DNA of 64,000 nucleotides from an uncultured Candidatus Saccharibacteria bacterium. GTDB taxonomy: Bacteria > Patescibacteriota > Saccharimonadia > Saccharimonadales > JACDBH01. The notes under the pieces were generated by a model that saw nothing but the letters and a program-made list of their open reading frames with translations, had not been told where the DNA came from and ran no database searches. The position numbers and the translations under genes are program-made. Positions 1 through 64,000 of this stretch are shown in pieces. Each line of letters opens with the position of its first letter. The stretch's first letter is position 1. The DNA lies in contig CAZXYN010000002.1 in the NCBI GenBank assembly GCA_964644965.1, positions 67,075-131,074 of the forward strand, given 5' to 3'.

Positions 1-730
1 CTTGTTCGTGGAGCTTTACGATTTGAGCTAGCGAAATACCATCAACGTAATCTTGCACGATGACATTATCGGTGCATAAATCGGTATAAGTTTTCGGTAC
101 ATGAATAATTGGGTGGTCCTTGTAACGTTCGTACATCTGGGTGGCGAATTCTGCCTCTTGTTTGTAATCAGTTTCTTTCAATGTTGCGGCGGTAAAATCT
201 TTGAGCGCGTCATTTAGATCTACATTCATGTTCTTGTAGAGCTTGGCAAAAAAAGTTTTCGAAAATCGCACCAATAGCTTTATGTCATGTCGCAGCATTT
301 CGCGAACCAACGGGCGCAACACCTTTACTATTACCGTCTCGCCAGTCTTGAGCTGGGCGTAGTAGACCTGGCCAAAACTACCAGCTGCAAACGGCTCTGG
401 CTGAATAAGGGCAATTTGCTGGAGTTTGTCCTGTGGCAATTCTTGTTGCAGTAGTGCACCAATGTTTACCGGCTCGTGTTCTAGATTTTCGAATATTTTA
501 AGCTTTTCTGGATTATGCCATTTGCGCATTACTTGTGAGCGTAGCAAAACACCCTGTAGGAACTTTACATAGACGCCACCAAGCGACATAAACTCTTCGC
601 AAATCAAGTTGTACATCTGTTCCTCTTGTTTTCGACGGTAGAGCAGATACGATTTGGTGATTAGCGCCGCTAGACGCTTAGTGCGAGCACGCTTCATGCT
701 CGCTATTGTTTTCTGCCTTGCTTTGTTCAC
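1..730 (-). CDS. ABC1/UbiB-family atypical protein kinase, N-terminal portion (C-terminus lies beyond the window start)
   Basis: Minus-strand frame is open to position 1. It is absent from the ORF track because the window edge truncates it. My translation from GTG 728-730 (AAGGA about 11 nt upstream; alternative ATG 695-697) reads ...EPFAAGSFGQVYYAQLKTGETVIVKVLRP...ETDYKQEAEF..., matching the ABC1 glycine loop, VKVxRP and DYxxEA motifs. Confidence 0.75.
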   Translation of the reverse strand, partial: MNKARQKTIASMKRARTKRLAALITKSYLLYRRKQEEQMYNLICEEFMSLGGVYVKFLQGVLLRSQVMRKWHNPEKLKIFENLEHEPVNIGALLQQELPQDKLQQIALIQPEPFAAGSFGQVYYAQLKTGETVIVKVLRPLVREMLRHDIKLLVRFSKTFFAKLYKNMNVDLNDALKDFTAATLKETDYKQEAEFATQMYERYKDHPIIHVPKTYTDLCTDNVIVQDYVDGISLAQIVKLHEQ

Positions 731-747
731 CTAGGAAATCCTTTGGC

Positions 748-906
748 CTATTTCTTCGCAAATCCTATCAAAAACAAGACAACGGTACTGACCATTACTG
801 CAAGATAGAGTTGAAAGATCTCGTTAGTGTCATCGCGGGTCAGTGCCATGAGCAGCACTGCAACCCAGATGAATAATATAGTGAAGAAGATTGACATATA
901 CTTCAT
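748..906 (-). CDS. small hydrophobic protein (52 aa), function unknown
   Basis: My translation is MKYMSIFFTILFIWVAVLLMALTRDDTNEIFQLYLAVMVSTVVLFLIGFAKK, with two hydrophobic stretches. It is below the ORF-track size cut-off and sits directly upstream of the ABC1 gene on the same strand. Confidence 0.3.
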   Translation of the reverse strand: MKYMSIFFTILFIWVAVLLMALTRDDTNEIFQLYLAVMVSTVVLFLIGFAKK

Positions 907-981
907 AATTAGTTAATTTTATCATATTTTGCTAAAATACGCCATAGCTAGCACCAAAAAACGTCGTTCTGTCAAATTGCG

Positions 982-1167
982 TTGCCGTATCTGTTATTTT
1001 TCGGTATAATAGCCTAGCATTGGTTTATTTTTTGCCAAAAGACCAAACCAAGTCGCCGAGGCGACTGTTTGGGATTTTGAGAGGAGACGGCTGGATGCGT
1101 TTGCTTCTGTTAGTCAGCAAACTTGTTTTGTGACTAACTTGGCAAACGAATCCTTACACGTCGACGA
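982..1167 (+). promoter_or_regulatory. sigma70-like promoter plus conserved structured leader of the tRNA-Pro unit
   Basis: TTGCCG (982-987), 17 nt, TATAAT (1005-1010). The leader has three parts: ACCAAACCAAG-hairpin-TGTTTGGGATTTTGAGAGGAGA (about 1041-1090), a hairpin with loop GCAAACTTGTTTTG (about 1109-1139), and CACGTCGACGAC abutting the tRNA. The same modules occur upstream of tRNA-His and tRNA-Arg(TCT). Confidence 0.55.
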
Positions 1168-1244
1168 CGGGGTGTGGCGCAGTTGGCTAGCGCGCGCGGT
1201 TTGGGACCGTGAGGTCGAAGGTTCGAGTCCTTTCACCCCGACCA
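1168..1244 (+). tRNA. tRNA-Pro (anticodon TGG)
   Basis: Cloverleaf by eye: acceptor CGGGGTG/CACCCCG, D-arm GCGC-AGTTGGCTA-GCGC, anticodon loop TTTGGGA, T-arm GAAGG-TTCGAGT-CCTTT, encoded ACCA. Coordinates cross-checked against ORF 1209..1445, which reads through it. Confidence 0.9.
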
Positions 1245-1252
1245 ATCAAAGA

Positions 1253-1277
1253 GTCCGGCTTTATGCCGGGCTTTTTG
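1253..1277 (+). terminator. intrinsic terminator after tRNA-Pro
   Basis: CCGGC-TTTAT-GCCGG hairpin followed by GCTTTTT. Confidence 0.6.
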
Positions 1278-1404
1278 ATTGGATATGGTAGAGGGCTCGA
1301 ACCGATAGGCATAAATGTCCAGTGGACATTTATGTTTTCCTTGCTTGGCCGAGAAAATGATTTATCACTTTTCGAGCAACTAGTTCGAGTCCTTTCACCC
1401 CGAC
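1278..1404 (+). repeat. tRNA-flanking element P, ending in a 22-nt copy of the tRNA-Pro T-loop-to-acceptor end
   Basis: 1383-1404 (GTTCGAGTCCTTTCACCCCGAC) is identical to 1221-1242 inside tRNA-Pro. The body holds an inverted T-loop box (GGTTCGAGCC on the minus strand). It also holds the core TCGAACCGATAGGC-hairpin-GTTTTCCTTGCTTGGCCG (1297-1351), which is shared with the element at 23448-23502. Confidence 0.7.
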
Positions 1405-1422
1405 ATAAAATAAGTCAAATAA

Positions 1423-1587
1423 CACTTCTTAAGGCAAGACCTTGAGATTTCGAAGTGCTGCAGATGTTACGGGTACACCCTACGCAACTGGGACAAGGAC
1501 GGTACACTTAAGCTTATACGCATAGGTAAGCGTAAGATACGGCGTTGGAAGAAGCCTGACGTGATTAAGCTTCTTGAAGGCAATTAG
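1423..1587 (+). pseudogene. excisionase/AlpA-like (HTH_17-type) DNA-binding protein remnant without a canonical start codon
   Basis: The frame opens after TAA 1420-1422. My translation is HFLRQDLEISKCCRCYGYTLRNWDKDGTLKLIRIGKRKIRRWKKPDVIKLLEGN*. The TLRNW..G.L..IRIG.R.IR......V..LL pattern resembles Xis/AlpA HTH proteins. No ATG, GTG or TTG is present in frame. It sits immediately after the tRNA-Pro end repeat. Confidence 0.35.
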
Positions 1588-1821
1588 TAACACTTGAAGT
1601 ATAGAAAAATTACGGTGTAAATAGTACAATCGTGATAAGCGTTTAACGCCTAGACCTAAACCAAGCAATTGGCATGGTTGATAAATCCATAGAGAAATAA
1701 AAGCTCGTCATGAGTCGCTATTTCTCTATGGTCGGTACTGGAAACGGTATCGGGTAGCTTCGGCTATCGCTCGTGGCGGGCTTTTTATATAGCATCACAA
1801 CTACCTGAAAGGAGATAAGGC

Positions 1822-2376
1822 GTGCAAGCATTAAGGTCAATCGGGAGCACTCTACTGGGTATTGTTATTTTCGTCGGAATTATTATTGCAACAGTTTTGC
1901 TGTTTACTCTAGGTGCTAGATTAGCATTTACTATTCAGCCATTTATCAACTGGCTTGCTGGCGTTCTGTTTATCATAAATATTGTAGCGTTGATTGTGGC
2001 AATAGCGCCAAAAGCAAGGGGCTGGTCTGGTCTGATAATCTACATTTCATCTTATGTATATGGACTAGGAACATGGATTTTCGGTTTAGCGGTTACTCTG
2101 GCGCTCTGGGGCTGGATAGCAGTTATCATTGGTCTTCTTTTGGGTGGTGTCGGTGTTGTACCTATCGGCATGTTGGCCGCAATACTCAACGGAGAGTGGG
2201 GGATATTCTGGACGTTGTTCATAAGTCTAGCTCTGACTTATGGGGCACGTCTAATAGGCACGCTACTAGTGTCCAGTGCTGAAAACCAGCCACATTATGA
2301 TGGAGACGATGTTAGTGATGATGTTATTGACATAGAACCAGGAACACATAAACGAACATGGAAGGACATTGAGTAA
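1822..2376 (+). CDS. multi-pass membrane protein, unknown function; C-terminus ends KRTWKDIE
   Basis: ORF track, 184 aa. GTG start with GGAGA about 9 nt upstream. About 5 hydrophobic helices and an acidic tail. Confidence 0.65.
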   Translation: MQALRSIGSTLLGIVIFVGIIIATVLLFTLGARLAFTIQPFINWLAGVLFIINIVALIVAIAPKARGWSGLIIYISSYVYGLGTWIFGLAVTLALWGWIAVIIGLLLGGVGVVPIGMLAAILNGEWGIFWTLFISLALTYGARLIGTLLVSSAENQPHYDGDDVSDDVIDIEPGTHKRTWKDIE

Positions 2377-2675
2377 TGACCAAAGAAGCTGACGAGAAAC
2401 ATACGCATAACCAAAACAATGCAGAGTCGCCTAAATCAAGCGTTAGTTCTTTTATTCATGTAGCTGGCTTTGCGGGTGGTTTTTTAATTGGTTTTAGGCT
2501 ATTAAATAACTTAATCATTGGGATAGTTCTTGGAATAATTGGAGGAATTATTACCTCCGGAATTTGGGCATTGTTTACTGATAAAGCAGAGAATGGTACG
2601 AAAAAGCATGACGCCGAAAAAGAAACAATAAGCGAGGGTGAAAGTCAAAGACGAACGTGGAAGGACGTTGAATAA
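2376..2675 (+). CDS. small membrane protein, unknown function; C-terminus ends RRTWKDVE
   Basis: ORF track, 99 aa. Its ATG overlaps the upstream stop (TAATG). Glycine-rich TM pair. Confidence 0.6.
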   Translation: MTKEADEKHTHNQNNAESPKSSVSSFIHVAGFAGGFLIGFRLLNNLIIGIVLGIIGGIITSGIWALFTDKAENGTKKHDAEKETISEGESQRRTWKDVE

Positions 2676-2676
2676 T

Positions 2677-3894
2677 ATGGACATGCCACATACAAAGTTA
2701 CGCCAAAAGTATATTGACGAAATCAAGGTTATTGAGGCGAATATCAAAGATATAGCTAGTGGTGAAGCACCGCAAGCATTGTATGAACACTCACAAAATA
2801 AGCTGGATAAGTTAGCAGAGCATTTTCAGTACGATGAACAGCTCGGAACCGCTAGGTACAAGCTCTATGAACTGCAAGCACTCTTGTATTACTTCCAGAA
2901 CAGAGATGATGACGCATTGGCATTTATACTGCAAGCCGTTGAAATCAAAGGCTCCTCATATAAACGGGCCGAACAACTCATAGCACAGATAGATTCAGCT
3001 CCGGCGGAGAGCCATAACTGGGATAATTATCTGGACCACAATGAAACACCGGCAATAACTAGAGCGAATAGTAACCAGAGGGTCGTATTTTTTCATAAAT
3101 CACCATTAACGGTGGCGTTACTATCATTCATTTCACTCGGGTTATATTCCATATATTGGTCGTATAAACACTGGAAGATTATTCAAGACAGCAAGGGCAA
3201 TAAGCCAGCCTATACAGGTTGGTGGCATTGGGGAGGTAAGTTTAGTGAAAACAAAAGAACATACCCAGTTTGGGCTGCTATTTTCCAGTTATTCTCAATC
3301 TACCCCCTCTTTAAATTGATAAAAATTACGGCTCAAGAGAGTGGCTATGAAAAATTTCGTAAGACGAAGTTTACTGCAACTGGCTACATTATTTTATCCG
3401 CTGCCGTCAACGCTACATGGAGAGCAGAACCAAAGACTACCACTGATTTTGTAACATTTATAATATTCATGGTTCTAATGGGAGCATGTATAGCAGTAAT
3501 ACTGGCTATTGTACAACGTGCAGCGAATGCGCAAAACATATCTGTGCTTGGTAAGCGGCACAAGTTCAAGAGTGTGTTTGTGGGTGAAGTAATCTTTACC
3601 ATTATTGCAGTTGGTTTCAGTGTGTTGGCCATTATTGGTACATACAGCTCAGTCGGCACGGTAGGTTACGAAGGTTTAAGTAACGAAGCAATGGGTGCAT
3701 ATCAGAGAATGGAATCGTTGCGAAGCCAGTATAACGCATGTAGTAGCGACTTGGACGCAAGGCGTGATAACGTTAATATTTATAGCGATTATGAGGTTGA
3801 TTCCTTTAATAGCGACCTGGAAGATTGTGAGAACACAAGACTTAGATTGAACAGCACAGTAGATGAATACAACAGACTTGCGGGGTATGAGTAA
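2677..3894 (+). CDS. membrane protein with helical N-terminal domain and DUF4234-like GLYSIYW transmembrane region
   Basis: ORF track 2638..3894. I prefer the internal ATG at 2677 (MDMPHTK...), just after the upstream stop. Motif LSFISLGLYSIYWSYKHWKII plus further TM helices and an acidic C-terminal domain. Confidence 0.6.
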   Translation: MDMPHTKLRQKYIDEIKVIEANIKDIASGEAPQALYEHSQNKLDKLAEHFQYDEQLGTARYKLYELQALLYYFQNRDDDALAFILQAVEIKGSSYKRAEQLIAQIDSAPAESHNWDNYLDHNETPAITRANSNQRVVFFHKSPLTVALLSFISLGLYSIYWSYKHWKIIQDSKGNKPAYTGWWHWGGKFSENKRTYPVWAAIFQLFSIYPLFKLIKITAQESGYEKFRKTKFTATGYIILSAAVNATWRAEPKTTTDFVTFIIFMVLMGACIAVILAIVQRAANAQNISVLGKRHKFKSVFVGEVIFTIIAVGFSVLAIIGTYSSVGTVGYEGLSNEAMGAYQRMESLRSQYNACSSDLDARRDNVNIYSDYEVDSFNSDLEDCENTRLRLNSTVDEYNRLAGYE

Positions 3895-3910
3895 AGTAAA
3901 GGACTTTTAG

Positions 3911-4417
3911 ATGGAACGACCAAAACAATTTAGAGACCCACAACTTGAGACTTCAGGAGAGATTATTGGATTCTATCCGAGGGAGTTCTATACATTTGAT
4001 AATTTTGCTGCTTTCCAAGTAGATTACATGGATTTTCGGTGGCCTACTTCTGAGCACGCTTATCATGCAGCGAAGTTTATTGATACTGCTCCTGAAGTTG
4101 TTGAGATGTTAAAAGAAGCACGATCCCCTCACGATGCACTAGCTATTGCGACTGAACACAAACCTAGACGTGCAGAAGATTGGGACGAACGCAAAGTCGC
4201 AGTAATGTATGAGATATGTCGTCTAAAGCTAGTTCAGAATGTTTATGTGCTTCAGAAGCTAGAGTTAAGCGGAGACCTAGATATAGTTGAAGACTCGCCT
4301 AAAGATGATTTTTGGGGTTGGGGACCAAACCGTGATGGCAGAAATGAACTAGGGAAAATCTGGATGCGACTTCGGGAAGAACTTAGGTCTGGCTTAATAG
4401 AGACAAATACGGAATAG
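3911..4417 (+). CDS. NADAR (DUF1768/YbiA-like) family protein
   Basis: ORF track, 168 aa. FYTFDNFAAFQVDYMDFRWPTSEHAYHAAKF and DDFWGWG...G.N.LG..LM match the NADAR signature. Confidence 0.8.
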   Translation: MERPKQFRDPQLETSGEIIGFYPREFYTFDNFAAFQVDYMDFRWPTSEHAYHAAKFIDTAPEVVEMLKEARSPHDALAIATEHKPRRAEDWDERKVAVMYEICRLKLVQNVYVLQKLELSGDLDIVEDSPKDDFWGWGPNRDGRNELGKIWMRLREELRSGLIETNTE

Positions 4418-4575
4418 TTTACTCATAGCACAAGGTTTTCGACTTGAGCCTCTCTGCGTTTTGAGTTACAAGCATTCCTGAGTTCATTAAGTACACTAAC
4501 AGCTTGAGAGTAGTCTTCAAATAGACTATTAAGCAGTTCGTGTAGGGTATGTTCGATCCGACCAAACTTAGCCAC

Positions 4576-5217
4576 CTATTTCTTACGAGTTGCGAAGAAT
4601 ATAGCTACAAAGCTTATGATTAACGCAGCACCTGCAACATAGATTGCGATATCTGCCATTTGACTATCGTCTTCTGCTGCCATCTCCTCGTTACCATCGT
4701 GACTATCGGTTGACGCACCTTCAACAACATTTGTAACGGAGAGAGGTCCCGTATTCTCGCCTGCTCCATGGCTATCACCGCTAGATGCCTGATCCCAGGC
4801 AACAACTGTGCCATCAGAGTATGTTTGATAGGCTTTCCATTCTATCTCGCCAGGAACGTCTGGAGCCTTTGCACTGAACGTAAAGTCATCACGCAGCCCA
4901 TCTGCTATCTCACCATCGCTCCATGTAATTGACGTGACCTGTGCTGTCTCGCCTTCGCCAGATTTTTCGGTTGCGATTGTCCAGCCTGGTTTAACGGTTG
5001 GCTTAACACTCGTTACCGCTTCGGGAATCAGTAGCTTGATGGCCGTAGTCGGTACTTCCTTTTCGTTCGGTACACTCACTATAAAAGTCTGGTAGCTGGC
5101 TGTTGCTACCTCTGCTGGCTTCACGGTTACGTGTGCAGCAACGGTTGCGCTGAACAGAGAAACAAATACCCCAGTTATTGCTAATATTGATAGAAATTGC
5201 TTTAAAACTCTCATCAA
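4576..5217 (-). CDS. YcnI-family (DUF1775) copper-binding protein, membrane anchored
   Basis: ORF track, 213 aa. Signal peptide ends ...VAAH, giving mature N-terminus HVTVKPAEV.... Contains ..PGWT... and a C-terminal TM helix plus KK, typical of YcnI. Confidence 0.8.
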   Translation of the reverse strand: MMRVLKQFLSILAITGVFVSLFSATVAAHVTVKPAEVATASYQTFIVSVPNEKEVPTTAIKLLIPEAVTSVKPTVKPGWTIATEKSGEGETAQVTSITWSDGEIADGLRDDFTFSAKAPDVPGEIEWKAYQTYSDGTVVAWDQASSGDSHGAGENTGPLSVTNVVEGASTDSHDGNEEMAAEDDSQMADIAIYVAGAALIISFVAIFFATRKK

Positions 5218-5247
5218 ATCCCCTTATTTTTTACCAGTCTAACATAC

Positions 5248-5775
5248 TTATTGCCGGCTGTAGGTGGCTATCTTGTGACGGTAATTAAAGCCGACAATTG
5301 CTACCATCACAAGCCCGCTCAATGCCGCAACTAGCCCTAATTCAGCCCATGCATAGCGATTTGAAGCTTGCGAAGCTACAGCAGTAACGCCACGAGATAC
5401 ACGTTGACTAGATTCGAAATTGTATGATGCAGAGGATGTCTTAATTTGTAGCTTCAGTCGATAGACGCCTTGGGTAGGGAAAGCATAGTTGGTACTCATA
5501 TAGCTGTCGTTTGTTTCTAGATTTACTATAGTTAGCTCGTCGCTGCTGTTTGTAATAGTGAGTATCGCCTCATAATCAGAATCATCAAGCGAATCTATCT
5601 GCACATCGTAGAACAAGTTACTCTCTTCGCCGGCTATAGGATCATCATCTGGCATGACGTGTAGGATTGCTCCGTACTGGCCAGTCGTGTCGGTGACGAG
5701 AATATGGGCTGATACCTTGGTCGGTAGGGCTACCCAGCCGAGTAGCAACAGAATTCCTAAAATCAACTTATTCAT
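5248..5775 (-). CDS. secreted, C-terminally anchored protein with predicted mature N-terminal His (CopC-like candidate)
   Basis: ORF track, 175 aa. Signal peptide ...KVSAH then ILVTDTTG. Beta-rich body and a C-terminal TM helix. Operonic between the ferric-reductase-like gene and ycnI. The CopC-like reading is inference. Confidence 0.55.
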   Translation of the reverse strand: MNKLILGILLLLGWVALPTKVSAHILVTDTTGQYGAILHVMPDDDPIAGEESNLFYDVQIDSLDDSDYEAILTITNSSDELTIVNLETNDSYMSTNYAFPTQGVYRLKLQIKTSSASYNFESSQRVSRGVTAVASQASNRYAWAELGLVAALSGLVMVAIVGFNYRHKIATYSRQ

Positions 5776-6559
5776 TAGTCACCTCACTGACATAATCGGC
5801 GTCATGTAGATGAACAGAATGATAATTTACAAACAGTAGAGGGATTGCCAGCACAGCCAGTGTCCAAACAATCCACATACTCATAATGATGGTCACTGCT
5901 TCTGGCTTAGAGAATAGCTGCTTTTTGTCATTGATAATTCTTATGACGCGGTGAGACTCTAACCCTGCAAGTAGTGATAGAGCAAACAACCCAACTAGCT
6001 GAATATTTGTATAGGCTACGTGGGTACCAATAGTCCAGATGTGAAGTATTACCAGAATAAACCCGATGTAGCCTAGCCTATGCAGCCACTTCCACTTGCG
6101 GAATGTCATGAACGAAATTACCTTGTTAAACGAAGTAGCCGCCATCATTAGCAGTATGATAATTCCCACCAGCCCACCTGCCAGCGACCATTTGAACAAA
6201 TCTGGTAACCTACCGAGCTCACCAGGGCCACCCAACTGACCCCAAAGTGAAATGATTAGGTGTAGCACTGCAAAATAGGCCGCCGACACTCCAATTGCCC
6301 GGCGTGCAAAAGTTATATGGGTAAGCTTTTCTTTACCAACAATGTAGCCCAGTGGTGAGATTAGTAGTGCTACATACCAGTAGCTCAGGGCTAATATGCC
6401 CATTATCTGCTGAGAACGAATATAAAACAGCTGGTCAGCTGGGATTATCAGCCGCATACCTGAGACAACGAGCAGACTCACCAGAACCGAAACGCACAAG
6501 ATATAAAAGCGCGAATTATTCAGCAAATTCGATATAGTTTCGTGTTTATGCTTAACCAT
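5768..6559 (-). CDS. ferric-reductase-like transmembrane (YedZ/MsrQ-type heme b) protein
   Basis: ORF track, 263 aa. Six TM helices with conserved His positions (RRAIGVSAAYFAVLHLI; WKWLHRLGYIGFILVILHIW). Overlaps the downstream gene by 8 nt. Confidence 0.55.
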   Translation of the reverse strand: MVKHKHETISNLLNNSRFYILCVSVLVSLLVVSGMRLIIPADQLFYIRSQQIMGILALSYWYVALLISPLGYIVGKEKLTHITFARRAIGVSAAYFAVLHLIISLWGQLGGPGELGRLPDLFKWSLAGGLVGIIILLMMAATSFNKVISFMTFRKWKWLHRLGYIGFILVILHIWTIGTHVAYTNIQLVGLFALSLLAGLESHRVIRIINDKKQLFSKPEAVTIIMSMWIVWTLAVLAIPLLFVNYHSVHLHDADYVSEVTNE

Positions 6560-6585
6560 TTCAACTCATTATATAGGACATAGCT

Positions 6586-7266
6586 TTGTTTGGGGTTTAC
6601 GACTCGTCTATAATACTGTTTATGGTTCAAGCACTCTTGGCGGCAATCGTCATCGCCGCAATCCTCGGTCTTTCTGAGGTTGCCTGGAAAAAGGCGCATA
6701 TTCAAGGCGAGCTAGCTCGAAAGTTCGTACATATTACTACTGGTGTTTTCATCGCTTTCCTGCCATTTTGGGTAGATTACAACTGGATTATGGCGCTAGC
6801 GGTGGGCTTTGTTGTAGCTAATCTAGTCAACAGATATGTCGACTTTTTTCATGCCATTCATGCCGTACGCCGCAAGAGCTGGGGTGATGTTTTGTTCGGA
6901 GTCGGCGTGTTCGCGGTCGCTTGGTTTCAGCCCAACCCGTGGGTGTTCGCGGTCGCTATTCTACAAGTTAGCCTAGCCGATGGTCTTGCGGCTATAGCTG
7001 GTGTGACATATGGCAAAGAACACGGCAAATATTATCTATTCACTCAGCCAAAGTCTATTATCGGTAGTAGCGTATTTCTGGTCGTATCAGCATTAATACT
7101 AATATTCGGAATGGTTGCCAGTAGCTATTTTGTCGATCCCGCGCAGATGTGGCCAGTAATAGTTATGTTGCCATTGATGCTTGTATGCGTAGAAAACCTG
7201 GCTGTATTTGGATTTGATAATTTGGCTTTGCCGCTGGCGACATTGGCGGTACTCAGTCTGTTATAA
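6586..7266 (+). CDS. polyprenol/dolichol-kinase or CdsA-like cytidylyltransferase-family membrane protein
   Basis: ORF track, 226 aa (alternative start ATG 6622). RKFVHITTG...LADGLAAIAGVTYGK motif in a polytopic membrane protein. Confidence 0.5.
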   Translation: MFGVYDSSIILFMVQALLAAIVIAAILGLSEVAWKKAHIQGELARKFVHITTGVFIAFLPFWVDYNWIMALAVGFVVANLVNRYVDFFHAIHAVRRKSWGDVLFGVGVFAVAWFQPNPWVFAVAILQVSLADGLAAIAGVTYGKEHGKYYLFTQPKSIIGSSVFLVVSALILIFGMVASSYFVDPAQMWPVIVMLPLMLVCVENLAVFGFDNLALPLATLAVLSLL

Positions 7267-7293
7267 CCCCTGAAAATAGGCTATAATAACACT

Positions 7294-7830
7294 ATGCTCA
7301 AAAAAATAGAAAACAACCTGCGCGAGTTCGTGTATGGCGGTATGGACGGTGCAGTCACTACTTTTGCCGTTGTAACTGGCGCCGCCGGTGCCAACCTAGA
7401 TGTTAGCGTTATTCTAATACTTGGCTATGCCAACGTTCTGGCAGATGGTTTTTCTATGGCGGTCGGTTCGTACTTAAGCGAAAAGAGTGATCAAGACCTG
7501 CAGATTCACAGAGGCGAAGGCAAAAAGGGTGATTATGAATCACCTATGAAGGCATCAATTGCGACCTTTATATCATTCTTGCTAATAGGTTTCGTGCCGC
7601 TGCTTGTTTATACGTTTGATTTCATTTTTGAACTTGGCATGAGCAATGACACCATGCTGATGTATGCAGTTACGCTGACTCTAATCACCTTTGGTCTAAT
7701 CGGTCTATTGCGTGCTAGAATCACCAAGATCAAGAAGCGCACTGCTATTCTTGAGTCCTTTGGGCTCGGTGTTGCTGCTGCGGTTATTTCCTACGGCGCC
7801 GGCAGTATACTCGAACAAATTATTAACTAG
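7294..7830 (+). CDS. VIT1/CCC1-family iron/manganese transporter
   Basis: ORF track, 178 aa. EFVYGGMDGAVTTFAVVTGAAGA and ANVLADGFSMAVGSYLS motifs. Confidence 0.75.
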   Translation: MLKKIENNLREFVYGGMDGAVTTFAVVTGAAGANLDVSVILILGYANVLADGFSMAVGSYLSEKSDQDLQIHRGEGKKGDYESPMKASIATFISFLLIGFVPLLVYTFDFIFELGMSNDTMLMYAVTLTLITFGLIGLLRARITKIKKRTAILESFGLGVAAAVISYGAGSILEQIIN

Positions 7831-7839
7831 GCTCTCAAG

Positions 7840-8082
7840 TTAATTAGAAATCTTGGCAGTATTTTTGACTTTTTTGCGGGTATTTTGTGTGACAACGGGT
7901 TCAATCGGAACAATCAAAGCCACAATCAAGTAGACGATAATGGCAAGTCCAGTAGTCATAAAAGCAAGAATAATCAGCACTGCCCGTACGATGGTAGGGT
8001 CTATGCCTATGAATTTGGCGATGCCACCAGAAAGTCCAGTGAATATGCGGTTGCTACGGCTGCGGTATAGTTTTTTGACCAT
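7840..8082 (-). CDS. PspC-domain membrane protein
   Basis: ORF track 7840..8103; I prefer the internal start MVKKLYRS. LYRSRSNRIFTGLSGGIAKFIGIDPTIVRAVLIIL is a PspC domain. TTGACA-17-TATAAT promoter upstream on the minus strand. Confidence 0.75.
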   Translation of the reverse strand: MVKKLYRSRSNRIFTGLSGGIAKFIGIDPTIVRAVLIILAFMTTGLAIIVYLIVALIVPIEPVVTQNTRKKVKNTAKISN

Positions 8083-8251
8083 GCAATCAGTATACAATAT
8101 CAATTTGGGGTGAGTAGCATAACAGTGGTCAAGTAGTAGAATTTTGCCCCATAGGGAACAGCAGTTGTCTTTATTATAGCAAAAAGCTTATGTTTTGTCA
8201 ACGTATGAAAAATCTGAAATAAAAATGACCTCCGAAATAGGCCATTCATTG

Positions 8252-8406
8252 TATGGGGCGAGTGATGGGAATCGCCCACATTCTGCGGGCCCGAAACTTC
8301 ACGGTGTGAAACAAGTTTCACCCGGAAGGTTTCCTTGCGAAATGCCACAGGCATTTCTCACCCACGACCTTAGGCGTGGGTTCAAGTTCCATTGACCAGC
8401 CCATAA
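8252..8406 (-). repeat. tRNA-flanking element H, ending in a 23-nt copy of the tRNA-His 3' end
   Basis: 8252-8274 is identical to 8439-8461 (T-loop CGATT through CCA plus 2 nt). 8361-8371 repeats the tRNA-His variable/T-stem segment at 8464-8474. An ~86 nt hairpin-rich insert lies between these two pieces. An inverted, well-formed T-arm/acceptor/CCA-like end (GTGGG-TTCAAGT-TCCAT-TGACCAG-C-CCA) lies on the plus strand at about 8374-8403. Confidence 0.7.
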
Positions 8407-8429
8407 ACAAAAAACGACCCTTTGGGTCA
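8407..8429 (-). terminator. intrinsic terminator after tRNA-His
   Basis: Read on the minus strand: GACCC-AAA-GGGTC followed by TTTTTTG. Confidence 0.65.
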
Positions 8430-8440
8430 TTTCTTATTTA

Positions 8441-8518
8441 TGGGGCGAGTGATGGGAATCGAACCCACGACCTTCGGAACCACAACCCGACGCTCTAACC
8501 AACTGAGCTACACCCGCC
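8441..8518 (-). tRNA. tRNA-His (anticodon GTG) with encoded G-1 and CCA
   Basis: Reverse complement is G-GCGGGTG TA GCTC AGTTGGTTA GAGC G TCGGG TTGTGGT TCCGA AGGTC GTGGG TTCGATT CCCAT CACTCGC C CCA. Coordinates cross-checked against ORF 8434..8718. Confidence 0.9.
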
Positions 8519-8708
8519 TCGTCGGAACGTAATATTGTGGTTCCTGTATTGCCGACAAAACAAGTTTGCTCGGACAATACTAGAAACCTCAATAAGTTTC
8601 CTCCTCTTAAGTTTTCCAAACAGAACAAGTTCTTGGTTTGAAAAACTTGAAAAGCCCAAAAAGGGCAAGAACAGGGGTAATTATATCTGTTTGCGGTTGT
8701 TTTTGCAA
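8519..8708 (-). promoter_or_regulatory. promoter plus conserved structured leader of the tRNA-His unit
   Basis: On the minus strand: TTGCAA (8703-8708), 17 nt, TATAAT (8680-8685), then TACCCCTGTT. Leader modules are CAAACCAAG-hairpin-TGTTTGG..AAGAGGAGG (about 8598-8645), a hairpin with loop GCAAACTTGTTTTG (about 8545-8580), and TCCGACGA abutting the tRNA. Confidence 0.55.
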
Positions 8709-8822
8709 TGGGTGGCAAGGTAAACAGCTCATGGTAAACTTGTCAATGAAGGTGGTCACAGGCAATGATATTGCCGTTGTGTATACTGGAAGTAATCAGG
8801 CAATAAAGGAAAGTAGATACAA

Positions 8823-9374
8823 ATGGCAAAAAGATCAAATTCATCAGATAAATCAGTCCAAAAAATCTTCATGGTGCTGGCGGCAATTGTAGCTGCAGCA
8901 CTATTTGTGATTGGCGGGTTGGCACTGTGGGCGCATAACTTTACAACCAACATGGTGCGTACTGAGCTGGCGGCGCAAAAGATTTATTTTCCACAAGCCG
9001 GGGCGCCGAACTTTTTGCCAGAAGATTATCCAGAATTGCAGAAGTATGCTGGCCAGCTGGTAGACAACGGCGAAAAGGCAAAAGCCTATGCCAATGGCTA
9101 TATCGGTCGCCATCTGCATAACACGGCCGATGGCAAAACTTATGCGGAGGTCAGTACTCTGGCCAGGCAAAACCCGAATGACGAAACGCTGCAACAACAG
9201 AGAGAAAGCTTACTACAAGGAGAGACTTTGCGGGGTATTCTTCTTGGCACGGGGTATGCCTTTGGTACGATAGGCATGCTGGCGGGTATCGCGGCCTGGG
9301 TGTTGTTTGGTCTTGGTGCTGTGCTGGTGCTAGTAAGCATATTTTATGCCAAGCGTTACTACGGACGAGGCTAG
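8823..9374 (+). CDS. membrane protein, unknown function (N- and C-terminal TM helices)
   Basis: ORF track, 183 aa. AAGGAAAG upstream of the ATG. Confidence 0.55.
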   Translation: MAKRSNSSDKSVQKIFMVLAAIVAAALFVIGGLALWAHNFTTNMVRTELAAQKIYFPQAGAPNFLPEDYPELQKYAGQLVDNGEKAKAYANGYIGRHLHNTADGKTYAEVSTLARQNPNDETLQQQRESLLQGETLRGILLGTGYAFGTIGMLAGIAAWVLFGLGAVLVLVSIFYAKRYYGRG

Positions 9375-9975
9375 AGTAGTGACACTCAAAGGAATCACAT
9401 TAAAGCAGTCGCTGCCATACATCATGATTGCGGCTGGTGTGGTGGGCCTGTTAGCCTCGCTGATGCTGACGCATGACAAAATCCAGGTGCTGCAAAACCC
9501 AGATTATGATCCGTTCTGTAACATTAACCCGATATTTAGCTGTCGTTCGGTAATGGTAACCGAACAGGCAAGTCTGTTGGGGCTGCCTAACACGGTGTTT
9601 GGTGTCATAGGGTTTACAGCGCTGGTGACATTGGGGTTTTTGCTGGCTGCTGGCGCCCAAATAAAACGTTGGTTGTGGCTGGTTGTGCAACTGTCGGCTA
9701 CGGTTGGCGTAATATTTATGCACTATTTATTCTTCCAGGCAGTGTATAGAATCAATGCAATTTGCCTGTGGTGTTTTGCTACTTGGATAGTGGTGATCCC
9801 GGTGTTCTGGTACATCACACTTTATAACCTGCGCGAAGGGCATATCAGGCTAAAGAATGATAAAATTGCAACTTTTTTGCAAAAACACCACGGCAATATG
9901 TTGCTTGCCTGGTACGGTGTTATTTTTATGATTTTGCTGGTTGAGTTCTGGTATTACTGGGAGACTTTGATTTGA
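9346..9975 (+). CDS. vitamin K epoxide reductase (VKOR)-family protein
   Basis: ORF track, 209 aa (alternative starts GTG 9379 or ATG 9424). Loop cysteines CNINPIFSC and the CLWC redox motif in a 4-5 TM protein. Confidence 0.7.
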   Translation: MPSVTTDEARVVTLKGITLKQSLPYIMIAAGVVGLLASLMLTHDKIQVLQNPDYDPFCNINPIFSCRSVMVTEQASLLGLPNTVFGVIGFTALVTLGFLLAAGAQIKRWLWLVVQLSATVGVIFMHYLFFQAVYRINAICLWCFATWIVVIPVFWYITLYNLREGHIRLKNDKIATFLQKHHGNMLLAWYGVIFMILLVEFWYYWETLI

Positions 9976-10010
9976 AAATAAATATACCTGCTTTGTAAGC
10001 AGGTATATTT

Positions 10011-10169
10011 ATTGGTACCCCGGGAGGGAATTTGACTCACAAGTCAAAATGCTCTGCATTTTTGCTCGCGAGCCCGGCGCGGCGTGCATCGGGTGCCGAT
10101 GCACAGGCCTTACGCCTGTTCGATTCCCCGCAGGCCAAGCAGTTGGCCTGCTGTCTCTGGGTACCAATT
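10011..10169 (-). repeat. tRNA-flanking element R, ending in a 21-nt copy of the tRNA-Arg(TCT) 3' end
   Basis: 10011-10031 is identical to 10199-10219 (ATTCCCTCCCGGGGTACCA plus 2 nt, read on the minus strand). The GC-richer body has several hairpins (TGCATCG-GGTGC-CGATGCA; ACAGGC-CTTA-GCCTGT; CAGGCCAA-GCAG-TTGGCCTG). It also has an inverted T-loop box TGTTCGATTCC and a plus-strand ...GGGTACCA end. Confidence 0.7.
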
Positions 10170-10193
10170 CAAAAGCCCCACTTTCGTGAGGCT
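10170..10193 (-). terminator. intrinsic terminator after tRNA-Arg(TCT)
   Basis: Read on the minus strand: AGCCTCAC-GAAA-GTGGGGCT followed by TTTTG. Confidence 0.6.
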
Positions 10194-10200
10194 CATGAAT

Positions 10201-10277
10201 TGGTACCCCGGGAGGGAATCGAACCCCCGACCTGTGGGATAGAAGCCCATTGCTCTAATCCGCTGAGCTACCGGGGC
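10201..10277 (-). tRNA. tRNA-Arg (anticodon TCT)
   Basis: Reverse complement is GCCCCGG TA GCTC AGCGGATTA GAGC A ATGGG CTTCTAT CCCAC AGGTC GGGGG TTCGATT CCCTC CCGGGGT A CCA. Coordinates cross-checked against ORF 10032..10292. Confidence 0.9.
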
Positions 10278-10461
10278 GTCGTCGAAGTGTGATGGTGAGA
10301 TAATCCTAGTAGCGACAAAAAATTTGCTCACTACTAGTAATTATCTCACTAAGCCTTCTCCTCTCAAAACCCCAAACAGCAGCCAGCTGCTTGGTTTGGT
10401 GTTTTGTGCAAGAACATTCCTTAACAGGGGTGATTATACCATGTTATAACTGTTATTGTAA
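10278..10461 (-). promoter_or_regulatory. promoter plus conserved structured leader of the tRNA-Arg(TCT) unit
   Basis: On the minus strand: TTACAA (10456-10461), 17 nt, TGGTATAAT (-10 at 10433-10438), then CACCCCTGTT. Leader modules are ACCAAACCAAG-hairpin-TGTTTGGGGTTTTGAGAGGAGA (about 10353-10402), a long hairpin with loop GCAAATTTTTTG (about 10295-10349), and CACTTCGACGAC abutting the tRNA. Confidence 0.55.
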
Positions 10462-10500
10462 GCACAAACGTGATACGCTGGGGTAACAAGAGGGAATTTT

Positions 10501-11802
10501 ATGGAAGAAAATCAGCCAACGCCACCACAATTTGTGAAGCCAGAGACAAAGCAAGTAGAGGTAGAAAAGGTACCTGATGCGCCTCTGCCATCAGAGCCAG
10601 ACACACCGCCTAAGAAACCAAAATCTAAGAAAAAGCTACTAATCATCATTGGAATAGTAGTGGCAGTGCTACTAACTGCAGGCGCACTTTGGTACTTTTT
10701 GATCCGTGACAGCGGGCAGACCGCAGAAACCAGCCAGGAACAACAAGTAGCAGAAGTCACTGAGCGAGAGTACGAAGGGCTACCAGATACCGTTGCCTAT
10801 GCTTACCGCGACATCGACTCTGAGCCGTACAAAATCTACACTCGTCCTGCCGTATCGGGCGAAAGAGCAGAAGCAATGACGCTTCCAGCAGGTGTGTATA
10901 TATCTCACAGTGCTGTACATGGCAACCAAGTAGTGTTCGTGACTGAGCCTGAAGCTGCTACTGATGAAGTACTAACAATCTGGTACAGTGACGATGCTGG
11001 TGCTTCGTACAGAGAGATTTACAAGGATGAAGCGATCACAGCAGAAGACAGTATTGGCACACAAGTAACTAGCATTATATTTTCGACAGACGGTAGTGTA
11101 GTTTTGGCGGGAATATTACCTGCTGACGGTGGCAATCAAGTTACCGAACTATCTTTAGATGGTTTAAATCAACAGAAGGTTATATTTACGACTGACGACA
11201 GGGGTGTTGCCTTAGAAGGTTACGACCGTGCCAACCAAAAGACCCTGTACTTTTCTGGTTGCTACAACTGTGACGGAATTATTCACAAAACCCTGAATCT
11301 TTATGATGAATCATCAGACTCCACAGTTACTGTCTATGATTCGCCAGTCGTTCAGCTAAATGTGGCGGTAAAGGACGATTTTTCCAAAGTACTGATATCA
11401 GAGGGTACAAGTGATGAATCAACAGCAGATGAGCTCGGTGGTGGTTTAGCTGCGCCATATACCATCAAGACCATCGCAGTAGAGGAGGGTGCAGTGGCAG
11501 AGACCTTAACCCAAGTCGATGAGCTGGTGACTGAGGTTGGCTATACCTATGCTGATACAGGTTATTACGTAACTCAGCAGGAGATTATACGACTCAATGA
11601 CGCTACGCCGTCACTTGCTTATGAGACGGCTGGGATTATCATAAACAGCGGTGCGTACTTTGTTGGTGAAGATAGCGTTGTCGTAGCGGTTGGTGAGTTC
11701 TTTGACTTTGCACTAGACTATTTCAAGTCGGGTTCTGAAGCACCGGTAAATGTACTGCAAGGCGACGCCAATACTATAGTTTTCGGTGTTCCGATAAAGT
11801 AG
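10501..11802 (+). CDS. membrane-anchored extracytoplasmic protein, unknown function
   Basis: ORF track, 433 aa. Pro/Lys-rich N-terminus, one TM helix (LLIIIGIVVAVLLTAGALWYFLI), then a large beta-rich ectodomain. Confidence 0.6.
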   Translation: MEENQPTPPQFVKPETKQVEVEKVPDAPLPSEPDTPPKKPKSKKKLLIIIGIVVAVLLTAGALWYFLIRDSGQTAETSQEQQVAEVTEREYEGLPDTVAYAYRDIDSEPYKIYTRPAVSGERAEAMTLPAGVYISHSAVHGNQVVFVTEPEAATDEVLTIWYSDDAGASYREIYKDEAITAEDSIGTQVTSIIFSTDGSVVLAGILPADGGNQVTELSLDGLNQQKVIFTTDDRGVALEGYDRANQKTLYFSGCYNCDGIIHKTLNLYDESSDSTVTVYDSPVVQLNVAVKDDFSKVLISEGTSDESTADELGGGLAAPYTIKTIAVEEGAVAETLTQVDELVTEVGYTYADTGYYVTQQEIIRLNDATPSLAYETAGIIINSGAYFVGEDSVVVAVGEFFDFALDYFKSGSEAPVNVLQGDANTIVFGVPIK

Positions 11803-11885
11803 GCAAGATTACTAAACAGCCAAAAAACCGAGGCAAGCTCGGTTCTCTGGTTGGTGCGGCATAGTATTGCAGGTTAGAACTTTAT

Positions 11886-12290
11886 TTATTGCTCACGTTC
11901 CAAGTATTTAATTTCAACTAATGGCATGGTCGTATAAATTGAATCAGGATCAAAATCAATACCTTTACGAGGTAGCCCATATATATTGACGCAACGTCCG
12001 GTCATAATTTCCTTATCAGGATTACCCTGTCTCCGAACAATGACTTCCGTGGATGGTAGGCGATATTCCCCGTAGTAGGGCTGTGTTTCCGATAGTCTTG
12101 TCACCAAACTAGGTCCTTCTTTAGAGGGTTCGACAACGTAACAAGCGCCGCTTTCAGTTCTAAGCATGAGCGCCAACAAATTACGATTACCTCGCCAATC
12201 GGATAATCGTTCAGTGCTAGCACCGTCAATCTGCAAGCGGTGTATTAAACTAGTCAGTTCTTGTTCGACCATATTCTCAAATCCAAGCAT
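11886..12290 (-). CDS. hypothetical protein
   Basis: ORF track, 134 aa. It starts 9 nt downstream of tRNA-Gly on the same strand. I recognise no family. Confidence 0.5.
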   Translation of the reverse strand: MLGFENMVEQELTSLIHRLQIDGASTERLSDWRGNRNLLALMLRTESGACYVVEPSKEGPSLVTRLSETQPYYGEYRLPSTEVIVRRQGNPDKEIMTGRCVNIYGLPRKGIDFDPDSIYTTMPLVEIKYLEREQ

Positions 12291-12299
12291 TAATCTATT

Positions 12300-12374
12300 T
12301 GGTGCGGGTGGGGGGAATCGAACCCCCGTCTCAAGTTTGGAAAACTTGCATACTAACCGTTGTACTACACCCGC
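12300..12374 (-). tRNA. tRNA-Gly (anticodon TCC)
   Basis: Reverse complement is GCGGGTG TA GTAC AACGGTTA GTAT G CAAGT TTTCCAA ACTTG AGAC GGGGG TTCGATT CCCCC CACCCGC A CCA. Coordinates cross-checked against ORF 12166..12378. Confidence 0.9.
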
Positions 12375-12500
12375 ATAAAGTCTGAATTGTTAAAGGGTTC
12401 GATTCCGAATCGACTCACCTTCGGCGAGCCCCGAACTTCTGCTTTACAAGCATAGCTTGCAAGTGAAGATTCGTTTCCGACTGCTTTTGAGCAGTTCTCA
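12375..12500 (-). repeat. tRNA-flanking element G (body), between a tRNA-Gly 5' pseudo-copy and the intact tRNA-Gly
   Basis: Read on the minus strand it starts TGAGAAC directly after the pseudo T-stem. It contains GAAGTTCGGGGCTCGCCGAAGG and the palindrome TCGATTC-G-GAATCGA. The T-loop box GGTTCGATTCC is on the plus strand. Confidence 0.6.
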
Positions 12501-12552
12501 CCCCGTCTCAAGTCTCCGAAAACTTGCATACTAACCGTTGTGCTACACCCGC
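12501..12552 (-). pseudogene. tRNA-Gly-like 5' fragment (acceptor to T-stem 5' strand) with an 8-nt anticodon loop
   Basis: Reverse complement is GCGGGTGTAGCACAACGGTTAGTATGCAAGTTTTCGGAGACTTGAGACGGGG. It differs from tRNA-Gly only by one D-stem change (GTAC to GCAC, which breaks a pair) and the loop TTTCCAA to TTTCGGAG. Homology stops exactly at the T-loop. An extended -10 (TGATATAAT, 12577-12582) lies upstream. Confidence 0.65.
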
Positions 12553-12650
12553 GATAAATCCTTGGCAACAGGGGTAATTATATCACTTTAAGGTAATAAG
12601 TAAAACAGCCCCGCTAAAGTTTGCCGAGGCTGTTGCGACCAGTTTTTTAT

Positions 12651-15600
12651 TTAGGCTTCGCGCTTTTTGATGACTACAAAGCTGGTTGCTACGATGAACA
12701 GAGCAAAAGCTGTTGCCAGCAGGACGGGTGTACCGGTATCGGCCAGTGTGCTGGCTCCAAGTACCTGCGGATTGCTTGGATCACAGCCTTCAGTTTCTGG
12801 TGGGTAAGCAACTGAAGTATCAGCAGTTGGGTTGACTTGCATGACAGTGCTCGCAGATGGGCGTAAGTTGCCACCAAAGTCAGATGGATCTTCTACCCAT
12901 TCACCACCTACTAGCTTCCAGCCTGGCCAATCAGGAAGGATTGTGTCAGTGCCTGGCCATAGGGTTTCGGATGAGTAGGTATTAGTCACAGGGTCGTAGT
13001 CAACATCGGCTAGTGCAAATACTTGAGTGTCGACAAGTATGCCAGCTGGATCACCCGCAGCATTACCAGCTTCTGTTAGCCAATCGAGCGTGAACTGCGT
13101 TGGTGTAAACATCGCTTGTGGAACAGACGGGGTGACTGTCCACTGAAGGTAAGGGAAGCTGTTTCGGCAGACTGGCGTTGCAGCATACTCGATTGTCAAC
13201 TGATGATTACCAAAGTTTTTGTTCTCGAAGCTGCGACCAAGTCGACTAACCCATACAAAGTAACAGCCATCGAATACATCTGGATTTGGCTTGGTTTGTA
13301 GCCAGCCAGCTTGCGGCACTTCACACACTTTGTATTTGCCGTAATCCAGTTGACCGAAGTTGTAGGCACCATTCTCATTAGTAGGGGTAGTTGTAGGCTC
13401 GCCGTTAAAACCACAGTCTTTTTCTAGTTCTATGTATCTTTCACTATTTTCGTTTTGGTAGACATAGCTGCTAACCTCTTGCTCATCAAAGGCAGGTTGC
13501 TCTACTCTACATCCCCATTTCTGAATGGTTATTTCCCAGCCAGCAAGTGCTGGCTCTTCTTCGTCCCACTTGCCGTTGGCATTAACATCGCTAAATTTGT
13601 AGCCACTGATGTCACCCTTTTTGTCGTTCACAAATACACATAGGTATTCTTCGCCAATTTCGGCATTGAACTCAGTACCTTGTCCAACAGTTTTCCAGCC
13701 ATACCAGGTCTTTTCTTTACAGTACGAATCGGTGAGTACCCAGTTGTCTGGAAGATTCTTTTCTTCTACTGTTACGTCTCCCGCCTTTATATCAAAGCTT
13801 TCGGTTTGCCAGTTTTTCAGCCCAAAGTATTCTGTGTTGTTGTGTCCTGCTGGATTTAGTTTGAATTGGAACTCGTCGGTTTGGTTTGCGCCGTAGGCAA
13901 CTTTTTTAACAGTTACTTTTGGAGCAATATCTTCGTTCGTGTAGATACATAGAACATCCTGATCAAGGTCAAGATTAACAGTTGCGAACCATCCATTGAA
14001 ATCAGAGACTTTATGAAGGCCACTGTAGCAAGAAATGTCAGTCAGCTTATAGCCAGGTGTAGGGACTTCCCAAAGTTTGTGTTTTCCTGCGTTTACTTCG
14101 ATAGTTTCCCAGTGATCAAGTTTTGTTTGATTAGCAATAAGCTTGTCGTCGAAATCATGCGAATCAAGTGTTCCGCCGTGGTTGTTCTTGACAATCTTCT
14201 TTACGGTAATTGTTGCAGGCTGGTCGTCATTAGTAAGCGTACATTTGTAATCGACGCCTACTTCATCTGCCTTAACATATATAAGCCCAAAGAAGTACTC
14301 GCAGTCGCCAGCCACATTTGTAAGTTTGTAGCCGTTCTGCTGCACTTCCCATACGTAGTAAGTCCCAGTGCTCGCAAGTGGGTGAGGAACCTCAGAAGTG
14401 ACTTCCACAGCACCAAGTGGAAGAGGGATGGATGTTACGTAGAGTGGGAAGTTGTTGTCTTGCAATGTCCCGCCATTATCATTAACAACTACTTTAGTAA
14501 CGGTCAGGGTTGGTGCTGTAGCAGTGTTTACGATCGTACAGACAACATCCTCGTCTAGAGCTAACGTGACTTTGTTACCACTTACCCAGCTAGAGCTGCC
14601 GGTACATTGCCAGTCGCCTGCTGCATACCCTGCTACGCCACCAGTTTCTGACAGGGTGTATTCAAGGTTTGCTTTTGCGTCTGTAGCAGCGAATCCGCCA
14701 ACACCACTTAGCTCAGTGCCGTTTGTAGGTGTTGCTTTAAGTGTCCAAGCAGTTTTGTTTGCTGGTTGACCATATTGATTTACGACTTCTTTTACAAGAG
14801 TTAATGTAGGAGCGATGTCTTGATTCTTAACCTTGCAGGTCACATCCTTATTAGCTTCAAGTTGAACAGGATGTTGTACATCAATCCAAGTGTAGTCAGT
14901 TTTGTAACACTTAATATATTTGAGCTCGTAACCTGGTGTAACCAGTTCACTTACCACATATGTACCGACGGCAAGTTCGTGAGTACCCCAGGTAGAATTT
15001 TGTCCGTTTAGGGTTGGGGTAAATGCTTCATACCCTGCGGTTCCCCCATGGTTATTCTCTACTTCTTTTATGAGTCGCAGCGTACCAGTAGGGAGCTTTT
15101 CGTTCTCGTATTCACAGGTAACATTAGGTTTCTGAGCTGTGAGAGTGATTTCCGTCACGCCGCTTGTTTTATTGATGCTCGTGTTATTGCTTGGATCGCA
15201 ATCAATATCCTTTACTTTCCAGCCTGCAGGTACAAGCTCCGTAACAGTATATTTTGTGTCAAGCGGGACATTAGAGATTGTTTTCTCGCGTGGAGTGTTT
15301 TGCACATCATCATCGTACAAAGTAAATGATTCGCTATTTGGAATTGTGCTTGTGAACGGGAACCCAATGTTGCTTTTTCCGTTATCAACATCTTTTTTTA
15401 TAGTTATACTGCCATATCGTGGAACAGATTTATTTCCAAAATATAGCTCTTCTCTCTGGTTACTGTGCTTAAGTTCAAAGCTCCAACAGCGTGATTCCTC
15501 TGAAGCGCTATTTGGCGATGTATTACCCACGCTGCCGCTCGTATTAGCGTTCGGGTATGTTTGAGTCCAGCCTGCCAACTTCTCTTCACATACGTAGTAG

Positions 15601-15920
15601 TCGTCATAATCGAGATTACTCCAATATACCCAGTCTGAGTCATGTGATGTTCGGTAACTTTGATATACCCATTGGCCTTGTTGGCGTTGATATAGCTTTA
15701 GCATGAACCCAGCTAGATCATCGTTCTCACCGTTGTCTAATTGACCATTACCGTTTGTATCTTCAAATTTCTTGACCTTTATAGATCCATCGTCTTGGGT
15801 TGCGCCTACCGTATCACTCAGTACGAGGGGCACCAGACTACCGGCCAAAACCTGAACCAATATCAATATACCCGCCGATACAAAACCAGTTCGTTTTAAG
15901 ATTTGTGAAACACCATTCAT
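12651..15920 (-). CDS. very large cell-surface repeat protein (SdrD/Cna-B-like and prealbumin-fold repeats) with an LPXTG-like LADTG sorting signal
   Basis: ORF track 12651..15959; I prefer the ATG at 15920 (MNGVSQILK..., GGAGG 7 nt upstream). Signal peptide. DTNGNGQLDNGENDDLAGF and DVNANGKWDEEEPALAGW calcium-type B-repeat motifs. Many ~90 aa repeats. The C-terminus is LADTG, a hydrophobic helix, then KKREA. Confidence 0.8.
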   Translation of the reverse strand: MNGVSQILKRTGFVSAGILILVQVLAGSLVPLVLSDTVGATQDDGSIKVKKFEDTNGNGQLDNGENDDLAGFMLKLYQRQQGQWVYQSYRTSHDSDWVYWSNLDYDDYYVCEEKLAGWTQTYPNANTSGSVGNTSPNSASEESRCWSFELKHSNQREELYFGNKSVPRYGSITIKKDVDNGKSNIGFPFTSTIPNSESFTLYDDDVQNTPREKTISNVPLDTKYTVTELVPAGWKVKDIDCDPSNNTSINKTSGVTEITLTAQKPNVTCEYENEKLPTGTLRLIKEVENNHGGTAGYEAFTPTLNGQNSTWGTHELAVGTYVVSELVTPGYELKYIKCYKTDYTWIDVQHPVQLEANKDVTCKVKNQDIAPTLTLVKEVVNQYGQPANKTAWTLKATPTNGTELSGVGGFAATDAKANLEYTLSETGGVAGYAAGDWQCTGSSSWVSGNKVTLALDEDVVCTIVNTATAPTLTVTKVVVNDNGGTLQDNNFPLYVTSIPLPLGAVEVTSEVPHPLASTGTYYVWEVQQNGYKLTNVAGDCEYFFGLIYVKADEVGVDYKCTLTNDDQPATITVKKIVKNNHGGTLDSHDFDDKLIANQTKLDHWETIEVNAGKHKLWEVPTPGYKLTDISCYSGLHKVSDFNGWFATVNLDLDQDVLCIYTNEDIAPKVTVKKVAYGANQTDEFQFKLNPAGHNNTEYFGLKNWQTESFDIKAGDVTVEEKNLPDNWVLTDSYCKEKTWYGWKTVGQGTEFNAEIGEEYLCVFVNDKKGDISGYKFSDVNANGKWDEEEPALAGWEITIQKWGCRVEQPAFDEQEVSSYVYQNENSERYIELEKDCGFNGEPTTTPTNENGAYNFGQLDYGKYKVCEVPQAGWLQTKPNPDVFDGCYFVWVSRLGRSFENKNFGNHQLTIEYAATPVCRNSFPYLQWTVTPSVPQAMFTPTQFTLDWLTEAGNAAGDPAGILVDTQVFALADVDYDPVTNTYSSETLWPGTDTILPDWPGWKLVGGEWVEDPSDFGGNLRPSASTVMQVNPTADTSVAYPPETEGCDPSNPQVLGASTLADTGTPVLLATAFALFIVATSFVVIKKREA

Positions 15921-16056
15921 AATTGCCTCCTCACATCTATGAATTACTCCACTTTGCAACTAGTGATTATGCACCGATAATACAAATATGCAAGCACGAG
16001 CGGAAATAGCAGTATATTTATCTATAAAATAGAAGCAACAAGTTCTAAATAATTAA

Positions 16057-17580
16057 CTATAAATCGTGAGTTACGGTGATGTGCGCACCGAGCGAATTCA
16101 GTCGGTCGGCGAGGTCTTCGTAGCCGCGATTAATAGTGTAGACATTGCGGAGCATTGACGTGCCAGGAGCAGCTAGCATACCGATGAGCAGCATGACGGC
16201 TGGGCGAATACCGCTTGGTGCAACCAGGTCGGTTGCTCGCCATTTGGTCGGTCCATCTACGTAGACACGGTGTGGGTCAGCAAGTTCCAGGGTGACACCA
16301 ATTTTCTTCATCTCTGTATACATAAGACTTCGGTCTTCATACACCCAGTCGTGGATAAGTGTGCGGCCCTTTGCGACGGCAGCGATTGGCACAAAGTACG
16401 GCAAATGATCCATATTGAGGCCAGGGAAGACATTCGGGTGGATTTTGTCGACAGGTGCTATTAATTTGCCACCGTGCTTCTTGATCGATATGTCTACCAG
16501 CTCTGTCTGGCCGTTTTCGGCTTTGTAGCTTTTGCTAACGGTGAACTGTAGCCCCATTTTCTCAAGCTTCAGTAGTTCTAGCTCTAAGAACTCTAACGGC
16601 GCTCTGCGAACAGTGATAGCTGAGTCGGTAGTAACGGCAGCGGCGATGAAGGTCATGCCTTCTACCGGATCTTCACTAACAGCGTAGGAAACATTTTTCT
16701 TGATATGACTACGTCCGTGAACGCGCAGGGTGCTGGTGCCAATGCCCTCAATTTTTATGCCAAGTTTTTCTAGATAGAAGCACAAATCTTGCACCATGTA
16801 GTTGGCGCTGGCCATTTTGATTACTGTAATTCCTTCGGTGCCAGCTGCCGCCATCAGAATATTCTCTGTAGTGGTGTCACCAGATTCGTAGAGGACTACG
16901 TTTCGCTTGGGCAAGTGTTTCTTGACGTTGACATGATAGTTGCCAACACGAGTAGATATATTGATACCAAATTCTTCTAAGCCGTAGAGATGAGGCAATA
17001 CTGTTCGGCGACCGAGTTCGCAACCACCAGCATACGGGATCTTGAACTGCTTTTCATGGTGCATTAACGAGCCGATGAACATAATCACACTACGGGTTTT
17101 GCGGGCGGCTTCTTTGTCCATACTATCGATATCAAACTTGGTTGGTGGTTTGATCTCTAGATCGTTACCGGGCAACCAGCGAGTTTTGACGCCAATACTT
17201 TCTAGCACCTCGATGAGTCGATTAACCTCCTCGATGCGGGCAACCGAGCGAAGTACAGTAGTCCCTTTGTTGAGCAGACTGGCGCAAATCAGTGCAACCG
17301 CTGCGTTCTTACTTGTCTTGAGTGTAATCTCACCCTTGAGCTCATGTCCACCCTCGATGCGGAGGTTTACGGCACCAGTGCCCAGAGAAACTATCTGTTT
17401 ATTCAGTACATCGCTAATTCGACCCAGCATGTCCATGCTGAGGTTTTGACCACCTTTTTCGATACGGTTTACAGCAGACTGAGATGTCTTGAGCTGTTTG
17501 GCAAACTCGGCTTGGGTTAGACCCTTTTCCTGTCGGATCTGATAAATTAACTGGCCAATTTTCTCGGAAGTGTTATTCAT
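16057..17580 (-). CDS. murA: UDP-N-acetylglucosamine 1-carboxyvinyltransferase fused to an N-terminal XRE-type HTH domain
   Basis: ORF track 16057..17652; I prefer the start MNNTSEKIGQLIY at 17580. HTH: GLTQAEFAKQLKTSQSAVNRIEKG. MurA body: LKTSKNAAVALICASLL, active-site loop YAGGCELGRRTV with Cys retained, and C-terminal RGYEDLADRLNSLGA. Confidence 0.85.
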   Translation of the reverse strand: MNNTSEKIGQLIYQIRQEKGLTQAEFAKQLKTSQSAVNRIEKGGQNLSMDMLGRISDVLNKQIVSLGTGAVNLRIEGGHELKGEITLKTSKNAAVALICASLLNKGTTVLRSVARIEEVNRLIEVLESIGVKTRWLPGNDLEIKPPTKFDIDSMDKEAARKTRSVIMFIGSLMHHEKQFKIPYAGGCELGRRTVLPHLYGLEEFGINISTRVGNYHVNVKKHLPKRNVVLYESGDTTTENILMAAAGTEGITVIKMASANYMVQDLCFYLEKLGIKIEGIGTSTLRVHGRSHIKKNVSYAVSEDPVEGMTFIAAAVTTDSAITVRRAPLEFLELELLKLEKMGLQFTVSKSYKAENGQTELVDISIKKHGGKLIAPVDKIHPNVFPGLNMDHLPYFVPIAAVAKGRTLIHDWVYEDRSLMYTEMKKIGVTLELADPHRVYVDGPTKWRATDLVAPSGIRPAVMLLIGMLAAPGTSMLRNVYTINRGYEDLADRLNSLGAHITVTHDL

Positions 17581-17722
17581 AGGCTGATTTAATATACCAT
17601 TTATGATATAAAATGTCGATATTGTTTTTGTTTTTGCTGTTCCTGTATACAATACTCCTATGATATAACCTCGCGCAAGCAGAAACTCCGCTATACTATA
17701 TAAACCAGAGAGGGTTGAAATT

Positions 17723-18988
17723 ATGTCTGATGTGAATGACCAAATAAAGAAATTGATAGCTGCCGAAACAAAGCGGCAAGCCGACGGGCTAGAAATGATC
17801 CCGAGCGAGAATCACACTTCGGCCGCGGTATTAAATGCACTTGGCTCAAGACTTAATGATAAATATTCAGAAGGTTACCCAGGTCAGCGATATTACGGTG
17901 GCTGCGAGGTTGTAGACAAAGTAGAAAACCTAGCCCGTGACCTGGCTAAGGATTTATTTGGTGTAGACCACGCTAATGTTCAGGCACACTCGGGCAGTCC
18001 AGCCAACCAGGCGATTTATTTTGCATTAGTTGACCCAGGCGACAAAGTCATGGGGATGTCACTGTATTTTGGTGGTCATATGACACACGGACTTAAGGTG
18101 AACTTTTCTGGAACGTATTATGACTCGGTGCAGTATACTACCGACAAAGACGGTTTTATAGATTACGAAGCCGTCGCAGCGCTGGCAGAAAAACACAAAC
18201 CAAAGCTTATTATGAGCGGCACCACTGCTTACCCGCGTCAGATTGACTGGAAAAAACTTCGTACTATTGCTGATTCGGTCGGTGCTTGGCTGGTATCTGA
18301 TATTTCGCACATTAGTGGGTTGATTGTTGCCGACGAGCATCCAAGCCCGGCTGGTATCGCTGATGTCATCATGACGACTACCCACAAGACACTTCGTGGC
18401 CCTCGTGGTGCGCTAATACTCTGTAATGGCAACCCGTCTAATCCACTCAAGAAACCAGAGCGAACCCCAGACAATCTACCTTCGCTTATTGATCGCGCCA
18501 TTATACCGGGGCTCCAAGGTGGGCCTCACAACCATCAGACGGCTGCAATTGCAGTTGCACTCAGTGAAGCTTCTACTCCAGAATTCAAAGATTACGGTAA
18601 ACAAGTTGTAGCAAACGCTAAGAAGCTCTCAGGTGAGCTTATGAGCAGAGGCTTTGAGCTTGTGACTGGCGGTACTGACAATCACTTGATGGTGGTAGAC
18701 CTAAATAACAAGGGAATTAGCGGCAAAGAAGGCGAGCGGGCACTCGGACTAGCCGGCATCACCGTCAACAAAAACACTGTGCCATTTGATCCGCGAAAAC
18801 CATATGACCCGAGCGGCATCCGGCTCGGTACACCAGCACTAACAACTCGCGGATTAAAAGAATCCGACATGGTGCAGGTTGCCGATTGGATTGACCAAGC
18901 AGTCAAGAATCACAAAAATGAATCAGCGCTAGCAAAACTACACACAGAAATTACGACATTCGCCAAAGACTTCCCGCTGCCTAGCTAG
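17723..18988 (+). CDS. glyA: serine hydroxymethyltransferase
   Basis: ORF track, 421 aa. SENHTS, YPGQRYYGGC, and the PLP-lysine motif TTTHKTLRGPRG. Confidence 0.95.
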   Translation: MSDVNDQIKKLIAAETKRQADGLEMIPSENHTSAAVLNALGSRLNDKYSEGYPGQRYYGGCEVVDKVENLARDLAKDLFGVDHANVQAHSGSPANQAIYFALVDPGDKVMGMSLYFGGHMTHGLKVNFSGTYYDSVQYTTDKDGFIDYEAVAALAEKHKPKLIMSGTTAYPRQIDWKKLRTIADSVGAWLVSDISHISGLIVADEHPSPAGIADVIMTTTHKTLRGPRGALILCNGNPSNPLKKPERTPDNLPSLIDRAIIPGLQGGPHNHQTAAIAVALSEASTPEFKDYGKQVVANAKKLSGELMSRGFELVTGGTDNHLMVVDLNNKGISGKEGERALGLAGITVNKNTVPFDPRKPYDPSGIRLGTPALTTRGLKESDMVQVADWIDQAVKNHKNESALAKLHTEITTFAKDFPLPS

Positions 18989-19659
18989 AGTGGTATGGGT
19001 TCGCCGTAGATGGTTGGCTCGCCCTTGATATGGACATTGTAGACTGCCTTAATATTGGCCGTCATCTCTCTGAGTGATTGCGACAATCTATGATGGCTGA
19101 TGGCTGATGGATAGCCATAGGTTTCTATACCAAACGATCTACACAGGTATATCGCCCGTGGCACGTGTGATTGCTGAGATATGACAATTAACTGATCAAG
19201 CTGGAACACGTTTTTTGCTCGGTCACAGCTTTCATAAGTACTTCTACCGGCGTTGTCTTGCTGTATAGAGGTCAGGGGGATGTCATAGTTGTCTTGCAGG
19301 TAATTCTGCATGACTTGCGGTTCGTTGTAGTTTGTAAATCGGTTATCACCAGATACCAGGATTAGATTTATAGCATCCTCGAAATACAGCTGGGCGGCAG
19401 CGTCCAGGCGTGATTTGACCACATCGGTTGGCTGTTGGTCTACACCAATACCACCACCTAATACTAGCCCAACCCTTGTATCACCTGTCAGTAGATCAGT
19501 TAAGTCCTCGGGCGAGTCATACATGTACTGGCGCGCATTGTTGACAATCAGTGCTGATACAAATGTCGTAATCGCAAAAAGTACGATGACGATAGGAATT
19601 ACATAGACAATATATTTTCCGTTTGTTCGTACGGATTTTTTTAGACTAGTAAGACTCAT
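18985..19659 (-). CDS. SanA/ElyC/YdcF-family (DUF218) membrane protein
   Basis: ORF track, 224 aa. N-terminal TM helix, GLVLGGGI, LILVSGDNRFTNYNEPQVM and SQQSHVPRA motifs. Confidence 0.7.
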   Translation of the reverse strand: MSLTSLKKSVRTNGKYIVYVIPIVIVLFAITTFVSALIVNNARQYMYDSPEDLTDLLTGDTRVGLVLGGGIGVDQQPTDVVKSRLDAAAQLYFEDAINLILVSGDNRFTNYNEPQVMQNYLQDNYDIPLTSIQQDNAGRSTYESCDRAKNVFQLDQLIVISQQSHVPRAIYLCRSFGIETYGYPSAISHHRLSQSLREMTANIKAVYNVHIKGEPTIYGEPIPL

Positions 19660-20684
19660 GGGAGTAGTTCTGGCTCACGCTCCAGCGATACTTGGAACAT
19701 CTGGTGGACTTTCTCAGTGATTTTGTCCTGGAATTTTAGCAGATCAGCTGTGCGCTTGGCTCGTTCGTTAACTAGCACAAGCGACTGGTTCTTCCAGGTG
19801 GTCATGCCTGTTTCGGGATCAATCTTTGCCTTGAAGCCGGCTTTTTCTACCAGCCAGGCAGCAGATAGTTTATAGGCATCTTTGCTAATTTCCCAAGACT
19901 TGACATCTTTATAGGCAGACTTGATATGTTGGTAATGATTTTTGTCGACAATTGGATTGGCAAAGAAAGATCCGTTGTTGGCTACTTTGTTAGGATCTGG
20001 TAATTTTTGCGAACGAATCGCAATTACTGCCTTTCGTATCTGGAAAAGAGTAGGGTCTTTGTGATCTTTTTCGTCTAGATACTTTTGTAGACTTTCGTAG
20101 AAAGGACCGGTTGGTTTAGCCTTATTTAGCCGCAAAGTTATCGAACAGATCAAGAATCGTCCATTGTCGATAGTCTTGAACCTAGAAGAACGGTAGCCAA
20201 AAGAGCAGGCATCATTAGATAGAACTACAAAATCTTTTTCCATTCGGTCGTAAGCCTCTACTTCTACCAGAGTCTGAGAGATATCTTGGCCATAGGCGCC
20301 AACGTTTTGTACGGGAGTAGCCCCAGCGGTACCAGGAATTAGTGACAGACATTCTACGCCCTGTAGCCTGAGCCCGACTAGCTGATCTACGATTGTATCC
20401 CAGTGTTCACCCGCGCCTATCTGATAGGTAGCGGACTGCGCATCTTCGCTAATTTGCTTGAATCCACGGATTTTATTGACTATTACTAGCCCCTTGAATC
20501 CCTCGTCACGCCAAATGATATTGCTGCCCTCGCCAATTATTCTGACAGGTAAGTCTTGTTTCTCTGCCCACAGCTCAGCCTTTACCAGATCATCGCGCGA
20601 GCGTACATTTACAAGAAAATCAGCGCTACCGCCAAGTCTCATTGTAGAATGGAGTTTCAGAGATACACCTTTTAGAATATTCAT
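19656..20684 (-). CDS. murB: UDP-N-acetylenolpyruvoylglucosamine reductase
   Basis: ORF track, 342 aa. FAD-binding N-terminal domain (HSTMRLGGSADF, GEGSNI), GYRSSRF, and the MurB C-terminal domain GSFFANP...SAAWLVEKAGFK. Confidence 0.9.
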   Translation of the reverse strand: MNILKGVSLKLHSTMRLGGSADFLVNVRSRDDLVKAELWAEKQDLPVRIIGEGSNIIWRDEGFKGLVIVNKIRGFKQISEDAQSATYQIGAGEHWDTIVDQLVGLRLQGVECLSLIPGTAGATPVQNVGAYGQDISQTLVEVEAYDRMEKDFVVLSNDACSFGYRSSRFKTIDNGRFLICSITLRLNKAKPTGPFYESLQKYLDEKDHKDPTLFQIRKAVIAIRSQKLPDPNKVANNGSFFANPIVDKNHYQHIKSAYKDVKSWEISKDAYKLSAAWLVEKAGFKAKIDPETGMTTWKNQSLVLVNERAKRTADLLKFQDKITEKVHQMFQVSLEREPELLP

Positions 20685-20850
20685 CCCGTTAGTTTACCTC
20701 GTTCATTAATATTAATAAGGCATATGTATCTACCCTATCTGTTGTTGTGCACATATTCATGTTACTTAAAAAACTTACGGGATTCATGCTTACGTTTAAG
20801 TATACCAGTAATACTTGAAGGATTTGACCAAACGGCGTAGCATAGGATGT

Positions 20851-21384
20851 ATGCAAAGAGGCAAAACCCCGTACAAGAAGTTGGGCCACCGTTTACAAGA
20901 GATTAGAAAGAATTTACAAGAGTCGCTACCAGAGGTATCTGGGGCAGTAGAATTAGAATCAGATATCATCGCCAGCTATGAGCGCGGCGAGACACGTCCT
21001 AGCGAGGACGTACTCGGGTTGCTTATCAGTCATTTTGACATCCAGGATGACGAAGCAGATGAGCTTTATGAGTTAGCTGGCTACATGCAAGATTCCAGCA
21101 CCGATATCAGTAGTGATCTTACACAGGCGCCATCACTCGTTATGATACCTATGGACAACCGTATTATTTACACCGACAGCGCTAACGTTAGCGTCAATAA
21201 TTACGGTGTTGTTATGAACTTTACCCAGAACGGAACAAACAATCAGCCATTAGGTGTTGCCCGAGTTGGCATGAGTATAGAACACGCCAAAAGCGTGCTA
21301 AATGTACTAGCCAAGACTATTGAACAAGCCGAGAAGCAACAGGCCAAAAAACAACTGCCTAAATCCTCAGACGACAAAAACTAG
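20851..21384 (+). CDS. XRE-family helix-turn-helix protein with unknown C-terminal domain
   Basis: ORF track 20815..21384; I prefer the ATG at 20851. LGHRLQEIRKNLQESLPEVSGAVELESDIIASYERGETRPS is an HTH_3/XRE pattern. Confidence 0.65.
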   Translation: MQRGKTPYKKLGHRLQEIRKNLQESLPEVSGAVELESDIIASYERGETRPSEDVLGLLISHFDIQDDEADELYELAGYMQDSSTDISSDLTQAPSLVMIPMDNRIIYTDSANVSVNNYGVVMNFTQNGTNNQPLGVARVGMSIEHAKSVLNVLAKTIEQAEKQQAKKQLPKSSDDKN

Positions 21385-21938
21385 TCTTGGCTAGATCCAA
21401 TAAATTTGGCGATAGCAGCTTGTGCTACCTCGTCATCGACAAGCGATAAAACTGACAATCTCTCCCGTATATCTACGGTGAATGTCTTGTTGGCTAGCAT
21501 TTTGTTGGTGCACATACGTAGTAGAATAGAGTCAAGACTTCGCTGCTTCTCATCTTCGTTATCAAAAAATTCCGATAATCCCTCGCAAAGATCATTAAAC
21601 GTTGCATCACCGCTAAGCACCAAAGATTCCGAAGATGTGATTTTAGATCGTTGTGTAAGCTTGAAATCTTCAGTCTTGAGCTTAATCTGAATTCCCTTTA
21701 GTAGATCATAACGGTCGACAGACTGCTCTAATATCTGATCTCTCAAGTCATGTCTGTGGTCTTCATCTGCTTCTAATGATTTTAGTGTATGGACAAGATC
21801 ATCTGCGCTGGCTCCTGAATCAATAAAAATATCAGCTATACCCATCTCAGGATCGCTAATAGTTGCGAGCATCCGCGGCTCGTTAGAAACAGGGAAAGAT
21901 TCTGGGCTAACTTGCAAAATCATCTCCTTCAAGCACAA
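21381..21938 (-). CDS. hypothetical acidic protein
   Basis: ORF track, 185 aa. Convergent with the XRE gene; their 3' ends overlap by 4 nt. Confidence 0.5.
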   Translation of the reverse strand: MCLKEMILQVSPESFPVSNEPRMLATISDPEMGIADIFIDSGASADDLVHTLKSLEADEDHRHDLRDQILEQSVDRYDLLKGIQIKLKTEDFKLTQRSKITSSESLVLSGDATFNDLCEGLSEFFDNEDEKQRSLDSILLRMCTNKMLANKTFTVDIRERLSVLSLVDDEVAQAAIAKFIGSSQD

Positions 21939-22122
21939 AGTTTAAGAGGCGAGGATGTATGTCTAGTAGATTTTGCTCAGGAGGGATATCAAAAGAATTC
22001 ATATACTTCATTATATCACACTTGTCAATAAAAGTCAATATATCAGAGAAGTGTATGGTTTTATGTTTAAGCTTTCTCATAATCGAAGTATACTATTTAT
22101 ATAAATTAGGAGGGTTCCAAAA

Positions 22123-22527
22123 ATGTTAAATTTTTTATTAGCACAGACGACCACGACAACCACTAGTGGTTCTGGAGATTACGGTATCTTTTTCATGCTC
22201 TATCTGCTGTTTGTTCTTGCTGCAGTAGTCATTTCTATAATGGGTCTGTGGAAAATGTTCGAGAAGGCTGGTCAACCTGGTTGGGCATCGATCATACCTA
22301 TCTACAATGTCTACGTAATCCTAAAGGTTGCCGCCCGCCCGGGTTGGTGGCTACTGTTGTTCCTTATTCCATTTGTTAACTTTGTTATATCGCTAATCAT
22401 TGGCCTAGATCTAGCAAAGAAGTTTGGCAAGAGCGAGGTGTTTGGGATTATCTTACTTGGTCTATTCTCCGGTATTGGCTATATCATCGTAGGATTTGAC
22501 GACTCTACTTACAGCGCCGACGCTTAG
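22123..22527 (+). CDS. DUF5684-like small membrane protein
   Basis: ORF track, 134 aa. GQPGWASIIPIYNVYVILKVAARPGWW motif. Hairpin plus T-run terminator at about 22548-22578. Confidence 0.6.
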   Translation: MLNFLLAQTTTTTTSGSGDYGIFFMLYLLFVLAAVVISIMGLWKMFEKAGQPGWASIIPIYNVYVILKVAARPGWWLLLFLIPFVNFVISLIIGLDLAKKFGKSEVFGIILLGLFSGIGYIIVGFDDSTYSADA

Positions 22528-22602
22528 ATCCGTCTAAGCATTCAAAAAACCGGTCGCAATGACCGGTTTTTTGTTTTCATAGAGTAAAACTCTAGAGTCT
22601 AG

Positions 22603-22881
22603 CTATAATCCTAGAATTTGTTTCTTTTTAGCGTCGAACTCTTCTTGAGTTAGGATTCCCTGATCCTTTAGCTGACCGAGCTTAGTAAGCTGATCAAAAG
22701 TATCGTCCTGTGCGGCTTCTGCTGGTGCAGCAGATTCTGGTGCAGCTTGGGCCTCTTCGGCTCCCCAGCGTCGTGCCTGACGGCGACTTACGTTGTTTGA
22801 TACATGTGTGGCCGTACCAGCTATTACGGCTGTTCGGGCCATTCCTCGCATTAAACCTGGCATACTAGTTTTCCTCCCCAC
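22603..22881 (-). CDS. SHOCT-domain protein
   Basis: ORF track, 92 aa. C-terminal LTKLGQLKDQGILTQEEFDAKKKQIL is a SHOCT motif. Confidence 0.7.
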   Translation of the reverse strand: MGRKTSMPGLMRGMARTAVIAGTATHVSNNVSRRQARRWGAEEAQAAPESAAPAEAAQDDTFDQLTKLGQLKDQGILTQEEFDAKKKQILGL

Positions 22882-23269
22882 TTAATTCTTTGCTCGCATC
22901 TGGGTGAATTCGGCCATCGGCTATTAGGAACCCACCGGCATTTACTATCGACTGCTTGAGGCCCTTTGCCCATAGCTGCTCGACAATAAGTAGTCCGGCG
23001 GCTGTATTGTTCTCTAGCAAATCGCCGACTTCGTCAATATCTTCATCCGTAATCAAATCATTTTGCAGTGCAAATGATTTAGTAATCTCGAGCACATCTT
23101 CGGTCAGGGTAACAGATGTTACTGCACCTTCACCATCTTTGGCAACTACTGCTAGCGCAAGTACTGATATAACCCCACTATCAATAGATTTTCCTAATTC
23201 ACTCAGGATTTCTCCAGTGAAATTATTGCCATCAAAACCTACCACCAAGAAATCTATTGGACCTCTCAT
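22865..23269 (-). CDS. DUF6325/DUF1269-like protein (commonly paired with SHOCT)
   Basis: ORF track, 134 aa. MRGPIDFLVVGFDGNNFTGEILSEL start. Overlaps the SHOCT gene by 17 nt. Confidence 0.55.
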   Translation of the reverse strand: MRGPIDFLVVGFDGNNFTGEILSELGKSIDSGVISVLALAVVAKDGEGAVTSVTLTEDVLEITKSFALQNDLITDEDIDEVGDLLENNTAAGLLIVEQLWAKGLKQSIVNAGGFLIADGRIHPDASKELSGEEN

Positions 23270-23385
23270 GCAACACTCCTTTTACATTACTTATCTAGTA
23301 TATACCCAGTGCTGAGAATACGCATAACAAATTAGCTAACAATACTACCAATGAAAAAACCGGTCACAAGGACCGGCGCTTTCAT

Positions 23386-23508
23386 TGGTACACCCGGCAG
23401 GATTCGAGTTATTCTGCGCCTGGCTAAAATGCAAGCATTAGCCGAGGCGGCCAAGCAAGGAAAACTCGGATACCCACTGGGTATCCTCGCCTATCGGTTC
23501 GAATCAAT
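23386..23508 (-). repeat. tRNA-flanking element A2 behind tRNA-Arg(TCG), ending in a non-identical tRNA-like 3' end
   Basis: Read on the minus strand it ends ...CTCGAAT CCTGC CGGGTGT A CCA (23386-23408). 23448-23502 is the reverse-strand equivalent of the tRNA-Pro element core 1297-1351: the 14-nt and 18-nt flanks are identical and the hairpin differs by paired changes on both strands of the stem. Confidence 0.65.
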
Positions 23509-23554
23509 CAAAATAAAAGTGGCGGTATAACGACAAAAGTCATTAGACCGCCAC
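23509..23554 (-). terminator. intrinsic terminator abutting tRNA-Arg(TCG)
   Basis: Read on the minus strand: GTGGCGGT...ACCGCCAC followed by TTTTATTTT. Confidence 0.6.
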
Positions 23555-23630
23555 TGGTACCCGCGGAGAGATTCGAACTCCCGACTTTCTGGTCCGAAGC
23601 CAGACGCTCTATCCACTGAGCTACGCGGGC
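23555..23630 (-). tRNA. tRNA-Arg (anticodon TCG)
   Basis: Reverse complement is GCCCGCG TA GCTC AGTGGATA GAGC G TCTGG CTTCGGA CCAGA AAGTC GGGAG TTCGAAT CTCTC CGCGGGT A CCA. Confidence 0.9.
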
Positions 23631-23640
23631 ATATGAATGA

Positions 23641-23988
23641 TTATATGCTATTTAACTGATTTTTCCTTTTGTGCGTCCTGAACCTATGGCAGTTAGCGCA
23701 AACAAGCTCGCATTTCTTGATCTCTTCTTGTACCTGCCTAAAACTACCATTATTTATGAGTCGACTTATGGTGTTTATCTTCTCACCGGTACCTGTGTGG
23801 TCAAAATCTGTAACATACGAAGGGTACTGTACACCACAATCCGTACAAGCAGTAGAGTTTTTTAGCTCATAAACCCATTCCCGAACTGACTCACGTTTTT
23901 TGTAGGCTTTATTTATGTAATATTCTCGGTTTGCGTAATAGTGCTTGCGTATAGCCTCTCGCTGTTTTTCCTTATCTTTCCATGCCAT
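23641..23988 (-). CDS. HNH endonuclease-family protein
   Basis: ORF track, 115 aa. CTDCG...DFDH...CANCHRFRTH is an HNH/zinc-finger pattern. Its stop lies 10 nt from tRNA-Arg(TCG). Confidence 0.7.
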   Translation of the reverse strand: MAWKDKEKQREAIRKHYYANREYYINKAYKKRESVREWVYELKNSTACTDCGVQYPSYVTDFDHTGTGEKINTISRLINNGSFRQVQEEIKKCELVCANCHRFRTHKRKNQLNSI

Positions 23989-24098
23989 AATATAATTATA
24001 ACACGCAAAGTGTTCCGAATACTGTTAATTGTTTGTTCTTAAGCTTTGGGATTTTAATACCACAATTCTTTAACATTTTATCTGTACAATGAGTAGGT

Positions 24099-25385
24099 AT
24101 GACACGAGTTTCTAATTTTGCCGAGGCTGTAGAAGCGCTAGCTGCCTTTATTCCTCTTACCAAAGAAATCACCGGCAAGGACATAACGCTTGAGCGCATG
24201 CAGCCGCTTATGGAGGCAACTGGCAATCCGGAAAAACGTCTCAAGATTGTGCATGTGGCTGGTACTTCGGGCAAGACGTCCACATCTTATTATCTGGCAT
24301 CATTACTGATGGCAACCGGCCGCAAAGTAGGTCTGACGGTATCGCCGCACATAGATAGTGTGACTGAGAGAGCGCAAATAAACATGCAGCCACTATCGGA
24401 GACGGAGTTTACGGCTGCACTCGATGAATATTTGTCACTCATAGAATCGGCTGGAATCAAGCCAACCTATTTTGAAGTGCTAGTTAGCTTCGCTTATTGG
24501 TATTTTGACAAAGTCAGAGTGGATTATGCTGTCATAGAAACAGGCCTAGGTGGTTTGCACGATGCTACCAACGTTGCCCAAGATCCTAATAAGATCTGCG
24601 TGATAACAGACATCGGGTTAGATCACATGCATGTACTCGGCAAAACAGTTCCAGAGATTGCTGCCCAAAAGGCCGGAATTATACATCCTAAAAATGAAGT
24701 TTTTATCTATGATCAAGCAGAAGAAATCATGAATGTGATTGAACAAACTTGTCAGTCAAAAGCTGCAAAACTCCACGTCTTGAACGAGCTGAGCTTACTT
24801 GCCGAACAGAATATAGAAGGTCTACCGCCATTTCAGACAAGAAACTGGTTGCTAGCTCATCATGTCTATGAACACCTGAGAGCACGTGATAATCTACACG
24901 AAATTAGTCAGGAGAAGCTTATACAGACTACCAGAATATGTGTTCCAGCAAGAATGGATGAAGCCACGGTGCAGGGAAAGAAAGTCATCATGGACGGTGC
25001 TCACAACGAACAAAAGATGCAGGCTTTTGTGGCTGGTTTTCGAGCCAAGTACGGTGACAAAAAAGTGCCAATACTGTTGAGCCTCAAGTTAGGTAAGGAG
25101 TTTCTTGCAGTATTACCGCTGCTAAGGCCAATCACAAGCGAATTGATCATTACGGCTTATCAGTTCAGCCAAGACTTACCGATTCCATCAATCAACCCGG
25201 ACGAGTTAGCTGCAGCCGCCCAAAAAATGAACTTCGATAAAGTCAGCGTAGAACCTAAACCGGACCTTGCGTATAAGCAGCTATTAGAAAAAACGACAGA
25301 TGTAGGTGTCATAACTGGATCGTTTTATCTGATAGCACAGCTGCGTCTAACTAGAGAGGAGCTAAAGAGTGAGCAGACAAATTAA
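24099..25385 (+). CDS. folC: folylpolyglutamate synthase/dihydrofolate synthase
   Basis: ORF track, 428 aa. Mur-ligase P-loop HVAGTSGKTST, EVLVSFAYWYF, ETGLGG. Confidence 0.85.
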   Translation: MTRVSNFAEAVEALAAFIPLTKEITGKDITLERMQPLMEATGNPEKRLKIVHVAGTSGKTSTSYYLASLLMATGRKVGLTVSPHIDSVTERAQINMQPLSETEFTAALDEYLSLIESAGIKPTYFEVLVSFAYWYFDKVRVDYAVIETGLGGLHDATNVAQDPNKICVITDIGLDHMHVLGKTVPEIAAQKAGIIHPKNEVFIYDQAEEIMNVIEQTCQSKAAKLHVLNELSLLAEQNIEGLPPFQTRNWLLAHHVYEHLRARDNLHEISQEKLIQTTRICVPARMDEATVQGKKVIMDGAHNEQKMQAFVAGFRAKYGDKKVPILLSLKLGKEFLAVLPLLRPITSELIITAYQFSQDLPIPSINPDELAAAAQKMNFDKVSVEPKPDLAYKQLLEKTTDVGVITGSFYLIAQLRLTREELKSEQTN

Positions 25386-25854
25386 ATTCATAGCAGCAAT
25401 AGACGAAAAAAATGGGCTAGCAAAAAACGGCGTTATTCCATGGGATTTACCGACTGACAAGCAGTTTTTTCGCGACTCAATATCTAGCGGTATTGGGCTG
25501 ATGGGCTGGGGTACATTTGTGAGCAACGGTAAACGTCCATTCCCGACAAGTCCGCGAAATGTTGTGATCACTAGTAGAGACGTGTCTTTTGATGGCGTGG
25601 AGATAATCCATAATCTAGATGAATTTATAAATAATACCGACGAGGATATTTGGGTGATTGGTGGTGGTAATGTTTTTGAACAGTTATTACCCAAGGCAAC
25701 TCAGCTATACATCACTAGAGTCTCTGTAGACTACGGCTGCGATGTTTTTTTTCCAGAGTTTGAGACAGGTTTTGAGCTAGTAAGTTCTAGTGAAACCAAT
25801 CAAGAAAACGGTATAGAGTTTTGCTTTCAAATCTGGGAGCCTACTCCAAAATAA
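25369..25854 (+). CDS. folA: dihydrofolate reductase
   Basis: ORF track, 161 aa. IAAIDEKNGLAKNGVIPWDLPTDKQFFRD and VIGGGNVF motifs. Overlaps folC by 17 nt. Confidence 0.8.
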   Translation: MSRQIKFIAAIDEKNGLAKNGVIPWDLPTDKQFFRDSISSGIGLMGWGTFVSNGKRPFPTSPRNVVITSRDVSFDGVEIIHNLDEFINNTDEDIWVIGGGNVFEQLLPKATQLYITRVSVDYGCDVFFPEFETGFELVSSSETNQENGIEFCFQIWEPTPK

Positions 25855-27154
25855 CTGTTGCTAGGCCTAGGAAAACTAGGAAACCAAGTACGTCGGTAGC
25901 GGTTGTTATAAATATCGTTGCCGAGGCTGCTGGATCTTTGCCGAGCTTCGACATAATTAGCGGCACAAGTGTACCAAAGAATCCAGCTACAATCATGTTG
26001 ATAACCATGGCAGTACCTAATATGAACGCAATCTTAGCATCCTTGTTAACGATCAATACAACACTCGCCACTAATACACCATTGATAAGTCCATTGACCA
26101 TACCAGCAAAGACTTCATTTCGTAGGGCTCGCCAAGCTGTTTTGAGTTCTATTTGTTTGAGAGATATACCCCTTACCAGCACAGCCAGTGTTTGGGTAGC
26201 TGCGTTACCACCCATGCCAGCAACAATTGGCATATATACAGCTAGCAGGACATAAGCAGACAGAGTGTCTTCGAACTGGCTGACCACAAATGACGCTAGG
26301 AACGCTGTACCGAGGTTTATAATCAGCCAGCGGTAGCGGTTTTTTACTTTGGCTCTTGCCGGATCGGTGACAGTTTCTTCTTCTCGGATACCGGCGAAGT
26401 CGTAGAGCGATGATGCTTCGGTTTCTTGCATTAGACGAAGAATATCATCTGAATAAATAATACCCATGACTGTGCCGCTATCATTTAACACTGCAACCTT
26501 TGCATGCGGGTGAGTCATGAACATGTCGGTCACCTCGTCGTGGCTGGCAGCATAGGAAATCGATGGGATTCGCTTGATGTACTTATTGATTACATCTGTC
26601 TTTCGGGCAAAGCCAAGTTCATGTCCGGGCAGAAAACCAGCAAGCTTGCCTTGGTCATTCATAGCCAGTACTACTGGCGGTCTACCAGTACGCTTCTCGT
26701 GTTGTTTGAACTTCTTTGCGACCGTCATGATGTTGTCGTGTGTAGTGACCTGAATATAGTCTAGGGTCATAAGTCCAGCGGCTGTTTCGGCATCAAATTC
26801 TAGAAGGGTAGAGATAGATTCTTTTAGTTCTGCGCTAACTAGTAACAAGACTTTCTCACGCTTTTTGCGGGTTAGAATCTGCAGAATGTCGGTTGATTCA
26901 TCGGGATCAACAGTCTCAATAATGCCAGCCAAATCCTCTTCAGGTACATGCATCAATATATCCCGACGTACAGTTTTGGTTAGCGAACGCAGTAGCTCAA
27001 TGCGCTTATCAATGGGTAATTCCAAAAATGTCTGTATGCGGGTATCTTTGTGAAACAGAATATCGCTCACAAGCTTTGGGCTGATAGAAACGCTCAGCCG
27101 CTTGGGAAGTTTTATGTCTGTAATTTTTATATCTTTGATTTCGCGTATGTTCAT
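25841..27154 (-). CDS. mgtE: magnesium transporter MgtE
   Basis: ORF track, 437 aa. MgtE N-domain, CBS pair, and the TM domain with GMGGNAATQT and ATDVLGFLVFLG. Confidence 0.9.
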   Translation of the reverse strand: MNIREIKDIKITDIKLPKRLSVSISPKLVSDILFHKDTRIQTFLELPIDKRIELLRSLTKTVRRDILMHVPEEDLAGIIETVDPDESTDILQILTRKKREKVLLLVSAELKESISTLLEFDAETAAGLMTLDYIQVTTHDNIMTVAKKFKQHEKRTGRPPVVLAMNDQGKLAGFLPGHELGFARKTDVINKYIKRIPSISYAASHDEVTDMFMTHPHAKVAVLNDSGTVMGIIYSDDILRLMQETEASSLYDFAGIREEETVTDPARAKVKNRYRWLIINLGTAFLASFVVSQFEDTLSAYVLLAVYMPIVAGMGGNAATQTLAVLVRGISLKQIELKTAWRALRNEVFAGMVNGLINGVLVASVVLIVNKDAKIAFILGTAMVINMIVAGFFGTLVPLIMSKLGKDPAASATIFITTATDVLGFLVFLGLATVILE

Positions 27155-27259
27155 GACGCTCTAGCCCACTTAAGCGTTAGTTCTTTACACGAATTATAGC
27201 AGTAAAACCCCAGACTACGTAATCTAGTAGCCTGGGGTTATATCAGATGGAGCCCTTAT

Positions 27260-27739
27260 TTATTCAGACGATTCGCCGACGGCATCAGTGTTGAAGTCTA
27301 CAAACTGTACGTAGTATTCCCAGTTTGCTTCTGCTTCGTCGTCTAGAGCCTGAGCCTTCTCGACAGCAGCTTTTACAGCTTCTTCGGTGATAGATACCTC
27401 TTGACCTTCATTGATAGCAGGGAAGCCAGCATCGCTTGTCAAAAATGTTTCGGCGGCTACAATTTCCGCTAAGCTTAGATCTACCTCTTCGTAGTAGCCA
27501 TAAGTCTGGATGCTCTTTCGAGCGATTTTTGTGAATGAATCACCGCGTTGAGCCGTGTAGGTGAAGCGTGAAGTTTCCTCATCTGATTCTTCTTCTGGCT
27601 GTTCGTCTGTCTGAGCGATTTCCTCACCGTGATCTTCGCCTTCATGAGCAGTTGTAACCGATGGATTTACGGATACCAGCACAAATGCACCTGCAATGGC
27701 TAGGACTGATAGCGCGGAGATTCTTAATAGATATTTCAT
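27260..27739 (-). CDS. secreted acidic protein with a LysM-like segment
   Basis: ORF track, 159 aa. Signal peptide. YTAQRGDSFTKIARKS resembles a LysM core. Terminator hairpin at about 27215-27250. Confidence 0.5.
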   Translation of the reverse strand: MKYLLRISALSVLAIAGAFVLVSVNPSVTTAHEGEDHGEEIAQTDEQPEEESDEETSRFTYTAQRGDSFTKIARKSIQTYGYYEEVDLSLAEIVAAETFLTSDAGFPAINEGQEVSITEEAVKAAVEKAQALDDEAEANWEYYVQFVDFNTDAVGESSE

Positions 27740-27877
27740 TTATTACCCTCTTGTCCCCACCGCTTACGTTTTTAGTATGGAACAATTGTAACAATGCTTA
27801 CGCATAAAGAATAGTGTAAATTTTGCAATTATATTTTAGATAACTGTATTCCAAGAGTAGAGCCGATAGTAGCCAAA

Positions 27878-28282
27878 TTAAAACCATTCCATCTCTCGTA
27901 TATGAGTTATACCTTGAACTGCAACAACTGCTGGATGGGCATAAAATACCGATTGCCTTGCCTCATGTGGGTTTACAACGATTATTTGTTTTTCTATATT
28001 CGTTTTACGACTTGCGATAGCAGCGCCAAATTCAATAGCCGCTCCTAAGATACTGTCACCAGGAAAAAGAATCATTACGTCGCTGCCGTATGCGGCATCT
28101 ATCATGGCTTGTGCAGCTGGTGATGAGGTATCGAGGTGGCTCATGTATGGTATGGGCAATTTGTCCGACTGCCACCACTTTTCTATTACTGCATGCCCGC
28201 GTTGCTCTAGCTCGCTGGCAAACTCTCCAATTGATAATTCGTCCGCATTTAACTTTCCTGCCAAATATATATCTTTTGCCAT
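27878..28282 (-). CDS. nucleoside 2-deoxyribosyltransferase-like protein
   Basis: ORF track, 134 aa. KDIYLAGK...SDVMILFPGDSILGAAIEFGAAIA follows the NDT-like pattern. Confidence 0.5.
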   Translation of the reverse strand: MAKDIYLAGKLNADELSIGEFASELEQRGHAVIEKWWQSDKLPIPYMSHLDTSSPAAQAMIDAAYGSDVMILFPGDSILGAAIEFGAAIASRKTNIEKQIIVVNPHEARQSVFYAHPAVVAVQGITHIREMEWF

Positions 28283-28345
28283 ACCTTAATTTAACCATGA
28301 ATGAAAAAAGACCATAAAATGGTCTTTTTAAGCATAACTAGTATG

Positions 28346-28525
28346 GGAGGGCCAGGAGGGACTCGCCTTGCGACAATTCAAAAATATAATTGTTAACGCA
28401 ACCCTTTGATATGCCATTGGCATATCACGGGCAGGGTGCGGGGAATGCTCCAAGCATTCCCGTTCAAGTCCCTTCCTATCCACGTACCATATAAAAAATG
28501 CCACCACTTGGTGACATTCTTTATA
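28346..28525 (-). repeat. tRNA-flanking element K (includes the proximal terminator), ending in a 20-nt copy of the tRNA-Lys 3' end
   Basis: 28346-28365 is identical to 28527-28546 (CGAGTCCCTCCTGGCCCTCC on the minus strand); one extra C then precedes the final CA. The body has hairpins GATATGCCA/TGGCATATC and GGGAATGCT-CCA-AGCATTCCC, an inverted T-loop box CGTTCAAGTCC, and a plus-strand ...CACGTACCA end. The proximal terminator (28493-28516) pairs with a G-U only when read in tRNA sense. A second terminator lies at about 28300-28330. Confidence 0.7.
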
Positions 28526-28602
28526 TGGAGGGCCAGGAGGGACTCGAACCCTCGACATTCTGCTTAAGAGGCAGACGCTCTAACCAGCTGAGCTACTGGC
28601 CC
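28526..28602 (-). tRNA. tRNA-Lys (anticodon CTT)
   Basis: Reverse complement is GGGCCAG TA GCTC AGCTGGTTA GAGC G TCTGC CTCTTAA GCAGA ATGTC GAGGG TTCGAGT CCCTC CTGGCCC T CCA. Coordinates cross-checked against ORF 28328..28558. Confidence 0.9.
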
Positions 28603-28687
28603 GTGCTGCATTTTATGCTACAGGACAAAGAAGATTTTATCACTTTACCTCTGTTTTTTCAAGCCATAAACAGGTAAAATAGTACCA

Positions 28688-29497
28688 ATGAAGTTACTGA
28701 ACGGCCGTGAACTTGCCGAATTTATCAAAGAGCGTCAGGCAAAATCTGTACGAGCACTACGTCAGGCACATGGGGTCGCCCCTAGGTTGGCTATTGTAGT
28801 TACTATTGATCACCCTGTGATTGATGTTTATATGCGTCTCAAGAAAAGTTACGGCACCGATATATTGGTTGATGTAGATATTCACCGTGTTGAGCAACCA
28901 GAAGTACCGGAACTCATCAAGCAACTTAATGCCGACCCGGGTATTCATGGGATTATTACGCAGCTACCACTGGCAGATACATCCAAAACAGACGAAATTG
29001 TAAATCTTGTCGCCCCAGAAAAAGATGTCGATGCACTAGGTGCAGAGCCAAAATATGACCCAGCAACACCTATGGCAATCTTGTGGCTACTAGCTGGCTA
29101 CAATGTTGATTTGGCTAACAAGCAGATTCTTCTGATTGGCAGAGGTAAGTTAGTCGGTGCACCACTAGAGAAAATGCTAAAAAGCTCTGGTCATGACGTG
29201 ATTGTCGCAGATAGAAGCACCCCAGACCTTAAGGCAGAGACACTCAAGGCCGATATTATAATCACAGCAGCCGGAAGTCCGGCAATAATCTTCCCCGATA
29301 TGGTGAAAGACGGTGCTGTGGTGGTTGACGCTGGTGTTGCTTCTGAGGATGGCAAGACCGTTGGTGATGTGGCCCCAGAGTTATACGAGCGTGATGATTT
29401 GACGATTACACCAGCAAAGGGTGGCGTCGGACCATTAACCGTATGCGCACTGTTCGAGAACGTCATCCGAGCCGCAAGAGGAGGGCTAAGTGAGTAG
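28688..29497 (+). CDS. folD: bifunctional methylenetetrahydrofolate dehydrogenase/methenyl-THF cyclohydrolase
   Basis: ORF track, 269 aa. GIITQLPL, DVDALG, GRGKLVGAPL, GGVGPLTVCAL motifs. Confidence 0.9.
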   Translation: MKLLNGRELAEFIKERQAKSVRALRQAHGVAPRLAIVVTIDHPVIDVYMRLKKSYGTDILVDVDIHRVEQPEVPELIKQLNADPGIHGIITQLPLADTSKTDEIVNLVAPEKDVDALGAEPKYDPATPMAILWLLAGYNVDLANKQILLIGRGKLVGAPLEKMLKSSGHDVIVADRSTPDLKAETLKADIIITAAGSPAIIFPDMVKDGAVVVDAGVASEDGKTVGDVAPELYERDDLTITPAKGGVGPLTVCALFENVIRAARGGLSE

Positions 29498-30083
29498 AAA
29501 TCACAGTAGAAACTGGACACAAAAACAAAGAGAGACTTGGATAAGAGGCGAGCTCATCAGAGAAGGCGCTATTGAATCAATTGATTTTACTAGTGCAGCT
29601 GGTCGTCCAGCCAACAGAAAGATAAACATGGATGTCATGCATAACAGTAAGCCGCTCGAAAGATTTATTGCTGCAGAGCTTGCTCGACGAGCAGATAGAT
29701 ATAATCCTGAGCTCATTATTCCCGTACCAACTGGCTCGAATAAAATTGGCGAACTGGTTGCTAGGAAACTTGGAATAGAAGTAGCCTTCATGAGGTGGCT
29801 TGATAAAACTCCGGGGCAAAAGTCAGTAGACTTTAGACATACTGAAGACGAGAAAGCAGTTCAAGATGTCAGTAGTGTTCTTGTTCTGGAAGATGTATAT
29901 ACCACTGGTGAATCGAGCCATGCCGTTGCTAGTCATCCGTTAATCGCAGAAAAATTACTTGGTGTATTAAGTATCTGGTCTAGATTGGATCCTAATAATC
30001 GTCTCGAAGTCGACTACCCAACACCTACGATAATCGACTATCCTGTTCCTCTTCTAGTTCGGGAGCCAACTTCAAATGGTTAA
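29490..30083 (+). CDS. phosphoribosyltransferase-family protein
   Basis: ORF track, 197 aa. PRPP-binding motif VLVLEDVYTTGES. Overlaps folD by 8 nt. Confidence 0.6.
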   Translation: MSRNHSRNWTQKQRETWIRGELIREGAIESIDFTSAAGRPANRKINMDVMHNSKPLERFIAAELARRADRYNPELIIPVPTGSNKIGELVARKLGIEVAFMRWLDKTPGQKSVDFRHTEDEKAVQDVSSVLVLEDVYTTGESSHAVASHPLIAEKLLGVLSIWSRLDPNNRLEVDYPTPTIIDYPVPLLVREPTSNG

Positions 30084-30735
30084 GATAGGGGTTTTTGATT
30101 CCGGGGTAGGTGGTCTGTCGGTTGCTAATGCAATTCGCGCAGCGATTCCGGATGCCGAAGTACTATTAAGAGAGGACAAACAGCACCTGCCTTATGGTAC
30201 AAAGACACCAGAGCAACTCGTAACATTTGTACTACCAATACTAGAGAGACTAGTTCAGGAAGGCTGTGATGCGATTGTCATCGCCTGTAACAGCGTAACA
30301 ACAACAGTTATCAGTGATTTGCGGGCTCAGATTGCAATACCACTGGTTGGCATGGAGCCAATGGTAAAGCCAGCAGCAGAAATCACTAAAACTAACTGCA
30401 TAGCAGTGTTGGCCACACCTACAACACTGGGCAGTAACAGATACCAGTGGTTAAAATCAGAATATTGCAAAAATGTCGCAATTTTAGAGCCTGACTGCTC
30501 TGACTGGGCTCGCATGATAGAAGAAAACGATATAAATCACGAGACCATTGAGCAGACTATTAGCGAAGTGATCAATTCTGGCGCTGATGTAATCGTGCTT
30601 GGTTGTACCCACTACCACTGGATTAGACAGCTAATCATAAATATTGCTCGGGAAAGGGCGGTTGTAATTCAGCCTGAGCAGCCAGTAATCCAGCAGCTCA
30701 AACGGGTAATTGGGATTGATTCAGGCCTAAGCTAG
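30076..30735 (+). CDS. murI: glutamate racemase
   Basis: ORF track, 219 aa. IGVFDSGVGGLSV, catalytic IACNS and LGCTHY motifs. Confidence 0.85.
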   Translation: MVKIGVFDSGVGGLSVANAIRAAIPDAEVLLREDKQHLPYGTKTPEQLVTFVLPILERLVQEGCDAIVIACNSVTTTVISDLRAQIAIPLVGMEPMVKPAAEITKTNCIAVLATPTTLGSNRYQWLKSEYCKNVAILEPDCSDWARMIEENDINHETIEQTISEVINSGADVIVLGCTHYHWIRQLIINIARERAVVIQPEQPVIQQLKRVIGIDSGLS

Positions 30736-32052
30736 TTTGTTTACCGAATCGTTGTACTGGTCGCCTCTGTCTTTGTAGTCCCTAAACATACCAAAACTAG
30801 CTGCTCCTGTTGATAGTAGCACTATATCACCGGGTTCTGCGCGCCGCTCGGCAGTAGTGACAATATCATCCATTGTCTCTAGTCCCTCGGTAGTAATATT
30901 ACTAAAACCTTCATTTTGCAACAAAGTCGCAATAACTCTTCCAGTTTCACCTATAGCAAGCACTTGCTTGACGTTGTTTTTCACTATTTCCTTTGCGAGT
31001 TCATTAAACACAACGCCTTTATCTGACCCACCGAGTATGGCAACGATAGGTTGTTCAAAAGACTGTAGGGCTGCAATAGCAGTCTCAGGAGTAGTAGAGA
31101 ACGAATCATTGTAGTATTTGACACCATTTAATTCACGAACGAGCTCGAGTCTGTACGGAAGTCCCGAAAAAGAGCTTACGGCCTGCTGAATCGCCTCGAT
31201 GTTGCCGTCTATCAGATTCCAAGTCGCAGTGATTGCGGCGCAGACATTTTCTAAATTGTGCTTACCTAGTAGTTTTACATCTGATACACTCATGATCTCT
31301 TGTCCGTTGTAGTAAACACGATCGTTTTTTACATAGGTTGTGCAACCGTAAGTGTCTTCGTTGTTACTCGGTACTGCATACTTGAGCTTTGTTTCTGCCG
31401 GTGAAGTATTGGCTACTCCTGCACTTGATTTGTTCAGTGCATTAAAAATTGCGACATCGTCGCCTTTTTGGAATCTAAACATATTTGATTTGGATCTAAT
31501 ATAGTCATCAAAATCTCTGTGCCAGTTTAGATGCTCTGGCACGACCATCAGGCAAACGGCATATTTAGGGCTATGTTTTAGGTCATAAAGTTGGAAGCTA
31601 GATAGCTCCAAAACGACGTATTCTGATTGATTTGCCTCTGTTAACACATCTAGTGCAGGTATACCAATATTACCGGCTAGCACTGACTTTCTGCTAGCAC
31701 TTACTAGAATTTCCTGAATCAAACTACTGGTAGTACCTTTGCCCTTGGTGCCCGTCACCCCAATTATCGGAGTGTTGCACTCCTCAAAAAATATATTGAT
31801 AGCAGTCGTTATCTTGCTGGCTACAGAAGGATTCCTATCTAGAATAACAGAGGGGTGCATACCACTGGTACGGACAATCACATCAAATTTATCGAGGTTT
31901 TCTAGGTAGTTATCACCCAAATTGCTTGCTACGCCCTCAGGGAGCTCTAGAGAGGGGTTTTGGTCACATACAGTCAGTGATACGCCTCTTTTTGCAAAAT
32001 AGCGCTGTGCTGCCTGGTTTTCGACCCCAAATCCGATAAGTGCAACATTCAT
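30727..32052 (-). CDS. murD: UDP-N-acetylmuramoylalanine--D-glutamate ligase
   Basis: ORF track, 441 aa. GVTGTKGKGTT P-loop, HLNWH, Mur-ligase C-domain. Confidence 0.9.
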   Translation of the reverse strand: MNVALIGFGVENQAAQRYFAKRGVSLTVCDQNPSLELPEGVASNLGDNYLENLDKFDVIVRTSGMHPSVILDRNPSVASKITTAINIFFEECNTPIIGVTGTKGKGTTSSLIQEILVSASRKSVLAGNIGIPALDVLTEANQSEYVVLELSSFQLYDLKHSPKYAVCLMVVPEHLNWHRDFDDYIRSKSNMFRFQKGDDVAIFNALNKSSAGVANTSPAETKLKYAVPSNNEDTYGCTTYVKNDRVYYNGQEIMSVSDVKLLGKHNLENVCAAITATWNLIDGNIEAIQQAVSSFSGLPYRLELVRELNGVKYYNDSFSTTPETAIAALQSFEQPIVAILGGSDKGVVFNELAKEIVKNNVKQVLAIGETGRVIATLLQNEGFSNITTEGLETMDDIVTTAERRAEPGDIVLLSTGAASFGMFRDYKDRGDQYNDSVNKLA

Positions 32053-32060
32053 CGGCTTAT

Positions 32061-32426
32061 TTATGAGAGCTGTTTCTTTACGAGTTCGGCAACTTGGCGA
32101 GGTGTCATGTCGGCTTTTAGGATTACGTCACTGACACCGAGCTTCTCGATTGCTTCTGGTAGCTCTTGCTCACCCATGTTGGTCAGGACTATGACTTTCA
32201 CAGTTTTGCCCCACTCTGTATCTCGCAGTGCGGTTAGCATTTCTTCGCCGGTCATCTCTGGCATCATCAAGTCGAGTAGGATTATGTCAGGTTGAAATGC
32301 CAAGCACAGATCTAGGCCCAACTTGCCGTTCTCAGCTGTTTCTACCTTATAACCTTCAGACTCGAACTTGATTCGATACATTTGTGAAATAGCTTGGTCA
32401 TCTTCGATAATTGCAATTTTTGGCAT
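32061..32426 (-). CDS. stand-alone response-regulator receiver domain (CheY-like)
   Basis: ORF track, 121 aa. IAIIEDD, phospho-acceptor context IILLDLMMPEMTG, VIVLTN...K. No output domain. Confidence 0.85.
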   Translation of the reverse strand: MPKIAIIEDDQAISQMYRIKFESEGYKVETAENGKLGLDLCLAFQPDIILLDLMMPEMTGEEMLTALRDTEWGKTVKVIVLTNMGEQELPEAIEKLGVSDVILKADMTPRQVAELVKKQLS

Positions 32427-32569
32427 ATAAGCAGTTTACGAAAATTTCAAGTAGGTTACAATTGGTATTAAGAGTTTACAGTAGTCAAGCGAAATGTATT
32501 GACAAAAACATGAAAAGCACATATAATATACAAATAATTAACCTATCATAACCTAAACAAGAACCAAAT

Positions 32570-33700
32570 ATGTCAATTGAAGCATTATCTCAGCACGCAG
32601 ACGAACAACAACTAGTCGTACTAAACGAAGTCCGACACGATAGTGGCGCCACTATTCGTGAAGTAGAAGTCCTCGATAAATATCTGAAAAGCCCAGAGGA
32701 CTTTGCAGCAACTACAGAATATATCGCTATGCTTGAAAAGCACGCTGCCACACAGGATGAAAAAGAAGACCTGAAACCGTTGTTTTATAACCAAGAACGT
32801 CCAGCAATGTGCGAATGGTATAACTTTATGGGCAAGGCCATTGCACTTTATAATCTTCAGCGACCAGATACGACTACTCTTGGTGATGGGCTGGTTAACC
32901 CCTATCATACAATGGCGCAAAGAGGCTCCAGCAGTGAACAAAGACGTGCCGAACGTTATATCCCAAAGTTTGACGAATATGCAGCAACACCAGTAGATAG
33001 GGAATCAGAAAACTTATTCCGATACAGCGCAGACGGCCGTGGTATTCGTAGCCGAGCATTGGTATTCAAGGACGCAGTGGTTAAGAAGGCCGAACGTAAT
33101 GGCATGAATCTCGATATGCTCAGTGTTGCCTGTGGAGCTGCACTGCCTATTTATGATGCGGCAAACGGAGTAAGAGAGTATGGCGGTGATCCTAGCCTAG
33201 CACTTATTGATATTGATCTGTCCGCCCTAGACTATGCAAGCCAGCTTGCCGAGCGTGAAGGCCTATCTGATAGCGTAGATATTAAACAAGTTGACTTAAA
33301 AAAGGTGTTACTAAACGAGATTGATCTTACCAAGCAATTAGGTCATGACGGTGAGACTCGTACGTTTGATACGGTTGATCTACTTGGTATTTTCGAATAT
33401 TTCCCAGGCGAATATGCAGCAGAACTTCTCAAGAAGGTAAAAGAGCTTACTAGTGAAAACGGCTCAATTATATTCGGTAACATGCTTAACAATAGGCAAC
33501 AAATGACTTTTTTTGATCGTTATGTTGGCTGGCGACCTCAAGTTAAGCCACGAAGTGTGGATGAACTGCTTGGAATTGTCAGTGAAGCTGGTTTCGAATT
33601 AGAAGATGTAACTGTTTCTATTCCAGAAGACGGTGTCTATGCGGTTATAGAGATAGCCAATGTTAATTCCACGAACATGAATACAAACGCTGCATCCTAG
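32570..33700 (+). CDS. putative class I SAM-dependent methyltransferase-like protein
   Basis: ORF track, 376 aa. LDMLSVACGAALPIYD resembles motif I, and DTVDLLGIFEYF and GSIIFGNM resemble later motifs. The assignment is weak. Confidence 0.4.
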   Translation: MSIEALSQHADEQQLVVLNEVRHDSGATIREVEVLDKYLKSPEDFAATTEYIAMLEKHAATQDEKEDLKPLFYNQERPAMCEWYNFMGKAIALYNLQRPDTTTLGDGLVNPYHTMAQRGSSSEQRRAERYIPKFDEYAATPVDRESENLFRYSADGRGIRSRALVFKDAVVKKAERNGMNLDMLSVACGAALPIYDAANGVREYGGDPSLALIDIDLSALDYASQLAEREGLSDSVDIKQVDLKKVLLNEIDLTKQLGHDGETRTFDTVDLLGIFEYFPGEYAAELLKKVKELTSENGSIIFGNMLNNRQQMTFFDRYVGWRPQVKPRSVDELLGIVSEAGFELEDVTVSIPEDGVYAVIEIANVNSTNMNTNAAS

Positions 33701-33766
33701 AACCTCTGTAAATCCTCTTAAACATTAGCATAATAGTGTGTACAATAGCCCGTAAGGGAACTGTAC

Positions 33767-35965
33767 ATGAACCTAGAAGGATTTCTTTTACTCTGTATAT
33801 CTGTGCCGAACATTGCGCTTGGTGCGTTAATTTTGTTGCGGAACACATCCGATAAATCAAATGTGTTTTTTGCACTATTTGCCTTTGCTGCCGGTCTATG
33901 GACACTTGGGCTCGCTGGCTTTGAGTTCGCAGATAGTGATACGACTGCCCTACGCTGGGCGCAGCTTTATTACCTGGCAGCAGCAATTATTCCACTGGCT
34001 TTTGCAGGTTTTAGCTTGTTTTTTACTGGGGTGGTCAAAAAAATAAAACCAGTTCACATTTGGCTTGCTATGCCGACACTGTTGATATCTACAATGATAC
34101 TGTTTTTCCCCGAGTTACTCGGTGATCAAATTGTCTACAGAGATTGGGGCAAGGAAGTAATTCTGAACTGGGTCGGCTATAGCCTTTATACGATTTACTT
34201 TGTGGTTCTTACTCTATTTGCCTTCATTGTACTAGTGCGTGGTTATATTGGCTCGTCTGGTCTAAAACGCTACTACTACCAATATTTGTTCTCTGGGTTT
34301 GTCCTAGCTTTTGGTGTTGGTATGCTGTTTAACCTAATTTTGCCTGCATTTGGAAATTATCAATACATTTGGGTTGGACCACTGTCTACATTGTTTTATA
34401 CAAGCTTTGTCACTTATGCAATTGTCAAACACCGGTTATTTGATATCAAGCTAGTTATAGCCCGTTCCGTGGCTTATGCCTTATCTATTGCCTCCTTAAT
34501 CATTACCTATTCTTTGCTCTCGTTTTTTGTGCTCAGTAGGTTTACAGAAATAGATATCAACAGATCATCTGAAAGCTATTGGCTCAATATTGGATTACTA
34601 GTGCTCGTGGCGGCAACTTTCCCCTATATCAAGCACTTTTTTGATCGAATAACCAACAAAATATTCTACCGGGACACTTATGAAACGTCAGCTTTTCTAG
34701 ATAAGTTGAACCAGGTGCTTATATCAGAGGTCAGCCTGAACACCCTGCTAGTTCATAGCGCAACCACTATAGCTGAAAACTTAAAATCAGAGTTTGGTCA
34801 GTTTGCTGTAGGTGTCAGTGATAAGCAAGAATGGCGGTATGCCGGTACCCATCACTCGAAAAAACTAGAAGCACTCACGACAGAGTCGAAACAAGCAAAA
34901 CTGCAAGAATTGCCGTGGAAAGTAGTCATCACTGATCAGTTAGATGATAGGTACCAGTCGCTAAAGAAAATTCTACAGAACAACAATGTAGCAATTTTAA
35001 TCCAACTTGCAGTGCATCCAGACGATAAATCAAAAAATACCAGTATGCTTGCCCTGGGGCCACGCAAAAGTGGCAATCCCTACAGCAAACAAGATATTCG
35101 GTTGCTAGAGATTATTACAAGTGAGCTAGTGATTGCAATCGAGAACTCGCTTAGATATGAGGAAATCGCAAAATTCAACGAAACGCTAAAAGGCGAAGTT
35201 GATGATGCGACAAAACAGCTCAGGCGGACAAACGAGAAACTCAAGGCGATGGATGAGACCAAGGATGAGTTCATCAGCATGGCCAGTCATCAGCTGCGTA
35301 CGCCGTTGACTAGTGTTAAGGGCTATCTGAGTATGGTGATAGAGGGCGATGCAGGGGAACTGAACGAGCAGCAGGAAAAGCTGCTCAAACAAGCGTTTTT
35401 TAGCTCGCAGCGGATGGTATATCTTATTTCTGACCTGCTCAACGTATCGCGGCTGCGGACAGGCAAATTCCTGATAGAGCCTTCAGAGACAAGTCTTCCC
35501 GACATTATCGAGGGCGAGCTGGATCAGCTACGCGAGACGGCCGAGGTACGTGGTCTGACACTCAAGTTTGATCGGCCAGACAACTTCCCGGTTGTTATGC
35601 TGGACGAGACCAAGATTCGCCAGGTCATCATGAACTTCCTAGACAACGCGATTTACTATTCGACAGCTGGCGGTGATGTGGTCGTAGAGCTTGAGAACAG
35701 ACCAAAGACAATCGAGCTGCGCATAATAGACAGCGGAATCGGTGTGCCAAGGTCTCAGCAACATCAGCTATTCAGCAAATTCTACCGGGCAGAGAACGCT
35801 AGGCGGGCTCGACCAGACGGTACCGGGCTAGGGCTATTCATGGCCAAGAAGGTTGTGATCGCTCACGGCGGAGCAATTATATTCAAGAGCGTAGAGGGCA
35901 GTGGAAGCACCTTTGGCTTCGTGTTCCCACGAAGCAAGGTCGAAGTACGAAGGACAAAGGACTAA
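33767..35965 (+). CDS. sensor histidine kinase with a polytopic (about 7-8 TM) N-terminal domain
   Basis: ORF track, 732 aa. H-box FISMASHQLRTPLTS, N-box NFLDNAIYYS, G-boxes DSGIGV and GTGLGL. Confidence 0.85.
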   Translation: MNLEGFLLLCISVPNIALGALILLRNTSDKSNVFFALFAFAAGLWTLGLAGFEFADSDTTALRWAQLYYLAAAIIPLAFAGFSLFFTGVVKKIKPVHIWLAMPTLLISTMILFFPELLGDQIVYRDWGKEVILNWVGYSLYTIYFVVLTLFAFIVLVRGYIGSSGLKRYYYQYLFSGFVLAFGVGMLFNLILPAFGNYQYIWVGPLSTLFYTSFVTYAIVKHRLFDIKLVIARSVAYALSIASLIITYSLLSFFVLSRFTEIDINRSSESYWLNIGLLVLVAATFPYIKHFFDRITNKIFYRDTYETSAFLDKLNQVLISEVSLNTLLVHSATTIAENLKSEFGQFAVGVSDKQEWRYAGTHHSKKLEALTTESKQAKLQELPWKVVITDQLDDRYQSLKKILQNNNVAILIQLAVHPDDKSKNTSMLALGPRKSGNPYSKQDIRLLEIITSELVIAIENSLRYEEIAKFNETLKGEVDDATKQLRRTNEKLKAMDETKDEFISMASHQLRTPLTSVKGYLSMVIEGDAGELNEQQEKLLKQAFFSSQRMVYLISDLLNVSRLRTGKFLIEPSETSLPDIIEGELDQLRETAEVRGLTLKFDRPDNFPVVMLDETKIRQVIMNFLDNAIYYSTAGGDVVVELENRPKTIELRIIDSGIGVPRSQQHQLFSKFYRAENARRARPDGTGLGLFMAKKVVIAHGGAIIFKSVEGSGSTFGFVFPRSKVEVRRTKD

Positions 35966-36306
35966 GTGCCAGGCGGTTTGGTTTTATTTGTGATTGTCTG
36001 GAGTATCGCAAGTAACTCGCCGCACTCTTTCTGTAGCACAGCCAACCGTTTTGTTGCCTTTAACGCACTTAACAGTCGCAACCAGTATGCAGTCTCAGCG
36101 CATTCTTTTTTTGCGATGAATACCTTAGCGCGGAAATCATTCTTGGATATTGCCATTTGAGCTTCCGTGTAGTTGGCGCCGATGCTGGTAGCAGACCGGA
36201 TTAACTGGCCAACCATTGGTCTGGCAACCACATCAAGTTTTATAGACTTGCAATACATCAGCACGTCTATTGCAAAGGATTCACAACGTCCGCTCAGCTC
36301 ATTCAT
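35962..36306 (-). CDS. four-helix-bundle protein (23S rRNA intervening-sequence protein family)
   Basis: ORF track, 114 aa. RSATSIGANYTEAQ...SKNDFRAKVFIAKKECAETAYWLRLL is the family signature. Confidence 0.75.
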   Translation of the reverse strand: MNELSGRCESFAIDVLMYCKSIKLDVVARPMVGQLIRSATSIGANYTEAQMAISKNDFRAKVFIAKKECAETAYWLRLLSALKATKRLAVLQKECGELLAILQTITNKTKPPGT

Positions 36307-36437
36307 ATACAGAATCTAGCACTTAATCTCCCATAAAACAAAAGCGGCATATCGGGACTTATCTCGTCCTTAGAACTTCGAACTTAGTCCTTGCTACATC
36401 TTGTTTGTAAAGCATAAACAAAATGTGGCATAAAGTA

Positions 36438-36466
36438 TTGACTTTTATGCACTCATGTGGTAGTAT
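36438..36466 (+). promoter_or_regulatory. strong sigma70-like promoter
   Basis: TTGACT, 17 nt, TGGTAGTAT (extended -10). AT-rich context like the rest of the genome. Coordinates corrected against ORFs 35962..36306 and 36888..37829. Confidence 0.55.
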
Positions 36467-36472
36467 ATATAC

Positions 36473-36567
36473 ATCATCTCACGTGGGTGGAAAATCCTTC
36501 GGTGGTAGGTGAGAACAGGGAGACAATCAAAACAGTTTCAGGAGCACTTAGTTTAAGTGCTTTTCTT
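36473..36567 (+). ncRNA. candidate ~95 nt small RNA or terminator-type leader (attenuator/riboswitch-like)
   Basis: It follows the promoter directly. CTCAC...GTGAG closing helix around GGTGGAAAATCCTTCGGTGG, then AGCACTTA-GTT-TAAGTGCT plus TTTTCTT (an intrinsic terminator). I recognise no known riboswitch consensus. Confidence 0.35.
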
Positions 36568-37040
36568 GCTGTTTGTTACCCCTGAAAGCAGCCGTATTAG
36601 ATTATGGCTACAACCTTAACAAGTCGGATCATTACAGTTCATTTCTTAATCTTGGGCTGTGAGAGTGCAGATTTTTACCCCTGTTATCAGTAACTAGTAT
36701 TAGATGGCTAGTGACTTAAGATATGACTAGCGTGTGGCGCTAGCGTACAGAGGTAGTAATCTGCGCTTGAGCAGTGTTGAGCTAGTACGGGTTGAGACCA
36801 TCAGGTCTTCCCAGTTTGCTCCACGTACCAAGAGCAGAAATGACTACATTTAGAGTCTTTAACTAGACTCCACACTTTTTAGGTTAATCACCTTAGTTGT
36901 ACAGAACACATGACTACTTCTTTTCCCGCGGGAGCAGCACATTGCAGACAGACCTGTCTGTAGCGTGTTGTTCCCAACAGGGGGAGCAGCTTTGGCTTCG
37001 GCCAAATCAATTTCCCCTTTGAGGGAAAGGAGTGGTAGAA

Positions 37041-37868
37041 ATGTCGGAGATGGACGCGTTCAAGCGAATGCTCGACAACCATGTCGAGCAGACCGCTCAG
37101 CAGTTCAATACGAAGCTCGATGAGCTTCGTATCAAGATCGACGAGCTCACCGAGCTCAAGGCGCGACTCGAGGACCACACCAAGGGTCTCGGCCGTGCCA
37201 CCATCGAGCGTCGTGCGATCGTCGATCGCATCGACAAGCTCGAGGAGCGAATCGGTGTCCTCGTGGATCGCCAGGGACGACTCAAGTCCCGCGTGACCAA
37301 CCTCGGCGAGTTCATCACCGACACCCAGATGTCGGCGATCAACACCGAGCTCGGTCGCCTCAACCGCCAGGCCGAGGTCTACGCGTCGGACGCGCAGGCA
37401 GAGATCAGCCGTCTCGACGGTCGGATCGACATCCTGTCCTCGGCTCACGAGTCGACCGCTTCGCGTGTCGATGAAGTGCAGTACCGCATGGACAGCGATG
37501 ACACCGCAGTCGAGGTCCAGGGCTTCGTCAACAACACCGCCAGGTGGGGCATCGCTCTCATCTGTGGCGTGCTGATGGCGATCATCGCCGGCCTCGCGAC
37601 CGATGCCATGTTCGATGACTGGACGACCTTCAGGTCGGTCGGTTTCGGGCTTCTCATCGGTCTGGCCGTGATGTTCCTCATCGCATCCTTCGAGACCAGC
37701 ACGGTCGAGGGCAAGGGCAAGATCAAGTGGGCGACGCGCAAGCAGACCCCCGAGCTCGAGTCTCCCAAGGCAGAGCCGATCGATGTTCCCGCCGACGACA
37801 CGGCCGCCATCGTTGTGGACCCGATCCACGTCGAGCCGGTCACGGTCGTACCAGTGCAGGTCAAGTAG
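37041..37868 (+). CDS. coiled-coil protein with two C-terminal TM helices, GC-rich (foreign-looking) gene
   Basis: ORF track 37032..37868; I prefer the ATG at 37041 (GGAAAGGAG about 8 nt upstream). Long heptad-like N-terminus (LDELRIKIDELTELKARLEDH...) and TM pair WGIALICGVLMAIIAGL / VGFGLLIGLAVMFLIASF. I counted 17 of the first 20 codons ending in G/C. Confidence 0.7.
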   Translation: MSEMDAFKRMLDNHVEQTAQQFNTKLDELRIKIDELTELKARLEDHTKGLGRATIERRAIVDRIDKLEERIGVLVDRQGRLKSRVTNLGEFITDTQMSAINTELGRLNRQAEVYASDAQAEISRLDGRIDILSSAHESTASRVDEVQYRMDSDDTAVEVQGFVNNTARWGIALICGVLMAIIAGLATDAMFDDWTTFRSVGFGLLIGLAVMFLIASFETSTVEGKGKIKWATRKQTPELESPKAEPIDVPADDTAAIVVDPIHVEPVTVVPVQVK

Positions 37869-38000
37869 GGCAGTACGAACAAGTCTGGGTGACTTCTAAC
37901 CCCCCGCTTAAGGTGCGGTGCGAGTAGAAACTTAGGCTCGAAAAGCCACGGTTCCTACATCCTTTCACAACCTTCGACTCACCTTGAAAGGGGTGATCCA

Positions 38001-39074
38001 ATGAAGACCAAGCTTAACAAGCGTCGTGCTGGAGCTTCGGCTCTCATCGTCGCAGCGCTCTTGCTCTTCACCCCTGTGGGTGAGGAGATTCTCGGCAGCA
38101 GGGCTGTCGTGGAGGCGTCCGGTGAAGGCAGTGGATGTACCGAGCAGGTGCACTTCTACACGGAGGACATCGATCAGAACTTCTTCGGCCCAGCCGTCGA
38201 AGCCAGTGTCGATCCCGCCGTGGAGGAGCTCAACGTTCGGTGGTGCGCGGATCCGGCCCTCGTGGTCGCCCACGCACACGTCATGGGTCTCAGCGGCTTC
38301 GCTGAGCTCAACGGTGACGATCAGCTCAGGGCCAAGGTCCGCGAGCTCATCGACAACAGGGACCTCTGGCTCGACACCATCGAGCAGCTGAAGTCCCTGG
38401 TGGAGGCCGACGACACCAACCTGTCCATCGCGACCATGAGCGGCTCGTACGAGACGCTCTACATGATCGCGCGGGATGGCGAAGTGCCGCTCGTCCGCAA
38501 GGCCGCTCCGGATCGTCCGGAGTTCCAGGTCCTGCGGGTGACGTTGGTGGACGGTAGGGTGTTCGATCTCAAGCTCGACTGTGGCTTCCAGCCTGTCGCG
38601 CAGGAGTTCCCGAACATCCCGCCCATGCCACCTGTGGTTCCGCCCACCACGCCGCCGACGACGGTGCCGCCGACGACCACGACGACCACGCAGGTGTGTC
38701 CTCCGGACATGCCGCATGGCACCTGGCCGATCTGTAAGGACGACCCGAGCGAGGACGTGCTCCTCAACCCGGATGTTCCTGATCAGGTCAAGGGCCCTGG
38801 CACCACCCCCCCGGGTGGCGATCCTGGTCCTGCAAGGCCACCGGTGGATTCCCCGACGGGATGCAATGGACCGTGTGACGAGGACGATGGCTTCCCGCCG
38901 ACGACCACGACCACGCGTCCGCCCAGCACCACGCCGCCGACGGTTCCGAGCTGCGGTCAGCAGGGTCAGCCCTCTTGTGGCAACACAGGAGTCACGCCCC
39001 CGACGACCATCCAGCCCCCGGCTCCGCCGCCGCCGAACAACCCGCCCAACAGCGGAACCATCCCCTCGCCGTAG
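38001..39074 (+). CDS. secreted protein with a Pro/Thr-rich, Cys-containing C-terminal tail, GC-rich (foreign-looking) gene
   Basis: ORF track, 357 aa. Signal-like KRRAGASALIVAALLLF and a globular middle. The tail has PPTTPPTTVPPTTTTTT, PPTTTTTRPPSTTPPTVP and PPAPPPPNNPPN runs. Confidence 0.7.
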   Translation: MKTKLNKRRAGASALIVAALLLFTPVGEEILGSRAVVEASGEGSGCTEQVHFYTEDIDQNFFGPAVEASVDPAVEELNVRWCADPALVVAHAHVMGLSGFAELNGDDQLRAKVRELIDNRDLWLDTIEQLKSLVEADDTNLSIATMSGSYETLYMIARDGEVPLVRKAAPDRPEFQVLRVTLVDGRVFDLKLDCGFQPVAQEFPNIPPMPPVVPPTTPPTTVPPTTTTTTQVCPPDMPHGTWPICKDDPSEDVLLNPDVPDQVKGPGTTPPGGDPGPARPPVDSPTGCNGPCDEDDGFPPTTTTTRPPSTTPPTVPSCGQQGQPSCGNTGVTPPTTIQPPAPPPPNNPPNSGTIPSP

Positions 39075-39403
39075 GGCTAGCTTCTTACTCCGTGTTCGCC
39101 TAGGCGAATGTGCTCATAACGGAGACGTTTCTGTTAAAGGTGATTGGTCGAAAGATCAAGTGTGTTTTCCGAAAGGAGAAATGTAGTCACACAGAGTGTG
39201 TGGTCTAGGAATTGGTTGATGATTGCTAACGCGATCGTCTTTATGCCCTACAGGCAACCAAATCCTAGATCACACCTCTTCACACCACACCAAAATGGAA
39301 AGTTAAAAGTTTTAAAGTACAAAGTTTGTGACCTGTAATGATCTGATTTGAAGAGGTAGAAGTGAAAAGAACCTTAACAATTATAATAAGCAAAAGCATA
39401 ATA

Positions 39404-39432
39404 TTGACAAAAGATAACCGTTGTGCTATAAT
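39404..39432 (+). promoter_or_regulatory. consensus sigma70 promoter ahead of a ~200 nt leader
   Basis: TTGACA (39404-39409), 17 nt, TGCTATAAT (-10 at 39427-39432). Confidence 0.6.
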
Positions 39433-39637
39433 TCAAAGTACAAGAGTATTTCCGTTAGGAAATGGTCTGGTGGAGACGAAGTCTACACAAGGGATTTCTT
39501 TAGAAATACCTCTTTGAATTTCCAATCCCATGAGGATTGATAATGAAATTATAGAGATATTTCTCTCTGACTTTACAATTTAGCGTACAGTTTTAGATAT
39601 TTTTTAAGTTTCTTTTCACTAATTTTAGGAGGTGAAT

Positions 39638-41176
39638 ATGAAGAAGTTATTTTCACGTTTGCCGAAGAAGATGATCGTTTCTGTTGCTACTGTTTCAGCA
39701 ATTGTTGGAATCGCTAGTATTGCAGGAGCTTGGTCACCTGAACGGCCTACATACACGATTGAGAATCCTGCTGACCATGTCACATTTAACTCAATCACAA
39801 ACAACCCGAACTACGGTGACGAGCGTACTTTCTTTGATGTAAAGGACGCTACTAACACCGCCCAAGGCGGTTTCGTAGATCGACAGAACGTATCAACTAG
39901 CAGCGACGAACTGTTGCTACGAGTTTACGTTCACAACAACGCTGCAAGTAGCCTTAACGCTTCGGGCGAAGGTATTGCACGTAACACACAGGTTCGCATC
40001 CACTTGCCAACCGCAACAGATGACGCACTTCGTGCAAACGCTTACATCAGTGCAGATAATGCAACTCCTGCAGTTGTATCTGACACAGTTGATTTCGTAG
40101 GTAGCTCAGACTTTAGTCTCGAATACGTTCCTGGCTCTGCAGTTGCTTACACCAACGCTGTTCCAAGTGGTATGCCACTAAATGACAGCATTGTCACTAC
40201 CGGTGCACACATCGGTTACGACCAAGCTAATGGTAACTACCCTGGCTGTTTCGAATATACATCTATCGTTACAATCAAGGTTAAAGTTGTTAAGCCAAGC
40301 TACAAAGTTGAAAAAAGCGTTCGTTTGGAAGGTCAAACTTCTAACGACTGGAAAGAAAATGTAACTGTTGATCCTGGTACAAACGTTGAATGGCGTGTTG
40401 CCTTCACGAACACAGGTACTACTCAACTCAAAGATGTTGTAGTACTTGATCAGGTTCCAGCGGGCCTTACTGTTGTTCCTGGTAGCGTTAAGCTCTACAA
40501 CAGCAATAACCCAAATGGTTACACCTACCCAGATAGCGCAGTTCAGAACAACGGACGCCAAGTGAATGTAAACATTGGTACCTACAACCCAGGTTCAAAC
40601 GCTTTTGTTCTCTTCAAGACGAAGACTCCATCAGCCGAAGAACTTGAGTGTGGTAAGAAGTCTTACATGAACATTGCTTACGCAACACCTAAGGATTCTG
40701 GCACAGTTAACGATGGTGCATCTGTAAAAGTTGACACCAAAGAAGACTGTGAAGAGCCAGAAGAACCAGCTTACGCATGTGACTTAGTTACTGTTACAAA
40801 GCTTGGTGACCGCAAGGTTCGTGTCACGACTGAAGCTACCGGTACTAACGGTGCAAGTGTCAAGCAATATCACTACAACTTTGGTGATGGCTCAGACGTA
40901 CTTGTTACAGACCAGAGCACAGTTGAGCACACATACGCAGCTGATGGTACATACGCTATTCGCGTAGACGTAACCTTCACTGTTAACGGCGTAGACAAGA
41001 CTGTTTCTAGCGAAAACTGTGAAGCGGTTGTTACATTCACTACTGATGTACCTCCAACTCCAGAAACACCAGAACTTCCAAAGACTGGTGCAGCAAGTCT
41101 AATCGGCTTGTTCACGATAGTTACATCTGCAGCAGCTATTGCACATAACGTGTTTAGCCGCCGCGCTGTACGCTAA
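39638..41176 (+). CDS. LPXTG-anchored surface protein with DUF11-like and PKD-like domains
   Basis: ORF track 39632..41176; I prefer the ATG at 39638 (AGGAGG 6 nt upstream). Signal peptide. VEWRVAFTNTGTTQLKDVVVLDQVPAGLTVVPGSVKL is DUF11-type. YNFGDGSDV...HTYAADGTYAIRVDV is PKD-like. The C-terminus is LPKTG, a hydrophobic helix, then RRAVR. Confidence 0.8.
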   Translation: MKKLFSRLPKKMIVSVATVSAIVGIASIAGAWSPERPTYTIENPADHVTFNSITNNPNYGDERTFFDVKDATNTAQGGFVDRQNVSTSSDELLLRVYVHNNAASSLNASGEGIARNTQVRIHLPTATDDALRANAYISADNATPAVVSDTVDFVGSSDFSLEYVPGSAVAYTNAVPSGMPLNDSIVTTGAHIGYDQANGNYPGCFEYTSIVTIKVKVVKPSYKVEKSVRLEGQTSNDWKENVTVDPGTNVEWRVAFTNTGTTQLKDVVVLDQVPAGLTVVPGSVKLYNSNNPNGYTYPDSAVQNNGRQVNVNIGTYNPGSNAFVLFKTKTPSAEELECGKKSYMNIAYATPKDSGTVNDGASVKVDTKEDCEEPEEPAYACDLVTVTKLGDRKVRVTTEATGTNGASVKQYHYNFGDGSDVLVTDQSTVEHTYAADGTYAIRVDVTFTVNGVDKTVSSENCEAVVTFTTDVPPTPETPELPKTGAASLIGLFTIVTSAAAIAHNVFSRRAVR

Positions 41177-41235
41177 AGCTAGGTTAGATCATAGAGATCA
41201 AGACTGACCGCTTTGACTCCTAGCCCGAGGTCACG

Positions 41236-41278
41236 AAAAACTCCCCGAAACTTGTTTCGACAAGTCAGGGGAGTTTTT
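41236..41278 (+). terminator. intrinsic terminator
   Basis: AAAAACTCCCC...GGGGAGTTTTT hairpin with a T-run. Confidence 0.65.
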
Positions 41279-41490
41279 CTATGCCTGCAAAGCTGTGGAT
41301 AAGCAGTAGCAAAATCAGGCGATTTATGCTATGGTGAAGACGTTCAAGGGCATCGTGACTGACCGCTCCAAAAACAAAAACTCATGCATCATCAATATCA
41401 ATCTGGACTGATTGTATCTGTTATGGTACAATTTTTTAGTTATTTTGGAGTGTTTTCACGCAAGTCTGTTTAGCTGCTTTCCTCGCTCAT

Positions 41491-41565
41491 GGTCCCGTCG
41501 TCTAACGGTTAGGACACCAGGTTTTCATCCTGGCAATCGGAGTTCGATTCTCCGCGGGATCACCA
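41491..41565 (+). tRNA. tRNA-Glu (anticodon TTC)
   Basis: GGTCCCG TC GTCT AACGGTTA GGAC A CCAGG TTTTCAT CCTGG CAATC GGAGT TCGATTC TCCGC? parsed by eye, with acceptor GGTCCCG/CGGGATC, A, CCA. Coordinates cross-checked against ORF 41412..41627. Terminator AGCGCCATC.../...GATGGCGCTTTTT follows. No flanking repeat element is present. Confidence 0.85.
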
Positions 41566-41755
41566 AAGAAAAAGCGTCATCAAAAGATGGCGCTTTTTCT
41601 ATTACCATCTTCCCAATCAAACCATAAGCGTATAAACTAAGAAGTAATGAATCCCGTCAGGCCTCACTTAATTTCCGTTTCTTGGTTAACGATTGAACAT
41701 GTATGCATGGTTCAGCCGTGCATTGGTAATAAAAAGTCTTTTGAGGTCTAACGGG

Positions 41756-43198
41756 ATGAATACGACGCACAAGGTGCCGGTTGTGCCACTCGAGCGGTTC
41801 AAGCGCACAAAAATCATCGCAACAGTTGGTCCTGCAACTAGTAGCTACGAGGCGATACTCGACCTCATAAAATCCGGAGCAAACGGCATACGGCTTAATT
41901 TTAGCCACGGCGACCACGAAGAGCACGGTCAACGAATCAAGTGGATTAGAAAAGCCTCCAAAGAATACGGCAAGCCAGTTGCCATTATTCAAGATTTGCA
42001 AGGTCCAAAGATTAGGCTGGGCGATTTCGAAGGAATTATCAATGTCCTAGAGGGCCAAGAAATTCGCCTTGGCTATAGAGCTGATTACGAAGCAACAGGT
42101 ATTATTCCAGTGCAATACGACCTGAGCAAGCGTGTTAAACGTGGTGAACGAATGTATATCTATGATGGCAAGGTCCGAACTAATATCACATCTGTTAGAG
42201 ACGGTATTTTGTATGCCCGTGTCGAAAACGACGGAATACTAATTAAACGAAAAGGGCTCAATCTACCCGATACCGATTTCGAAGGTGATGTTATTACCAA
42301 AAAGGACCGTAGGGATCTGGCTTTTGCATCGACTCAAGACATTGATTATGTCGCCCAAAGCTTTGTACAGACGGCAAATGATGTGCGTTCCATGCGCAAA
42401 ATCATCAAGGGTCTAGGTATGGATGCACGAATTATCGCAAAGTTTGAGACCAGATCCGCAACCGAAAACATTGATGATATTGTCAAAGAAGCCGATGCGA
42501 TTATGATTGCCCGTGGTGATCTAGCCGTGGAGACTCCGCCTGAGAGTGTGCCAATTATTCAGCGAAAACTAATTGGTCTTGGTATCAAATACGCCAAGCC
42601 AACTATTGTTGCAACTCAGATGTTATTCAGTATGACCGAGATGCCAGAACCAACTCGCGCAGAGGTATCAGATGTTGCTACTGCAGTGCTAGTGGGCGCT
42701 GATTGCGTGATGCTAAGCGACGAGACCGCCAACGGGCGCTACCCAATCAAGGCTGTAGAGGTTATGAAGCGAGTGGTGCTGTATACAGAGCAGAACTCGC
42801 CGCTGACAGTATCTTTTAGGGGTGCCGAGGTGGTCGAGAAACTTACTCGCCAGGCGGCAATATCAGATGCGGTTATAAGTCTTGCCGAAAGTGTTCGGGC
42901 AAATGCTGTTGTAGCCGAAACAAAATCTGGCTCTACCGCATTGCAAATTGCCTCCAAACGCTCTGGTCTGCCGCTAATAGCTGTGACATCGGATGAGCGT
43001 GTGGCACAGCAGCTGGCAATTGTTTATAGCTGCAAGAGCTATGTTCGCCCAGACGACAAGTTTGCAGCCAGAAAGCTAACCAACTGGCTGCAATCCAACA
43101 AGGTTCTAAACAAAGGCAACGTAATTGTCAGCTGTTCCGGACAGTACCCGGGTGTAGTAGGTACAACCGATACCATAAAAGTTCGTGTCCTGGAATAA
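41756..43198 (+). CDS. pyk: pyruvate kinase
   Basis: ORF track 41693..43198; I prefer the ATG at 41756 (MNTTHKV...). KIIATVGPAT, GANGIRLNFSHG, IAKFETRSA, MIARGDLAVE, MLSDETANGRYP motifs. Confidence 0.9.
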   Translation: MNTTHKVPVVPLERFKRTKIIATVGPATSSYEAILDLIKSGANGIRLNFSHGDHEEHGQRIKWIRKASKEYGKPVAIIQDLQGPKIRLGDFEGIINVLEGQEIRLGYRADYEATGIIPVQYDLSKRVKRGERMYIYDGKVRTNITSVRDGILYARVENDGILIKRKGLNLPDTDFEGDVITKKDRRDLAFASTQDIDYVAQSFVQTANDVRSMRKIIKGLGMDARIIAKFETRSATENIDDIVKEADAIMIARGDLAVETPPESVPIIQRKLIGLGIKYAKPTIVATQMLFSMTEMPEPTRAEVSDVATAVLVGADCVMLSDETANGRYPIKAVEVMKRVVLYTEQNSPLTVSFRGAEVVEKLTRQAAISDAVISLAESVRANAVVAETKSGSTALQIASKRSGLPLIAVTSDERVAQQLAIVYSCKSYVRPDDKFAARKLTNWLQSNKVLNKGNVIVSCSGQYPGVVGTTDTIKVRVLE

Positions 43199-43318
43199 TT
43201 TTCAATTCTCAATTTCTAATTTTCATTCAATTTTCAAATCCCAATGATTCAAGCGGTTTGAAAATTAAAACATTGCGGCATTGATTGAAAATTGCAAAAT
43301 TGTAAATTGAAAATTTCG
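43199..43318. repeat. AT-rich palindromic intergenic element, copy 1 (pyk-pgk spacer)
   Basis: 43271-43315 (CATTGCGGCATTGATTGAAAATTGCAAAATTGTAAATTGAAAATT) matches 44722-44766 at 43 of 45 positions. The left arm (about 43199-43250) is an imperfect inverted copy of the right arm. Confidence 0.7.
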
Positions 43319-43354
43319 TCACAGTGCTTATACTTAGTGTAAAAGGCGGGAGCA

Positions 43355-44647
43355 ATGAGTTTTAACAAAAAAACAGTTCGCGATATTGATTTACAGGACA
43401 AACGTGTACTGGTGCGTGTTGACTACAATGTGCCGATGAAAAACGGCAAAATCTTGAGCGATTTTCGCATCCAGGAATCACTGCCAACACTAAAATATTT
43501 GCTCGAAAAGAACTGTCGGATTGTAATTTCGTCGCATCTTGGCCGCCCAGATGGCAAGCCAAACAAAGAGTTTACCCTAAAACCAACTGCCGAAAGACTA
43601 GCTGAATTATTAGATCATGATGTTGCGTTCGCAGAAGATTGTATTGGCAATGAAGCAACCGAAGCCGTCGAAAAGTTACAGCCAGGTCAGATACTAATGT
43701 TAGAAAACGTGCGTTTTTATGCAGAGGAAGAAGACAACGACGACAAATTTGCAGCTAAGCTCGCCAAGCACGGTGAAGTCTTTGTCCAGGATTGTTTTGG
43801 TGTGGCACATAGAGCTCATGCATCTGTTGTTGGTGTCACCAAGCATCTGCCGAGTGTGGCCGGTTTATTACTAGAAAAAGAAGTAGATACAATCCAGGCA
43901 GCCATGGAGAATCCCAAGCGACCACTGATGGCAATCATTGGCGGTGCAAAAATATCCGACAAAATCACTGTGCTAAAACGGTTTATAGAAATTGCAGATT
44001 TTGTGGCAGTTGGCGGTGCTATGGCAAATACTTTTCTGCTTGCAGAAGGCATTGAGACCGGAAAAAGCCTGGCCGAGCCCGATGATGTGCCACTAGCCAA
44101 AGAAATAATCGAGCTAGCCAAGGAAAAGGCCAAAAACAGCCAGTTTGTGTTCTATCTGCCACAAGACGGTGTGGTGGCAACAGATATCGAACACCCTAAG
44201 ACAACTCGAATTGTCGACTGGGACGCTCATGTTATTGCAGACATCGAAGCCTATCCTAAACGTCCAGGACGTGAGGCAATGCACGTCAGAGCTGACGAGA
44301 AGATTCTAGATATCGGACCTTTCTCGGCGTCGTTTATTGCTGGTGGCATTCAGATGGTACAAACAGTGGTTTGGAACGGAACTCTTGGTGTTGCCGAAGC
44401 AACTGGTGATAGCAATGATCCTGTTGGACCGTTTGCGCATGGCACAGAACTCGTCATGGAAGCACTGCTTGGGCACTTTGGTCACAGGCCGTTTGTTATT
44501 GTTGGTGGCGGTGACACGGCTGGCTACGTCGAGGACCGCAAGCTCACCAAAGCTTTCAACCATGTTTCGACAGGCGGAGGCGCATCGCTAGAGCTAATGG
44601 AAGGAAAAGAGCTACCAGGAGTTGCAGCGCTGCCAGACAGGGATTAA
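43355..44647 (+). CDS. pgk: phosphoglycerate kinase
   Basis: ORF track, 430 aa. RVDYNVP, SHLGRP, GGAKISDKI, STGGGASLE motifs. Confidence 0.95.
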   Translation: MSFNKKTVRDIDLQDKRVLVRVDYNVPMKNGKILSDFRIQESLPTLKYLLEKNCRIVISSHLGRPDGKPNKEFTLKPTAERLAELLDHDVAFAEDCIGNEATEAVEKLQPGQILMLENVRFYAEEEDNDDKFAAKLAKHGEVFVQDCFGVAHRAHASVVGVTKHLPSVAGLLLEKEVDTIQAAMENPKRPLMAIIGGAKISDKITVLKRFIEIADFVAVGGAMANTFLLAEGIETGKSLAEPDDVPLAKEIIELAKEKAKNSQFVFYLPQDGVVATDIEHPKTTRIVDWDAHVIADIEAYPKRPGREAMHVRADEKILDIGPFSASFIAGGIQMVQTVVWNGTLGVAEATGDSNDPVGPFAHGTELVMEALLGHFGHRPFVIVGGGDTAGYVEDRKLTKAFNHVSTGGGASLELMEGKELPGVAALPDRD

Positions 44648-44768
44648 TTTTCGAACGTTCCAATTTACAATTTTCTTTTAATTACCAAATTTCAATGGTT
44701 CAAATGGTTTGCAAATTGGAGCATTGCGACATTGATTAAAAATTGCAAAATTGTAAATTGAAAATTCC
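44648..44768. repeat. AT-rich palindromic intergenic element, copy 2 (pgk-tpiA spacer)
   Basis: See copy 1. The right arm is 44722-44766. The left arm CCAATTTACAATTTTC... is complementary to it. Confidence 0.7.
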
Positions 44769-44791
44769 CTGATAAACTAAGCATAAGAATT

Positions 44792-45583
44792 ATGAGTAAA
44801 AATTCAAAGACACTGATAGCCGGAAACTGGAAAATGAATCTTAACGCCATGCAGGCAAGTATTTTGCTGCATCGTTTGCAAGAACGTATTAGGATTTATC
44901 GTGATGTAGAGGTAGTTTTATCACCTAGCATGCTAGTGCTGCAGCCGCTTAGTTTACAGATTGACCGTCGCAAATTCCGACTAGCTTCCCAGAATGCCTA
45001 CGCTAAGGATCACGGTGCGTTCACTGGTGAAGTTAGCTTTACGATGCTACGAGAACTTGTTCATTACGGCATTATTGGCCACTCCGAGAGGCGGCATATT
45101 TTTAACGAATCACTCAAGGATGTATCAGAGAAGGTCGAAGCCGCTGTGCGTAATGGTATCACGCCAATATTGTGCGTAGGCGAGACCAAGACAGAGCGTC
45201 TAGCGGGACACACCAAGCGTGTTATTCATGATCAAGTCATCACCGCACTCAAAGGCCTAACCTCAGAGGACATTAATGACCTAGTTATAGCTTACGAACC
45301 AGTCTGGGCTATCGGCACCGGTATAGTTGCCAAGCCAGATGAGGCCGACCAAGCTATGAAATTTATCAGGCACAATATATCTGAGCTGTATGGCAAAAAA
45401 GCTTCCGAGAACGTTCGTGTGCTCTATGGGGGCAGCGTAGTACCAGATGTCGCTCGTGGATTTCTAGATATTGATGGCATTGATGGCCTACTTGTCGGAG
45501 GTGCTAGTATAAATTATCACCAATTCTCATCTATTGTTGACTCGGCATATCGACTTCGCAAAGAACTAGGCAGCGAGGACTGA
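44792..45583 (+). CDS. tpiA: triose-phosphate isomerase
   Basis: ORF track, 263 aa. IAGNWKMN, GHSERR, AYEPVWAIGTG, YGGSV motifs. Confidence 0.95.
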   Translation: MSKNSKTLIAGNWKMNLNAMQASILLHRLQERIRIYRDVEVVLSPSMLVLQPLSLQIDRRKFRLASQNAYAKDHGAFTGEVSFTMLRELVHYGIIGHSERRHIFNESLKDVSEKVEAAVRNGITPILCVGETKTERLAGHTKRVIHDQVITALKGLTSEDINDLVIAYEPVWAIGTGIVAKPDEADQAMKFIRHNISELYGKKASENVRVLYGGSVVPDVARGFLDIDGIDGLLVGGASINYHQFSSIVDSAYRLRKELGSED

Positions 45584-45584
45584 C

Positions 45585-46277
45585 ATGGCAGCAAACAGCG
45601 TGTCTGATGACGATAAAGTTATGGATGTTAGTAAACCAGGCAAAGGAAAAGTCTCTACAACGTCGCGTCCGATTGTGGCGCCGATTGTTTCTGATGACAA
45701 AAATTCAGGTAGCTCAGATGCAGTCGTAGAAGAAACCAAGGTTGCCACAGAGGAGCAAAAAGCACCATCTGCGGCACACAAGGTTATCCAGCCGCTTAGT
45801 GATTTAGAGCCAAGTAAGGATTCGGGCGAGCCAATATCAGTTGAAGTTGGCGATACGATATCTGCAGAAGATACCTCTGCAGAGAAACCTGCAGATGAAA
45901 CAGCCGAGAAGACCGAAGAGCCAAAAAAGGACGACGAATCAGGCGAAAGGCCAGGCGATGTTCCGCCGGCACCAGATGGTGGTGATAGCGACTCGGCCAA
46001 TGTAGATGCACTTGTAGCCTCTGCGGAGACCAAAAAACAGGCTGCTAAACGAGCCGAAGAGGATGCCAAGAAAAACGCTGCGTTGCAAGAACTTATTGAT
46101 AGCAAGAAATACTTTGTACACACTAGCCACGGTATTGCCACCAAGCGCGGTGCGCGAACGGCCTGGGTTGTTGCATTTGCGATTATTCTTATCGCAGTCA
46201 TAGTATCGCTCTACATCTTGGCTGATGCCGAGGTAGTCGATGTTCCATTTGCTCTACCAATCGATCTTATAAAGTAA
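45585..46277 (+). CDS. acidic, low-complexity protein with a C-terminal TM anchor
   Basis: ORF track, 230 aa. It starts 2 nt after the tpiA stop. The C-terminal helix is WVVAFAIILIAVIVSLYILA. Confidence 0.55.
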   Translation: MAANSVSDDDKVMDVSKPGKGKVSTTSRPIVAPIVSDDKNSGSSDAVVEETKVATEEQKAPSAAHKVIQPLSDLEPSKDSGEPISVEVGDTISAEDTSAEKPADETAEKTEEPKKDDESGERPGDVPPAPDGGDSDSANVDALVASAETKKQAAKRAEEDAKKNAALQELIDSKKYFVHTSHGIATKRGARTAWVVAFAIILIAVIVSLYILADAEVVDVPFALPIDLIK

Positions 46278-46315
46278 CAACAGATTTTAACTCTCGTTTT
46301 TGTTAGAATAAACAG

Positions 46316-48505
46316 ATGTCAGAGGCGAATATTGTGAATCCCATTGTCGATCCGTGGGCAGACGAAGTGTCCGAAACAGTTGATGTCAGCAAACTGCTAG
46401 TGGGTCTAAACCCAGAGCAAGAGCGGGCTGTTGTCACGACAGAAGGCCCACTGCTTATCCAGGCTGGTGCTGGTAGCGGCAAGACGAAGACGTTGACCCA
46501 TAGAATTGCTTATCTAATTGCCACCAATCGTGCGACACCGTACAACATTTTGGCAGTAACTTTCACGAACAAAGCAGCCAAAGAAATGCGTACCCGTATT
46601 GCCCAGCTATTGCATGAAGATCCAGACAATCGCAGTTTCATGCCGTTCATGGGCACATTCCACGGTATTTGCGTGCGTTTGCTTCGTCAGGACGGCGAAT
46701 ATATTGGTGTGCCAAAAAACTTCGTGATTTTTGACGAGAGCGACAGAGTTAGTGCTGTAAAACAAGCCAGTCGTCAGCTGATGATTGACGAAAAATCATT
46801 TCCGCCTAAGAGCATCGGCAATCTAATTAGTAGTGCCAAGAACGACCTAGTAGAACCAAGCGAATACGCCCAGCTGGCGGACTCTCCCAATCAGAGCACC
46901 GCTGCCAAGATATTTCCGTTGTATGAAAAAGCCCTTAAAAACGCTGGTGCGCTTGATTTCGACGACCTAATTAGCAAGACCGTTAAGCTACTTCAATCAA
47001 AACCAGAGATTCGAAAAAAATGGCAACAGCAGTTTAAGTACGTCATGATTGATGAGTATCAAGACACCAATACCGCTCAGTACAAGCTAGTCAAGCTACT
47101 GACAAATGACCAGAAAAATATCGCTGTTGTTGGTGATGATTGGCAGTCGATTTACTCATGGCGTGGCGCTGATTTCAAAAATATCCTAAATTTTGAGAAG
47201 GATTACAATTCGACAACTGTCATCAAGTTGGAGCGCAACTACCGAAGTACAAAGGCGATTCTAGAAGCCGCACATGCCGTAATTACCAAAAACGAACAGC
47301 GCTCAGACAAGAAACTCTGGACAGAAGAGGGTGCAGGTTTGCCGGTGCAGATTCTACAAGTCCAGAATCAAAATGCCGAGGGGGATGCCGTAATTCGTCG
47401 AATCGAAACCATGGTCAAGGCGGGCAGGCGCAAATACCGTGACTATGCAGTCTTGTACCGTACCAACGCCCAGAGTCGTGCAATCGAAGAAATGTTTGTT
47501 CGCTATGGTATTCCGTACAAAGTTGTCGGTGGGGTCAGGTTCTATGACCGCAAAGAAATCAAAGACATCATTGCTTACCTAAGACTAATTTTTCAGCCAG
47601 AGGATGCTGTTAGTTTTGAGCGAGTAGTCAACGTGCCGACTCGTGGCATCGGGCCTAAATCCATCGAAGCATTTCGTGCTCATGCCAATCAGGCTGGCAG
47701 TATTCTGCGCGGCCTGGAAACCGTTGCCGACTGCGCGGCATTGACGCCAAAGGCTCGCACCGGACTACGCGAACTAGCTGACATTATCATCACTTACCGT
47801 GAGCTTATGAACGATACAGCTGTATCTGGTGTGATAGATAGTTTACTGCGTAGAATTGAGTACAACGCCTATCTAGATGATGGCACGCTGCAGGGCGAGT
47901 CCAGACAAGAAAATGTTAGAGAATTAATATCAGTCGCCAAAGCTTATCAAGATGTCGGCCTAGAAGGATTCCTAGAAGAAGTTAGTCTCATTAGTGATAT
48001 AGATAATACTGATGCAGCTGCAAACTCAGTCACGCTCATGACACTTCATGCCGCCAAGGGTCTGGAGTTCCCAGCGGTGTTTATTGTTGGCTTAGAGGAG
48101 ACAGTCCTGCCGCATAGCCGTGCGCTATATGATCAGCGTGAAATGGAAGAAGAGCGTCGGTTGATGTATGTCGGTATGACTCGGGCGCGTCAAGAATTGT
48201 ATTTGTTATACGCAACATCACGCGTTCTATACGGTGGCGTTCAGTATAATCCACCATCAAGATTCTTGAGCGAGATTGACGGTCAGTCAGAGGCAGCTTC
48301 TGAGCCACTTTATTCTCAGCCAGCTCGCCCCGAATCCGCCGAGCCGCGATATGTACTAGAGCTTAACGAGGGTGACCGCGTAAATCACCAAGCCTTTGGA
48401 GACGGTGTTGTGATAGAGGTAGAAGGCGACAACGTAGCTGTTCATTTTAAGACAAAAGGTGTCAAAAAACTCAACACTGCTTTCGCGCCACTGGAGAAGC
48501 TATGA
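46316..48505 (+). CDS. pcrA: ATP-dependent DNA helicase, UvrD/PcrA family
   Basis: ORF track, 729 aa. Walker A AGAGSGKTKTLTHR, DEYQDTN, VGDDWQSIYSWRGA, TLHAAKGLEF, VGMTRAR. Confidence 0.9.
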   Translation: MSEANIVNPIVDPWADEVSETVDVSKLLVGLNPEQERAVVTTEGPLLIQAGAGSGKTKTLTHRIAYLIATNRATPYNILAVTFTNKAAKEMRTRIAQLLHEDPDNRSFMPFMGTFHGICVRLLRQDGEYIGVPKNFVIFDESDRVSAVKQASRQLMIDEKSFPPKSIGNLISSAKNDLVEPSEYAQLADSPNQSTAAKIFPLYEKALKNAGALDFDDLISKTVKLLQSKPEIRKKWQQQFKYVMIDEYQDTNTAQYKLVKLLTNDQKNIAVVGDDWQSIYSWRGADFKNILNFEKDYNSTTVIKLERNYRSTKAILEAAHAVITKNEQRSDKKLWTEEGAGLPVQILQVQNQNAEGDAVIRRIETMVKAGRRKYRDYAVLYRTNAQSRAIEEMFVRYGIPYKVVGGVRFYDRKEIKDIIAYLRLIFQPEDAVSFERVVNVPTRGIGPKSIEAFRAHANQAGSILRGLETVADCAALTPKARTGLRELADIIITYRELMNDTAVSGVIDSLLRRIEYNAYLDDGTLQGESRQENVRELISVAKAYQDVGLEGFLEEVSLISDIDNTDAAANSVTLMTLHAAKGLEFPAVFIVGLEETVLPHSRALYDQREMEEERRLMYVGMTRARQELYLLYATSRVLYGGVQYNPPSRFLSEIDGQSEAASEPLYSQPARPESAEPRYVLELNEGDRVNHQAFGDGVVIEVEGDNVAVHFKTKGVKKLNTAFAPLEKL

Positions 48506-48680
48506 CACGACCCTTGCACCACAGCTTGTCATACTTCAGGCGTAGCCTGAACTCGCCAAGTTGTTTTTGGCGCCCAGCACAATTTTCCCCTGCAAATGCT
48601 CCTTCACCGTATCATATATACGTTTCAGTCCGCTTCACAGGCAAGAAATTGCACTGGGCATCCAAATGCAAGGGTCGTGT

Positions 48681-49148
48681 ATGAGCAGGCTTCTGCAGTC
48701 AATGGGTAGGGTTGTTTTCTGGTTGGCCTGGCCTTTCTGGTTCGTTTACTTTAGGGTTGTATCTAACCGCACACGGGTTGTTATTGTCGTTGACGGAGAA
48801 TTATTACTGGTACGGACTTGGCTTGGCGCAAATAGCTGGGGGCTTCCTGGTGGTGGTGCGCACAGAGGTGAATCATTAGAACAGGCAGCTTGCCGGGAGC
48901 TAGCAGAAGAAGTAGGTGTAGTAGCTGACCCGACCCGACTTAGTTTTGTCGCCAGTAATGAGCACAAAGAACGCGGACTTCGCTACACAGCGCAGTATTT
49001 TGTGCTAAAACTTGATTCCAAACCTAGTCTCCAGCTGCAAAAGCAAGAAATTGCCGAAGCCGGTTGGTTCGACAAAACTGAGCTGTCAGACTTAGATCTG
49101 AACAAAGACACTATGTTCGTAGTCGATAAGCATATGGAATTACTTTGA
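48681..49148 (+). CDS. NUDIX hydrolase
   Basis: ORF track 48561..49148; I prefer the ATG at 48681 (MSRLLQS...). Nudix box GGGAHRGESLEQAACRELAEEVG. Confidence 0.8.
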   Translation: MSRLLQSMGRVVFWLAWPFWFVYFRVVSNRTRVVIVVDGELLLVRTWLGANSWGLPGGGAHRGESLEQAACRELAEEVGVVADPTRLSFVASNEHKERGLRYTAQYFVLKLDSKPSLQLQKQEIAEAGWFDKTELSDLDLNKDTMFVVDKHMELL

Positions 49149-49183
49149 TATAATGGTAAGTCGTGTAAGAGCGAAGGGTATAA

Positions 49184-50521
49184 GTGCATTATAGATTAAA
49201 GCACCACAGACTAAGACTGAGGCGGTCCGCACGAAGATTCGAGCGCCGCTACCGTAGTCACAAGCTTGCTTTGCCAGTCATTTCGGTGCTGGTACTAGTG
49301 TTAATTGGCCTGACGGTCACGGTTGCTTTGCGCGGCAAAAATGTCACTGCCAATAGTCGCTTGGACGACGTTAATATCGTAATACTACATAGTGACAAAA
49401 TCACTCAAACTTTGCCCACCAGAGAGAAAACAGTCGAAGGATTATTAGAAAATGCTGGTGTGACCGTAAACGACGGTGATGTAGTTGAGCCAGCGCTCGA
49501 TACGCCAATACAAGAAGACGATTTTCGAATTAATGTATACCGGGCGGCGCCTGTAGTTATTCAGGACAAAGAAACCCGGGTGTTAACTATGAGCGCCGCT
49601 CAGACATCGCGTAGCATTGCCGACCAAGCGGGCATAAAGGTACACCCAGAGGATGAAATCATCACCGAGCCAAGCCGTGATTTTATACGCGATGGCATCG
49701 GCAGCAAGGTCACGATTAATAGATCTACCCCTGTCACCCTTAACCTCTACGGCACCTCGCTGCCAGTACGAACTCAGGCCAAAACCGTTGGTGATTTACT
49801 GGCAGAAAAACAAGTAGTACTAGAGGATGACGACACACTCAAACCGGCTGCCGACACAGCACTGACAGAAAATTTGCAGGTGTTTGTGACGCGTTCCGGT
49901 GTGGAGGTCGTGACAGCAGAAGAGCTAATAGAAATGCCGATTGAGACGATAGATGACAATACTCTGTCTTATGGAACTACCGCTGTTCGTCAGGCAGGTG
50001 CACCGGGTGTCAGGTCGGTGACTTATCAGTTACAGCTAGAAAATGGTATAGAAGTAGGACGTACGGTCATTCAGGAAGTTATTGTCCGCGAGCCGGTCAA
50101 GCAAATAGTCGCGCGTGGTACTAGTGGTAAGTTCGAGAACTTCAATTCTGACGGAATCCCTGCTCGTGTTTACTGCGGAAGTCATCAGAAAAACTGGAAA
50201 AACATCAACACCTACAACGCTGGACTTGGTCGAGCAATGGCCGCTAGTAAAGGCTGGACAGGTTCTCAGTTCAACGCGCTACTAGAACTCTGGGCCTGCG
50301 AATCCAGCTGGACACATACGGCTGGCAATCCGTACTCCGGCGCTTACGGTATACCGCAAGCTTTGCCCGCCAGCAAGATGGGTGATACCTCGGCTTGTGG
50401 TGGTGCTGGTTACCTGACAGATGCTCAGATACAAATAGCTTGGGGAATGTGTTACATAGAGCGCCGCTATGGTACACCAATAGACGCGCTAAACAAACAC
50501 TACCGCAGCAACTGGTATTAA
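49184..50521 (+). CDS. YabE-like cell-wall protein: TM anchor, DUF348 repeats, G5 domain and a C-terminal lysozyme/transglycosylase-like domain
   Basis: ORF track, 445 aa. G5-type YGTTAVRQAGAPGVRSVTYQL...IVARGT. C-terminal LWACESSWTHTAGNPYSGAYGIPQALP. Confidence 0.7.
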   Translation: MHYRLKHHRLRLRRSARRFERRYRSHKLALPVISVLVLVLIGLTVTVALRGKNVTANSRLDDVNIVILHSDKITQTLPTREKTVEGLLENAGVTVNDGDVVEPALDTPIQEDDFRINVYRAAPVVIQDKETRVLTMSAAQTSRSIADQAGIKVHPEDEIITEPSRDFIRDGIGSKVTINRSTPVTLNLYGTSLPVRTQAKTVGDLLAEKQVVLEDDDTLKPAADTALTENLQVFVTRSGVEVVTAEELIEMPIETIDDNTLSYGTTAVRQAGAPGVRSVTYQLQLENGIEVGRTVIQEVIVREPVKQIVARGTSGKFENFNSDGIPARVYCGSHQKNWKNINTYNAGLGRAMAASKGWTGSQFNALLELWACESSWTHTAGNPYSGAYGIPQALPASKMGDTSACGGAGYLTDAQIQIAWGMCYIERRYGTPIDALNKHYRSNWY

Positions 50522-50560
50522 TTTGCTTACAGCGACTTTTGTTGTATAATCTCGTTTAAT

Positions 50561-50851
50561 ATGATCGATCAATATCCGACGCCAGAAGCTGAACCACAGA
50601 GCGTAGAAGCTGTCGTGGACCCAGGTACTTTGCGACTTGCCGAATGGTCAGGAAGGCTAGCGTTCGCGGGATATAGCCAGGAGCAAATTGACGAACTACT
50701 TATGAAGACTTTGCCTGATTGGCGGACAGAAACACAGCGAACGATTGTTGACATTGCTCATAGCGCAGGCGAGAAGCCGGGTCTGAATGAACAGCCGCTC
50801 ATTTTTATGGCTAGTGATTTTATAGATCGCAAATGCCGTAACTTACGATAA
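50561..50851 (+). CDS. hypothetical protein
   Basis: ORF track, 96 aa. I recognise no family. Confidence 0.45.
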   Translation: MIDQYPTPEAEPQSVEAVVDPGTLRLAEWSGRLAFAGYSQEQIDELLMKTLPDWRTETQRTIVDIAHSAGEKPGLNEQPLIFMASDFIDRKCRNLR

Positions 50852-50868
50852 ATTGTTACACTAGACGC

Positions 50869-51294
50869 ATGACATATACATTTGATGAATATAACTACAC
50901 GCTCAAGTTCGAAAAGGGCGAGGAGTTTGTCGGCTTGCTGGAAGATTTCGTTAAGGAACACAGCATAAAAGGCGGCTGGGTTGTTGGTCTTGGCGGGTTG
51001 TCATCCGCGACTCTAGGGTTTTATGATTTAAACGCGCAAGAATATGCGTGGACCAAATTTGACGAACCACTGGAGCTTGCAAACCTCACTGGCAATATCG
51101 CTTGGTCAGACAGCAAACCCGCACTTCATCTTCATGCAACAATCTCTGACGCCAGCCTGCACGCATCTGCAGGGCACTTAAAAGAAGCGGCGGTAGCCGG
51201 TACGGTAGAGGTATTTATTCACCGCTGGCTAGATAACAAAGGGCTAGTACGCGCAAAAGATTCAGAAACCGGTTTAAACCTTTTTGATTTATGA
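50869..51294 (+). CDS. PPC/DUF296-domain protein
   Basis: ORF track, 141 aa. GGWVVGLGGLSSATLGFYD...LHLHATISD follows the DUF296 pattern. Confidence 0.6.
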   Translation: MTYTFDEYNYTLKFEKGEEFVGLLEDFVKEHSIKGGWVVGLGGLSSATLGFYDLNAQEYAWTKFDEPLELANLTGNIAWSDSKPALHLHATISDASLHASAGHLKEAAVAGTVEVFIHRWLDNKGLVRAKDSETGLNLFDL

Positions 51295-52076
51295 GTTACC
51301 CGCAAACCAAAAAACAACTAGGGCAGCATTGGTTGCATGATGAATCGGCACTTCATGCCATGTGCGACTCGGCAGAGGTTAGCGAAAAAGATCTTGTGAT
51401 CGAGGTAGGTCCAGGACTCGGTACGTTAACCGAGAAGCTGCTAGAGACGGGGGCAGAAGTATGGGCACTAGAGTACGATCAGAGCCTAATACCGGGCTTA
51501 GAAAAAAAGTTCCTAAGCTACGGCAGCGACCGACTAACTATTCAAAATGCTGATATCTTGCAGTATGATTTTTCGGTTCCAGAACCCGGCTACAAAGTTG
51601 TTGCCAACATCCCGTACTATCTGACCAGCAATCTGCTGCGTCGGATGTGCGAATCACCCAATCATTTTTCTATGGCGGCACTGCTAATCCAAAAAGAAGT
51701 TGCCGAACGCGTTTGCGCTGGCTCTGGTGATATGAGTCTGCTCAGCGTCAGCGTGCAGTTTTATTGTCATGTATCGCGGGGGCTAATTGTGCCAGCAGAG
51801 CTATTTACGCCACCACCAAAAGTAGACTCGCAGATACTTATTCTCAAACACCGTGGTCAGCCATTATTTCCAGATGTCGACACTAAGTTATTTTTCCGAT
51901 TAGTAAAGGCCGGTTTCAGCGAACGCCGCAAAAAACTGCGTAGTTCCTTAAGTGGTGGATTAGGCATATCAAAACCAGATGCCGAGGCGTTGCTAGACAA
52001 GGCTGGTATCGACTCGAATCTGCGAGCCCAAGCTTTGTCGTTGAATGATTGGTACAATCTGTACAAATCGCTGTAG
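51291..52076 (+). CDS. rsmA: 16S rRNA (adenine1518/1519-N6)-dimethyltransferase
   Basis: ORF track, 261 aa. LGQHWL, VIEVGPGLGTLT, NIPYYLTS, FTPPPKVDS motifs. Confidence 0.9.
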   Translation: MSYPQTKKQLGQHWLHDESALHAMCDSAEVSEKDLVIEVGPGLGTLTEKLLETGAEVWALEYDQSLIPGLEKKFLSYGSDRLTIQNADILQYDFSVPEPGYKVVANIPYYLTSNLLRRMCESPNHFSMAALLIQKEVAERVCAGSGDMSLLSVSVQFYCHVSRGLIVPAELFTPPPKVDSQILILKHRGQPLFPDVDTKLFFRLVKAGFSERRKKLRSSLSGGLGISKPDAEALLDKAGIDSNLRAQALSLNDWYNLYKSL

Positions 52077-52156
52077 AAAAAACTTGCATTATAAAATTAG
52101 AGGCGTATAACGGAGTGTAGAGGTAATTTAATTAGCATCTCGCTAAAGGATGTAAA

Positions 52157-52375
52157 ATGAGTGCATTTTACGAACAAGGGATGCCCGCTGTAGATTTCAG
52201 CGCTCCCCTAGAAGTTTTCCCTGGTGATTTACCAGGCGAAATACAAAAGTCAATGCAGGGTATAATCCAGGATCATCCTGATCTTGAGCCTGTAGATGCG
52301 TTTCGGCTTGCCCTGTCTGATTTCGTTGCATCGGTTGCAACTAAAGATCAACGACCTGAAAAAATACTTGCATAA
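52157..52375 (+). CDS. hypothetical small protein
   Basis: ORF track, 72 aa. GGATG-type RBS context. Its stop overlaps the tmRNA promoter -35. Confidence 0.45.
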   Translation: MSAFYEQGMPAVDFSAPLEVFPGDLPGEIQKSMQGIIQDHPDLEPVDAFRLALSDFVASVATKDQRPEKILA

Positions 52376-52430
52376 TACTTATGTTTATGCTACAATAGAT
52401 ATATCCCTTGCAAAAGGGAGGATTATAAAT

Positions 52431-52832
52431 GGGGCTGTTTAGCTCGACATTTGGACATTTACAAGTTGGTATAAGCAGGCCGGTAGTCTGAACGTTATCC
52501 GGACAAACCTTCTAACTGCAAACGCATTAGATCGCGTACAAGCTATGTTCAATGACGCCTTTGGTATCAAAGAACGTGCTTTCGCAACAGCTGCCTAATT
52601 TTAGTGTAGCGACTGTTAGTTCGACATCAGATAGAACAAATCAGTCTCATATTTTTCTGATTGCTTAAATATTACGACCCGTAATGTTTACTAAGACTTA
52701 TAGGGTTGCAGCGATGGAATTTTTTGTTGATTTCTATCTTTCATAGCTAAAGAAACCAAGCAAATCAAATAAGCCTGTAGAAACCCAGCAAGTAACCGAA
52801 TGGACGCGGCTTCATCGCCGCCAGCTCCACCA
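52431..52832 (+). ncRNA. ssrA: tmRNA (SsrA)
   Basis: 5' GGGGCTG... pairs with 3' CAGCTCC-A-CCA. T-arm GCGGC-TTCATC-GCCGC. The tag reading frame 52518-52598 encodes ANALDRVQAMFNDAFGIKERAFATAA*. Promoter TTGCAT (52368-52373), 17 nt, TACAAT (52391-52396). Coordinates cross-checked against ORF 52800..53519. Confidence 0.85.
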
Positions 52833-52994
52833 AGTCACAATGTACAAAAGAGGTCACGTGTAGTTTTGCATCTAAATAGCAAAACTTCTAGTGACCTCTT
52901 TTTGCTTGCTCCTTTACCCCAAGCTGAATCCTCTCAGCTTGGGGACCCCATCACCCTAAGCAAAGCTTGGGGCTTTTTTCTTTTATTGTTTGTT

Positions 52995-53774
52995 TTACTG
53001 CTGGGTTTGCTTGATCTGTCCCTTGGCAACTTCTTTGAGCGAAATTGCTTCCTGGATTTCTTCAATAAAAGCTTCCGGATTGCGTTCGTTTATAAGACTT
53101 TGGCCAAGGTAAATTGCCCTGACGCCGCGGCCAAACAGCTGGGCTGCGGTAAGAAATATAGGTTGGTCTTCACTTCCGTTCTCTGTGAGTTTAGAGGCGA
53201 TAATCAACGGTTCTGCAACATCATTCTGCACGAGCCGTTCGCGCGCCTCCAGGAAGTGGGAACCTTCGGTTGTCGTGGCATGGACTTCGGCGGCGTCAAA
53301 CATCGCACAGGCAGCGCGTTCGTAGCGCATCGATTCTCTTTCCTGAAAATGATCGTCCTTATGATCAAGATCATCATTGTGATCAGTAAACCCAATTACG
53401 TCCACGTTTTGTTCTGCTGCGAGCGGAACAATGTACTCTACGAGCGCTTCGCGGCCTTTCTCGGTAATTTCACTCACTGGATTTACAGTGATAGCCGAGG
53501 GGAGGATCTTTCTGCTTAAGTAGGCGTCTGCGGCAGTCTTCATTTTTTCTACGGTATCGCCGATTCGGGTATCCAGTACCACATAGCGTCCCTGTTCGAG
53601 TAGGAAGTCCAGTAGCTTCTGGTCTTGGTTGTGCCATTCCGGGATCTTGGCACCTAGCGTACTGGTTGGAACGTCCTGAAGCTTGGACATAAGCCTGACG
53701 GATTGTTCTGCCTCAACAAAGTCGAGAGCCGCGACAATAGGTGGTATTCCGTTTGCTCGTTCACTCATGTGCAA
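52995..53774 (-). CDS. orotidine-5'-phosphate-decarboxylase-fold (OMPdecase-like) protein, divergent
   Basis: ORF track, 259 aa. PIVAALDF start, VVLDTRIGDTV where DxKxxD is expected (Arg in place of Lys), C-terminal RAIYLGQSLINERNP resembling the GRxI phosphate-binding end. The assignment is tentative. Confidence 0.45.
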   Translation of the reverse strand: MHMSERANGIPPIVAALDFVEAEQSVRLMSKLQDVPTSTLGAKIPEWHNQDQKLLDFLLEQGRYVVLDTRIGDTVEKMKTAADAYLSRKILPSAITVNPVSEITEKGREALVEYIVPLAAEQNVDVIGFTDHNDDLDHKDDHFQERESMRYERAACAMFDAAEVHATTTEGSHFLEARERLVQNDVAEPLIIASKLTENGSEDQPIFLTAAQLFGRGVRAIYLGQSLINERNPEAFIEEIQEAISLKEVAKGQIKQTQQ

Positions 53775-53855
53775 AATAGTATGACACAGTTCGCTAATTT
53801 AACAAAAGTGCCGGTTGTGCCTAAAAGCAATTGACACGCCAAGTACAATTAAGTT

Positions 53856-54032
53856 ATGGCAGATTCAGATTATGAAGAAATTCTACCTTGTGCCGAAAAA
53901 CTGACGTTTGATACTAAAAAAGCCGCCCAAGCTAGTGCCACAACAGCTGGTTTTCATTATGCCGGCAAGGTCAAGCCGTACAAATGCAGCTACTGCAATC
54001 TGTGGCACCTTGCGACTGACTACGATGATTAG
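53856..54032 (+). CDS. small Cys-containing (zinc-ribbon-like) protein, 58 aa
   Basis: My translation is MADSDYEEILPCAEKLTFDTKKAAQASATTAGFHYAGKVKPYKCSYCNLWHLATDYDD. It is below the ORF-track cut-off. The frame length checks out at 177 nt. Confidence 0.4.
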   Translation: MADSDYEEILPCAEKLTFDTKKAAQASATTAGFHYAGKVKPYKCSYCNLWHLATDYDD

Positions 54033-54235
54033 TGGCTACGGTATTTAGACCGTTTTCGTTTGCGAAGCAGGAGCCCAGAACAGCCAACTAGCAATACCAC
54101 GGCGGCGATGCCGACGAATGGTAGATAGGCTGCAGTGTTTTGAGTTTCTGAGGTCGTAGCTGGTACGGCCGACGGATCGAATGGTTTGACGATTTGCGCC
54201 GTAGTCTGTAACGTTTGGGTTTGATTTAGTGACAA
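54029..54235 (-). CDS. mini-ORF consisting of little more than a sorting-signal-like tail (LPFVG + TM + RKRKR)
   Basis: ORF track, 68 aa. TTG start with GAGG 7 nt upstream. No signal peptide. It may be the remnant of a surface protein. Confidence 0.35.
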   Translation of the reverse strand: MSLNQTQTLQTTAQIVKPFDPSAVPATTSETQNTAAYLPFVGIAAVVLLVGCSGLLLRKRKRSKYRSH

Positions 54236-54408
54236 CTAAACCTCGCTTCCGGTGTGTTACCTTTACCCGTATTATCATAAGCGATTCACGCTTTGTCAAC
54301 CCCATAGTTGACTTTCGTGCGGATCTCTATAGGGGAAATCCAAATGTGCGCCAGAGGTGGCATTCACGAAAGCTCACTACGGGGTCAAATTATGCTAAAG
54401 TTTTACTT

Positions 54409-55674
54409 ATGGTTATCTCTAAAATTAAGCGAACGCTCATCAGAGATTCGGTACGCATAAATCAGACAAATCTGCGCGAAACGCTCGACTACATCGATGG
54501 CTACTGGAAGCAGCTAGAGCGTACCCATAAAGAAGATGACGCTACGCTAGTCGGCCTACCGTATCCTTACATTGTGCCGGCTGGTAACGCCGGGGCAACC
54601 TTTCATTTTGAAGAGCAGTACTATTGGGACAGCTACTTCACAGCGCTTGGTCTAACAGATAAGAAACACCAAATTTTAGTAGAGGGCATGCTAGAAAATC
54701 TGCTGGTTATGTTTCGGCGGTTTGGGCTGATTCCAAACGCATCGCGGATGTATTTTACTGGTCGATCACAGCCTCCTGTGCTGACAAGCTTTATTTTTCA
54801 TGTCTACGAAACTTATGACAAGAGTGACGAATGGCTGACTCAGAAAATGGCCGTCGCCAAGGATGAATATAGCCAAGTTTGGATGTATGACAAGCACCCA
54901 AAATGGCACAATGTTCATAAGGGTCTAAGCCGTTATTATGATATAAATGTGCTGCACGACCTTGCCGAAGCAGAGAGTGGCTGGGATATGACGCCTCGGT
55001 TCGAACGTAAATGTTTGGATTTTTTGCCGGTAGATTTGAACGCATTACTGTACAAATACGAAACAGACTTTGCCAGAGCTGCCAAAATAGTTGGCAATAA
55101 ATCATCAGAAAAGGCTTGGCTCAAGGCAGCAGAACACCGTAGGGAAGCCATGAACAAGCTGATGTGGGGACGACTGCGTGGGTTCTATTTTGACTATAAT
55201 TTCCAACGAAAAGTATTGGGCGACATTTGGTCACTGGCGGGCTATTACCCAATGTGGGCCGGTATGGTGACTGATGAGCAGGCCAAGCGGCTGGTAGACA
55301 ATCTCAGCAAGTTTGATAAAAAAGGCGGTCTCAGTACCACCATGCGTCCACTTATCGATACGACGGCGGTATTTGGCTCGCTCAAGGCTCAGTGGGCCAA
55401 TCCTAACGGCTGGGCGCCGCTGCATTACATCGTGGTAGAAGGTTTAGAACGCTATGGCTACCACGAAGAAGCTCGCAAAATAGCCAGGGCTTGGGTCAAG
55501 ACAAATGTTGAGTGGTTCTCTAGACATGGCGTCTTGCAGGAGAAATACAATGTTGCTAACCCTCGCAAGAAGCCGGTCGAGGGTGTCTACCCATCGCAAA
55601 CAGGCTTTGGTTGGACCAATGCGATTTTACTAAAATTTGTAAAAGATTATGATTTGCTAGAAGAAGCAGACTAG
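54409..55674 (+). CDS. treA: trehalase (glycoside hydrolase family 37)
   Basis: ORF track 54229..55674; I prefer the ATG at 54409 (MVISKIK...). FHFEEQYYWDSYF and AQWANPNGWAPLH match the two GH37 signatures. Confidence 0.8.
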   Translation: MVISKIKRTLIRDSVRINQTNLRETLDYIDGYWKQLERTHKEDDATLVGLPYPYIVPAGNAGATFHFEEQYYWDSYFTALGLTDKKHQILVEGMLENLLVMFRRFGLIPNASRMYFTGRSQPPVLTSFIFHVYETYDKSDEWLTQKMAVAKDEYSQVWMYDKHPKWHNVHKGLSRYYDINVLHDLAEAESGWDMTPRFERKCLDFLPVDLNALLYKYETDFARAAKIVGNKSSEKAWLKAAEHRREAMNKLMWGRLRGFYFDYNFQRKVLGDIWSLAGYYPMWAGMVTDEQAKRLVDNLSKFDKKGGLSTTMRPLIDTTAVFGSLKAQWANPNGWAPLHYIVVEGLERYGYHEEARKIARAWVKTNVEWFSRHGVLQEKYNVANPRKKPVEGVYPSQTGFGWTNAILLKFVKDYDLLEEAD

Positions 55675-55718
55675 CACCCCTGGTAACAGACTAGAAACGG
55701 TGGTATAATCACTATAGT

Positions 55719-55769
55719 ATGACCACTGTAATGACAATGTCTAGCATGGTAATGCCCTCGCGGGCTTAA
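55719..55769 (+). CDS. candidate Met-rich leader peptide upstream of metG (16 codons)
   Basis: Extended -10 TGGTATAAT (55701-55709) lies about 10 nt before the ATG. My translation is MTTVMTMSSMVMPSRA*, with 5 of 16 codons ATG. A small GCCC-TCGC-GGGC hairpin plus a T-rich tract (55754-55777) overlaps the ORF end. Confidence 0.35.
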   Translation: MTTVMTMSSMVMPSRA

Positions 55770-55824
55770 TTCTCTTTGACCACAAACTTTTATTACTAAC
55801 CGAGAAACAGGTACACTACATACA

Positions 55825-57285
55825 ATGTCCAACAAATTTTACGTCACTACTTCGATCCCCTACATAAACGGTGAGCCGCATCTGGGACATGCTATGGAAT
55901 TCCTGACAGCTGACGTGCTGGCTCGCTACGCGCGCTCTCAGAAACAAGACGTGATTTTTGCAACTGGTACCGACGAGCATGGGCTAAAAGTCGCCGAAGC
56001 TGCCGAGAAGCTCAAAATCACACCACAAGCCTTAGCCGATCAGAACGCTGGCAAATTCCGAGAGCTGCTAACCCAACTCAACATTAGCAATGACCGATTT
56101 GTACGCACTAGTGACAAGGCTCACGAGCAGCGCGCTCAAATCATCTGGAAAAACCTAGAAAAAGACATCTACAAGGGCAAATACATCGGCTGGTACGATG
56201 TCCGTCAGGAAGAGTTTGTATCTGAAAGTCAGCTAGATCCAGCTCGTACTGACCCAAAACATCCGCAGGCTTACCGCCGCGTAGAGGAAGAAAACTACTT
56301 TTTCAAACTTAGTAAATACACCGCCCAAATCCTGGAGGTAATCGAATCCGACAGCTTGTTAGTCGTGCCAAAAGGCCGCCGTAACGAAATTATTTCGTTA
56401 CTCAAAGAAGGCCTAGAAGACATCAGTATCTCGCGGCCAAAAGAAAAAATCGCCTGGGGTGTGCCGGTGCCTGGTGATACCAATCAAGTCATGTACGTGT
56501 GGTTCGAGGCGCTGATGAACTACATAACGGTGCTTGGCTACCCAGAACATGATGATTTCAAACATTTTTGGCCAGCAAATTATCAGATTATTGGTAAAGA
56601 CATCTTGCGTTTTCATGCGGCCATTTGGCCAGGTATGTTGCTGGCGCTTGATTTGCCGCTGCAAAAAACCCTGTACGTTCACGGATTTGTGAATATCAAC
56701 GGTGCCAAAATGAGCAAAAGTGACGGAAATGTCGTGGCGCCATCGGAAATCGTTGATATCTACGGTGTTGAAGCCTTCCGTTATTATTTCCTGCGCAAAA
56801 TCCCTAGCTACAACGACGGTGACTTTTCGTGGGATCTATTCGACCGAGCTTATCATGGTGAGCTAGCTAACGAGCTAGGGAACGCAGTCCAGCGCACAGT
56901 GGTCATGATAGAAAAATATCAGCAAGGTTTGATAGGCGATATTCCGCAGGCAGCTCATGATACAGCTAGTTACTACCAGGCAATTCAGGAGTGTCGTTTT
57001 GACAAGGCTATGGACGAAGTTTGGGAGCAGGTCAAGGGACTCAATCAGTACATCGAAGAGCAAAAACCCTGGGAAATCGCCAAGCGTGACGAAGCTGATC
57101 ATCTGTCAGAGGTACTGACCTATATGACAGGCTGCCTAGTAGAGATTGCCGACATGCTCAAACCATTCCTGCCAGACACAGCTCAAGCGATCAACAATAT
57201 CTTTGTCGAAGGCGTGCTGCGCAAGCCAAAGACCGTACTATTCCCACGGGTTGAGAACCCACACCTAAAAACCAACGAGGCCTAG
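55825..57285 (+). CDS. metG: methionine--tRNA ligase
   Basis: ORF track, 486 aa. HIGH-type PHLGHAMEF and the KMSKS motif. Confidence 0.95.
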   Translation: MSNKFYVTTSIPYINGEPHLGHAMEFLTADVLARYARSQKQDVIFATGTDEHGLKVAEAAEKLKITPQALADQNAGKFRELLTQLNISNDRFVRTSDKAHEQRAQIIWKNLEKDIYKGKYIGWYDVRQEEFVSESQLDPARTDPKHPQAYRRVEEENYFFKLSKYTAQILEVIESDSLLVVPKGRRNEIISLLKEGLEDISISRPKEKIAWGVPVPGDTNQVMYVWFEALMNYITVLGYPEHDDFKHFWPANYQIIGKDILRFHAAIWPGMLLALDLPLQKTLYVHGFVNINGAKMSKSDGNVVAPSEIVDIYGVEAFRYYFLRKIPSYNDGDFSWDLFDRAYHGELANELGNAVQRTVVMIEKYQQGLIGDIPQAAHDTASYYQAIQECRFDKAMDEVWEQVKGLNQYIEEQKPWEIAKRDEADHLSEVLTYMTGCLVEIADMLKPFLPDTAQAINNIFVEGVLRKPKTVLFPRVENPHLKTNEA

Positions 57286-57287
57286 TC

Positions 57288-58097
57288 GTGGCCGAAAAAA
57301 TTCGTCTCGTTGATACCCATTGTCACATTCAGTTTGCTGATTATCAGCTCGAGACACCAAATGTCTTAGAGAATGCTAGAGCTGCTGGCGTAACAGAGAT
57401 GATTGTTGTTGGTTGTGGTTTGCCAGATAGCCAAGCAGCGCCGGAATTTGCCGCTCAGCACAAAGGTGTTTGGGCAAGCATTGGTCTGCACCCACACGAG
57501 GCAGAGCGCTATGTTCACGATCATCATGCGCTGCAGCAGTTTCGTGACTTAGCAGCCAAGTCCAAAGTGGTTGCGGTAGGCGAAATTGGGCTGGACTATT
57601 ACTACGAGCACTCATCTCGCGAGGCACAGCAGAAATTATTGCGTTTTCAGCTCGATATTGCTGCAGAACATCGATTACCGGTGATTTTTCATGTTCGGGA
57701 CGCCCTAGCACCATCAGGAGGTGCTGGACAGGCTTTTGACGACTTTTGGTCTATCTTCGATGAGTACAAGGGTCTACAAGGGGTAATTCATAGTTTTAGC
57801 TCTGATACACGCATTTTGGAGCAAATCCTGTCCAGAGGCCTGTACGTGGGTCTAAATGGCATCATGACGTTCACTAAACGTTCGGATCAAATCGAGGCAG
57901 CAAAGGCTGTGCCGCTTGATAGATTACTTCTTGAAACCGATGCTCCGTTCTTGACTCCAGCTCCCTTTCGTGGTAAAATCTGTGAGCCTAAGTACGTGAG
58001 GACAACCGCAGAGTTTTTAGCCAATCTGAGAAGCGAATCGCTGACAGAACTGGCTGGGGCTACTACGGCCAACGCACATAAGCTATTTAGATTATGA
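57288..58097 (+). CDS. tatD: TatD-family metal-dependent hydrolase/DNase
   Basis: ORF track, 269 aa. VDTHCH, GEIGLDYYY, IFHVRDA, HSFS, ETDAPFL motifs. Confidence 0.85.
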   Translation: MAEKIRLVDTHCHIQFADYQLETPNVLENARAAGVTEMIVVGCGLPDSQAAPEFAAQHKGVWASIGLHPHEAERYVHDHHALQQFRDLAAKSKVVAVGEIGLDYYYEHSSREAQQKLLRFQLDIAAEHRLPVIFHVRDALAPSGGAGQAFDDFWSIFDEYKGLQGVIHSFSSDTRILEQILSRGLYVGLNGIMTFTKRSDQIEAAKAVPLDRLLLETDAPFLTPAPFRGKICEPKYVRTTAEFLANLRSESLTELAGATTANAHKLFRL

Positions 58098-58369
58098 ATA
58101 CAACCCACCAATCACCAGAACACAGTCCAGCAATTCCGCCAGCAGTAGGCAGCAGATTAGACGTGACCACAAAAGCTGGCTGGTTCATCGAAGCCGCAAC
58201 TCGTCATATCGAGGAAACTACACCATCTGTAGCTGTGACTTCTGCCAAGCACGTGGCGCTTGATCAGACTGTTGACTTTACCCCACCTGCCGAAGTTACT
58301 TCTAGTCCAACTGACCAGATAACCATGGCCGATGATGCCCGGGAGAAGCTCAATGCCCTCTATTCTTAA
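58094..58369 (+). CDS. hypothetical protein
   Basis: ORF track, 91 aa. Overlaps tatD by 4 nt. Confidence 0.4.
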   Translation: MNTTHQSPEHSPAIPPAVGSRLDVTTKAGWFIEAATRHIEETTPSVAVTSAKHVALDQTVDFTPPAEVTSSPTDQITMADDAREKLNALYS

Positions 58370-58733
58370 GAAAATTATCACTGGCAAATCCGAAGTGCGT
58401 CAGCAAGAGCGCGAAGCAGAGCTGTACCGTGCACTGATTCGCCGCGAAGCAAAAATCGGTGGTGAACTATTTGGCCCTGTACCTACCGGCACTCGCCGTG
58501 AATTCTTCTGCCTAGACGAACGTACTTGGGTCTGGCACGAGGAATGGACTGCCGAGAATGGCAAACGTCAGATACGGACTACTCGCTACGATATTCGTCC
58601 AAACGGTATCTTGAAGGCTCAAGATGGCCAAAACTATCAGCAGGTCAATCAGCAAGAAGCCCAGCGTTTGCGAGCCGCGGTTCGCACTTACAACCAGCGC
58701 ATTAGAAGCGAACTTTACGCTCAATACGTGTAA
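58353..58733 (+). CDS. hypothetical protein
   Basis: ORF track 58332..58733; I prefer the ATG at 58353 (MPSILKK...). Basic, Trp-containing core CLDERTWVWHEEW. Confidence 0.45.
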   Translation: MPSILKKIITGKSEVRQQEREAELYRALIRREAKIGGELFGPVPTGTRREFFCLDERTWVWHEEWTAENGKRQIRTTRYDIRPNGILKAQDGQNYQQVNQQEAQRLRAAVRTYNQRIRSELYAQYV

Positions 58734-58753
58734 AATTAGCCCTAGGTAAGCCA

Positions 58754-59905
58754 ATGAGAAAGCATTATCTTGACTATGCGGCAGCGACACCGCTTGACCC
58801 CGATGTATTTGCGGCCATGAAGCCGTATTTTTCAGAAGCTTTTTTTAATCCGTCAGCCCTATATCTGGACGCCCAACGCGTAAAACAAGCTGTTACGACT
58901 GCTCGAGCCGATGTGGCCAGTGTACTTGGCTGCAAGCCATCAGAGGTAATATTTACGGCTGGTGGTACCGAGTCCGACAATCTGGCAGTGCAGGGAGTCA
59001 TGCAGCAATTCCCAGGTAAAAACTGTGTTATTAGCGAGATTGAGCACGAAGCAGTCAGAAAACCGGCCGAACAGTATGATTCTAAAACAGTTGGTGTTCT
59101 GCCTGATGGACGGGTAGATATTGATCAGCTAGAGAAACTTATAGATGAAAACACGGTGCTAATTAGCATCATGTACGTCAATAACGAAATCGGCACAATC
59201 CAGCCGCTTCAAGAAATCTCCAAAATTCTAGACAGAATTCGCTCCAAGCGCCGTAATGATGGTAATCAGTTGCCGCTTTATTTCCATACCGATGCTTGTC
59301 AGGCGGCAAATTATCTAACCCTGCTGCCGCACAGCCTAGGCGTAGACCTGATGACGCTAAACGGTGGTAAGATCTATGGACCAAAACAATCAGGTATCTT
59401 GTATATAAAAACAGGGGTCAAATTGCAACCACAAATTCTTGGCGGCGGCCAGGAGCGATCGTTCCGTAGCGGCACCGAAAACGTGGTGAATATAGTTGGC
59501 TTTGCACATGCCTTGCAGTCTGCACAATCAATTCGTGAAGACGAGCACAAACGGCTTCAGGAGCTGCAGCAATATGCCTTTGAACAGATAGCCAAGCAGA
59601 TACCCCAAACGGTTATAAATGGTTCTCAGAAGCACCGAATTGCCAACAATGTTCATATCACAATCCCAGGTACCGACAACGAACGGCTGATGATGGAGCT
59701 AGACGAGCAAGGCATCATGGTGGCAACTGGCTCAGCTTGTAGTGCTAGCAGCGACGAACCGTCGTATGTCCTCGGGGCAATTGGCATTAGCGATAGTGAT
59801 GCACGTAGTAGTCTGCGAGTTACTTTTGGTAGACAGACAACCAAGCTTGACGTCACCACGTTTGTGACCACACTGGCTGCCCTAGTTGCACCAGATGCCA
59901 ACTAG
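58754..59905 (+). CDS. cysteine desulfurase (class V aminotransferase, NifS/IscS-like)
   Basis: ORF track, 383 aa. FTAGGTESDN, HTDACQA, PLP-lysine context NGGKIYGPKQSG, catalytic ATGSACSA. Confidence 0.85.
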   Translation: MRKHYLDYAAATPLDPDVFAAMKPYFSEAFFNPSALYLDAQRVKQAVTTARADVASVLGCKPSEVIFTAGGTESDNLAVQGVMQQFPGKNCVISEIEHEAVRKPAEQYDSKTVGVLPDGRVDIDQLEKLIDENTVLISIMYVNNEIGTIQPLQEISKILDRIRSKRRNDGNQLPLYFHTDACQAANYLTLLPHSLGVDLMTLNGGKIYGPKQSGILYIKTGVKLQPQILGGGQERSFRSGTENVVNIVGFAHALQSAQSIREDEHKRLQELQQYAFEQIAKQIPQTVINGSQKHRIANNVHITIPGTDNERLMMELDEQGIMVATGSACSASSDEPSYVLGAIGISDSDARSSLRVTFGRQTTKLDVTTFVTTLAALVAPDAN

Positions 59906-59924
59906 CGGTAGAATTACCGTAAGC

Positions 59925-60770
59925 ATGTTCATGACCAAAATAAAACAACATTTTACATTCAAACGCTTTCTGTCAGGCCTAGCACTACTAGCCTTGATTC
60001 TGATGAACCTAACAGGGTTACTTCAGGCTCAGAGCGTGACCCAGGGTTACGGTGCAGACGAAGTTTTGCAGCGTGGTATGATAGTTGGTTTTGATACTGA
60101 TGATCCGGAGAAGGTTGAGCCAATTAACGTTGAGCAACTCGATCAGATTCTAGGGGTTGTAGTTGATGCAAATGATTCGCCGATTACGATTTCTGCCGAA
60201 CAAGAAAAGGTCTTTGTGGCTACGGTTGGCCGCTATGACGTACTGGTCAGCAGCCAAAACGGCAGTATCAGCCCCAATGATTATGTGACGGTATCTTCAC
60301 TCAATGGCATAGGAATGCTAGCGACTTACGAAGAAAGTGACATCTTAGGTCGTGCGGTTAGCGGTTTTGACACCGAAACAGGCATTGTCGGCACCAGCCA
60401 ACTAACAGATTCTAGCGGCAACACCCGTGAGGTAAATATTGGCCGGATTCAGGTAGATGTCGGAATTGCCAAAAATCCACTGGCCAAGAGCGCGGCAGTG
60501 ACGCCGGAATGGCTCGGCAAAATTGGCCAGGCAATCGCTGGCAAATCAATCAGCCCGGCCCGTATTTACATCAGTGCAGGCATATTTCTCATCGGTGCAT
60601 TCATCGCCGGTGCAATTCTCTATGCCGGTATTCGTAGCAGTATTATTGCCATCGGACGTAACCCACTTTCCAAAAAGAGCATTCTGCGTGGCCTGCTGCA
60701 GGTGATTTTTACCAGTTTAATTGTTTTTATTATCAGCGTAATTGGGGTATATTTACTACTAAGAGTATAA
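59925..60770 (+). CDS. secreted-domain protein ending in a two-helix hairpin reminiscent of ATP synthase subunit c
   Basis: ORF track 59886..60770; I prefer the ATG at 59925. Signal/anchor LALLALILMNLTGLLQA. C-terminal GIFLIGAFIAGAILYAGIRSSIIAIGRNPLSKKSILRGLLQVIFTSLIVFIISVIGVYLLL (a G-rich helix, an RNP loop, then a second helix with no Asp/Glu). Confidence 0.5.
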   Translation: MFMTKIKQHFTFKRFLSGLALLALILMNLTGLLQAQSVTQGYGADEVLQRGMIVGFDTDDPEKVEPINVEQLDQILGVVVDANDSPITISAEQEKVFVATVGRYDVLVSSQNGSISPNDYVTVSSLNGIGMLATYEESDILGRAVSGFDTETGIVGTSQLTDSSGNTREVNIGRIQVDVGIAKNPLAKSAAVTPEWLGKIGQAIAGKSISPARIYISAGIFLIGAFIAGAILYAGIRSSIIAIGRNPLSKKSILRGLLQVIFTSLIVFIISVIGVYLLLRV

Positions 60771-60801
60771 GCAGTTTAGAAAAGGGTGGTGTGAACATAG
60801 T

Positions 60802-61434
60802 ATGAATACTTGGGGGTTGGGACTAGTCATAGGTGCACTGGCGGCAACCGCTTTTGCGTTTATCTGGGTAGCGGTACGGCTTGGTTCAAACGGACCAGCT
60901 ACAAAAAAATCAGCAAAAGACGGTCGTGAAGCCATCGGTGATGCGGTCGAAGAAGACGTCGAACATATCTTCAACGATGAGTTTCGTGAGGAGCTGAGAA
61001 ATCGTGGCCGACTGCATTTCGAAAAAATTATTGGTGAAAACGCCATGTTCTTGCAGCAAGATCTGAGGCTGACGACATCGCAGATTAACGAGTTCATGAA
61101 GCAAGAAATCACCAAGACCTTGCAGGAAGAGTTTGCAAAATACGAACAATCTATCGATGACGCCAAGAAAATGGCCATGGATTCACTGCAAAAAACTCAG
61201 GTGGCTATCGAAGAGGAGCGCCAAGTACTGCATGAAAAGCTAGAAAAAGAAGTCGATGGTCAGCGCGATCGGCTGATTAAGCGATTCGAAGAAAACATGG
61301 GTGAGATTGTTAATCATTACGTGCTCGATGCAATTGGTAACGAGATTGACCTGAGTGACCAGCTGGAATACATACTGGGCGAATTACAAAACAACAAAGA
61401 TGTATTGGTGGAGGATATCAGGAGTGGCGCCTAA
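60802..61434 (+). CDS. atpF: ATP synthase subunit b-like protein (N-terminal TM helix plus long charged helix)
   Basis: ORF track, 210 aa. The architecture and its position directly upstream of the delta-like gene and atpA support the call. Sequence similarity is not verifiable by eye. Confidence 0.45.
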   Translation: MNTWGLGLVIGALAATAFAFIWVAVRLGSNGPATKKSAKDGREAIGDAVEEDVEHIFNDEFREELRNRGRLHFEKIIGENAMFLQQDLRLTTSQINEFMKQEITKTLQEEFAKYEQSIDDAKKMAMDSLQKTQVAIEEERQVLHEKLEKEVDGQRDRLIKRFEENMGEIVNHYVLDAIGNEIDLSDQLEYILGELQNNKDVLVEDIRSGA

Positions 61435-62140
61435 GGATTCTTCGTCGGAAGCAAAGTCTCGAACTCCCCAGCATGCTGGGGATACGCATGTTTCGCGGCC
61501 TCATACTGTGCCGCGGGCTGAAAAGGCTGCTGTAGCAGCTGAGTCAGCTCCTGTGGCACCTAAACCATCTGGTGAGCTGGTGCTACCGCTGAGTGTTGTG
61601 TCGCGTAGCGATATCTCGCGTTCACTACGTGAAGTTGTTGCGCTTGATGATTATTTTCATCAAGCATCTGTTCGCGGCAGCAAGGACCAAGCGCTGCCGA
61701 CTGTCAGCCGAGTGCTAGACAGTATGGCGACCGCCAATGGCTTGAATCTGTTACAACCGCAGGACAGAACTCGTATCAAAGAGTTCTTAACTAGACTCAA
61801 AGCCAACGCACCAGTGGTGCATATGAGTTTCCCGTCAGAAGCCAGCGGGCCTTTTTTGGCCAAGATTCTCGAATGGTTCCGACGTGAGGCTCATCCGCAC
61901 ACCGTATTGCACATTGGCTTGCAGCCAGAACTGGCAGCCGGCTGCCTTGTCCGTACTACCAACAAAGCCTTTGATTTTAGCTTCCGCAAGCGATTCGAAC
62001 AGAGCAAACAAAAGCTCATCGCTGCACTAGAGCAAGCTGGCAAAGAAGTTGCCGAAGCAGCAACCCCTCCCGCTACAGTTACACCTGCTCAGCCTGTTGA
62101 AGCGGCTATAGCTACGGCGCCAGAAGGAACTGCCTCATGA
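61424..62140 (+). CDS. atpH: ATP synthase delta (OSCP)-like protein with a Pro/Ala-rich N-terminal extension
   Basis: ORF track 61355..62140; I prefer GTG 61424 (GGAGGA about 9 nt upstream, overlapping the upstream stop). C-terminal ...HIGLQPELAAGCLVRTTNKAFDFSFRKRFEQ resembles the delta C-terminus (GG..V..G....D.S). It overlaps atpA by 4 nt. Confidence 0.5.
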   Translation: MAPKDSSSEAKSRTPQHAGDTHVSRPHTVPRAEKAAVAAESAPVAPKPSGELVLPLSVVSRSDISRSLREVVALDDYFHQASVRGSKDQALPTVSRVLDSMATANGLNLLQPQDRTRIKEFLTRLKANAPVVHMSFPSEASGPFLAKILEWFRREAHPHTVLHIGLQPELAAGCLVRTTNKAFDFSFRKRFEQSKQKLIAALEQAGKEVAEAATPPATVTPAQPVEAAIATAPEGTAS

Positions 62141-63750
62141 GTAGCGAAGGCAGCTCACTACACTTCCAAAAGCTTGTCGAACAGGGCAAGCCTGTTGGCG
62201 AAGTGGTCGGTGTTGACCAATTTATCGTCATGGTCAAAGGCTTGCACCCAGCCAATGCTCACGCCCTAGTGATGTTCGAGGACGGTAGCAAGGGCTTCAT
62301 CAATCATGTTCTAGAAGATTATGTGCTTGTACTTCATCTTGGTACAGACCGGCTAAAGGTTGGTATGGTGGCTGTGACACAACACGATAAATTGGTATCA
62401 AAGGTTGGCAAGGATTTTGTTGGCCGAGTTGTGAATGTCATGGGTGAGCCACTTGACGGCAAGGGCCCAATTGCACCAGATGATACCTGGCCGGTATTTA
62501 ATCCTGCACCACCAATCTTTGAGCGAGAATTGCTCGATTTGCAGCTAGAAACAGGCGTTACATCTGTAGATGGACTATTCCCAATCGTGCGCGGGCAGCG
62601 TCTGGCAATCCTGGGCGACAACAAAACCGGCAAAACCGCTCTGACCACCCAGATTACGATTAATCAAAAGAACACCGATATTATCACCGTTTATGTACTG
62701 ATTGGTAAACGCCGGTCTGACATTGATGAACTCCTTACGCGCCTGAACGATACTGACTCGCTCAAGAACACTATTGTGATTGTATCGACACTGTTCGAGT
62801 CGCTGATTATGACTTATCTAGCGCCATACGTTGGCTGTGCTATGGCTGAATATCTGTGGCAGGCTTGTGATCAGGAAACGATGATTATCTATGACGATTT
62901 AACCTCGCACGCCCAGGCCTACCGCGAAGTTGCCTTGCTGTCGAATGTTAGCCCAGGACGTGATTCGTACCCTGGTGATATGTTCTTTGCGCACTCTAGC
63001 CTACTGGAGCGCGCTGGCAAGCTCAAGCGCAACAACAAGACGCTGACCAGCCTGCCAATTGTACTAACGCCAAACAATGACATTACGGCTTACCTGCCGA
63101 CCAACATTATGTCGATTACTGATGGACAGTGGATCATGGATCTTCAGGTGTTTCTATCTGGAAATCGCCCAGCTCTGTCGACTGGTCTTAGTGTGACACG
63201 TGTTGGCGGTGTTGGTCAGAACAAGCGCCAAAAAGGCCATACCGTTGCCGCTATGAAAGCTCTAGCAACCTACCGTCAGGCCGAGGAATACGCTCACTTT
63301 GGTTCTGAACTTGCTCTCAGCGCCCATAAGGATTTGGCGCGTGGCAAGAGCATTCTCGAGCTGTTTAACCAGCCGCCGACTGTAACCTATAGTTTCCTAG
63401 AACAGCAGCTAATGTTCGATATTGTGCTAAATCTAGACGACACAGCGCTGCTGGATGTCAAGAAAATGAAAGCCAGCGTCAAAGAAATGGCAAAGCAAGT
63501 CACTGGTGATGAGAACTTTGACCAAATCCGTGATCAGCTGCAAGCGCAGTGTATGCTAGAACAAACAGCCCCAGCCACCAAGGCGCCTGGTGGTCCATCT
63601 GAGCTATCAGCTGCTGGAGTAGAAGATACCAAGGACAAGTCAGTCGAGGATTCCAAAGAAGAACCAGCCAAAGAAATTGACGTCGACAAAGACGGCAAAA
63701 TGACCGATGTTAAGCAGGACGAAAAAGAAACTGCCGAGGCGAAAAAGTAA
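62137..63750 (+). CDS. atpA: F-type ATP synthase alpha subunit with an acidic/lysine-rich C-terminal tail
   Basis: ORF track, 537 aa. P-loop GDNKTGKT, YDDLTSHAQAYREV, PGDMFFAHSSLLERA, ITDGQ. About 60 extra residues at the C-terminus (…EDTKDKSVEDSKEEPAKEIDVDKDGK…). Confidence 0.9.
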   Translation: MSSEGSSLHFQKLVEQGKPVGEVVGVDQFIVMVKGLHPANAHALVMFEDGSKGFINHVLEDYVLVLHLGTDRLKVGMVAVTQHDKLVSKVGKDFVGRVVNVMGEPLDGKGPIAPDDTWPVFNPAPPIFERELLDLQLETGVTSVDGLFPIVRGQRLAILGDNKTGKTALTTQITINQKNTDIITVYVLIGKRRSDIDELLTRLNDTDSLKNTIVIVSTLFESLIMTYLAPYVGCAMAEYLWQACDQETMIIYDDLTSHAQAYREVALLSNVSPGRDSYPGDMFFAHSSLLERAGKLKRNNKTLTSLPIVLTPNNDITAYLPTNIMSITDGQWIMDLQVFLSGNRPALSTGLSVTRVGGVGQNKRQKGHTVAAMKALATYRQAEEYAHFGSELALSAHKDLARGKSILELFNQPPTVTYSFLEQQLMFDIVLNLDDTALLDVKKMKASVKEMAKQVTGDENFDQIRDQLQAQCMLEQTAPATKAPGGPSELSAAGVEDTKDKSVEDSKEEPAKEIDVDKDGKMTDVKQDEKETAEAKK

Positions 63751-64000
63751 TGCGTAGACCACAAGAAATCCAAAAAGACGTCGACACTATGGCCACCATG
63801 GTCAATCTAACAAGTGTGTTCGAGAGTCTAGCCAGTATGCGCATCTCACAGATCAAGGGCAAAGTGCAGCAGTCCGAGCTGTTCTTTGGCGAACTGTGGA
63901 ATATTTATCGTCAAATTCGGCTTGATTCGACCTTCCGATTCGGCCGTGAAGAACATGCTAAGGCTGACAAGCAAGAGCTGCGTATTTTGATTACCGCTGA
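63750..64000 (+). CDS. atpG: F-type ATP synthase gamma subunit, N-terminal part (runs off the window end)
   Basis: The ATG overlaps the atpA stop (TAATG). My translation is MRRPQEIQKDVDTMATMVNLTSVFESLASMRISQIKGKVQQSELFFGELW..., the usual gamma N-terminal helix pattern. Confidence 0.7.
   Translation, partial: MRRPQEIQKDVDTMATMVNLTSVFESLASMRISQIKGKVQQSELFFGELWNIYRQIRLDSTFRFGREEHAKADKQELRILITA

Follow-up and report, generated by a model that had tools for sequence, protein, structure and literature searches.

A conserved, structured 5′ leader abutting tRNA genes of Saccharibacteria looks like a new RNA family

The 5′ leaders of bacterial tRNAs are normally short, unconserved and discarded. What, then, are the long and mutually similar leaders that precede several tRNA genes in the 64,000-nucleotide stretch of Saccharibacteria DNA analysed here (the window), and what might they be for? 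The window contains seven tRNA genes and one tmRNA gene (ARAGORN, Rfam), and the leader is carried by three of the seven, namely Pro, His and Arg(TCT), at the positions where an earlier, sequence-only reading of the same DNA had placed it (Table 1); the Gly-TCC, Arg-TCG, Lys-CTT and Glu-TTC genes are without it. Each of the three leaders contains a common core, CAAACCAAG-hairpin-(C)TGTTTGG, followed by the purine box AGAGGAG and by a terminal CGACGA that ends 0 nt (Pro), 1 nt (His, where G-1 intervenes) or 1 nt (Arg) before tRNA position +1, so that the earlier description of a shared core, box and terminal motif abutting the mature 5′ end holds for all three. The core occurs exactly three times in the window, and no occurrence of CAAACCAAG-N(6-24)-TGTTTGG is expected there by chance (100 shuffles). 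The promoter-like sites have the 17-nt spacing previously assigned to them in the Pro and His units, and a spacing of 18 nt, with the best choice of -35 element, in the Arg unit, while the start said to be shared after the -10 box by the His, Arg and Gly units is indeed common to them and reads TATAATnACCCCTGT. The three leaders are strongly diverged from each other and differ throughout the second arm of the fold described below (P2), with the helices kept by compensatory changes (23 of the 50 pairs predicted from the window copies alone); even so, they score 117-128 bits (E ~1e-27 to 1e-29) against a covariance model built on 27 homologues.

Table 1. Positions of the leaders, their parts and the associated genes and promoter-like sites in the window.
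Feature	Position	Strand	Basis or remark
tRNA-Pro promoter-like site, TTGCCG-17-TATAAT	982-1010	+	sequence
tRNA-Pro leader	1017-1167	+	sequence; covariance-model match 1030-1167, 127.9 bits
P1 of Pro leader	~1036-1079 (core 1044-1072)	+	
AGAGGAG of Pro leader	1080-1086	+	
P2 of Pro leader	1086-1162 (apex 1115-1132)	+	
CGACGA of Pro leader	1162-1167	+	
tRNA-Pro(TGG)	1168-1244	+	ARAGORN, Rfam; +1 directly after final A of leader
tRNA-His promoter-like site, TTGCAA-17-TATAAT	8680-8708	-	sequence; followed by TACCCCTGTT
tRNA-His leader	8519-8672	-	sequence; covariance-model match 8519-8654, 117 bits
P1 core of His leader	8640-8616	-	
AGAGGAG of His leader	8607-8601	-	
P2 apex of His leader	8571-8555	-	
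CGACGA of His leader	8524-8519	-	
His G-1	8518	-	
tRNA-His(GTG)	8441-8517	-	ARAGORN, Rfam
tRNA-Arg(TCT) promoter-like site, CTTACA-18-TATAAT	10433-10462	-	sequence; TG-extended; followed by CACCCCTGTT
tRNA-Arg(TCT) leader	10278-10432	-	sequence; covariance-model match 10279-10412, 124.5 bits
P1 core of Arg leader	10398-10372	-	
AGAGGAG of Arg leader	10364-10358	-	
CGACGA of Arg leader	10284-10279	-	
1-nt spacer (C)	10278	-	
tRNA-Arg(TCT)	10201-10277	-	ARAGORN, Rfam
Divergent inverted family member	52832-52951	-	covariance model, 32.5 bits, E ~4e-6
tmRNA gene abutted by inverted copy	52431-52832	+	Rfam

The element extends well beyond this window. A scan of one genome for each of 185,579 species with the pattern CAAACCAAG-N(4-20)-TGTTTGG-N(4-10)-AGAGGAG returned 60 loci, of which 59 came from 44 assemblies and one was a chance match in a coding region of Aliiglaciecola. 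Each of these assemblies represents one GTDB species. Their labels are Saccharibacteria, Saccharimonadales or Saccharimonadia, apart from a few MAGs from soil that go under Limnocylindria, Nanoarchaeia or ‘bacterium’ but are obviously related and contain the same leader-tRNA units. The same core pattern was found in 80 metagenome contigs, and the covariance-model matches total approximately 147 (73 in the window and genome loci and 74-75 in the metagenome loci). A looser core pattern gave 26 matches in viral contigs, none of them supported by the covariance model and none adjoining a tRNA (ARAGORN), and these matches therefore serve as a negative control for the pattern; positions 1-12000 of the window gave no match in a phage collection (megablast). 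Between the window and all of the fetched loci, blastn detects similarity at the level of the tRNAs only, which identifies the loci as distant homologues and not duplicates, and none of the fetched loci represents a near relative of the window that could be used for synteny.

Searches of Rfam 15 at the gathering threshold, covering the whole window and 24 loci, returned only tRNA, tmRNA and LOOT, with no rRNA operon in the window, and a search of positions 900-1900 and 8300-12700 at E values up to 10 gave nothing credible on the leaders. No description of the element was found in the literature on tRNA leaders and RNase P of Saccharibacteria and Patescibacteria. With no Rfam match and with conservation in distant genomes, as opposed to recent segmental duplication, the sequence-only view of a structured, conserved leader outside the known families is borne out, and, being absent from Rfam and from the literature that was searched, the element appears to represent a new family of RNAs connected with the 5′ processing of tRNAs, with a putative function. 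That it constitutes a lineage-specific family (Saccharibacteria/Saccharimonadia) of structured RNA modules, forming the 5′ leaders of about half of the tRNA precursors and of some tmRNA precursors, can be stated with high confidence.

The leader covers approximately 120-150 nt, from a short unstructured 5′ end to tRNA +1, and contains two arms, P1 and P2. P1 opens with a covarying outer stem rich in A and U. Inside this stem lies the invariant helix CAAAC/GUUUG, from which CA is bulged, and then an AG/CU segment and a variable stem that is capped by stable tetraloops of the CUUG, GNRA or UUUA type, with variable spacing inside the arm among copies; the invariance of P1 and of AGAGGAG is partly a matter of ascertainment, since both belonged to the search pattern, whereas CGACGA did not. 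P2, which comes after the purine box (A-GAGGAG), has a covarying basal stem of 4-5 bp and a variable arm, and is followed by the 3′ end YGACGA and then by tRNA +1. The segment from P2 to CGACGA ranges from ~24 to ~84 nt across copies, and at least three classes of P2 arm are distinguished: class A, which includes the window copies, measures ~82 nt from the P2 base to the end of CGACGA and has the apex CAAAC-UUG-UUUUG, class B measures ~68 nt over the same interval and carries GGUCGAAGCUUUUG...CAAAACGAGAC, and the other forms include short leaders of 74-77 nt in whole length (L006, L100, L141). The P2 loop that had been reported as shared is present in the window copies, with a 2-nt deletion in the Arg copy, and proves to be an A-U stem capped by CUUG, that is, a paired hairpin tip; as other sequences replace it in classes B and C and it is missing from the short forms, the ‘conserved loop’ is the tip of one class only.

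Support for this fold comes from an alignment of 27 class-A copies, in which RNAalifold finds 44 pairs, 31 of them with compensatory double changes. Paired cells make up 91.6% of the total, compared with 35-48% when the partners are slid, and the covariation score of 0.533 (0.07-0.13 in controls) was reached by none of 500 shuffles. Also significant is the strand on which the selection appears to act: G·U combinations outnumber A·C combinations by 55 to 20 (p = 6e-5) and the leader strand folds better than its complement by 6.9 kcal/mol on average, and in 90% of copies, which together identify RNA of the tRNA-sense strand as the selected molecule.

All of the sequence-conserved parts lie where P1, P2 and the acceptor stem meet in a three-way junction, and the distal parts vary freely. 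Across the P2 base, GAGGAG faces CGACGA in the order G-C, A·G, G·A, G-C, A·G, G·A, and the two G-C pairs of this GA helix are paired by RNAalifold itself. At positions -6 to -1, C, G, A, C, G and A are present in 74-90% of 104 leader-bearing tRNAs, so that A occupies -1, as against U or C in leaderless tRNAs, where TAT or TAC precedes +1. Position 2 of the purine box covaries with the last base of the leader (Fisher p ~9e-6, uncorrected for phylogeny), the combinations being G·A in 118 copies, A-U in 5, G·U in 8 and G-C in 4, against G·G in 4, A·C in 2 and A·A in 1, which run counter to the trend. Because the pairing of GAGGAG with CGACGA includes the last base, the leader helix is predicted to be flush with the first pair of the acceptor stem.

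Judged from its sequence, this three-way junction looks like a nicked k-turn or k-junction. In k-turns and k-junctions, tandem sheared G·A pairs lie beside a Watson-Crick helix and are bound by proteins of the L7Ae family. The leader is similar in that its putative G·A and A·G pairs flank the acceptor stem at a three-way junction. Its facing purines are conserved and its positions 54 and 145 covary. It differs in that the ‘bulged’ strand is discontinuous, being nicked, with the 3′ NCCA end of the tRNA in place of the 3-nt bulge, and in having two tandem-GA units. Purely by inference, the leader may adopt a k-turn-like geometry and bind a protein partner.

This account of the purine box bears directly on two readings that had been suggested by the sequence of the window copies. 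A translated leader peptide or attenuator, with AGAGGAG as its Shine-Dalgarno sequence, is suggested by a start codon 8 nt after the box, followed by an Arg codon, in all three window copies, but 47 of 73 copies lack a start codon in the interval 4-10 nt downstream of it, and the box is not a ribosome-binding site. Where start codons are present they are mostly TTG or GTG and lie inside the P2 stem, and the open reading frames extend over 2-58 codons, share no conserved sequence and in several cases enter the tRNA; the His mini-ORF given as MRFL* reads TTG AGG TTT CTA GTA with no stop, and its frame runs for 52 codons into the tRNA. The box makes better sense as a strand of the GA helix, and a coding function is the least probable of all the readings considered. 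The same pairing distinguishes the box from STAB-SD elements of the cryIIIA type, which are Shine-Dalgarno-like 5′ sequences that stabilise RNA without translation: the leader resembles them in having a GGAG box near its 5′ end with no conserved open reading frame after it, but covariation links its box to the 3′ end of the leader, so that the box is probably paired and, unlike STAB-SD, would not be free for 16S rRNA. The second suggestion, of a boxB/boxA-like signal for processive antitermination of stable-RNA operons, as in rrn leaders, fits only superficially with the succession of a hairpin and a conserved box past strong stable-RNA promoters. A boxA-like sequence (GCUCUUUAACAA-like, single-stranded and placed after a boxB hairpin) was looked for in the leader and is not present; the P2 loop that had been likened to boxA is base-paired, class-specific and missing from the 74-77-nt forms; the purine box is accounted for by the GA helix; and the element is also found between tRNAs and flush with +1, neither of which an antitermination signal needs. 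Since the units are only ~230 nt long and fully structured, antitermination would moreover have little to act on. The leader shares with the boxB-boxA-boxC leaders of rrn operons a structured, conserved form past strong promoters of stable RNA, but it is without boxA, flush with the mature 5′ end, and located on short monocistronic units and between tRNAs; an antitermination role is highly improbable, and it and the leader peptide are regarded as essentially excluded.

Known regulatory and catalytic RNAs were considered in the same way. A T-box riboswitch is rejected, as there is no Rfam T-box match, the same core precedes at least 25 anticodons, and the element lies upstream of tRNAs and not of mRNAs; a T-box-like specifier in the variable P1 loop was likewise set aside, the matching codon being present, by eye, in the Pro copy only (CCG) and not in the His or Arg copies. 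The small self-cleaving ribozymes (hammerhead, twister, pistol, hatchet and HDV-like) gave no Rfam match at E values up to 10, and, by inspection, a hammerhead would require a different order of strands at the junction.

The association of the leader with tRNA genes is close across the whole set of matches. Approximately 106 of the ~147 abut the +1 of a tRNA on the same strand (55 in the window and genome loci and 51 in the metagenome loci); among the genome loci, 46 of 52 such matches stand at distance 0, and in two metagenome contigs (L087, L113) a forward leader directly precedes tmRNA +1. In a further ~22 copies, a 5′ fragment of a tRNA with an insert of 70-200 nt, or else a short spacer, intervenes before the intact tRNA; these include the top-scoring copy (L037, 143 bits), which adjoins a truncated tRNA fragment and an insert. 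Ten matches are in inverted orientation, with their end against the complement of the 3′ end of a tRNA or tmRNA, and a few are interrupted by contig ends. A second insert, associated with the T-loop (element X), is often found near the leader along with tRNA fragments, and the L012 and L014 leaders of one genome are, by eye, ~88% identical though they stand on different tRNAs. Group I introns are frequent in the tRNA genes of Patescibacteria (PMC13011429).

The identity of the tRNA that carries the leader is far from fixed. At least 25 different anticodons are represented, and the same isoacceptor is found with and without the leader across genomes (3/3 for Asp, 7/4 for Met and 4/3 for Gly-CCC). 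In the sampled loci, which are biased toward leader-containing ones, 55 tRNAs have a leader and 53 stand in units of their own without it, the latter beginning ~5-20 nt after a TATAAT box that is often followed by CACCCCTGTT. Some leaders lie ~8-20 nt after an upstream tRNA, between two tRNAs and with no promoter of their own, which indicates that promoter proximity is not essential.

The inverted copies deserve separate consideration. That of the window (Table 1) comprises a P1 hairpin with a GAGAGGATTC loop, AAAGGAG, the P2 apex GUUUUGC/GCAAAAC and UGACUU, and it ends opposite the final base of the tmRNA gene, which is on the + strand. In the inverted copies the final base (GACGU) is the complement of A76, and where it is thereby forced to U the facing position of the box is often A, giving an A-U pair. 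The usual arrangement places an inverted leader after tRNA_A and, 6-66 nt further on, a forward leader before tRNA_B, the two tRNAs sharing one strand (L092, L136, L059, L123). In leader orientation, eight of the ten inverted copies fold better than their complements and orientation-specific motifs are kept, and the tRNA-like helix that follows begins 3-4 nt after GACG and is thus not flush. No promoter for the inverted copy was seen by eye in L092 and L136, where it may consequently be transcribed only as its complement, and at the window tmRNA a + strand terminator lies beyond the inverted element, which suggests that the tmRNA primary transcript would include the complement of this element. 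A long RNase III-type processing stem, formed by a forward and an adjacent inverted leader, is rejected, as the L092 copies differ in P2 class and pair weakly.

Three general explanations of this arrangement have to be weighed. An element of DNA, mobile or otherwise linked to the rearrangement of tRNA genes (for example an end of small cassettes that integrate or recombine), with RNA folding as an incidental property, would account for a sequence that is always directed at the boundary of a tRNA gene in either orientation, for tRNAs bracketed by inverted copies, such as the tRNA-Tyr of L092, for the frequent presence of tRNA fragments and element X as neighbours, and for the similarity of the L012 and L014 leaders. 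It is nevertheless improbable, given the strand-specific G·U excess and folding asymmetry, which point to RNA, the strong divergence of window copies whose helices are kept by compensatory changes, and the promoters directly upstream; an operator in double-stranded DNA would not tolerate the variable spacing inside P1, and inspection revealed neither terminal inverted repeats nor target-site duplications, nor a transposase. A MITE or IS-type repeat in particular is rejected on the lack of such repeats and duplications, on the G·U excess and on the fact that the copies are not near-identical. The leader might instead be a purely cis-acting module of the pre-tRNA, with a junction that serves to recruit, position or gate RNase P or some other factor, and/or with hairpins that block 5′ decay, and be discarded as waste thereafter. 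The exact abutment of leader and tRNA and the clustering of the lower P1 helix and its bulge, the GA helix and GACGA at the acceptor junction speak for such a module, as does the presence of the leader on tmRNA, another RNase P substrate, and the contrast at -1 between A with a leader and U or C without one suggests two modes of substrate presentation. Set against these observations are the isoacceptors that have the leader in one genome and lack it in another, the approximately half of tRNA units, with similar promoters, that cope with a leader of ~5-20 nt, the inverted copies, whose antisense tRNA or tmRNA neighbours offer no tRNA for maturation, and the pairing of the last base, for which a discarded leader has no need; a purely cis-acting role is possible, though on balance doubtful, and is the main rival of the reading favoured below. 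Of the three possibilities raised by the sequence-only reading, these two, a processing platform and a co-transcribed small RNA, are the ones still in play.

The reading that we favour, tentatively and with somewhat less than even confidence, is that cleavage by RNase P after GACGA releases a compact leader RNA that is encoded in multiple copies and for which the tRNA is the 3′-end signal. In this mechanism the tRNA or tmRNA domain would direct the cleavage that creates the 3′ end of the leader, and the freed RNA of 120-140 nt would have its 3′ terminus inside a helix in addition to two stable hairpins, features for which it should persist. Being multi-copy and transcribed from tRNA promoters, it would be abundant, and it could serve in trans as a protein-binding RNA. 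Any tRNA would be usable as the signal, and this would account for the differences between genomes in the tRNA that carries the leader; it is this interchangeability, together with the change of carrier, the pairing of the last base and the copies beside antisense tRNAs, that inclines us toward a released RNA. The inverted copies cannot aid the expression of the antisense tRNAs that they adjoin, yet they would be followed by a tRNA-like fold. RNase P RNA is encoded by CPR bacteria, the group to which Saccharibacteria belong, and is often divergent and often lacks the CCA-binding motif (PMC8172020). Several observations speak against release: a helix up to -1 might hinder RNase P, conservation clustered at the acceptor junction suits a cis role at least equally, the ~22 well-preserved copies beside a tRNA fragment and insert would have no normal RNase P site, and the tRNA-like helix is not flush in the inverted copies.

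Among known systems, the nearest concepts to a released leader are the MALAT1-mascRNA pair, the small RNAs derived from tRNA spacers, the rrn leaders and the k-junctions, and none fits as a family to which the leader would belong. In eukaryotes, the 3′ ends of the MALAT1 and MEN-beta noncoding RNAs are made by RNase P cleavage at a downstream tRNA-like structure (mascRNA in the case of MALAT1). The leader is likewise a structured RNA that abuts a tRNA-type substrate, with putative cleavage by RNase P and a predicted 3′ end in a protective helix. It differs in that its partner is a real and needed tRNA or tmRNA, that the system is bacterial and multi-copy, and that protection of the 3′ end, by a triple helix in MALAT1, would be provided by the tandem-GA helix, with both cleavage and stability predicted. 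The spacers of bacterial tRNA precursors also yield small RNAs, such as 3′ETS-leuZ in E. coli, and the leader is comparable to these in arising from tRNA maturation and perhaps having its own function, but they are single, species-specific and weakly structured spacers, whereas the leader is a conserved 5′ family on many tRNAs in at least 44 assemblies. A bolder proposal, that the leader represents a new class of abundant bacterial noncoding RNA or RNA-protein scaffold, with tRNA-shaped folds, perhaps antisense ones, as its RNase P signal and a GA-rich, k-junction-like functional site, is considered rather unlikely.

Saccharibacteria are ultra-small bacteria with tiny genomes and form part of the Candidate Phyla Radiation (CPR), and the maintenance of ten or more copies of a 130-nt element in genomes of this size implies a real selective value. 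Throughout a whole bacterial class, about half of the sampled tRNA units carry one elaborate, conserved fold that is positioned, to the nucleotide, at the RNase P site, which would mean either a new level at which pre-tRNA processing is controlled or its quality assured, or a very abundant and previously unseen small RNA. The motif is a ready candidate for a new Rfam family, and, if the leader is indeed released, its abundant noncoding RNA would provide Saccharibacteria with a bacterial counterpart of the MALAT1-mascRNA logic.

In addition to the conserved leader that abuts some tRNA genes, these loci carry a second conserved element of ~95-130 nt, referred to here as element X, which matched no family in Rfam and has the consensus GG|UGAGAACUGCCAGUGGCAGUUCG..hairpin..GAAGUUCGGGG.CGC..GUGAC|CGAAUCC. 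An nhmmer search of ~1 Mb of Saccharibacteria loci returned 17 copies; outside the window the element is present in L014, L037, L056, L158, L157, L018, L125, L127, L050, L114 and L027, among others (the handles denote loci from Saccharibacteria-type genomes or metagenome contigs found with the leader core pattern). The element lies in the T-loop of partial tRNA copies, between T54 and C56, and occurs in two arrangements.

The first arrangement, tRNA(1-54) followed by X, a -10-like box and an intact tRNA, is exemplified by the tRNA-Gly(TCC) unit of the window, where a pseudo-copy with an altered anticodon loop of 8 nt (UUUCGGAG) and no acceptor 3' strand precedes X and the intact gene (12300-12374). 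In the second, an intact tRNA is followed by a terminator, X and tRNA(56-76)CCA, as seen downstream of tRNA-His in the window. Approximately 60 nt 3' of this X-containing tRNA-His fragment there is a perfect sigma-70 promoter, after which comes a small ORF (7840-8103).

Features in the neighborhood of the tRNA and tmRNA genes of the window.
Feature	Position	Strand	Remark
Element X	12394-12502	-	window copy
Element X	8265-8369	-	window copy
tRNA-Gly(TCC) pseudo-copy	12501-12552	-	upstream of intact gene; transcribed from TATAATTACCCCTGTT promoter
TATAAT-n-ACCCCTGTT	8670-8685, 10423-10438, 12567-12582	-	window copies
Sigma-70 promoter	8173-8201	-	perfect consensus, TTGACA-17-TATAAT with TG, 12/12 matches
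LOOT RNA (RF03000)	1653-1768	+	Rfam, 75.7 bits
tRNA debris 3' of tRNA-Pro	1286-1305 and 1382-1404	+	by eye
tmRNA	52431-52832	+	Rfam, 67.8 bits

The tRNA promoters have in common the arrangement TATAAT-n-ACCCCTGTT, in which ACCCCTGTT comprises a C-rich discriminator and the start region, and which recurs (judged partly by eye) at tRNA promoters of many other Saccharibacteria genomes, including those of leaderless tRNAs. In many cases an AACAG(A) motif is present further 5', producing an inverted repeat that flanks the -10 box (again partly by eye). Among loci L001-L166, positions -3 to -1 of leaderless tRNAs strongly favor TAT or TAC (T in 72/114, A in 65/114, and T or C in 90/114, respectively), whereas the leader-bearing tRNAs have CGA. 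Directly upstream of the leaderless tRNA-Arg(TCG) of the window, an ORF (about 23660-23900, minus strand) ends in an HNH-like motif (..ELVCANCHR..), as noted by eye.

The window tmRNA, which is absent from the ARAGORN calls, is followed at its 3' flank by an inverted, divergent copy of the leader and then by a terminator. Downstream of tRNA-Pro, at a distance of ~400 nt, a LOOT RNA immediately precedes an ORF (1822-2376) without a match in Pfam. Of the two pieces of tRNA debris 3' of the same gene, both recognized by eye, one is an antisense stretch resembling a tRNA 3' end (TGGTAGAGGGCTCGAACC) and the other repeats the 3' end of tRNA-Pro in direct orientation (GTTCGAGTCCTTTCACCCCGAC); the latter is the kind of remnant that integration of an element into the tRNA would leave behind. 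Possible identities of element X itself are a mini integrative element and a structured RNA.

What the first reader, a model, noticed from the sequence alone, without database searches (positions are those of the whole stretch)
1168..28602. Six of seven tRNA genes carry a 125-185 nt element closed by a copy of that tRNA's own T-loop-to-CCA end
There are exact direct repeats, each beginning inside the T-loop:
- tRNA-Pro: 1221-1242 = 1383-1404 (22 nt).
- tRNA-His: 8439-8461 = 8252-8274 (23 nt).
- tRNA-Arg(TCT): 10199-10219 = 10011-10031 (21 nt).
- tRNA-Lys: 28527-28546 = 28346-28365 (20 nt, then a 1-nt slip).

Two loci differ. tRNA-Gly shows the mirror case, with a 52-nt copy of its 5' part that stops at the T-loop (12501-12552). 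tRNA-Arg(TCG) has a non-identical tRNA-like 3' end (23386-23408). Only tRNA-Glu is clean.

In the five loci where the element trails the tRNA, the order in tRNA sense is tRNA, intrinsic terminator, structured body, repeat, second intrinsic terminator. At tRNA-Gly the pseudo-copy and body come first, behind their own -10 element, with the intact tRNA last. All six bodies contain an inverted T-loop box (GTTCGA or GTTCAAG on the opposite strand). Four of the six (Pro, Arg-TCG, His, Lys) share a hairpin with apex CCWRTGG.

Repeats that start in the T-loop are what T-loop-targeting tyrosine recombinases leave as attL/attR. But the inserts are far too small to code for anything, each matches a different tRNA, and no integrase is in the window. 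The options I see are:
- att-bounded, cis-mobilizable relics;
- a miniature tRNA-parasitic element family;
- a functional small RNA. A transcript from the opposite strand would carry 20-23 nt perfectly antisense to the neighbouring tRNA's 3' end.

I do not know a described element with this architecture.
Basis: partly seen in the sequence, partly recalled or inferred. Interest (0 to 1): 0.8.

Follow-up and report, generated by a model that had tools for sequence, protein, structure and literature searches.

The report
Structured half-tRNA modules flanking Saccharibacteria tRNAs
Six of the seven tRNA genes in this Saccharibacteria (TM7) genome piece carry a roughly 190-base add-on, made of a copied half of the tRNA joined at its T-loop to a folded non-coding domain, and that domain belongs to a widespread, apparently undescribed and mobile family.

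Summary
All four exact repeats sit at the stated coordinates, and apart from one coding-type repeat they and the tRNA-Gly 5' copy are the only close direct repeats of 18 nt or more in the window. The window is a Saccharibacteria chromosome.

Each unit contains:
- an intact tRNA;
- a partial copy of it, either T-loop to CCA ("3'-type") or positions 1-54 ("5'-type", tRNA-Gly);
- a structured body joined at about T54/T55;

The His and Gly bodies belong to one family, type A (about 88 nt, three hairpins). I found 103 further copies in metagenome contigs. In these, 93.5% of pair cells are paired against 28-50% in slid controls, and all 38 pairs show compensatory changes. A conserved G-U pair places the fold on the tRNA-sense strand. 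Every nearby tRNA in the same orientation except two more distant ones that lie beside a nearer same-strand tRNA. At least 15 tRNA identities are involved. There is no Rfam match.

Close relatives have empty sites at His, Arg(TCT) and Pro. Near-identical bodies occur at different tRNAs, and stacked decayed copies exist.

The best reading (about 0.5) is a non-coding, tRNA-gene-specific mobile or duplicative structured element. Its spreading mechanism is inferred, not shown. The rivals are a host-functional tRNA-half chimeric RNA and integrase att relics. An antisense sRNA and a T-loop intron are not supported.

The parts
1168..1244 (+). Intact tRNA-Pro(TGG).
   Evidence: ARAGORN and Rfam.
1245..1404 (+). 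3'-type unit with a type B body. Its parts are terminator 1 (1245-1283); a clamp and inverted T-box TGGTAGAGGGCTCGAACCGATAGGC (1286-1310); a hairpin with CCAGTGG apex (1311-1333); a conserved linker GTTTTCCTTGCTTGGCCG (1334-1351); a second hairpin; and the distal copy G53 to C74 (1383-1404).
   Evidence: It shares its body with the Arg(TCG) unit and with L089. The clamp pairs with the distal T-loop in the fold.
8441..8517 (-). Intact tRNA-His(GTG).
8252..8440 (-). 3'-type unit with a type A body. Read in tRNA sense, its parts are terminator 1 (8440-8401); the inverted tRNA 3' piece or clamp (about 8400-8372); a copy of the variable loop, T-stem 5' strand and T54 (AAGGTCGTGGGT); the type A domain; and the distal copy C56 to CCA plus 2 nt (8274-8252). 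Terminator 2 lies at 8247-8223.
   Evidence: Model R1 hit at 8252-8371, 116 bits, E 2.6e-32. Also.
10201..10277 (-). Intact tRNA-Arg(TCT).
10011..10200 (-). 3'-type unit with a degenerate body. Its parts are terminator 1, an inverted 3' piece carrying an extra hairpin, further hairpins, what looks like a type A remnant (GAGCAAAAATGCAGAGCATTTTG...GTGAGTC), and the distal copy A58 to CCA plus 2 nt (10031-10011).
   Evidence: The type A remnant is my reading of the sequence. R1 gives no significant hit here. The orthologous sites in L003 and L005 are empty.
12300..12374 (-). Intact tRNA-Gly(TCC).
12375..12604 (-). 5'-type unit with a type A body. Its parts are a promoter (12604-12577); a pseudo-tRNA-Gly covering positions 1-54 with an altered anticodon loop (12552-12501); the type A domain; the hairpin GATTC-G-GAATC; the clamp GAACCC (12400-12395); and a 20-nt spacer leading into the real tRNA.
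   Evidence: Model R1 hit at 12391-12510, 115 bits. The same unit is present at the orthologous L003 locus.
23555..23630 (-). Intact tRNA-Arg(TCG).
23386..23554 (-). 3'-type unit with a type B body. Both its clamp (TCGAACCGATAGGC) and its distal 3' end (CTCGAATCCTGCCGGGTGTACCA) fit a tRNA-Arg(GCG)-type gene rather than the adjacent tRNA. Terminator 2 lies at 23377-23359.
28526..28602 (-). Intact tRNA-Lys(CTT).
28346..28525 (-). 3'-type unit with a variant body containing a TGCCAATGGCA hairpin. Its parts are terminator 1, an inverted diverged tRNA-Lys 3' piece, four hairpins, and the distal copy C56 to C75 (28365-28346).
   Evidence: The only type A match is weak and on the opposite strand (24 bits). 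The 3' flank TTATGCTTAAAA is shared with tRNA-Lys units in L096 and L101.
1029..1167 (+). Structured 5' leader "L" of tRNA-Pro. This is a separate conserved module and not part of the finding as given. Sister copies lie at 8518-8655 (-) and 10278-10413 (-).
   Evidence: Promoters lie just upstream.

Best explanation
These are copies of a family of small, non-coding, highly structured elements specific to tRNA genes in Saccharibacteria.

**What a unit is (shown)**
- A unit is a chimera of three parts: a copied half of the resident tRNA, a folded body, and a short clamp.
- The copied half runs either from the T-loop to CCA (downstream of the gene) or from the promoter and position 1 to T54 (upstream of the gene).
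- The body is joined at T54/T55.
- The clamp is complementary to the copied T-arm, so the T-stem 5' strand and the T-loop are held in a helix.
- The intact tRNA next to the unit remains the working gene.

**What the comparative data show (shown)**
- Body families (A, B, C and variants) move between tRNA identities over evolutionary time.
- They are gained and lost between related genomes.
- They pile up and decay beside a single tRNA.
- The folded strand is the tRNA-sense strand.
- In upstream units, a consensus promoter match upstream of the half copy (Gly unit) and no terminator seen before the tRNA suggest the body is transcribed ahead of it.

**How new units arise (inferred)**
- I think they form by copy-choice (template switching) or short-homology recombination at the hairpin-prone T-arm and terminator sequences.
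- Such an event would duplicate everything from the T-loop to the end of the transcription unit and paste a body in from another unit.
- No element-encoded enzyme would be needed.
- The hairpins would be selected because they promote this process, or because they keep the extra half-tRNA from interfering with maturation of the real tRNA.
For: **Anatomy.** The repeats are exact and non-random.

**A real fold on the sense strand.**
- The type A model R1 found 103 copies in 80 metagenome loci.
- 93.5% of pair cells are paired, against 28-50% when partners are slid. All 38 pairs have double changes, and 725 cells are compensatory.
- One G-U pair is conserved in 87 of 93 sequences.

**Link to tRNA genes.**
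- Of the 80 copies analysed, 53 have a tRNA within 400 nt. Every nearest tRNA lies on the same strand; two copies (L107, L089) also have a more distant opposite-strand tRNA.
- The tRNA either ends about 65-94 nt upstream of the body or starts about 12-90 nt downstream of it. At least 15 identities are involved.

**Regular junctions.**
- The body is 87-91 nt.
- The 5' flank ends in the T-stem 5' strand plus T54.
- The 3' flank starts 18-20 nt from the tRNA end.

**Mobility and turnover.**
- L003 (71% amino-acid identity in the neighbouring gene) lacks the His and Arg(TCT) units but keeps the Gly unit.
- L005 lacks the Pro, His and Gly units and carries a 5'-type unit at Arg(TCT).
- Bodies 0.90-0.93 identical sit at different tRNAs and in both unit types.
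- The two bodies flanking a single tRNA can be only 0.57-0.60 identical.
- L048 has three upstream pseudo-units of increasing decay, the tRNA, and then a downstream unit. L110 has bodies in both the D-arm and the T-loop of one pseudo-tRNA.
- The type B clamp fits an Arg(GCG)-type T-arm, yet type B sits at the Pro, Arg(TCG) and Gly(GCC) genes.

**Duplication model.** In young units the direct repeat includes the whole terminator (L091, L102, L104).

**No enzyme seen.** I found no integrase, transposase or reverse transcriptase among the window ORFs I inspected by eye or scanned against Pfam (ten ORFs).

**Not described.** Rfam has no match, and six literature searches found nothing.
Against: - No movement event, intermediate or enzyme is shown. 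The template-switch mechanism is inference only.
- The Gly unit is kept at the orthologous locus in a relative whose spacer sequence is saturated with changes. The pseudo-copy keeps the same odd anticodon loop there. That looks like constraint on a resident copy, which a purely selfish element would not need.
- In about 15 of 22 downstream units the identity to the tRNA stops sharply at or within 2 nt of CCA, while the terminators have diverged. This suggests constraint or gene conversion on the 20-nt copy.
- Within one genome the bodies are usually only 60-80% identical, so there has been no recent burst.
- Downstream units lie behind a terminator and show no promoter, so their RNA may hardly be made. 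Two of the three hairpins have 3-nt loops. The selected fold could therefore be single-stranded DNA rather than RNA.
- The metagenome set was collected with a pattern that covers hairpin 1 and the adjacent junction, so conservation in that region is biased.
Confidence: 0.5

Rival explanations
1. The units are host-functional chimeric RNAs. A tRNA half fused to a structured domain would be made alongside the tRNA and would act in tRNA biology. Possible roles are a processing or folding helper, a decoy for a tRNA-binding enzyme or toxin, a sensor, or a guide for an unknown protein that uses the 20-54 nt tRNA segment for specificity.
For: - The fold is selected on the tRNA-sense strand.
- 5'-type units have a promoter and lie in the pre-tRNA leader.
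- The Gly unit and its altered anticodon loop are conserved between the window and L003 even though the spacer has diverged.
- Seven loci share the same modified pseudo tRNA-Gly(GCC) unit.
- The distal 3' copies stay identical to the tRNA with a sharp edge at CCA.
- The clamp is kept complementary to the local T-arm in many units.
Against: - Close relatives have the units at different tRNAs or not at all.
- Only about 5 of roughly 50 tRNAs in the related genomic loci carry a unit, against 6 of 7 here.
- Arrays contain visibly decayed copies.
- Degenerate bodies are tolerated, as at Arg(TCT) in the window.
- 3'-type units sit behind a terminator with no promoter of their own.
- Bodies of unrelated sequence (A, B, C) occupy the same position.
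Confidence: 0.25
2. The units are relics of classical integrative elements such as phages or integrative and conjugative elements. A tyrosine integrase would have recombined an attP carrying the tRNA 3' part with the T-loop of the gene, and nearly all of the element would later have been deleted. What remains would be attL in the tRNA and attR as the distal copy.
For: - The geometry matches. There is an intact tRNA plus a displaced partial copy starting in the T-loop, which is a known integrase sublocation (my own knowledge, Williams 2002; partial tRNA copies at island ends are described in PMC9897764).
- The flank of the distal copy is the ancestral one. The window His distal flank TACAAT equals the flank of the L005 tRNA-His, and the Arg(TCT) terminator 2 resembles the single terminator in L005.
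- L101, L096 and L043 have genes between successive units.
Against: - The units are uniformly about 190 nt, with a fixed layout and no integrase remnant.
- The same body family serves 15 or more tRNA identities. Each would need its own attP and integrase specificity.
- Mirror-image 5' units duplicate the promoter plus positions 1-54.
- The body interrupts the T-loop itself and shows RNA-type covariation.
- Bodies also lie in D-arms and in non-tRNA hairpins.
- Young units duplicate the terminator as well.
- The viral contig collection has no match to the type A pattern.
- No integrase turned up among the window ORFs read by eye or the ten scanned against Pfam.
Confidence: 0.1
3. The bodies are introns or intervening sequences in the T-loop of tRNA genes. 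They would be removed from the RNA to give a working or two-piece tRNA.
For: - The body is joined exactly at T54/T55, with U before the junction. In 27 copies this U pairs with G in the clamp.
- The clamp aligns both exon ends on one strand, much like an internal guide sequence.
- Patescibacteria are rich in group I introns in tRNAs (PMC13011429).
Against: - Removing the body rebuilds an ARAGORN-detectable tRNA in only 5 of 121 copies, and those five are pseudo-copies.
- One half of the tRNA is always missing, and an intact tRNA lies next door.
- The body is 88 nt with three simple hairpins, and the last base is not a conserved G.
- There is no match to the group I intron model or to any ribozyme model.
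- The published Patescibacteria tRNA introns lie in the anticodon loop.
Confidence: 0.04
4. An opposite-strand small RNA is made from the body and carries 20-23 nt antisense to the 3' end of the tRNA.
For: - The antisense strand also folds well in single-sequence predictions.
- The Lys body gives a weak type A match on the opposite strand (24 bits).
Against: - The conserved G-U pairs would be C-A mismatches on the other strand.
- Every nearest tRNA is co-oriented with the body; two copies also have a more distant opposite-strand tRNA.
- The promoter-like sites found point in the tRNA direction.
- 5'-type units contain no tRNA 3' end at all.
Confidence: 0.04

Closest known systems
attL/attR partial tRNA duplications left by integrase-mediated integration of phages, ICEs and genomic islands
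   Same: There is an intact tRNA plus a direct repeat of its 3' part that begins in the T-loop. The displaced copy keeps the ancestral flank. Units can accumulate in tandem at one tRNA.
   Different: - The inserts are about 190 nt rather than kilobases.
- No integrase is present.
- One body family serves many tRNA identities.
- A mirrored 5' form exists.
- The body shows RNA-type covariation and splits the T-loop.
- Young copies duplicate the terminator as well.
Small non-autonomous structured repeats of reduced or compact genomes: MITEs, Rickettsia palindromic elements, pneumococcal BOX/RUP and Neisseria Correia elements (from my own knowledge)
   Same: They are short, non-coding, multi-copy and strongly folded. 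They show patchy presence among relatives and no encoded enzyme. They insert in places where the host tolerates them, including RNA genes.
   Different: - There are no terminal inverted repeats and no short fixed target duplication.
- The fold is a three-hairpin domain with conserved loops rather than one long hairpin.
- The units are tied to the T-loop of tRNA genes, with a copied tRNA half and a target-complementary clamp.
Transposed non-canonical tRNA introns and split tRNA genes of Archaea (Thermoproteales, Nanoarchaeum; from my own knowledge)
   Same: Related short inserts occur at non-canonical tRNA positions, including the T-loop, in many different tRNA genes. Half-tRNA genes exist.
   Different: - The host is bacterial.
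- No bulge-helix-bulge motif is evident.
- The interrupted copies are never complete.
- An intact gene is always adjacent, so no splicing is required.
Group I introns in Patescibacteria tRNA genes (PMC13011429)
   Same: The host phylum is the same. Structured RNA sits inside tRNA genes, a U precedes the junction, and a guide-like strand pairs with the exon ends.
   Different: - The published introns lie in the anticodon loop, are 200 nt or longer, and self-splice.
- Here the body is 88 nt with no group I core, no conserved terminal G and no Rfam hit, and it is not flanked by both exons.
Guide-plus-scaffold RNAs of transposon-associated nucleases (TnpB and IscB omega RNAs; from my own knowledge)
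   Same: A structured scaffold of about 90-150 nt is directly followed (3'-type) or preceded (5'-type) by about 20 nt or more that match a specific genomic target.
   Different: - No TnpB, IscB or Cas gene lies next to any unit in the window.
- The "guide" is identical to the sense strand of the tRNA and would target the host's own gene.
- No Rfam omega RNA or HEARO family matches.

Membership tests
Integrase-type integrative element (att sites in a tRNA gene) | Direct repeat of the tRNA 3' segment starting in the T-loop or anticodon loop and bounding the insert | tested here: met
   The repeats are exact, 20-23 nt long and start at positions 53-58.
Integrase-type integrative element (att sites in a tRNA gene) | A tyrosine or serine recombinase gene, or its remnant, and cargo between attL and attR | tested here: not met
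   The inserts are 160-190 nt and have no real ORF. No recombinase was found among the window ORFs I inspected or scanned. The rest of the genome was not available.
Integrase-type integrative element (att sites in a tRNA gene) | One element family targets one or a few tRNA identities through a matching attP | tested here: not met
   Type A occurs at 15 or more identities and in both 5' and 3' forms.
Group I intron | Conserved catalytic core (P3-P8) detectable with the Rfam Intron_gpI model, and a terminal G | tested here: not met
   There is no hit at E values up to 1-10. The last body position is G in 47 copies and C in 38. The body is 88 nt.
Group I intron | Interrupts a gene whose two exons are both present and rebuild the RNA after removal | tested here: not met
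   A tRNA is rebuilt in 5 of 121 copies, and all five are pseudo-copies.
Archaeal-type tRNA intron or split tRNA | Bulge-helix-bulge motif at the junctions and a splicing endonuclease in the genome | not tested
   By eye the junction is a three-way junction on a continuous clamp strand rather than a bulge-helix-bulge. I made no formal motif search and no genome-wide protein search.
MITE or IS200/IS605-derived palindromic element | Terminal or subterminal inverted repeats, a short fixed target site or duplication, and a cognate transposase somewhere in the genome | tested here: inconclusive
   There are no terminal inverted repeats. Hairpins 1 and 3 differ in sequence. The junction always follows G-T. 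The transposase could not be tested without the whole genome.
Integron attC site | R''/L''-L'/R' boxes with core GTTRRRY, a single-strand hairpin, cassette arrays and IntI | tested here: inconclusive
   - The clamp and T-loop form a hairpin with a variable centre.
- Unit-and-gene arrays exist in L101 and L096.
- The T-loop box GTTCRAW departs from the core at position 4.
- The centre is a conserved domain.
- No IntI was seen in the window.
Any Rfam 15 family | Score at or above the family gathering threshold | tested here: not met
   In and around the units only the tRNAs pass the threshold. Nothing credible appears even at E values up to 10.
TnpB/IscB/Cas guide RNA | Adjacent or genome-encoded RNA-guided nuclease, with the scaffold matching a known omega RNA or tracrRNA family | tested here: not met
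   The neighbouring genes are housekeeping or small membrane proteins. There is no Rfam match.

The most novel reading that the evidence does not exclude
The units may be programmable RNAs. The type A domain (and its B and C counterparts) would be a scaffold or small catalytic RNA. The fused tRNA half and the T-arm clamp would give it specificity for one tRNA or one tRNA gene. Two roles are conceivable: exchanging or repairing tRNA halves at the T-loop, or directing an unknown protein to T-loop sequences, including those of tRNA-integrating invaders. Either would be a new class of tRNA-directed guide RNA or ribozyme. It would also explain why the 20-nt copy stays identical to the tRNA.
Probability: 0.12. 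Interest if true: 0.92.

Novelty: new variant of a known kind. Interest (0 to 1): 0.72.

Why it matters
Saccharibacteria and other Patescibacteria have tiny genomes with one gene per tRNA and few recognised mobile elements. Here 6 of 7 tRNA genes in one stretch carry a conserved structured module, and the main body family is abundant in environmental metagenomes yet absent from Rfam.

If the units are selfish, they are a new way for a non-coding element to colonise essential RNA genes without killing them. They would do so by always duplicating the part of the gene they split, and they would need no enzyme of their own.

If they are functional, they are a new class of tRNA-half chimeric RNA.

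There are practical consequences either way:
- The units create partial tRNA copies that can mislead tRNA annotation.
- The only contigs found carrying the identical FolD end about 160 nt upstream of folD, beside the tRNA-Lys unit, which may point to assembly breaks there.
- They provide presence/absence markers for strain typing.
- Alignment A3 and model R1 are ready to seed an Rfam family.

Tried and rejected
- **Phage or plasmid origin of the window.** There is no megablast match to phage records. The ORFs are housekeeping genes and the relatives are Saccharibacteria MAGs.
- **Known RNA family.** Rfam at the gathering threshold and at E values up to 1-10 gave nothing for the bodies.
- **T-loop intron.** I spliced out every type A body over a range of 3' ends and ran ARAGORN. 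Only 5 of 121 gave a tRNA call, and all five were pseudo-copies.
- **Viral carriers.** The type A pattern has no hit in viral contigs.
- **A long stem between the inverted piece and the distal copy as a selected feature.** I counted G-U against A-C non-Watson-Crick pairs. Only 4 units were alignable, giving 7 against 8, so the test was uninformative and I dropped it.
- **One family for all six bodies.** Pairwise scores split them into type A (His, Gly) and type B (Pro, Arg-TCG), with Lys and Arg(TCT) unclassified. With filters off, R1 finds only His and Gly strongly, Lys weakly on the other strand, and nothing significant at Pro, Arg(TCG) or Arg(TCT).
- **More type B copies.** A BLAST of the bodies against all the DNA I held found only one further unit, in L089.
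- **Host RNA genes around the non-tRNA type A copies.** Rfam recognised none.
- **Integrase or transposase in the window.** None was found among the ORFs I read or the ten scanned.
- **HDV-like, hammerhead or hatchet ribozyme.** I rejected these on helix order and the absence of Rfam hits. This rests on reasoning only.

Full report
**1. What the window is**

The ORFs are bacterial housekeeping genes: SHMT, MurA, MurB, FolC, FolD, DHFR, MgtE, pyruvate kinase and PGK. The VKOR-like protein at 9346-9972 has its best relatives (50-78% identity) in Saccharibacteria/Saccharimonadales MAGs. There is no phage match. The window is therefore a chromosomal piece of a TM7-type Patescibacterium with about 45% GC.

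**2. Checking the observation**

- ARAGORN and Rfam give the seven tRNAs at the stated coordinates.
- All four exact repeats are confirmed.
- In a scan for close direct repeats of at least 18 nt, the tRNA repeats make up five of only six families in 64 kb.
- The Gly pseudo-copy, the non-matching Arg(TCG) 3' end, the inverted T-loop boxes and the CCWRTGG hairpins are all there.
- All six bodies fold 2.2-5.5 sd below shuffled sequence, on either strand.
- In three of the four loci the repeats run a few bases past CCA, so they are copies of DNA and not of mature tRNA.
- I see no convincing second terminator after the Pro repeat.

**3. Anatomy, re-read**

In tRNA sense, a downstream ("3'-type") unit reads as follows:
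- the tRNA;
- terminator 1, whose stem usually pairs with the CCA;
- an inverted, diverged copy of the tRNA 3' part running back through the T-loop and the T-stem 5' strand;
- a short A-rich loop;
- a direct copy of the variable loop, T-stem 5' strand and T54;
- the body;
- T55/C56 through to CCA;
- terminator 2.

An upstream ("5'-type") unit, as at tRNA-Gly, is the circular permutation. It reads promoter, tRNA 1-54, body, positions 55-61, a small loop, a clamp complementary to 49-61, a 20-45 nt spacer that often carries a -10-like box, and then the real tRNA.

**4. The bodies are families**

Pairwise scores group the bodies as follows:
- His, Gly, L003-Gly and L005-Arg form type A.
- Pro and Arg(TCG) form type B.
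- L008-Asp and L025-Met share a third body, type C.
- One further type B unit lies after a tRNA-Gly(GCC) in L089.
- Lys carries a variant body with the same TGCC-AAT-GGCA hairpin.
- Arg(TCT) looks to me like a type A copy that lost its middle. The model does not score it, so this is my reading only.

**5. Type A is a real, widespread, structured entity**

- A model built from four copies found one more copy in the relatives (L025).
- A 26-nt pattern from hairpin 1 gave no viral hit.
- The model then found 103 copies in the first 80 loci.
- On that alignment 93.5% of pair cells are standard pairs, against 28-50% when partners are slid. All 38 pairs have changes on both sides, 725 cells are compensatory, and 0 of 500 shuffles reach any measure.
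- The alignment was fitted to the model, and the copies were collected with a pattern over hairpin 1 and the junction. Hairpins 2 and 3, which lie outside that pattern, covary just as strongly.
- A G-U pair in hairpin 3 is kept in 87 of 93 sequences, and G-U is common elsewhere. The selected fold is therefore on the tRNA-sense strand.
- The consensus is GT|GA, then hairpin 1 (apex AGU), GCAAG, a long hairpin 2 (apex CUUG), and hairpin 3 (loop GAA).
- No Rfam family matches, even at E values up to 10.

**6. Link to tRNA genes**

- Of the 80 copies analysed, 53 have a tRNA within 400 nt. Every nearest tRNA lies on the same strand; two copies (L107, L089) also have a more distant opposite-strand tRNA.
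- In 25 clean 3'-type cases the body is 87-91 nt. The flank before it ends with the T-stem 5' strand plus T54, and the flank after it matches the last 18-20 nt of the tRNA, mostly perfectly.
- In 5'-type cases the upstream flank matches tRNA positions 1 to 50-65, sometimes with the leader and promoter as well. L048 matches from -49 to +50.
- Many copies with "no tRNA nearby" still have a tRNA-like 3' end and terminator upstream.
- Type A also sits in the D-arm of pseudo tRNA-Gly(GCC) in seven loci and of a pseudo tRNA-Leu (L110). It also sits in the loop of non-tRNA hairpins in L057, L118, L053/L109 and L122.
- The common rule is insertion in a hairpin loop right after G-T.

**7. It is not an intron of working genes**

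Deleting the body over a range of end points rebuilds a detectable tRNA in only 5 of 121 copies, and those five are pseudo-copies. One half is always missing and is replaced by the clamp, and an intact gene is adjacent. The published Patescibacteria tRNA introns are group I introns in the anticodon loop (PMC13011429).

**8. Turnover and mobility**

- At the orthologous loci, L003 lacks the His and Arg(TCT) units but has the Gly unit.
- L005 lacks the Pro, His and Gly units but has a 5'-type type A unit at Arg(TCT), where the window has a 3'-type unit.
- In the related genomic loci only about 5 of roughly 50 tRNAs carry a partial copy, against 6 of 7 in the window.
- Bodies 0.90-0.93 identical occur at different tRNA identities and in both unit types. 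Examples are L104 (Lys, 3'-type) against L045 (Leu, 5'-type), and L047 (Glu, 3'-type) against L052 (Ser, 5'-type).
- The two bodies beside one tRNA can be only 0.57-0.60 identical.
- L048 shows three upstream pseudo-units of increasing decay, the tRNA-Gln, and then a downstream unit.
- The type B clamp TCGAACCGATAGGC is complementary to an Arg(GCG)-type T-arm. The distal end of the Arg(TCG) unit is also Arg(GCG)-like. Yet type B now sits at the Pro, Arg(TCG) and Gly(GCC) genes.
- The body, together with part of its clamp, therefore moves independently of the tRNA-derived part.

**9. How units may form (inference)**

- Young units (L091, L102, L104) have terminator 1 identical to terminator 2, so the direct repeat runs from the T-loop through CCA and the whole terminator.
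- In the window the terminators have diverged, but the distal copy keeps the ancestral flank. The His flank TACAAT matches L005, and the Arg(TCT) terminator 2 resembles the only terminator in L005.
- The L005 terminator already extends as a palindrome into the acceptor end (ATTGGTACCC). This shows that terminator hairpins here grow inverted copies of the tRNA end.
- Both unit types equal a tandem duplication of everything from the T-loop to the end of the transcription unit, with the clamp and body at the join. A Campbell-type insertion of a small circle by homology would give the same result.
- I therefore favour template switching or short-homology recombination at the T-arm and terminator hairpins, with the body copied in from another unit using the G-T and T-C microhomology of the T-loop. 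None of this is shown.
- I found no transposase, integrase or reverse transcriptase among the window ORFs I read or scanned. The rest of the genome is unknown.

**10. What argues for a function instead**

- The Gly unit is conserved with L003 although the spacer next to it is saturated, and both pseudo-copies share the odd anticodon loop.
- The Gly(GCC) D-arm unit, with its modified anticodon arm, recurs in seven loci.
- The 20-nt distal copies stay identical to their tRNA, with an edge at CCA in about 15 of 22 units, while the neighbouring sequence has diverged.
- 5'-type units lie downstream of a consensus promoter match (Gly unit) with no terminator visible before the tRNA, so they are probably transcribed ahead of it.
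- A milder reading is that the clamp and the fold are kept so that the spare half-tRNA cannot mispair with the real precursor.
- I cannot decide between constraint, gene conversion and recent origin with the data at hand.

**11. RNA or single-stranded DNA**

Co-orientation with the tRNA, the promoters and the G-U pairs fit RNA. Against that, 3'-type units lie behind a terminator with no promoter, and two of the three hairpins have 3-nt loops (AGU, GAA). A fold selected in single-stranded DNA is therefore not excluded. In the window, orientation follows the tRNA (Pro on +, the others on -) within one GC-skew trend.

**12. Comparison with known systems**

- The closest in geometry are the att duplications of integrative elements (PMC9897764).
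- The closest in lifestyle are small structured repeats such as MITEs and Rickettsia palindromic elements.
- The closest in position are transposed archaeal tRNA introns and Patescibacteria group I introns.
- The closest in layout are scaffold-plus-guide RNAs.
- The units fail a tested defining feature of four of the seven families I considered and are inconclusive or untested for the other three (MITE/IS200-605, integron attC, archaeal BHB intron); details are in the membership table.
- Six literature searches found no description.

**13. Verdict**

- The finding is real and not ordinary.
- I rate it a new variant of a known kind: a small non-coding structured repeat with an unprecedented tRNA-half, T-loop and clamp architecture.
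- My confidence that it is a mobile or duplicative element is about 0.5.
- I put about 0.25 on a host-functional chimeric RNA.
- I put about 0.12 on the most novel reading, a tRNA-directed guide or catalytic RNA.

**14. Seen in passing**

- A second conserved structured module, a roughly 140-nt 5' leader "L", precedes tRNA-Pro, tRNA-His and tRNA-Arg(TCT). It recurs before tRNAs in other Saccharibacteria.
- A LOOT RNA, a tmRNA and an odd GC-rich block are also present.

Noticed in passing
window 1029-1167 (+), 8518-8655 (-), 10278-10413 (-); also L003 2424-2564 and 4367-4508, L008 17879-18021, L084 3036-3167: A conserved structured 5' leader of about 140 nt ("L") lies between a sigma-70-like promoter and the first base of tRNA-Pro, tRNA-His and tRNA-Arg(TCT).
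- It starts with a CCAAACC...GTTTGG hairpin, followed by GAGAGGAG.
- A long hairpin with a GCAAACTTGTTTTG apex follows.
- It ends with TTACACTTCGACGAVG directly at the tRNA.
- In five sequences, 28 of 49 pairs show compensatory changes.
- Model R2 finds it elsewhere; I checked that it sits before a tRNA only in L003 and L008.
- There is no Rfam match.
   Followed up: partly
window 1653-1768 (+): A LOOT RNA (RF03000, 75.7 bits) lies about 250 nt downstream of the Pro unit and ends in a terminator-like hairpin.
   Followed up: no
window 52431-52832 (+): A tmRNA gene is present (RF00023, 67.8 bits). I did not check whether it carries a unit or an island.
   Followed up: no
window about 36900-39200: A GC-rich block (52-54% GC against about 45% elsewhere) has long overlapping ORFs on both strands, none with a Pfam hit. 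It also contains a short CCGCCGACGACC-type repeat family at 38640-38938.
   Followed up: partly
L101 1-1900; L096 11200-13300; L067 5100-8200; L043 11000-13200: These loci hold arrays in which a unit is repeated two or three times with one small gene between units.
- Each unit is a pseudo-tRNA remnant, a terminator, a clamp, a type A body and a tRNA-Lys or tRNA-Gly 3' part.
- Only L043 has an intact tRNA-Lys at the head of the array.
- In L101 the flanks of two units are nearly identical while their type A bodies differ by many compensatory changes.
   Followed up: partly
L001 and L002 (Logan contigs carrying the identical FolD): Both contigs end about 160 nt upstream of folD, next to the tRNA-Lys unit. 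This may mean that short-read assemblies break at these units.
   Followed up: no
window 28300-28345; L096 and L101 after each tRNA-Lys 3' part: A conserved TTATGCTTAAAA box, inverted in some copies, lies between the tRNA-Lys 3' copy and the following terminator in several genomes.
   Followed up: no
L003 4033-4119 (-), upstream of tRNA-Arg(TCT): The short sequence CCCC-TAA-GGGGTGAG-TCGAATC-T-GATTCGAACCCC looks like a 5'-type unit from which the type A body has been almost precisely deleted.
   Followed up: no
L053 and L109 (5' of the type A copy); L122 (3' of the type A copy): A conserved 25-nt piece, GGGGCGGACCGRGCGGCAGGACCCG, lies next to type A copies that are not in tRNA contexts. It occurs in either orientation relative to the body. 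Rfam recognises no host RNA there.
   Followed up: partly

Follow-up and report, generated by a model that had tools for sequence, protein, structure and literature searches.

A conserved, structured non-coding insert family at Saccharibacteria tRNA genes: a possible mobile element of the T-loop

Introduction

Two tRNA genes in a 64,000-nucleotide stretch of DNA (the window) from an uncultured Candidatus Saccharibacteria bacterium are followed by short elements in which identical flanks enclose a hairpin of differing sequence. What is this element, and what ties it to tRNA genes? Saccharibacteria genomes are about 1 Mb in size, and their tRNA genes are typically single-copy. An initial annotation, based on the letters of the window, read the pair as the mark of selection on a folded RNA or on a palindromic protein-binding site. 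That annotation covered part of the element: the core continues past it, with a second hairpin that also covaries and then a GCA paired with the UGC of the shared 18-mer. The whole core lies inside an insert linked to a tRNA gene and bordered by a second copy of the tRNA 3' end.

In what follows, E denotes the core, I the decayed inverted copy of the T-arm and 3' end, B' the near-exact direct copy of the tRNA 3' end, t the terminator and B-t the tRNA 3' end with its terminator. E is the core (approx. 90 nt) of an apparently undescribed family of non-coding inserts at Saccharibacteria tRNA and tmRNA genes. No published description of it was found in the literature searched, which included a paper on group I introns in Patescibacteria tRNAs.

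The element in the window

The 14-mer TCGAACCGATAGGC and the 18-mer GTTTTCCTTGCTTGGCCG are exact at both loci where the initial annotation had placed them (table 1). No further site for the 14-mer was found in the window with up to two mismatches allowed, nor for the 18-mer with up to three, and two matches to the 18-mer occurred in 0 of 100 shuffles. The hairpins also read as described, ATAAATGTCC-AGT-GGACATTTAT in the Pro copy and GA-GGATACCC-AGT-GGGTATCC-GA in the Arg copy. Pairing is kept between the two stems; the statement that nearly every stem position differs was too strong, as six of 10 do in a common 10-position register. The two outer positions of the Arg-copy H1 are G·A/A·G, not Watson–Crick. 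Hairpins of the same kind, previously noted after tRNA-His and tRNA-Lys, are present, and the His hairpin is matched by the covariance model at E=2e-4.

At the Pro locus, A/T tracts and CCA/TGG extend the palindrome of the terminator into I, and the terminator resembles the terminator part of several Rfam models. The core-proximal part of I, GGGCUCGAAC, pairs with 1383-1394 to give helix P1 in the minimum-energy fold. Within the 18-mer, UUGC pairs with GCA(A) at 1376-1379 and UUGGCC remains an internal loop. B' of the Arg copy does not match the adjacent tRNA-Arg(TCG); judged against comparison loci L021 and L025, it is the 3' end of another tRNA-Arg allele, of ACG/GCG/CCG type. The tRNA-His insert ends with a 20-nt repeat of the tRNA-His 3' end (8254-8273). 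For the tRNA-Lys(CTT) repeat, a 17-nt probe matched at 28348-28364 and the identity was read as 19 nt. Such inserts follow five of the seven tRNAs in the window. E is absent from Gly-TCC and Glu-TTC there and present at both in other genomes, a patchy distribution.

A gathering scan of the window with Rfam 15 returned tRNAs, tmRNA and LOOT only, with E unmatched; a scan of 1240-1420 at E<10 gave just terminator-like partial matches of at most 18 bits. The LOOT motif lies 250 nt from E. LOOT is one of the TM7 motifs reportedly described in Weinberg 2017.

Table 1. Coordinates of the tRNA-linked inserts and their parts in the window.
Feature	Position	Strand	Basis or detail
tRNA-Pro(TGG), intact	1168..1244	+	ARAGORN; Rfam tRNA, 63.6 bits; positions 53-74 repeated at 1383-1404
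Terminator hairpin t after tRNA-Pro, CCGGC-TTTAT-GCCGG then T-run	1245..1279	+	read from sequence
I, decayed inverted copy of tRNA 3' end (TGG...GGGCTCGAACC)	1280..1303	+	sequence reading, minimum-energy fold
14-mer: antisense T-loop TCGAACC, GATA loop, then GGC (T-stem 5' strand remnant + C)	1297..1310	+	
Hairpin H1, 10 bp, apex CC-AGU-GG	1311..1333	+	covariation at all 10 pairs
Conserved 18-mer GUUUUCC-UUGC-UUGGCC-G	1334..1351	+	
Hairpin H2 region and closing GCA (1376-1378)	1352..1378	+	model R1 match 1307-1380, 72.2 bits; pair counts
Short linker, core to tRNA repeat	1379..1382	+	
B', direct repeat of tRNA-Pro positions 53-74 (GTTCGAGTCCTTTCACCCCGAC)	1383..1404	+	
tRNA-His insert	8254..8440	-	terminator, inverted T-arm copy, H1-type hairpin 8337-8359, different middle, ...CGCAGAAT
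tRNA-Arg(TCT) insert	10013..10200	-	repeat of tRNA 3' end at 10013-10032
Second terminator t' after B' of Arg copy	23350..23385	-	terminator scan
Linker GAATAAC and B' (TCGAATCCTGCCGGGTGTACCA)	23386..23414	-	
H2 of 'class 2' type (CCTCGGCTAATGC-TT-GCATTTTAGCCAGG) and closing C-GCA	23415..23447	-	model R1 match 23413-23492, 58.4 bits
Second 18-mer copy	23448..23465	-	
Arg-copy H1, tandem G·A at base	23466..23488	-	
Short I remnant (GATTGATTCGAACC) and GATAGGC	23489..23509	-	contains second 14-mer, 23489-23502
Terminator hairpin after tRNA-Arg(TCG)	23511..23554	-	read from sequence
tRNA-Arg(TCG), intact	23555..23630	-	ARAGORN, Rfam
tRNA-Lys(CTT) insert	28343..28525	-	H1-type hairpin 28407-28427, then exact repeat of tRNA 3' part

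Fold and covariation

In tRNA sense, the fold consists of H1, the joining segment formed by the 18-mer, and H2 closed by UGC/GCA. Two tandem G·A/A·G motifs flank H2 in most family members. Compensatory double changes occur at 20 of the 23 pairs. Paired cells make up 79.8% of the total against 57.3% in shuffles, and double-change cells number 406 against 110. The covariation score of 0.477 (0.129 shuffled) was reached by none of 500 shuffles, and in slid registers the score was at most 0.10. Selection on the fold of E is strongly supported by this covariation. Had the two window copies been the only ones, with unpaired stem changes in any further homologues, recent duplication and chance would have sufficed. 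The 18-mer is instead widespread, and further homologues carry paired substitutions: all 10 pairs of H1 covary across 82 distinct sequences.

G:U outnumbers A:C by 45 to 13 (p=3e-5, not corrected for phylogeny), and owing to this excess the fold is read on the tRNA-sense strand of the usual layout. For the Pro copy, the fold z-score is -5.1 on the sense strand versus -3.3 on the antisense strand. Strand-specific wobble together with the tandem G·A motifs argues against a symmetric double-stranded protein site, so that of the two readings offered initially, selection on a fold stands and the palindromic protein site loses ground. Compensatory changes above controls, with wobble favoured on one strand, are the pattern of a structured RNA. 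Folded single-stranded DNA gives the same pattern, and for E the tRNA-sense strand could be folded as RNA or as single-stranded DNA. The idea that the H1 loop CCAG forms a kissing interaction with UUGG of the 18-mer was dropped, since the 18-mer is fixed and variants of the H1 apex show no covariation with it.

Could H1 and its U-run be a plain intrinsic terminator, or the pair the product of chance or recent duplication? A scan tool did flag the Arg-copy H1 with the following GAGUUUUCCU as terminator-like. Against this, just four U follow H1, and conservation and covariation extend 45 nt beyond, through H2 to GCA; chance or duplication is confronted with more than 150 copies in more than 50 species. 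Downstream conservation and copy number refute either as a full explanation, and we consider them scarcely credible.

Junctions and layouts at tRNA genes

The usual layout begins with an intact tRNA gene. This is followed by (i) a terminator, (ii) I, (iii) E, (iv) a linker, with a family mode of 5–8 nt, and (v) B', a near-exact copy of tRNA positions 56-76. The modal exact match of B' to the tRNA 3' end is 21 nt long, counted from C56, and the junction is sharp, in the T-loop at 55|56. The junction is spanned by the T-loop/T-stem sequence G53-C62, which is near-universal and to which the 5' flank of E, GGAYUYGAACC, is complementary. Both tRNA-derived flanks, inverted and direct, are specific to their locus and vary in length.

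B' is approximately 95% identical to the tRNA, while I has decayed to 67% identity with the tRNA complement family-wide, against 57–60% in shuffled controls. I matches the local tRNA at its T-loop/T-stem part only, in an ungapped comparison. A test for RNA-level selection on long I gave 37 wobble-preserving versus 24 disrupting transitions, with 81 transversions, and no clear signal. From these two results, the long I:B' helix is not conserved, and just 7–12 bp beside the core are. RNA duplex energies for own versus swapped flanks (-23.7 versus -20.6 kcal/mol) differ little in a measure biased towards G:U, and this comparison was set aside for both reasons.

A census of 115 copies placed 77 (67%) downstream of a same-strand tRNA, with nine, seven and five in three other layouts. 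In the reversed layout, the order is tRNA, linker, antisense E and repeat, without a terminator, and the tRNA CCA is directly followed by the antisense of E. E can also lie upstream of a tRNA or within a split tRNA pseudogene, and one copy has no tRNA context; one old tRNA-Met is split by a new tRNA with E. Arrays of two or three units occur; E subfamilies differ within them, and truncated older units are included. Some B' copies are fossils of other tRNA alleles.

Several features recall known integrative elements. A tRNA repeat from T-loop to 3' end flanks the insert, tandem arrays form, tmRNA 3' ends are used as well as tRNAs, and 5'-side variants exist. These are reportedly the classic features of integrase targets set out in Williams 2002. 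The copies might therefore be leftover attachment sites of prophages or islands that were integrated at the T-loop by a tyrosine integrase and lost their interior, with E as a phage att arm. At one locus (L010), a 216-aa ORF separates the tRNA from the t-I-E-B' unit. The ORF has no Pfam or PADLOC match and 14 homologues, in Saccharibacteria only; two have an rve transposase or a serine recombinase nearby but no E, and the lead was dropped. With these cargo-ORF homologues unlinked to E, other points also weigh against attachment remnants, which we judge decidedly improbable. No integrase or larger island accompanies E at approximately 190 loci containing the 18-mer, and phage and plasmid BLAST searches and a viral-contig scan yielded no real E copies. 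Insert size is tight, at about 140–190 bp, one family would need more than 20 tRNA specificities, and double-stranded att arm sites would lack strand-specific wobble and G·A patterns.

A retro-type element is another candidate. RNA of E would be copied by a distant reverse transcriptase and inserted by target- or tRNA-primed synthesis; I, which begins with TGG directly after B-t, would resemble a primer-binding site, and the direct repeats, which vary from 9 to about 60 nt in length, would be target duplications. One-strand selection on the fold agrees with this scheme, as do the presence of B-t on both sides in young copies and the reversed layout, in which antisense E directly after CCA is what tRNA-primed cDNA would give. 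Yet in most copies I is no more complementary to the local acceptor stem than expected at random, and no reverse transcriptase gene was seen near any copy among the ORFs around approximately 70 loci. CCA is genome-encoded in these tRNAs and hence carries no retro signature. The dominant layout, moreover, has E in tRNA sense, which requires an antisense template or a structured strand that is the cDNA. On balance a retro-type origin is unlikely.

E could also be the guide RNA of an RNA-guided nuclease or transposase, either a TnpB/Cas12-like reRNA or a single-strand IS200/IS605-type miniature. The scaffold would then be E and the guide the 21-nt B' after it; GGTT of the T-loop would be the adjacent motif, with the element 3' of GGTT. 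TnpB guides are positioned 3' of their scaffold and IS200/IS605 elements 3' of their target motif; the motif recognized by Cas12k is GGTT, and homing to tRNA genes is known for type V-K transposons. Consistent with such a guide, a conserved scaffold stands at a fixed distance from a sharply bounded tRNA-gene match that is preceded, in the tRNA gene, by GGTT; at the Pro locus the insert starts approximately 58 bp downstream of that motif. One strand carries two subterminal imperfect hairpins. As E itself lacks terminal inverted repeats and shows no obvious short target duplication, it differs from MITEs, which are derivatives of DDE transposons, and breakpoints fall in cloverleaf loops (55|56, 33|34 and 44|45). 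The left junction, however, is usually GG(T)C, not GGTT. The final bases before B' are poorly conserved, hairpin sequences are free to vary between genomes, the target would be the cell's own essential tRNA gene, and no tnpA/tnpB-like ORF with these ends was found across the approximately 190 loci. We regard a guide function as very unlikely.

Distribution and signs of movement

The 18-mer was found at approximately 70 Saccharibacteria loci in a species-representative genome set while 120 metagenome loci yielded about 94 real copies of it, and the covariance model recovered 86 copies in 72 sources. Copies of E per genome are few, about 2–8 as seen. The metagenome loci involve 22 tRNA species. 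In genome loci the 18-mer lies about 85–100 nt past the same-strand tRNA end at many tRNA species. A 3'-end repeat was present at 52 of 122 tRNAs in genome loci, a biased sample since these loci were fetched for holding the 18-mer. It lies 138–186 nt downstream of the tRNA in 49 of the 52, with three outliers at up to 275 nt.

E sequences group by genome, not by tRNA locus. Outside the 18-mer, copies at different tRNAs of the same genome are 73% identical (median). Between genomes, identity is 39% at the same tRNA and 40% at different tRNAs, so that there is no locus signal (73% versus 39%, p=4e-5). When the tRNA-Pro locus of the window is compared with that of a related genome, homology breaks off precisely where the terminator meets I, and the two loci carry different E subfamilies. 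No pair of empty and filled sites was seen in close strains, where the sole same-strain contigs are 100% identical to the window.

Clustering of 1118 ORFs around approximately 70 loci gave syntenic housekeeping clusters only, and no enzyme family near E. Pfam assigned the 24 window ORFs scanned to housekeeping families or to none, and no integrase, transposase, TnpB or reverse transcriptase was among them. No full-length autonomous relative was found at the approximately 190 loci.

The main rival to mobility is an RNA that serves the host. E with its B' tail and anti-T-arm flank would be a non-coding RNA, made by read-through of the tRNA terminator. It would act on tRNA biology, for example by mimicking the tRNA 3' half or acting as its decoy, by contributing to processing or quality control, or by offering proteins a K-turn-like platform to bind. 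Gene conversion, or co-evolution with a protein partner, would account for uniformity within a genome. Much of the evidence agrees with such a role: purifying selection on the fold is strong, with wobble tolerated on the tRNA-sense strand; the 18-mer is exact in more than 50 species; B' is kept while I decays; linker length and distance from the tRNA end are constant; two-thirds of copies are alike in orientation and position after a tRNA; and the inserts are located among core genes. Other observations are hard to reconcile with it. A strong terminator cuts E off from the tRNA promoter, no conserved upstream promoter was seen, and a promoter scan found no sigma-70-like promoter upstream of either window copy. 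E also occurs antisense, upstream of tRNAs, in split pseudogenes and once away from tRNAs, presence at a given tRNA type is patchy between genomes, arrays hold truncated older units, and similarity among E copies carries zero locus signal. A host-serving RNA is accordingly a serious contender, if a rather unlikely one.

A T-loop-homing element

The best explanation, for which we put the case at about even, is a non-autonomous element that homes to the T-loop and needs a single-strand fold (RNA or single-stranded DNA) for its spread. A possible course of events is as follows. (i) E would be the moving, or converting, part of the element. (ii) The complementarity of its 5' flank to the near-universal T-loop/T-stem sequence across the junction would allow one element type to use any tRNA or tmRNA gene. 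(iii) Each insertion would bring a replacement or duplicated tRNA 3' end and terminator, so that the tRNA stays functional. (iv) Repeated insertions would shift older copies downstream. (v) Machinery encoded elsewhere would recognize the conserved fold as a single strand, be it RNA or DNA. Candidate chemistries include small-circle site-specific recombination, single-strand transposition and reverse transcription.

Certain observations sit less easily with mobility. Genome-wise similarity could arise without transposition, by gene conversion through flanks that derive from the T-arm or by co-evolution with a partner specific to the genome. Preservation of B' next to a decaying I could mean selection on B' for a host function. 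The model leaves the source of locus-matched tRNA 3' ends at more than 20 tRNAs unaccounted for. To our knowledge, an 18-mer exact in so many species is also unusual for selfish DNA.

A bolder version of the homing element is doubtful. In it, E is a mobile nucleic acid that encodes no protein and is directed to its target by pairing of GGAYUYGAACC across 55|56, and a host or distant enzyme (reverse transcriptase, single-strand transposase or recombinase) inserts it, duplicating the tRNA 3' end and terminator.

Relation to known systems

Several known systems share part of this design. T-loop tyrosine-integrase islands and CIMEs have in common with E the T-loop-to-CCA repeat, the rebuilt tRNA beside the insert, tandem arrays, use of tmRNA and 5'-side variants. 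E inserts differ in being small and geneless, in having no integrase-bearing parent that was found, in the range of tRNA species served by one family, and in the strand-specific covarying fold with its adjoining inverted T-arm copy.

The PATEs of IS200/IS605 and REP/REPIN sequences are likewise short and non-coding, with imperfect hairpins on one strand, likeness within genomes and families that differ between genomes. Both depend on a single enzyme gene elsewhere. Unlike them, E is strictly tied to tRNA T-loops, has a 21-nt tRNA repeat and an 18-nt non-hairpin segment shared across species, and is low in copy number; no Y1 transposase was found.

Integron attC and CTX phage attP sites resemble E in placing structure over sequence, in strand asymmetry, in arrays built at a fixed site and in lacking a gene within the unit. 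The central region of E, by contrast, is conserved in sequence, and its target is a tRNA gene. We know of no integron-type integrase in the Saccharibacteria setting of E. The TnpB reRNA and the Cas12k homing crRNA also combine a structured scaffold with a tRNA-matching segment of about 20 nt and GGTT 5' of the match; E differs in that no nuclease or transposase genes were found with it, and by a much shorter scaffold, unconserved guide-adjacent bases and many layouts. Bacterial motifs in Rfam 15, such as LOOT, are similarly supported by covariation, intergenic, RNA-like and confined to one phylum, but apart from terminator look-alikes no family matches E at E<10.

Significance

Many Saccharibacteria tRNA genes carry these inserts, five of seven in the window and 52 of 122 in loci selected, with bias, for the 18-mer. 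Their repeats have practical consequences, as assemblies break inside tRNA genes and spurious ORFs are called; the covariance model from this analysis can be used to annotate them. The fossil tRNA ends that they leave are a record of past tRNA replacement. We know of almost no regulatory RNA in the phylum, and if the inserts serve the host they would be a new class of tRNA-linked RNA. If they are mobile, they would show how selfish DNA can settle in essential single-copy genes and spare the host, through the replacement 3' end and terminator that it supplies, and there would be a new T-loop-directed insertion chemistry to seek. Should the base-pairing reading prove true, these would be miniature elements of a new class that carry a guide, home to tRNA genes and are confined to the reduced Saccharibacteria genomes.

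The elements of the window

The window is a segment of a Saccharibacteria chromosome rich in core genes (Mur ligases, SHMT, PGK, TIM and MetRS), and its RNA genes are seven tRNAs, a tmRNA and a LOOT RNA. Five of the seven tRNAs (Pro, His, Arg-TCT, Arg-TCG and Lys) share one downstream series of parts. (i) The tRNA is followed by a terminator hairpin. (ii) An insert of about 100–130 nt opens with I, an inverted and diverged copy of the tRNA's 3' end (TGG...GGAYTYGAACC). (iii) The segment of the tRNA from T-loop to 3' end then recurs as a direct repeat (B'). (iv) A second terminator usually closes the series. The Gly and Glu tRNAs of the window lack such a series.

The Pro and Arg-TCG inserts have an 18-mer in common, which lies within a core, E, of about 90 nt: hairpin H1, the 18-mer, hairpin H2 and a closing GCA. 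A 14-mer adjoins H1 on its 5' side. The initial annotation held both flanks to be identical in the two copies, and they are exactly so; neither has another near-match within the 64-kb window. Its description of the stem was partly overstated: the hairpins read as claimed and pairing is kept, but 6 of 10 positions, rather than nearly all, differ in the common register, and two basal positions of H1 in the Arg copy are G·A/A·G. The His and Lys inserts do carry the same kind of first hairpin with a different middle, as does the related Arg-TCT insert. The public assemblies L001–L005, 100% identical to the window and of the same strain, are the only strain-level contigs; they end inside two of these tRNAs, where assemblers were probably confused by the repeated tRNA ends.

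Positions of features in the window and in two loci fetched from elsewhere
Feature	Position	Strand	Remark
14-mer, Pro copy	1297–1310	+	
18-mer, Pro copy	1334–1351	+	
LOOT RNA (RF03000, 75.7 bits)	1653–1768	+	250 nt downstream of tRNA-Pro element
Terminator	1767–1781		Downstream of LOOT RNA
Three ORFs	1822–3894		Follow terminator; no significant Pfam/PADLOC match, sub-threshold only
Ends of L001–L005 contigs	8461–8470; 10249		Inside tRNA-His and tRNA-Arg(TCT)
86-aa ORF (gene-finder call)	10032–10292	+	Across tRNA-Arg(TCT) and insert, opposite strand; almost certainly spurious
B' after Arg(TCG) element	23386–23407	−	Acceptor CGGGTGT
18-mer, Arg copy	23448–23465	−	
14-mer, Arg copy	23489–23502	−	
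tmRNA gene	52431–52832	+	Neither repeat nor element downstream
216-aa ORF, locus L010	751–1452		Between tRNA-Leu(TAG) and a terminator-I-E-B' unit
Split tRNA-Met, locus L096	about 130–400 (flipped)		

Family size and distribution

The initial annotation allowed that only these two copies might exist anywhere. The 18-mer alone retrieved 83 loci from a species-representative genome set, about 70 of them in Saccharibacteria/Saccharimonadia MAGs, where one genome often holds several copies; the remaining 13, from other phyla, have no hairpin and are due to chance. A metagenome scan for the 18-mer yielded at least 120 loci, about 94 of them real among the matches listed. The finding is real, and much larger than is visible from the window sequence alone. 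In most loci a same-strand tRNA ends about 85–100 nt before the 18-mer. The genome loci involve many tRNA species, and the metagenome matches listed at least 22; tmRNA 3' ends also serve as sites and bear the element in many other genomes (e.g. loci L008, L109, L116, L127, L131 and L168). At Gly-TCC and Glu-TTC, E is present in other genomes and absent from the window.

No Rfam family matches E, and no copy was found in phage, plasmid or viral collections. No protein family recurs among the neighbours of the roughly 70 genome loci, the 24 window ORFs scanned include no mobile-element enzyme, and no conserved promoter was found upstream of E. The literature searched holds no description of the element, which to our knowledge is undescribed.

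The fold of the core

The structure was derived from a seed alignment of 17 similar copies, in which 13 of 23 pairs have double changes. H1 comprises 10 pairs with the apex CC-AGU-GG and is followed by the joining segment GUUUUCC. UUGC pairs with GCA(A) past H2, and UUGGCC forms a 6-nt internal loop. H2 consists of G·A/A·G, two Watson–Crick pairs, a second G·A/A·G and a variable stem. A covariance model, advised in the initial annotation, was built (R1); the window copies score 72 and 58 bits, and its search recovered 86 copies in 72 sources. Across 82 distinct sequences, in an alignment fitted to R1 and hence biased toward the structure, 79.8% of cells are paired (57.3% in shuffles), double changes occur in 20 of 23 pairs, double-change cells number 406 (110 in shuffles) and the covariation score is 0.477 (0.129 in shuffles), a value reached by 0 of 500 shuffles. 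Slid registers score at most 0.10, and H1 was recovered independently by MAFFT/RNAalifold.

G:U exceeds A:C by 45 to 13 in Watson–Crick-type columns (p = 3e-5, not corrected for phylogeny) and by 24 to 3 in H1 alone. The three G·A/A·G sites are replaced by Watson–Crick pairs in some other copies, and the Pro copy has a folding z of −5.1 for the sense strand, against −3.3 for the antisense. The strand that folds is thus the tRNA-sense one, either as RNA or as single-stranded DNA. Selection had been proposed to act on a folded RNA or a palindromic protein-binding site; covariation and the G:U excess uphold the fold, whereas a symmetric double-stranded protein site is unlikely.

Junctions, layouts and evolutionary pattern

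B' is sharply bounded. Its exact identity to the tRNA 3' end runs from C56 for a modal 21 nt (range 16–28), and it starts 5–8 nt beyond the R1 model end, after the closing GCA. Median identity to tRNA positions 56–76 is 95%, with 18 of 55 copies perfect. I is only 67% identical (shuffled controls, 57–60%); in ungapped comparison its resemblance to the local tRNA is confined to the T-loop/T-stem part, and its substitutions show no clear wobble bias. The constant part beside H1 is the antisense T-loop GGAYTYGAACC, which complements G53–C62, a stretch that spans the 55|56 junction, and forms helix P1 with the beginning of B'. Some B' copies represent another allele than the tRNA now adjacent (window Arg-TCG; locus L019) and are fossils of earlier states. 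The B' of the window Arg(TCG) locus matches the 3' end of another tRNA-Arg type, which implies that the tRNA gene there was once replaced.

The survey of layouts covered 115 distinct copies for which at least 300 nt of context was available. E lies downstream of a same-strand tRNA in 77; the upstream tRNA is on the opposite strand in nine; a same-strand tRNA follows E in seven (5' tRNA fragment, E, full tRNA) and an opposite-strand tRNA in five. These sum to 98 rather than 96, as two copies have tRNAs on both sides. No tRNA was called for 19, many of them tmRNA ends. Where an opposite-strand tRNA follows, the order in tRNA orientation is tRNA-CCA, a 20–35-nt linker, antisense E and a repeat of 45/52–76, with neither terminator nor I. 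At L096 an old tRNA-Met is split into 1–33 and 45–76; the two pieces enclose a complete new tRNA-Met, set within the inverted repeats CCGAAGTAAG/CTTACTTCGG, as well as one E in antisense orientation. Two- or three-unit arrays occur (L016, L017, L049, L052, L033 and L019); in some of them the E subfamilies differ and older repeats are truncated. Most breakpoints lie in loops of the cloverleaf (55|56, 33|34 and 44|45).

The B' of L010 is an exact 20-nt copy of the tRNA-Leu(TAG) 3' end; the family of its 216-aa ORF is limited to Saccharibacteria, and homologues at other sites neighbour an rve transposase (CP065013.1) or a large serine recombinase and have no linked E. At L085/L190 the one copy that lacks any tRNA context is flanked on both sides by the 9-nt direct repeat AACCTGTAA, inside a short tandem repeat; this may be a target duplication. 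At L192 the 5' end of an antisense tRNA-Pro is directly adjoined by two E copies in tandem. The element of L060 lies downstream of a tRNA missed by ARAGORN, and the upstream sequence suggests that a group I intron interrupts this tRNA, an arrangement reported for Patescibacteria (PMC13011429).

Outside the 18-mer, E copies at different tRNA loci of one genome have a median identity of 73%, against 39% for the same tRNA type in different genomes (p = 4e-5) and 40% for different tRNAs in different genomes. E thus follows the genome rather than the locus, whereas B' and I are specific to their locus. At tRNA-Pro(TGG) the window is 88% identical to a related genome over tRNA and terminator; the homology ends exactly at the terminator|I boundary, where the E subfamily differs.

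A candidate T-loop-homing element

The main rival reading is a host-serving RNA kept uniform through conversion or partner co-evolution. That B' and the 18-mer are highly conserved suits it, but the terminator in front of E, the layouts with antisense E or a split tRNA and the patchy distribution do not, and we consider it improbable. The sharp junction in the T-loop, the arrays and fossil tRNA ends, the alternative orientations, the occurrence at tmRNA genes, the patchy occupancy and the homogeneity within genomes are features of mobile or recombining DNA rather than of a dedicated tRNA trailer. Since the single-strand fold is strongly selected and the 18-mer exact, we say that the core has to act as folded RNA or single-stranded DNA. 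These two sets of features together favour a non-autonomous, T-loop-homing element, a reading we hold with about even confidence. Its closest known kinds include miniature non-autonomous elements and T-loop-class tRNA integration sites, from both of which E differs in defining features. For the chemistry there are four candidates: a small circle [B-t-I-E], where t is the terminator, could integrate by a Campbell-type or site-specific route; a single strand could insert 3' of GGTT in IS200/IS605-like fashion; reverse transcription could be primed by the target or by tRNA; or an RNA-guided enzyme could use E and B' as scaffold plus guide. Under the T-loop-homing reading, the fold of E would be recognized by machinery encoded elsewhere, and insertion would bring or duplicate the tRNA 3' end and terminator, so that the tRNA stays intact.
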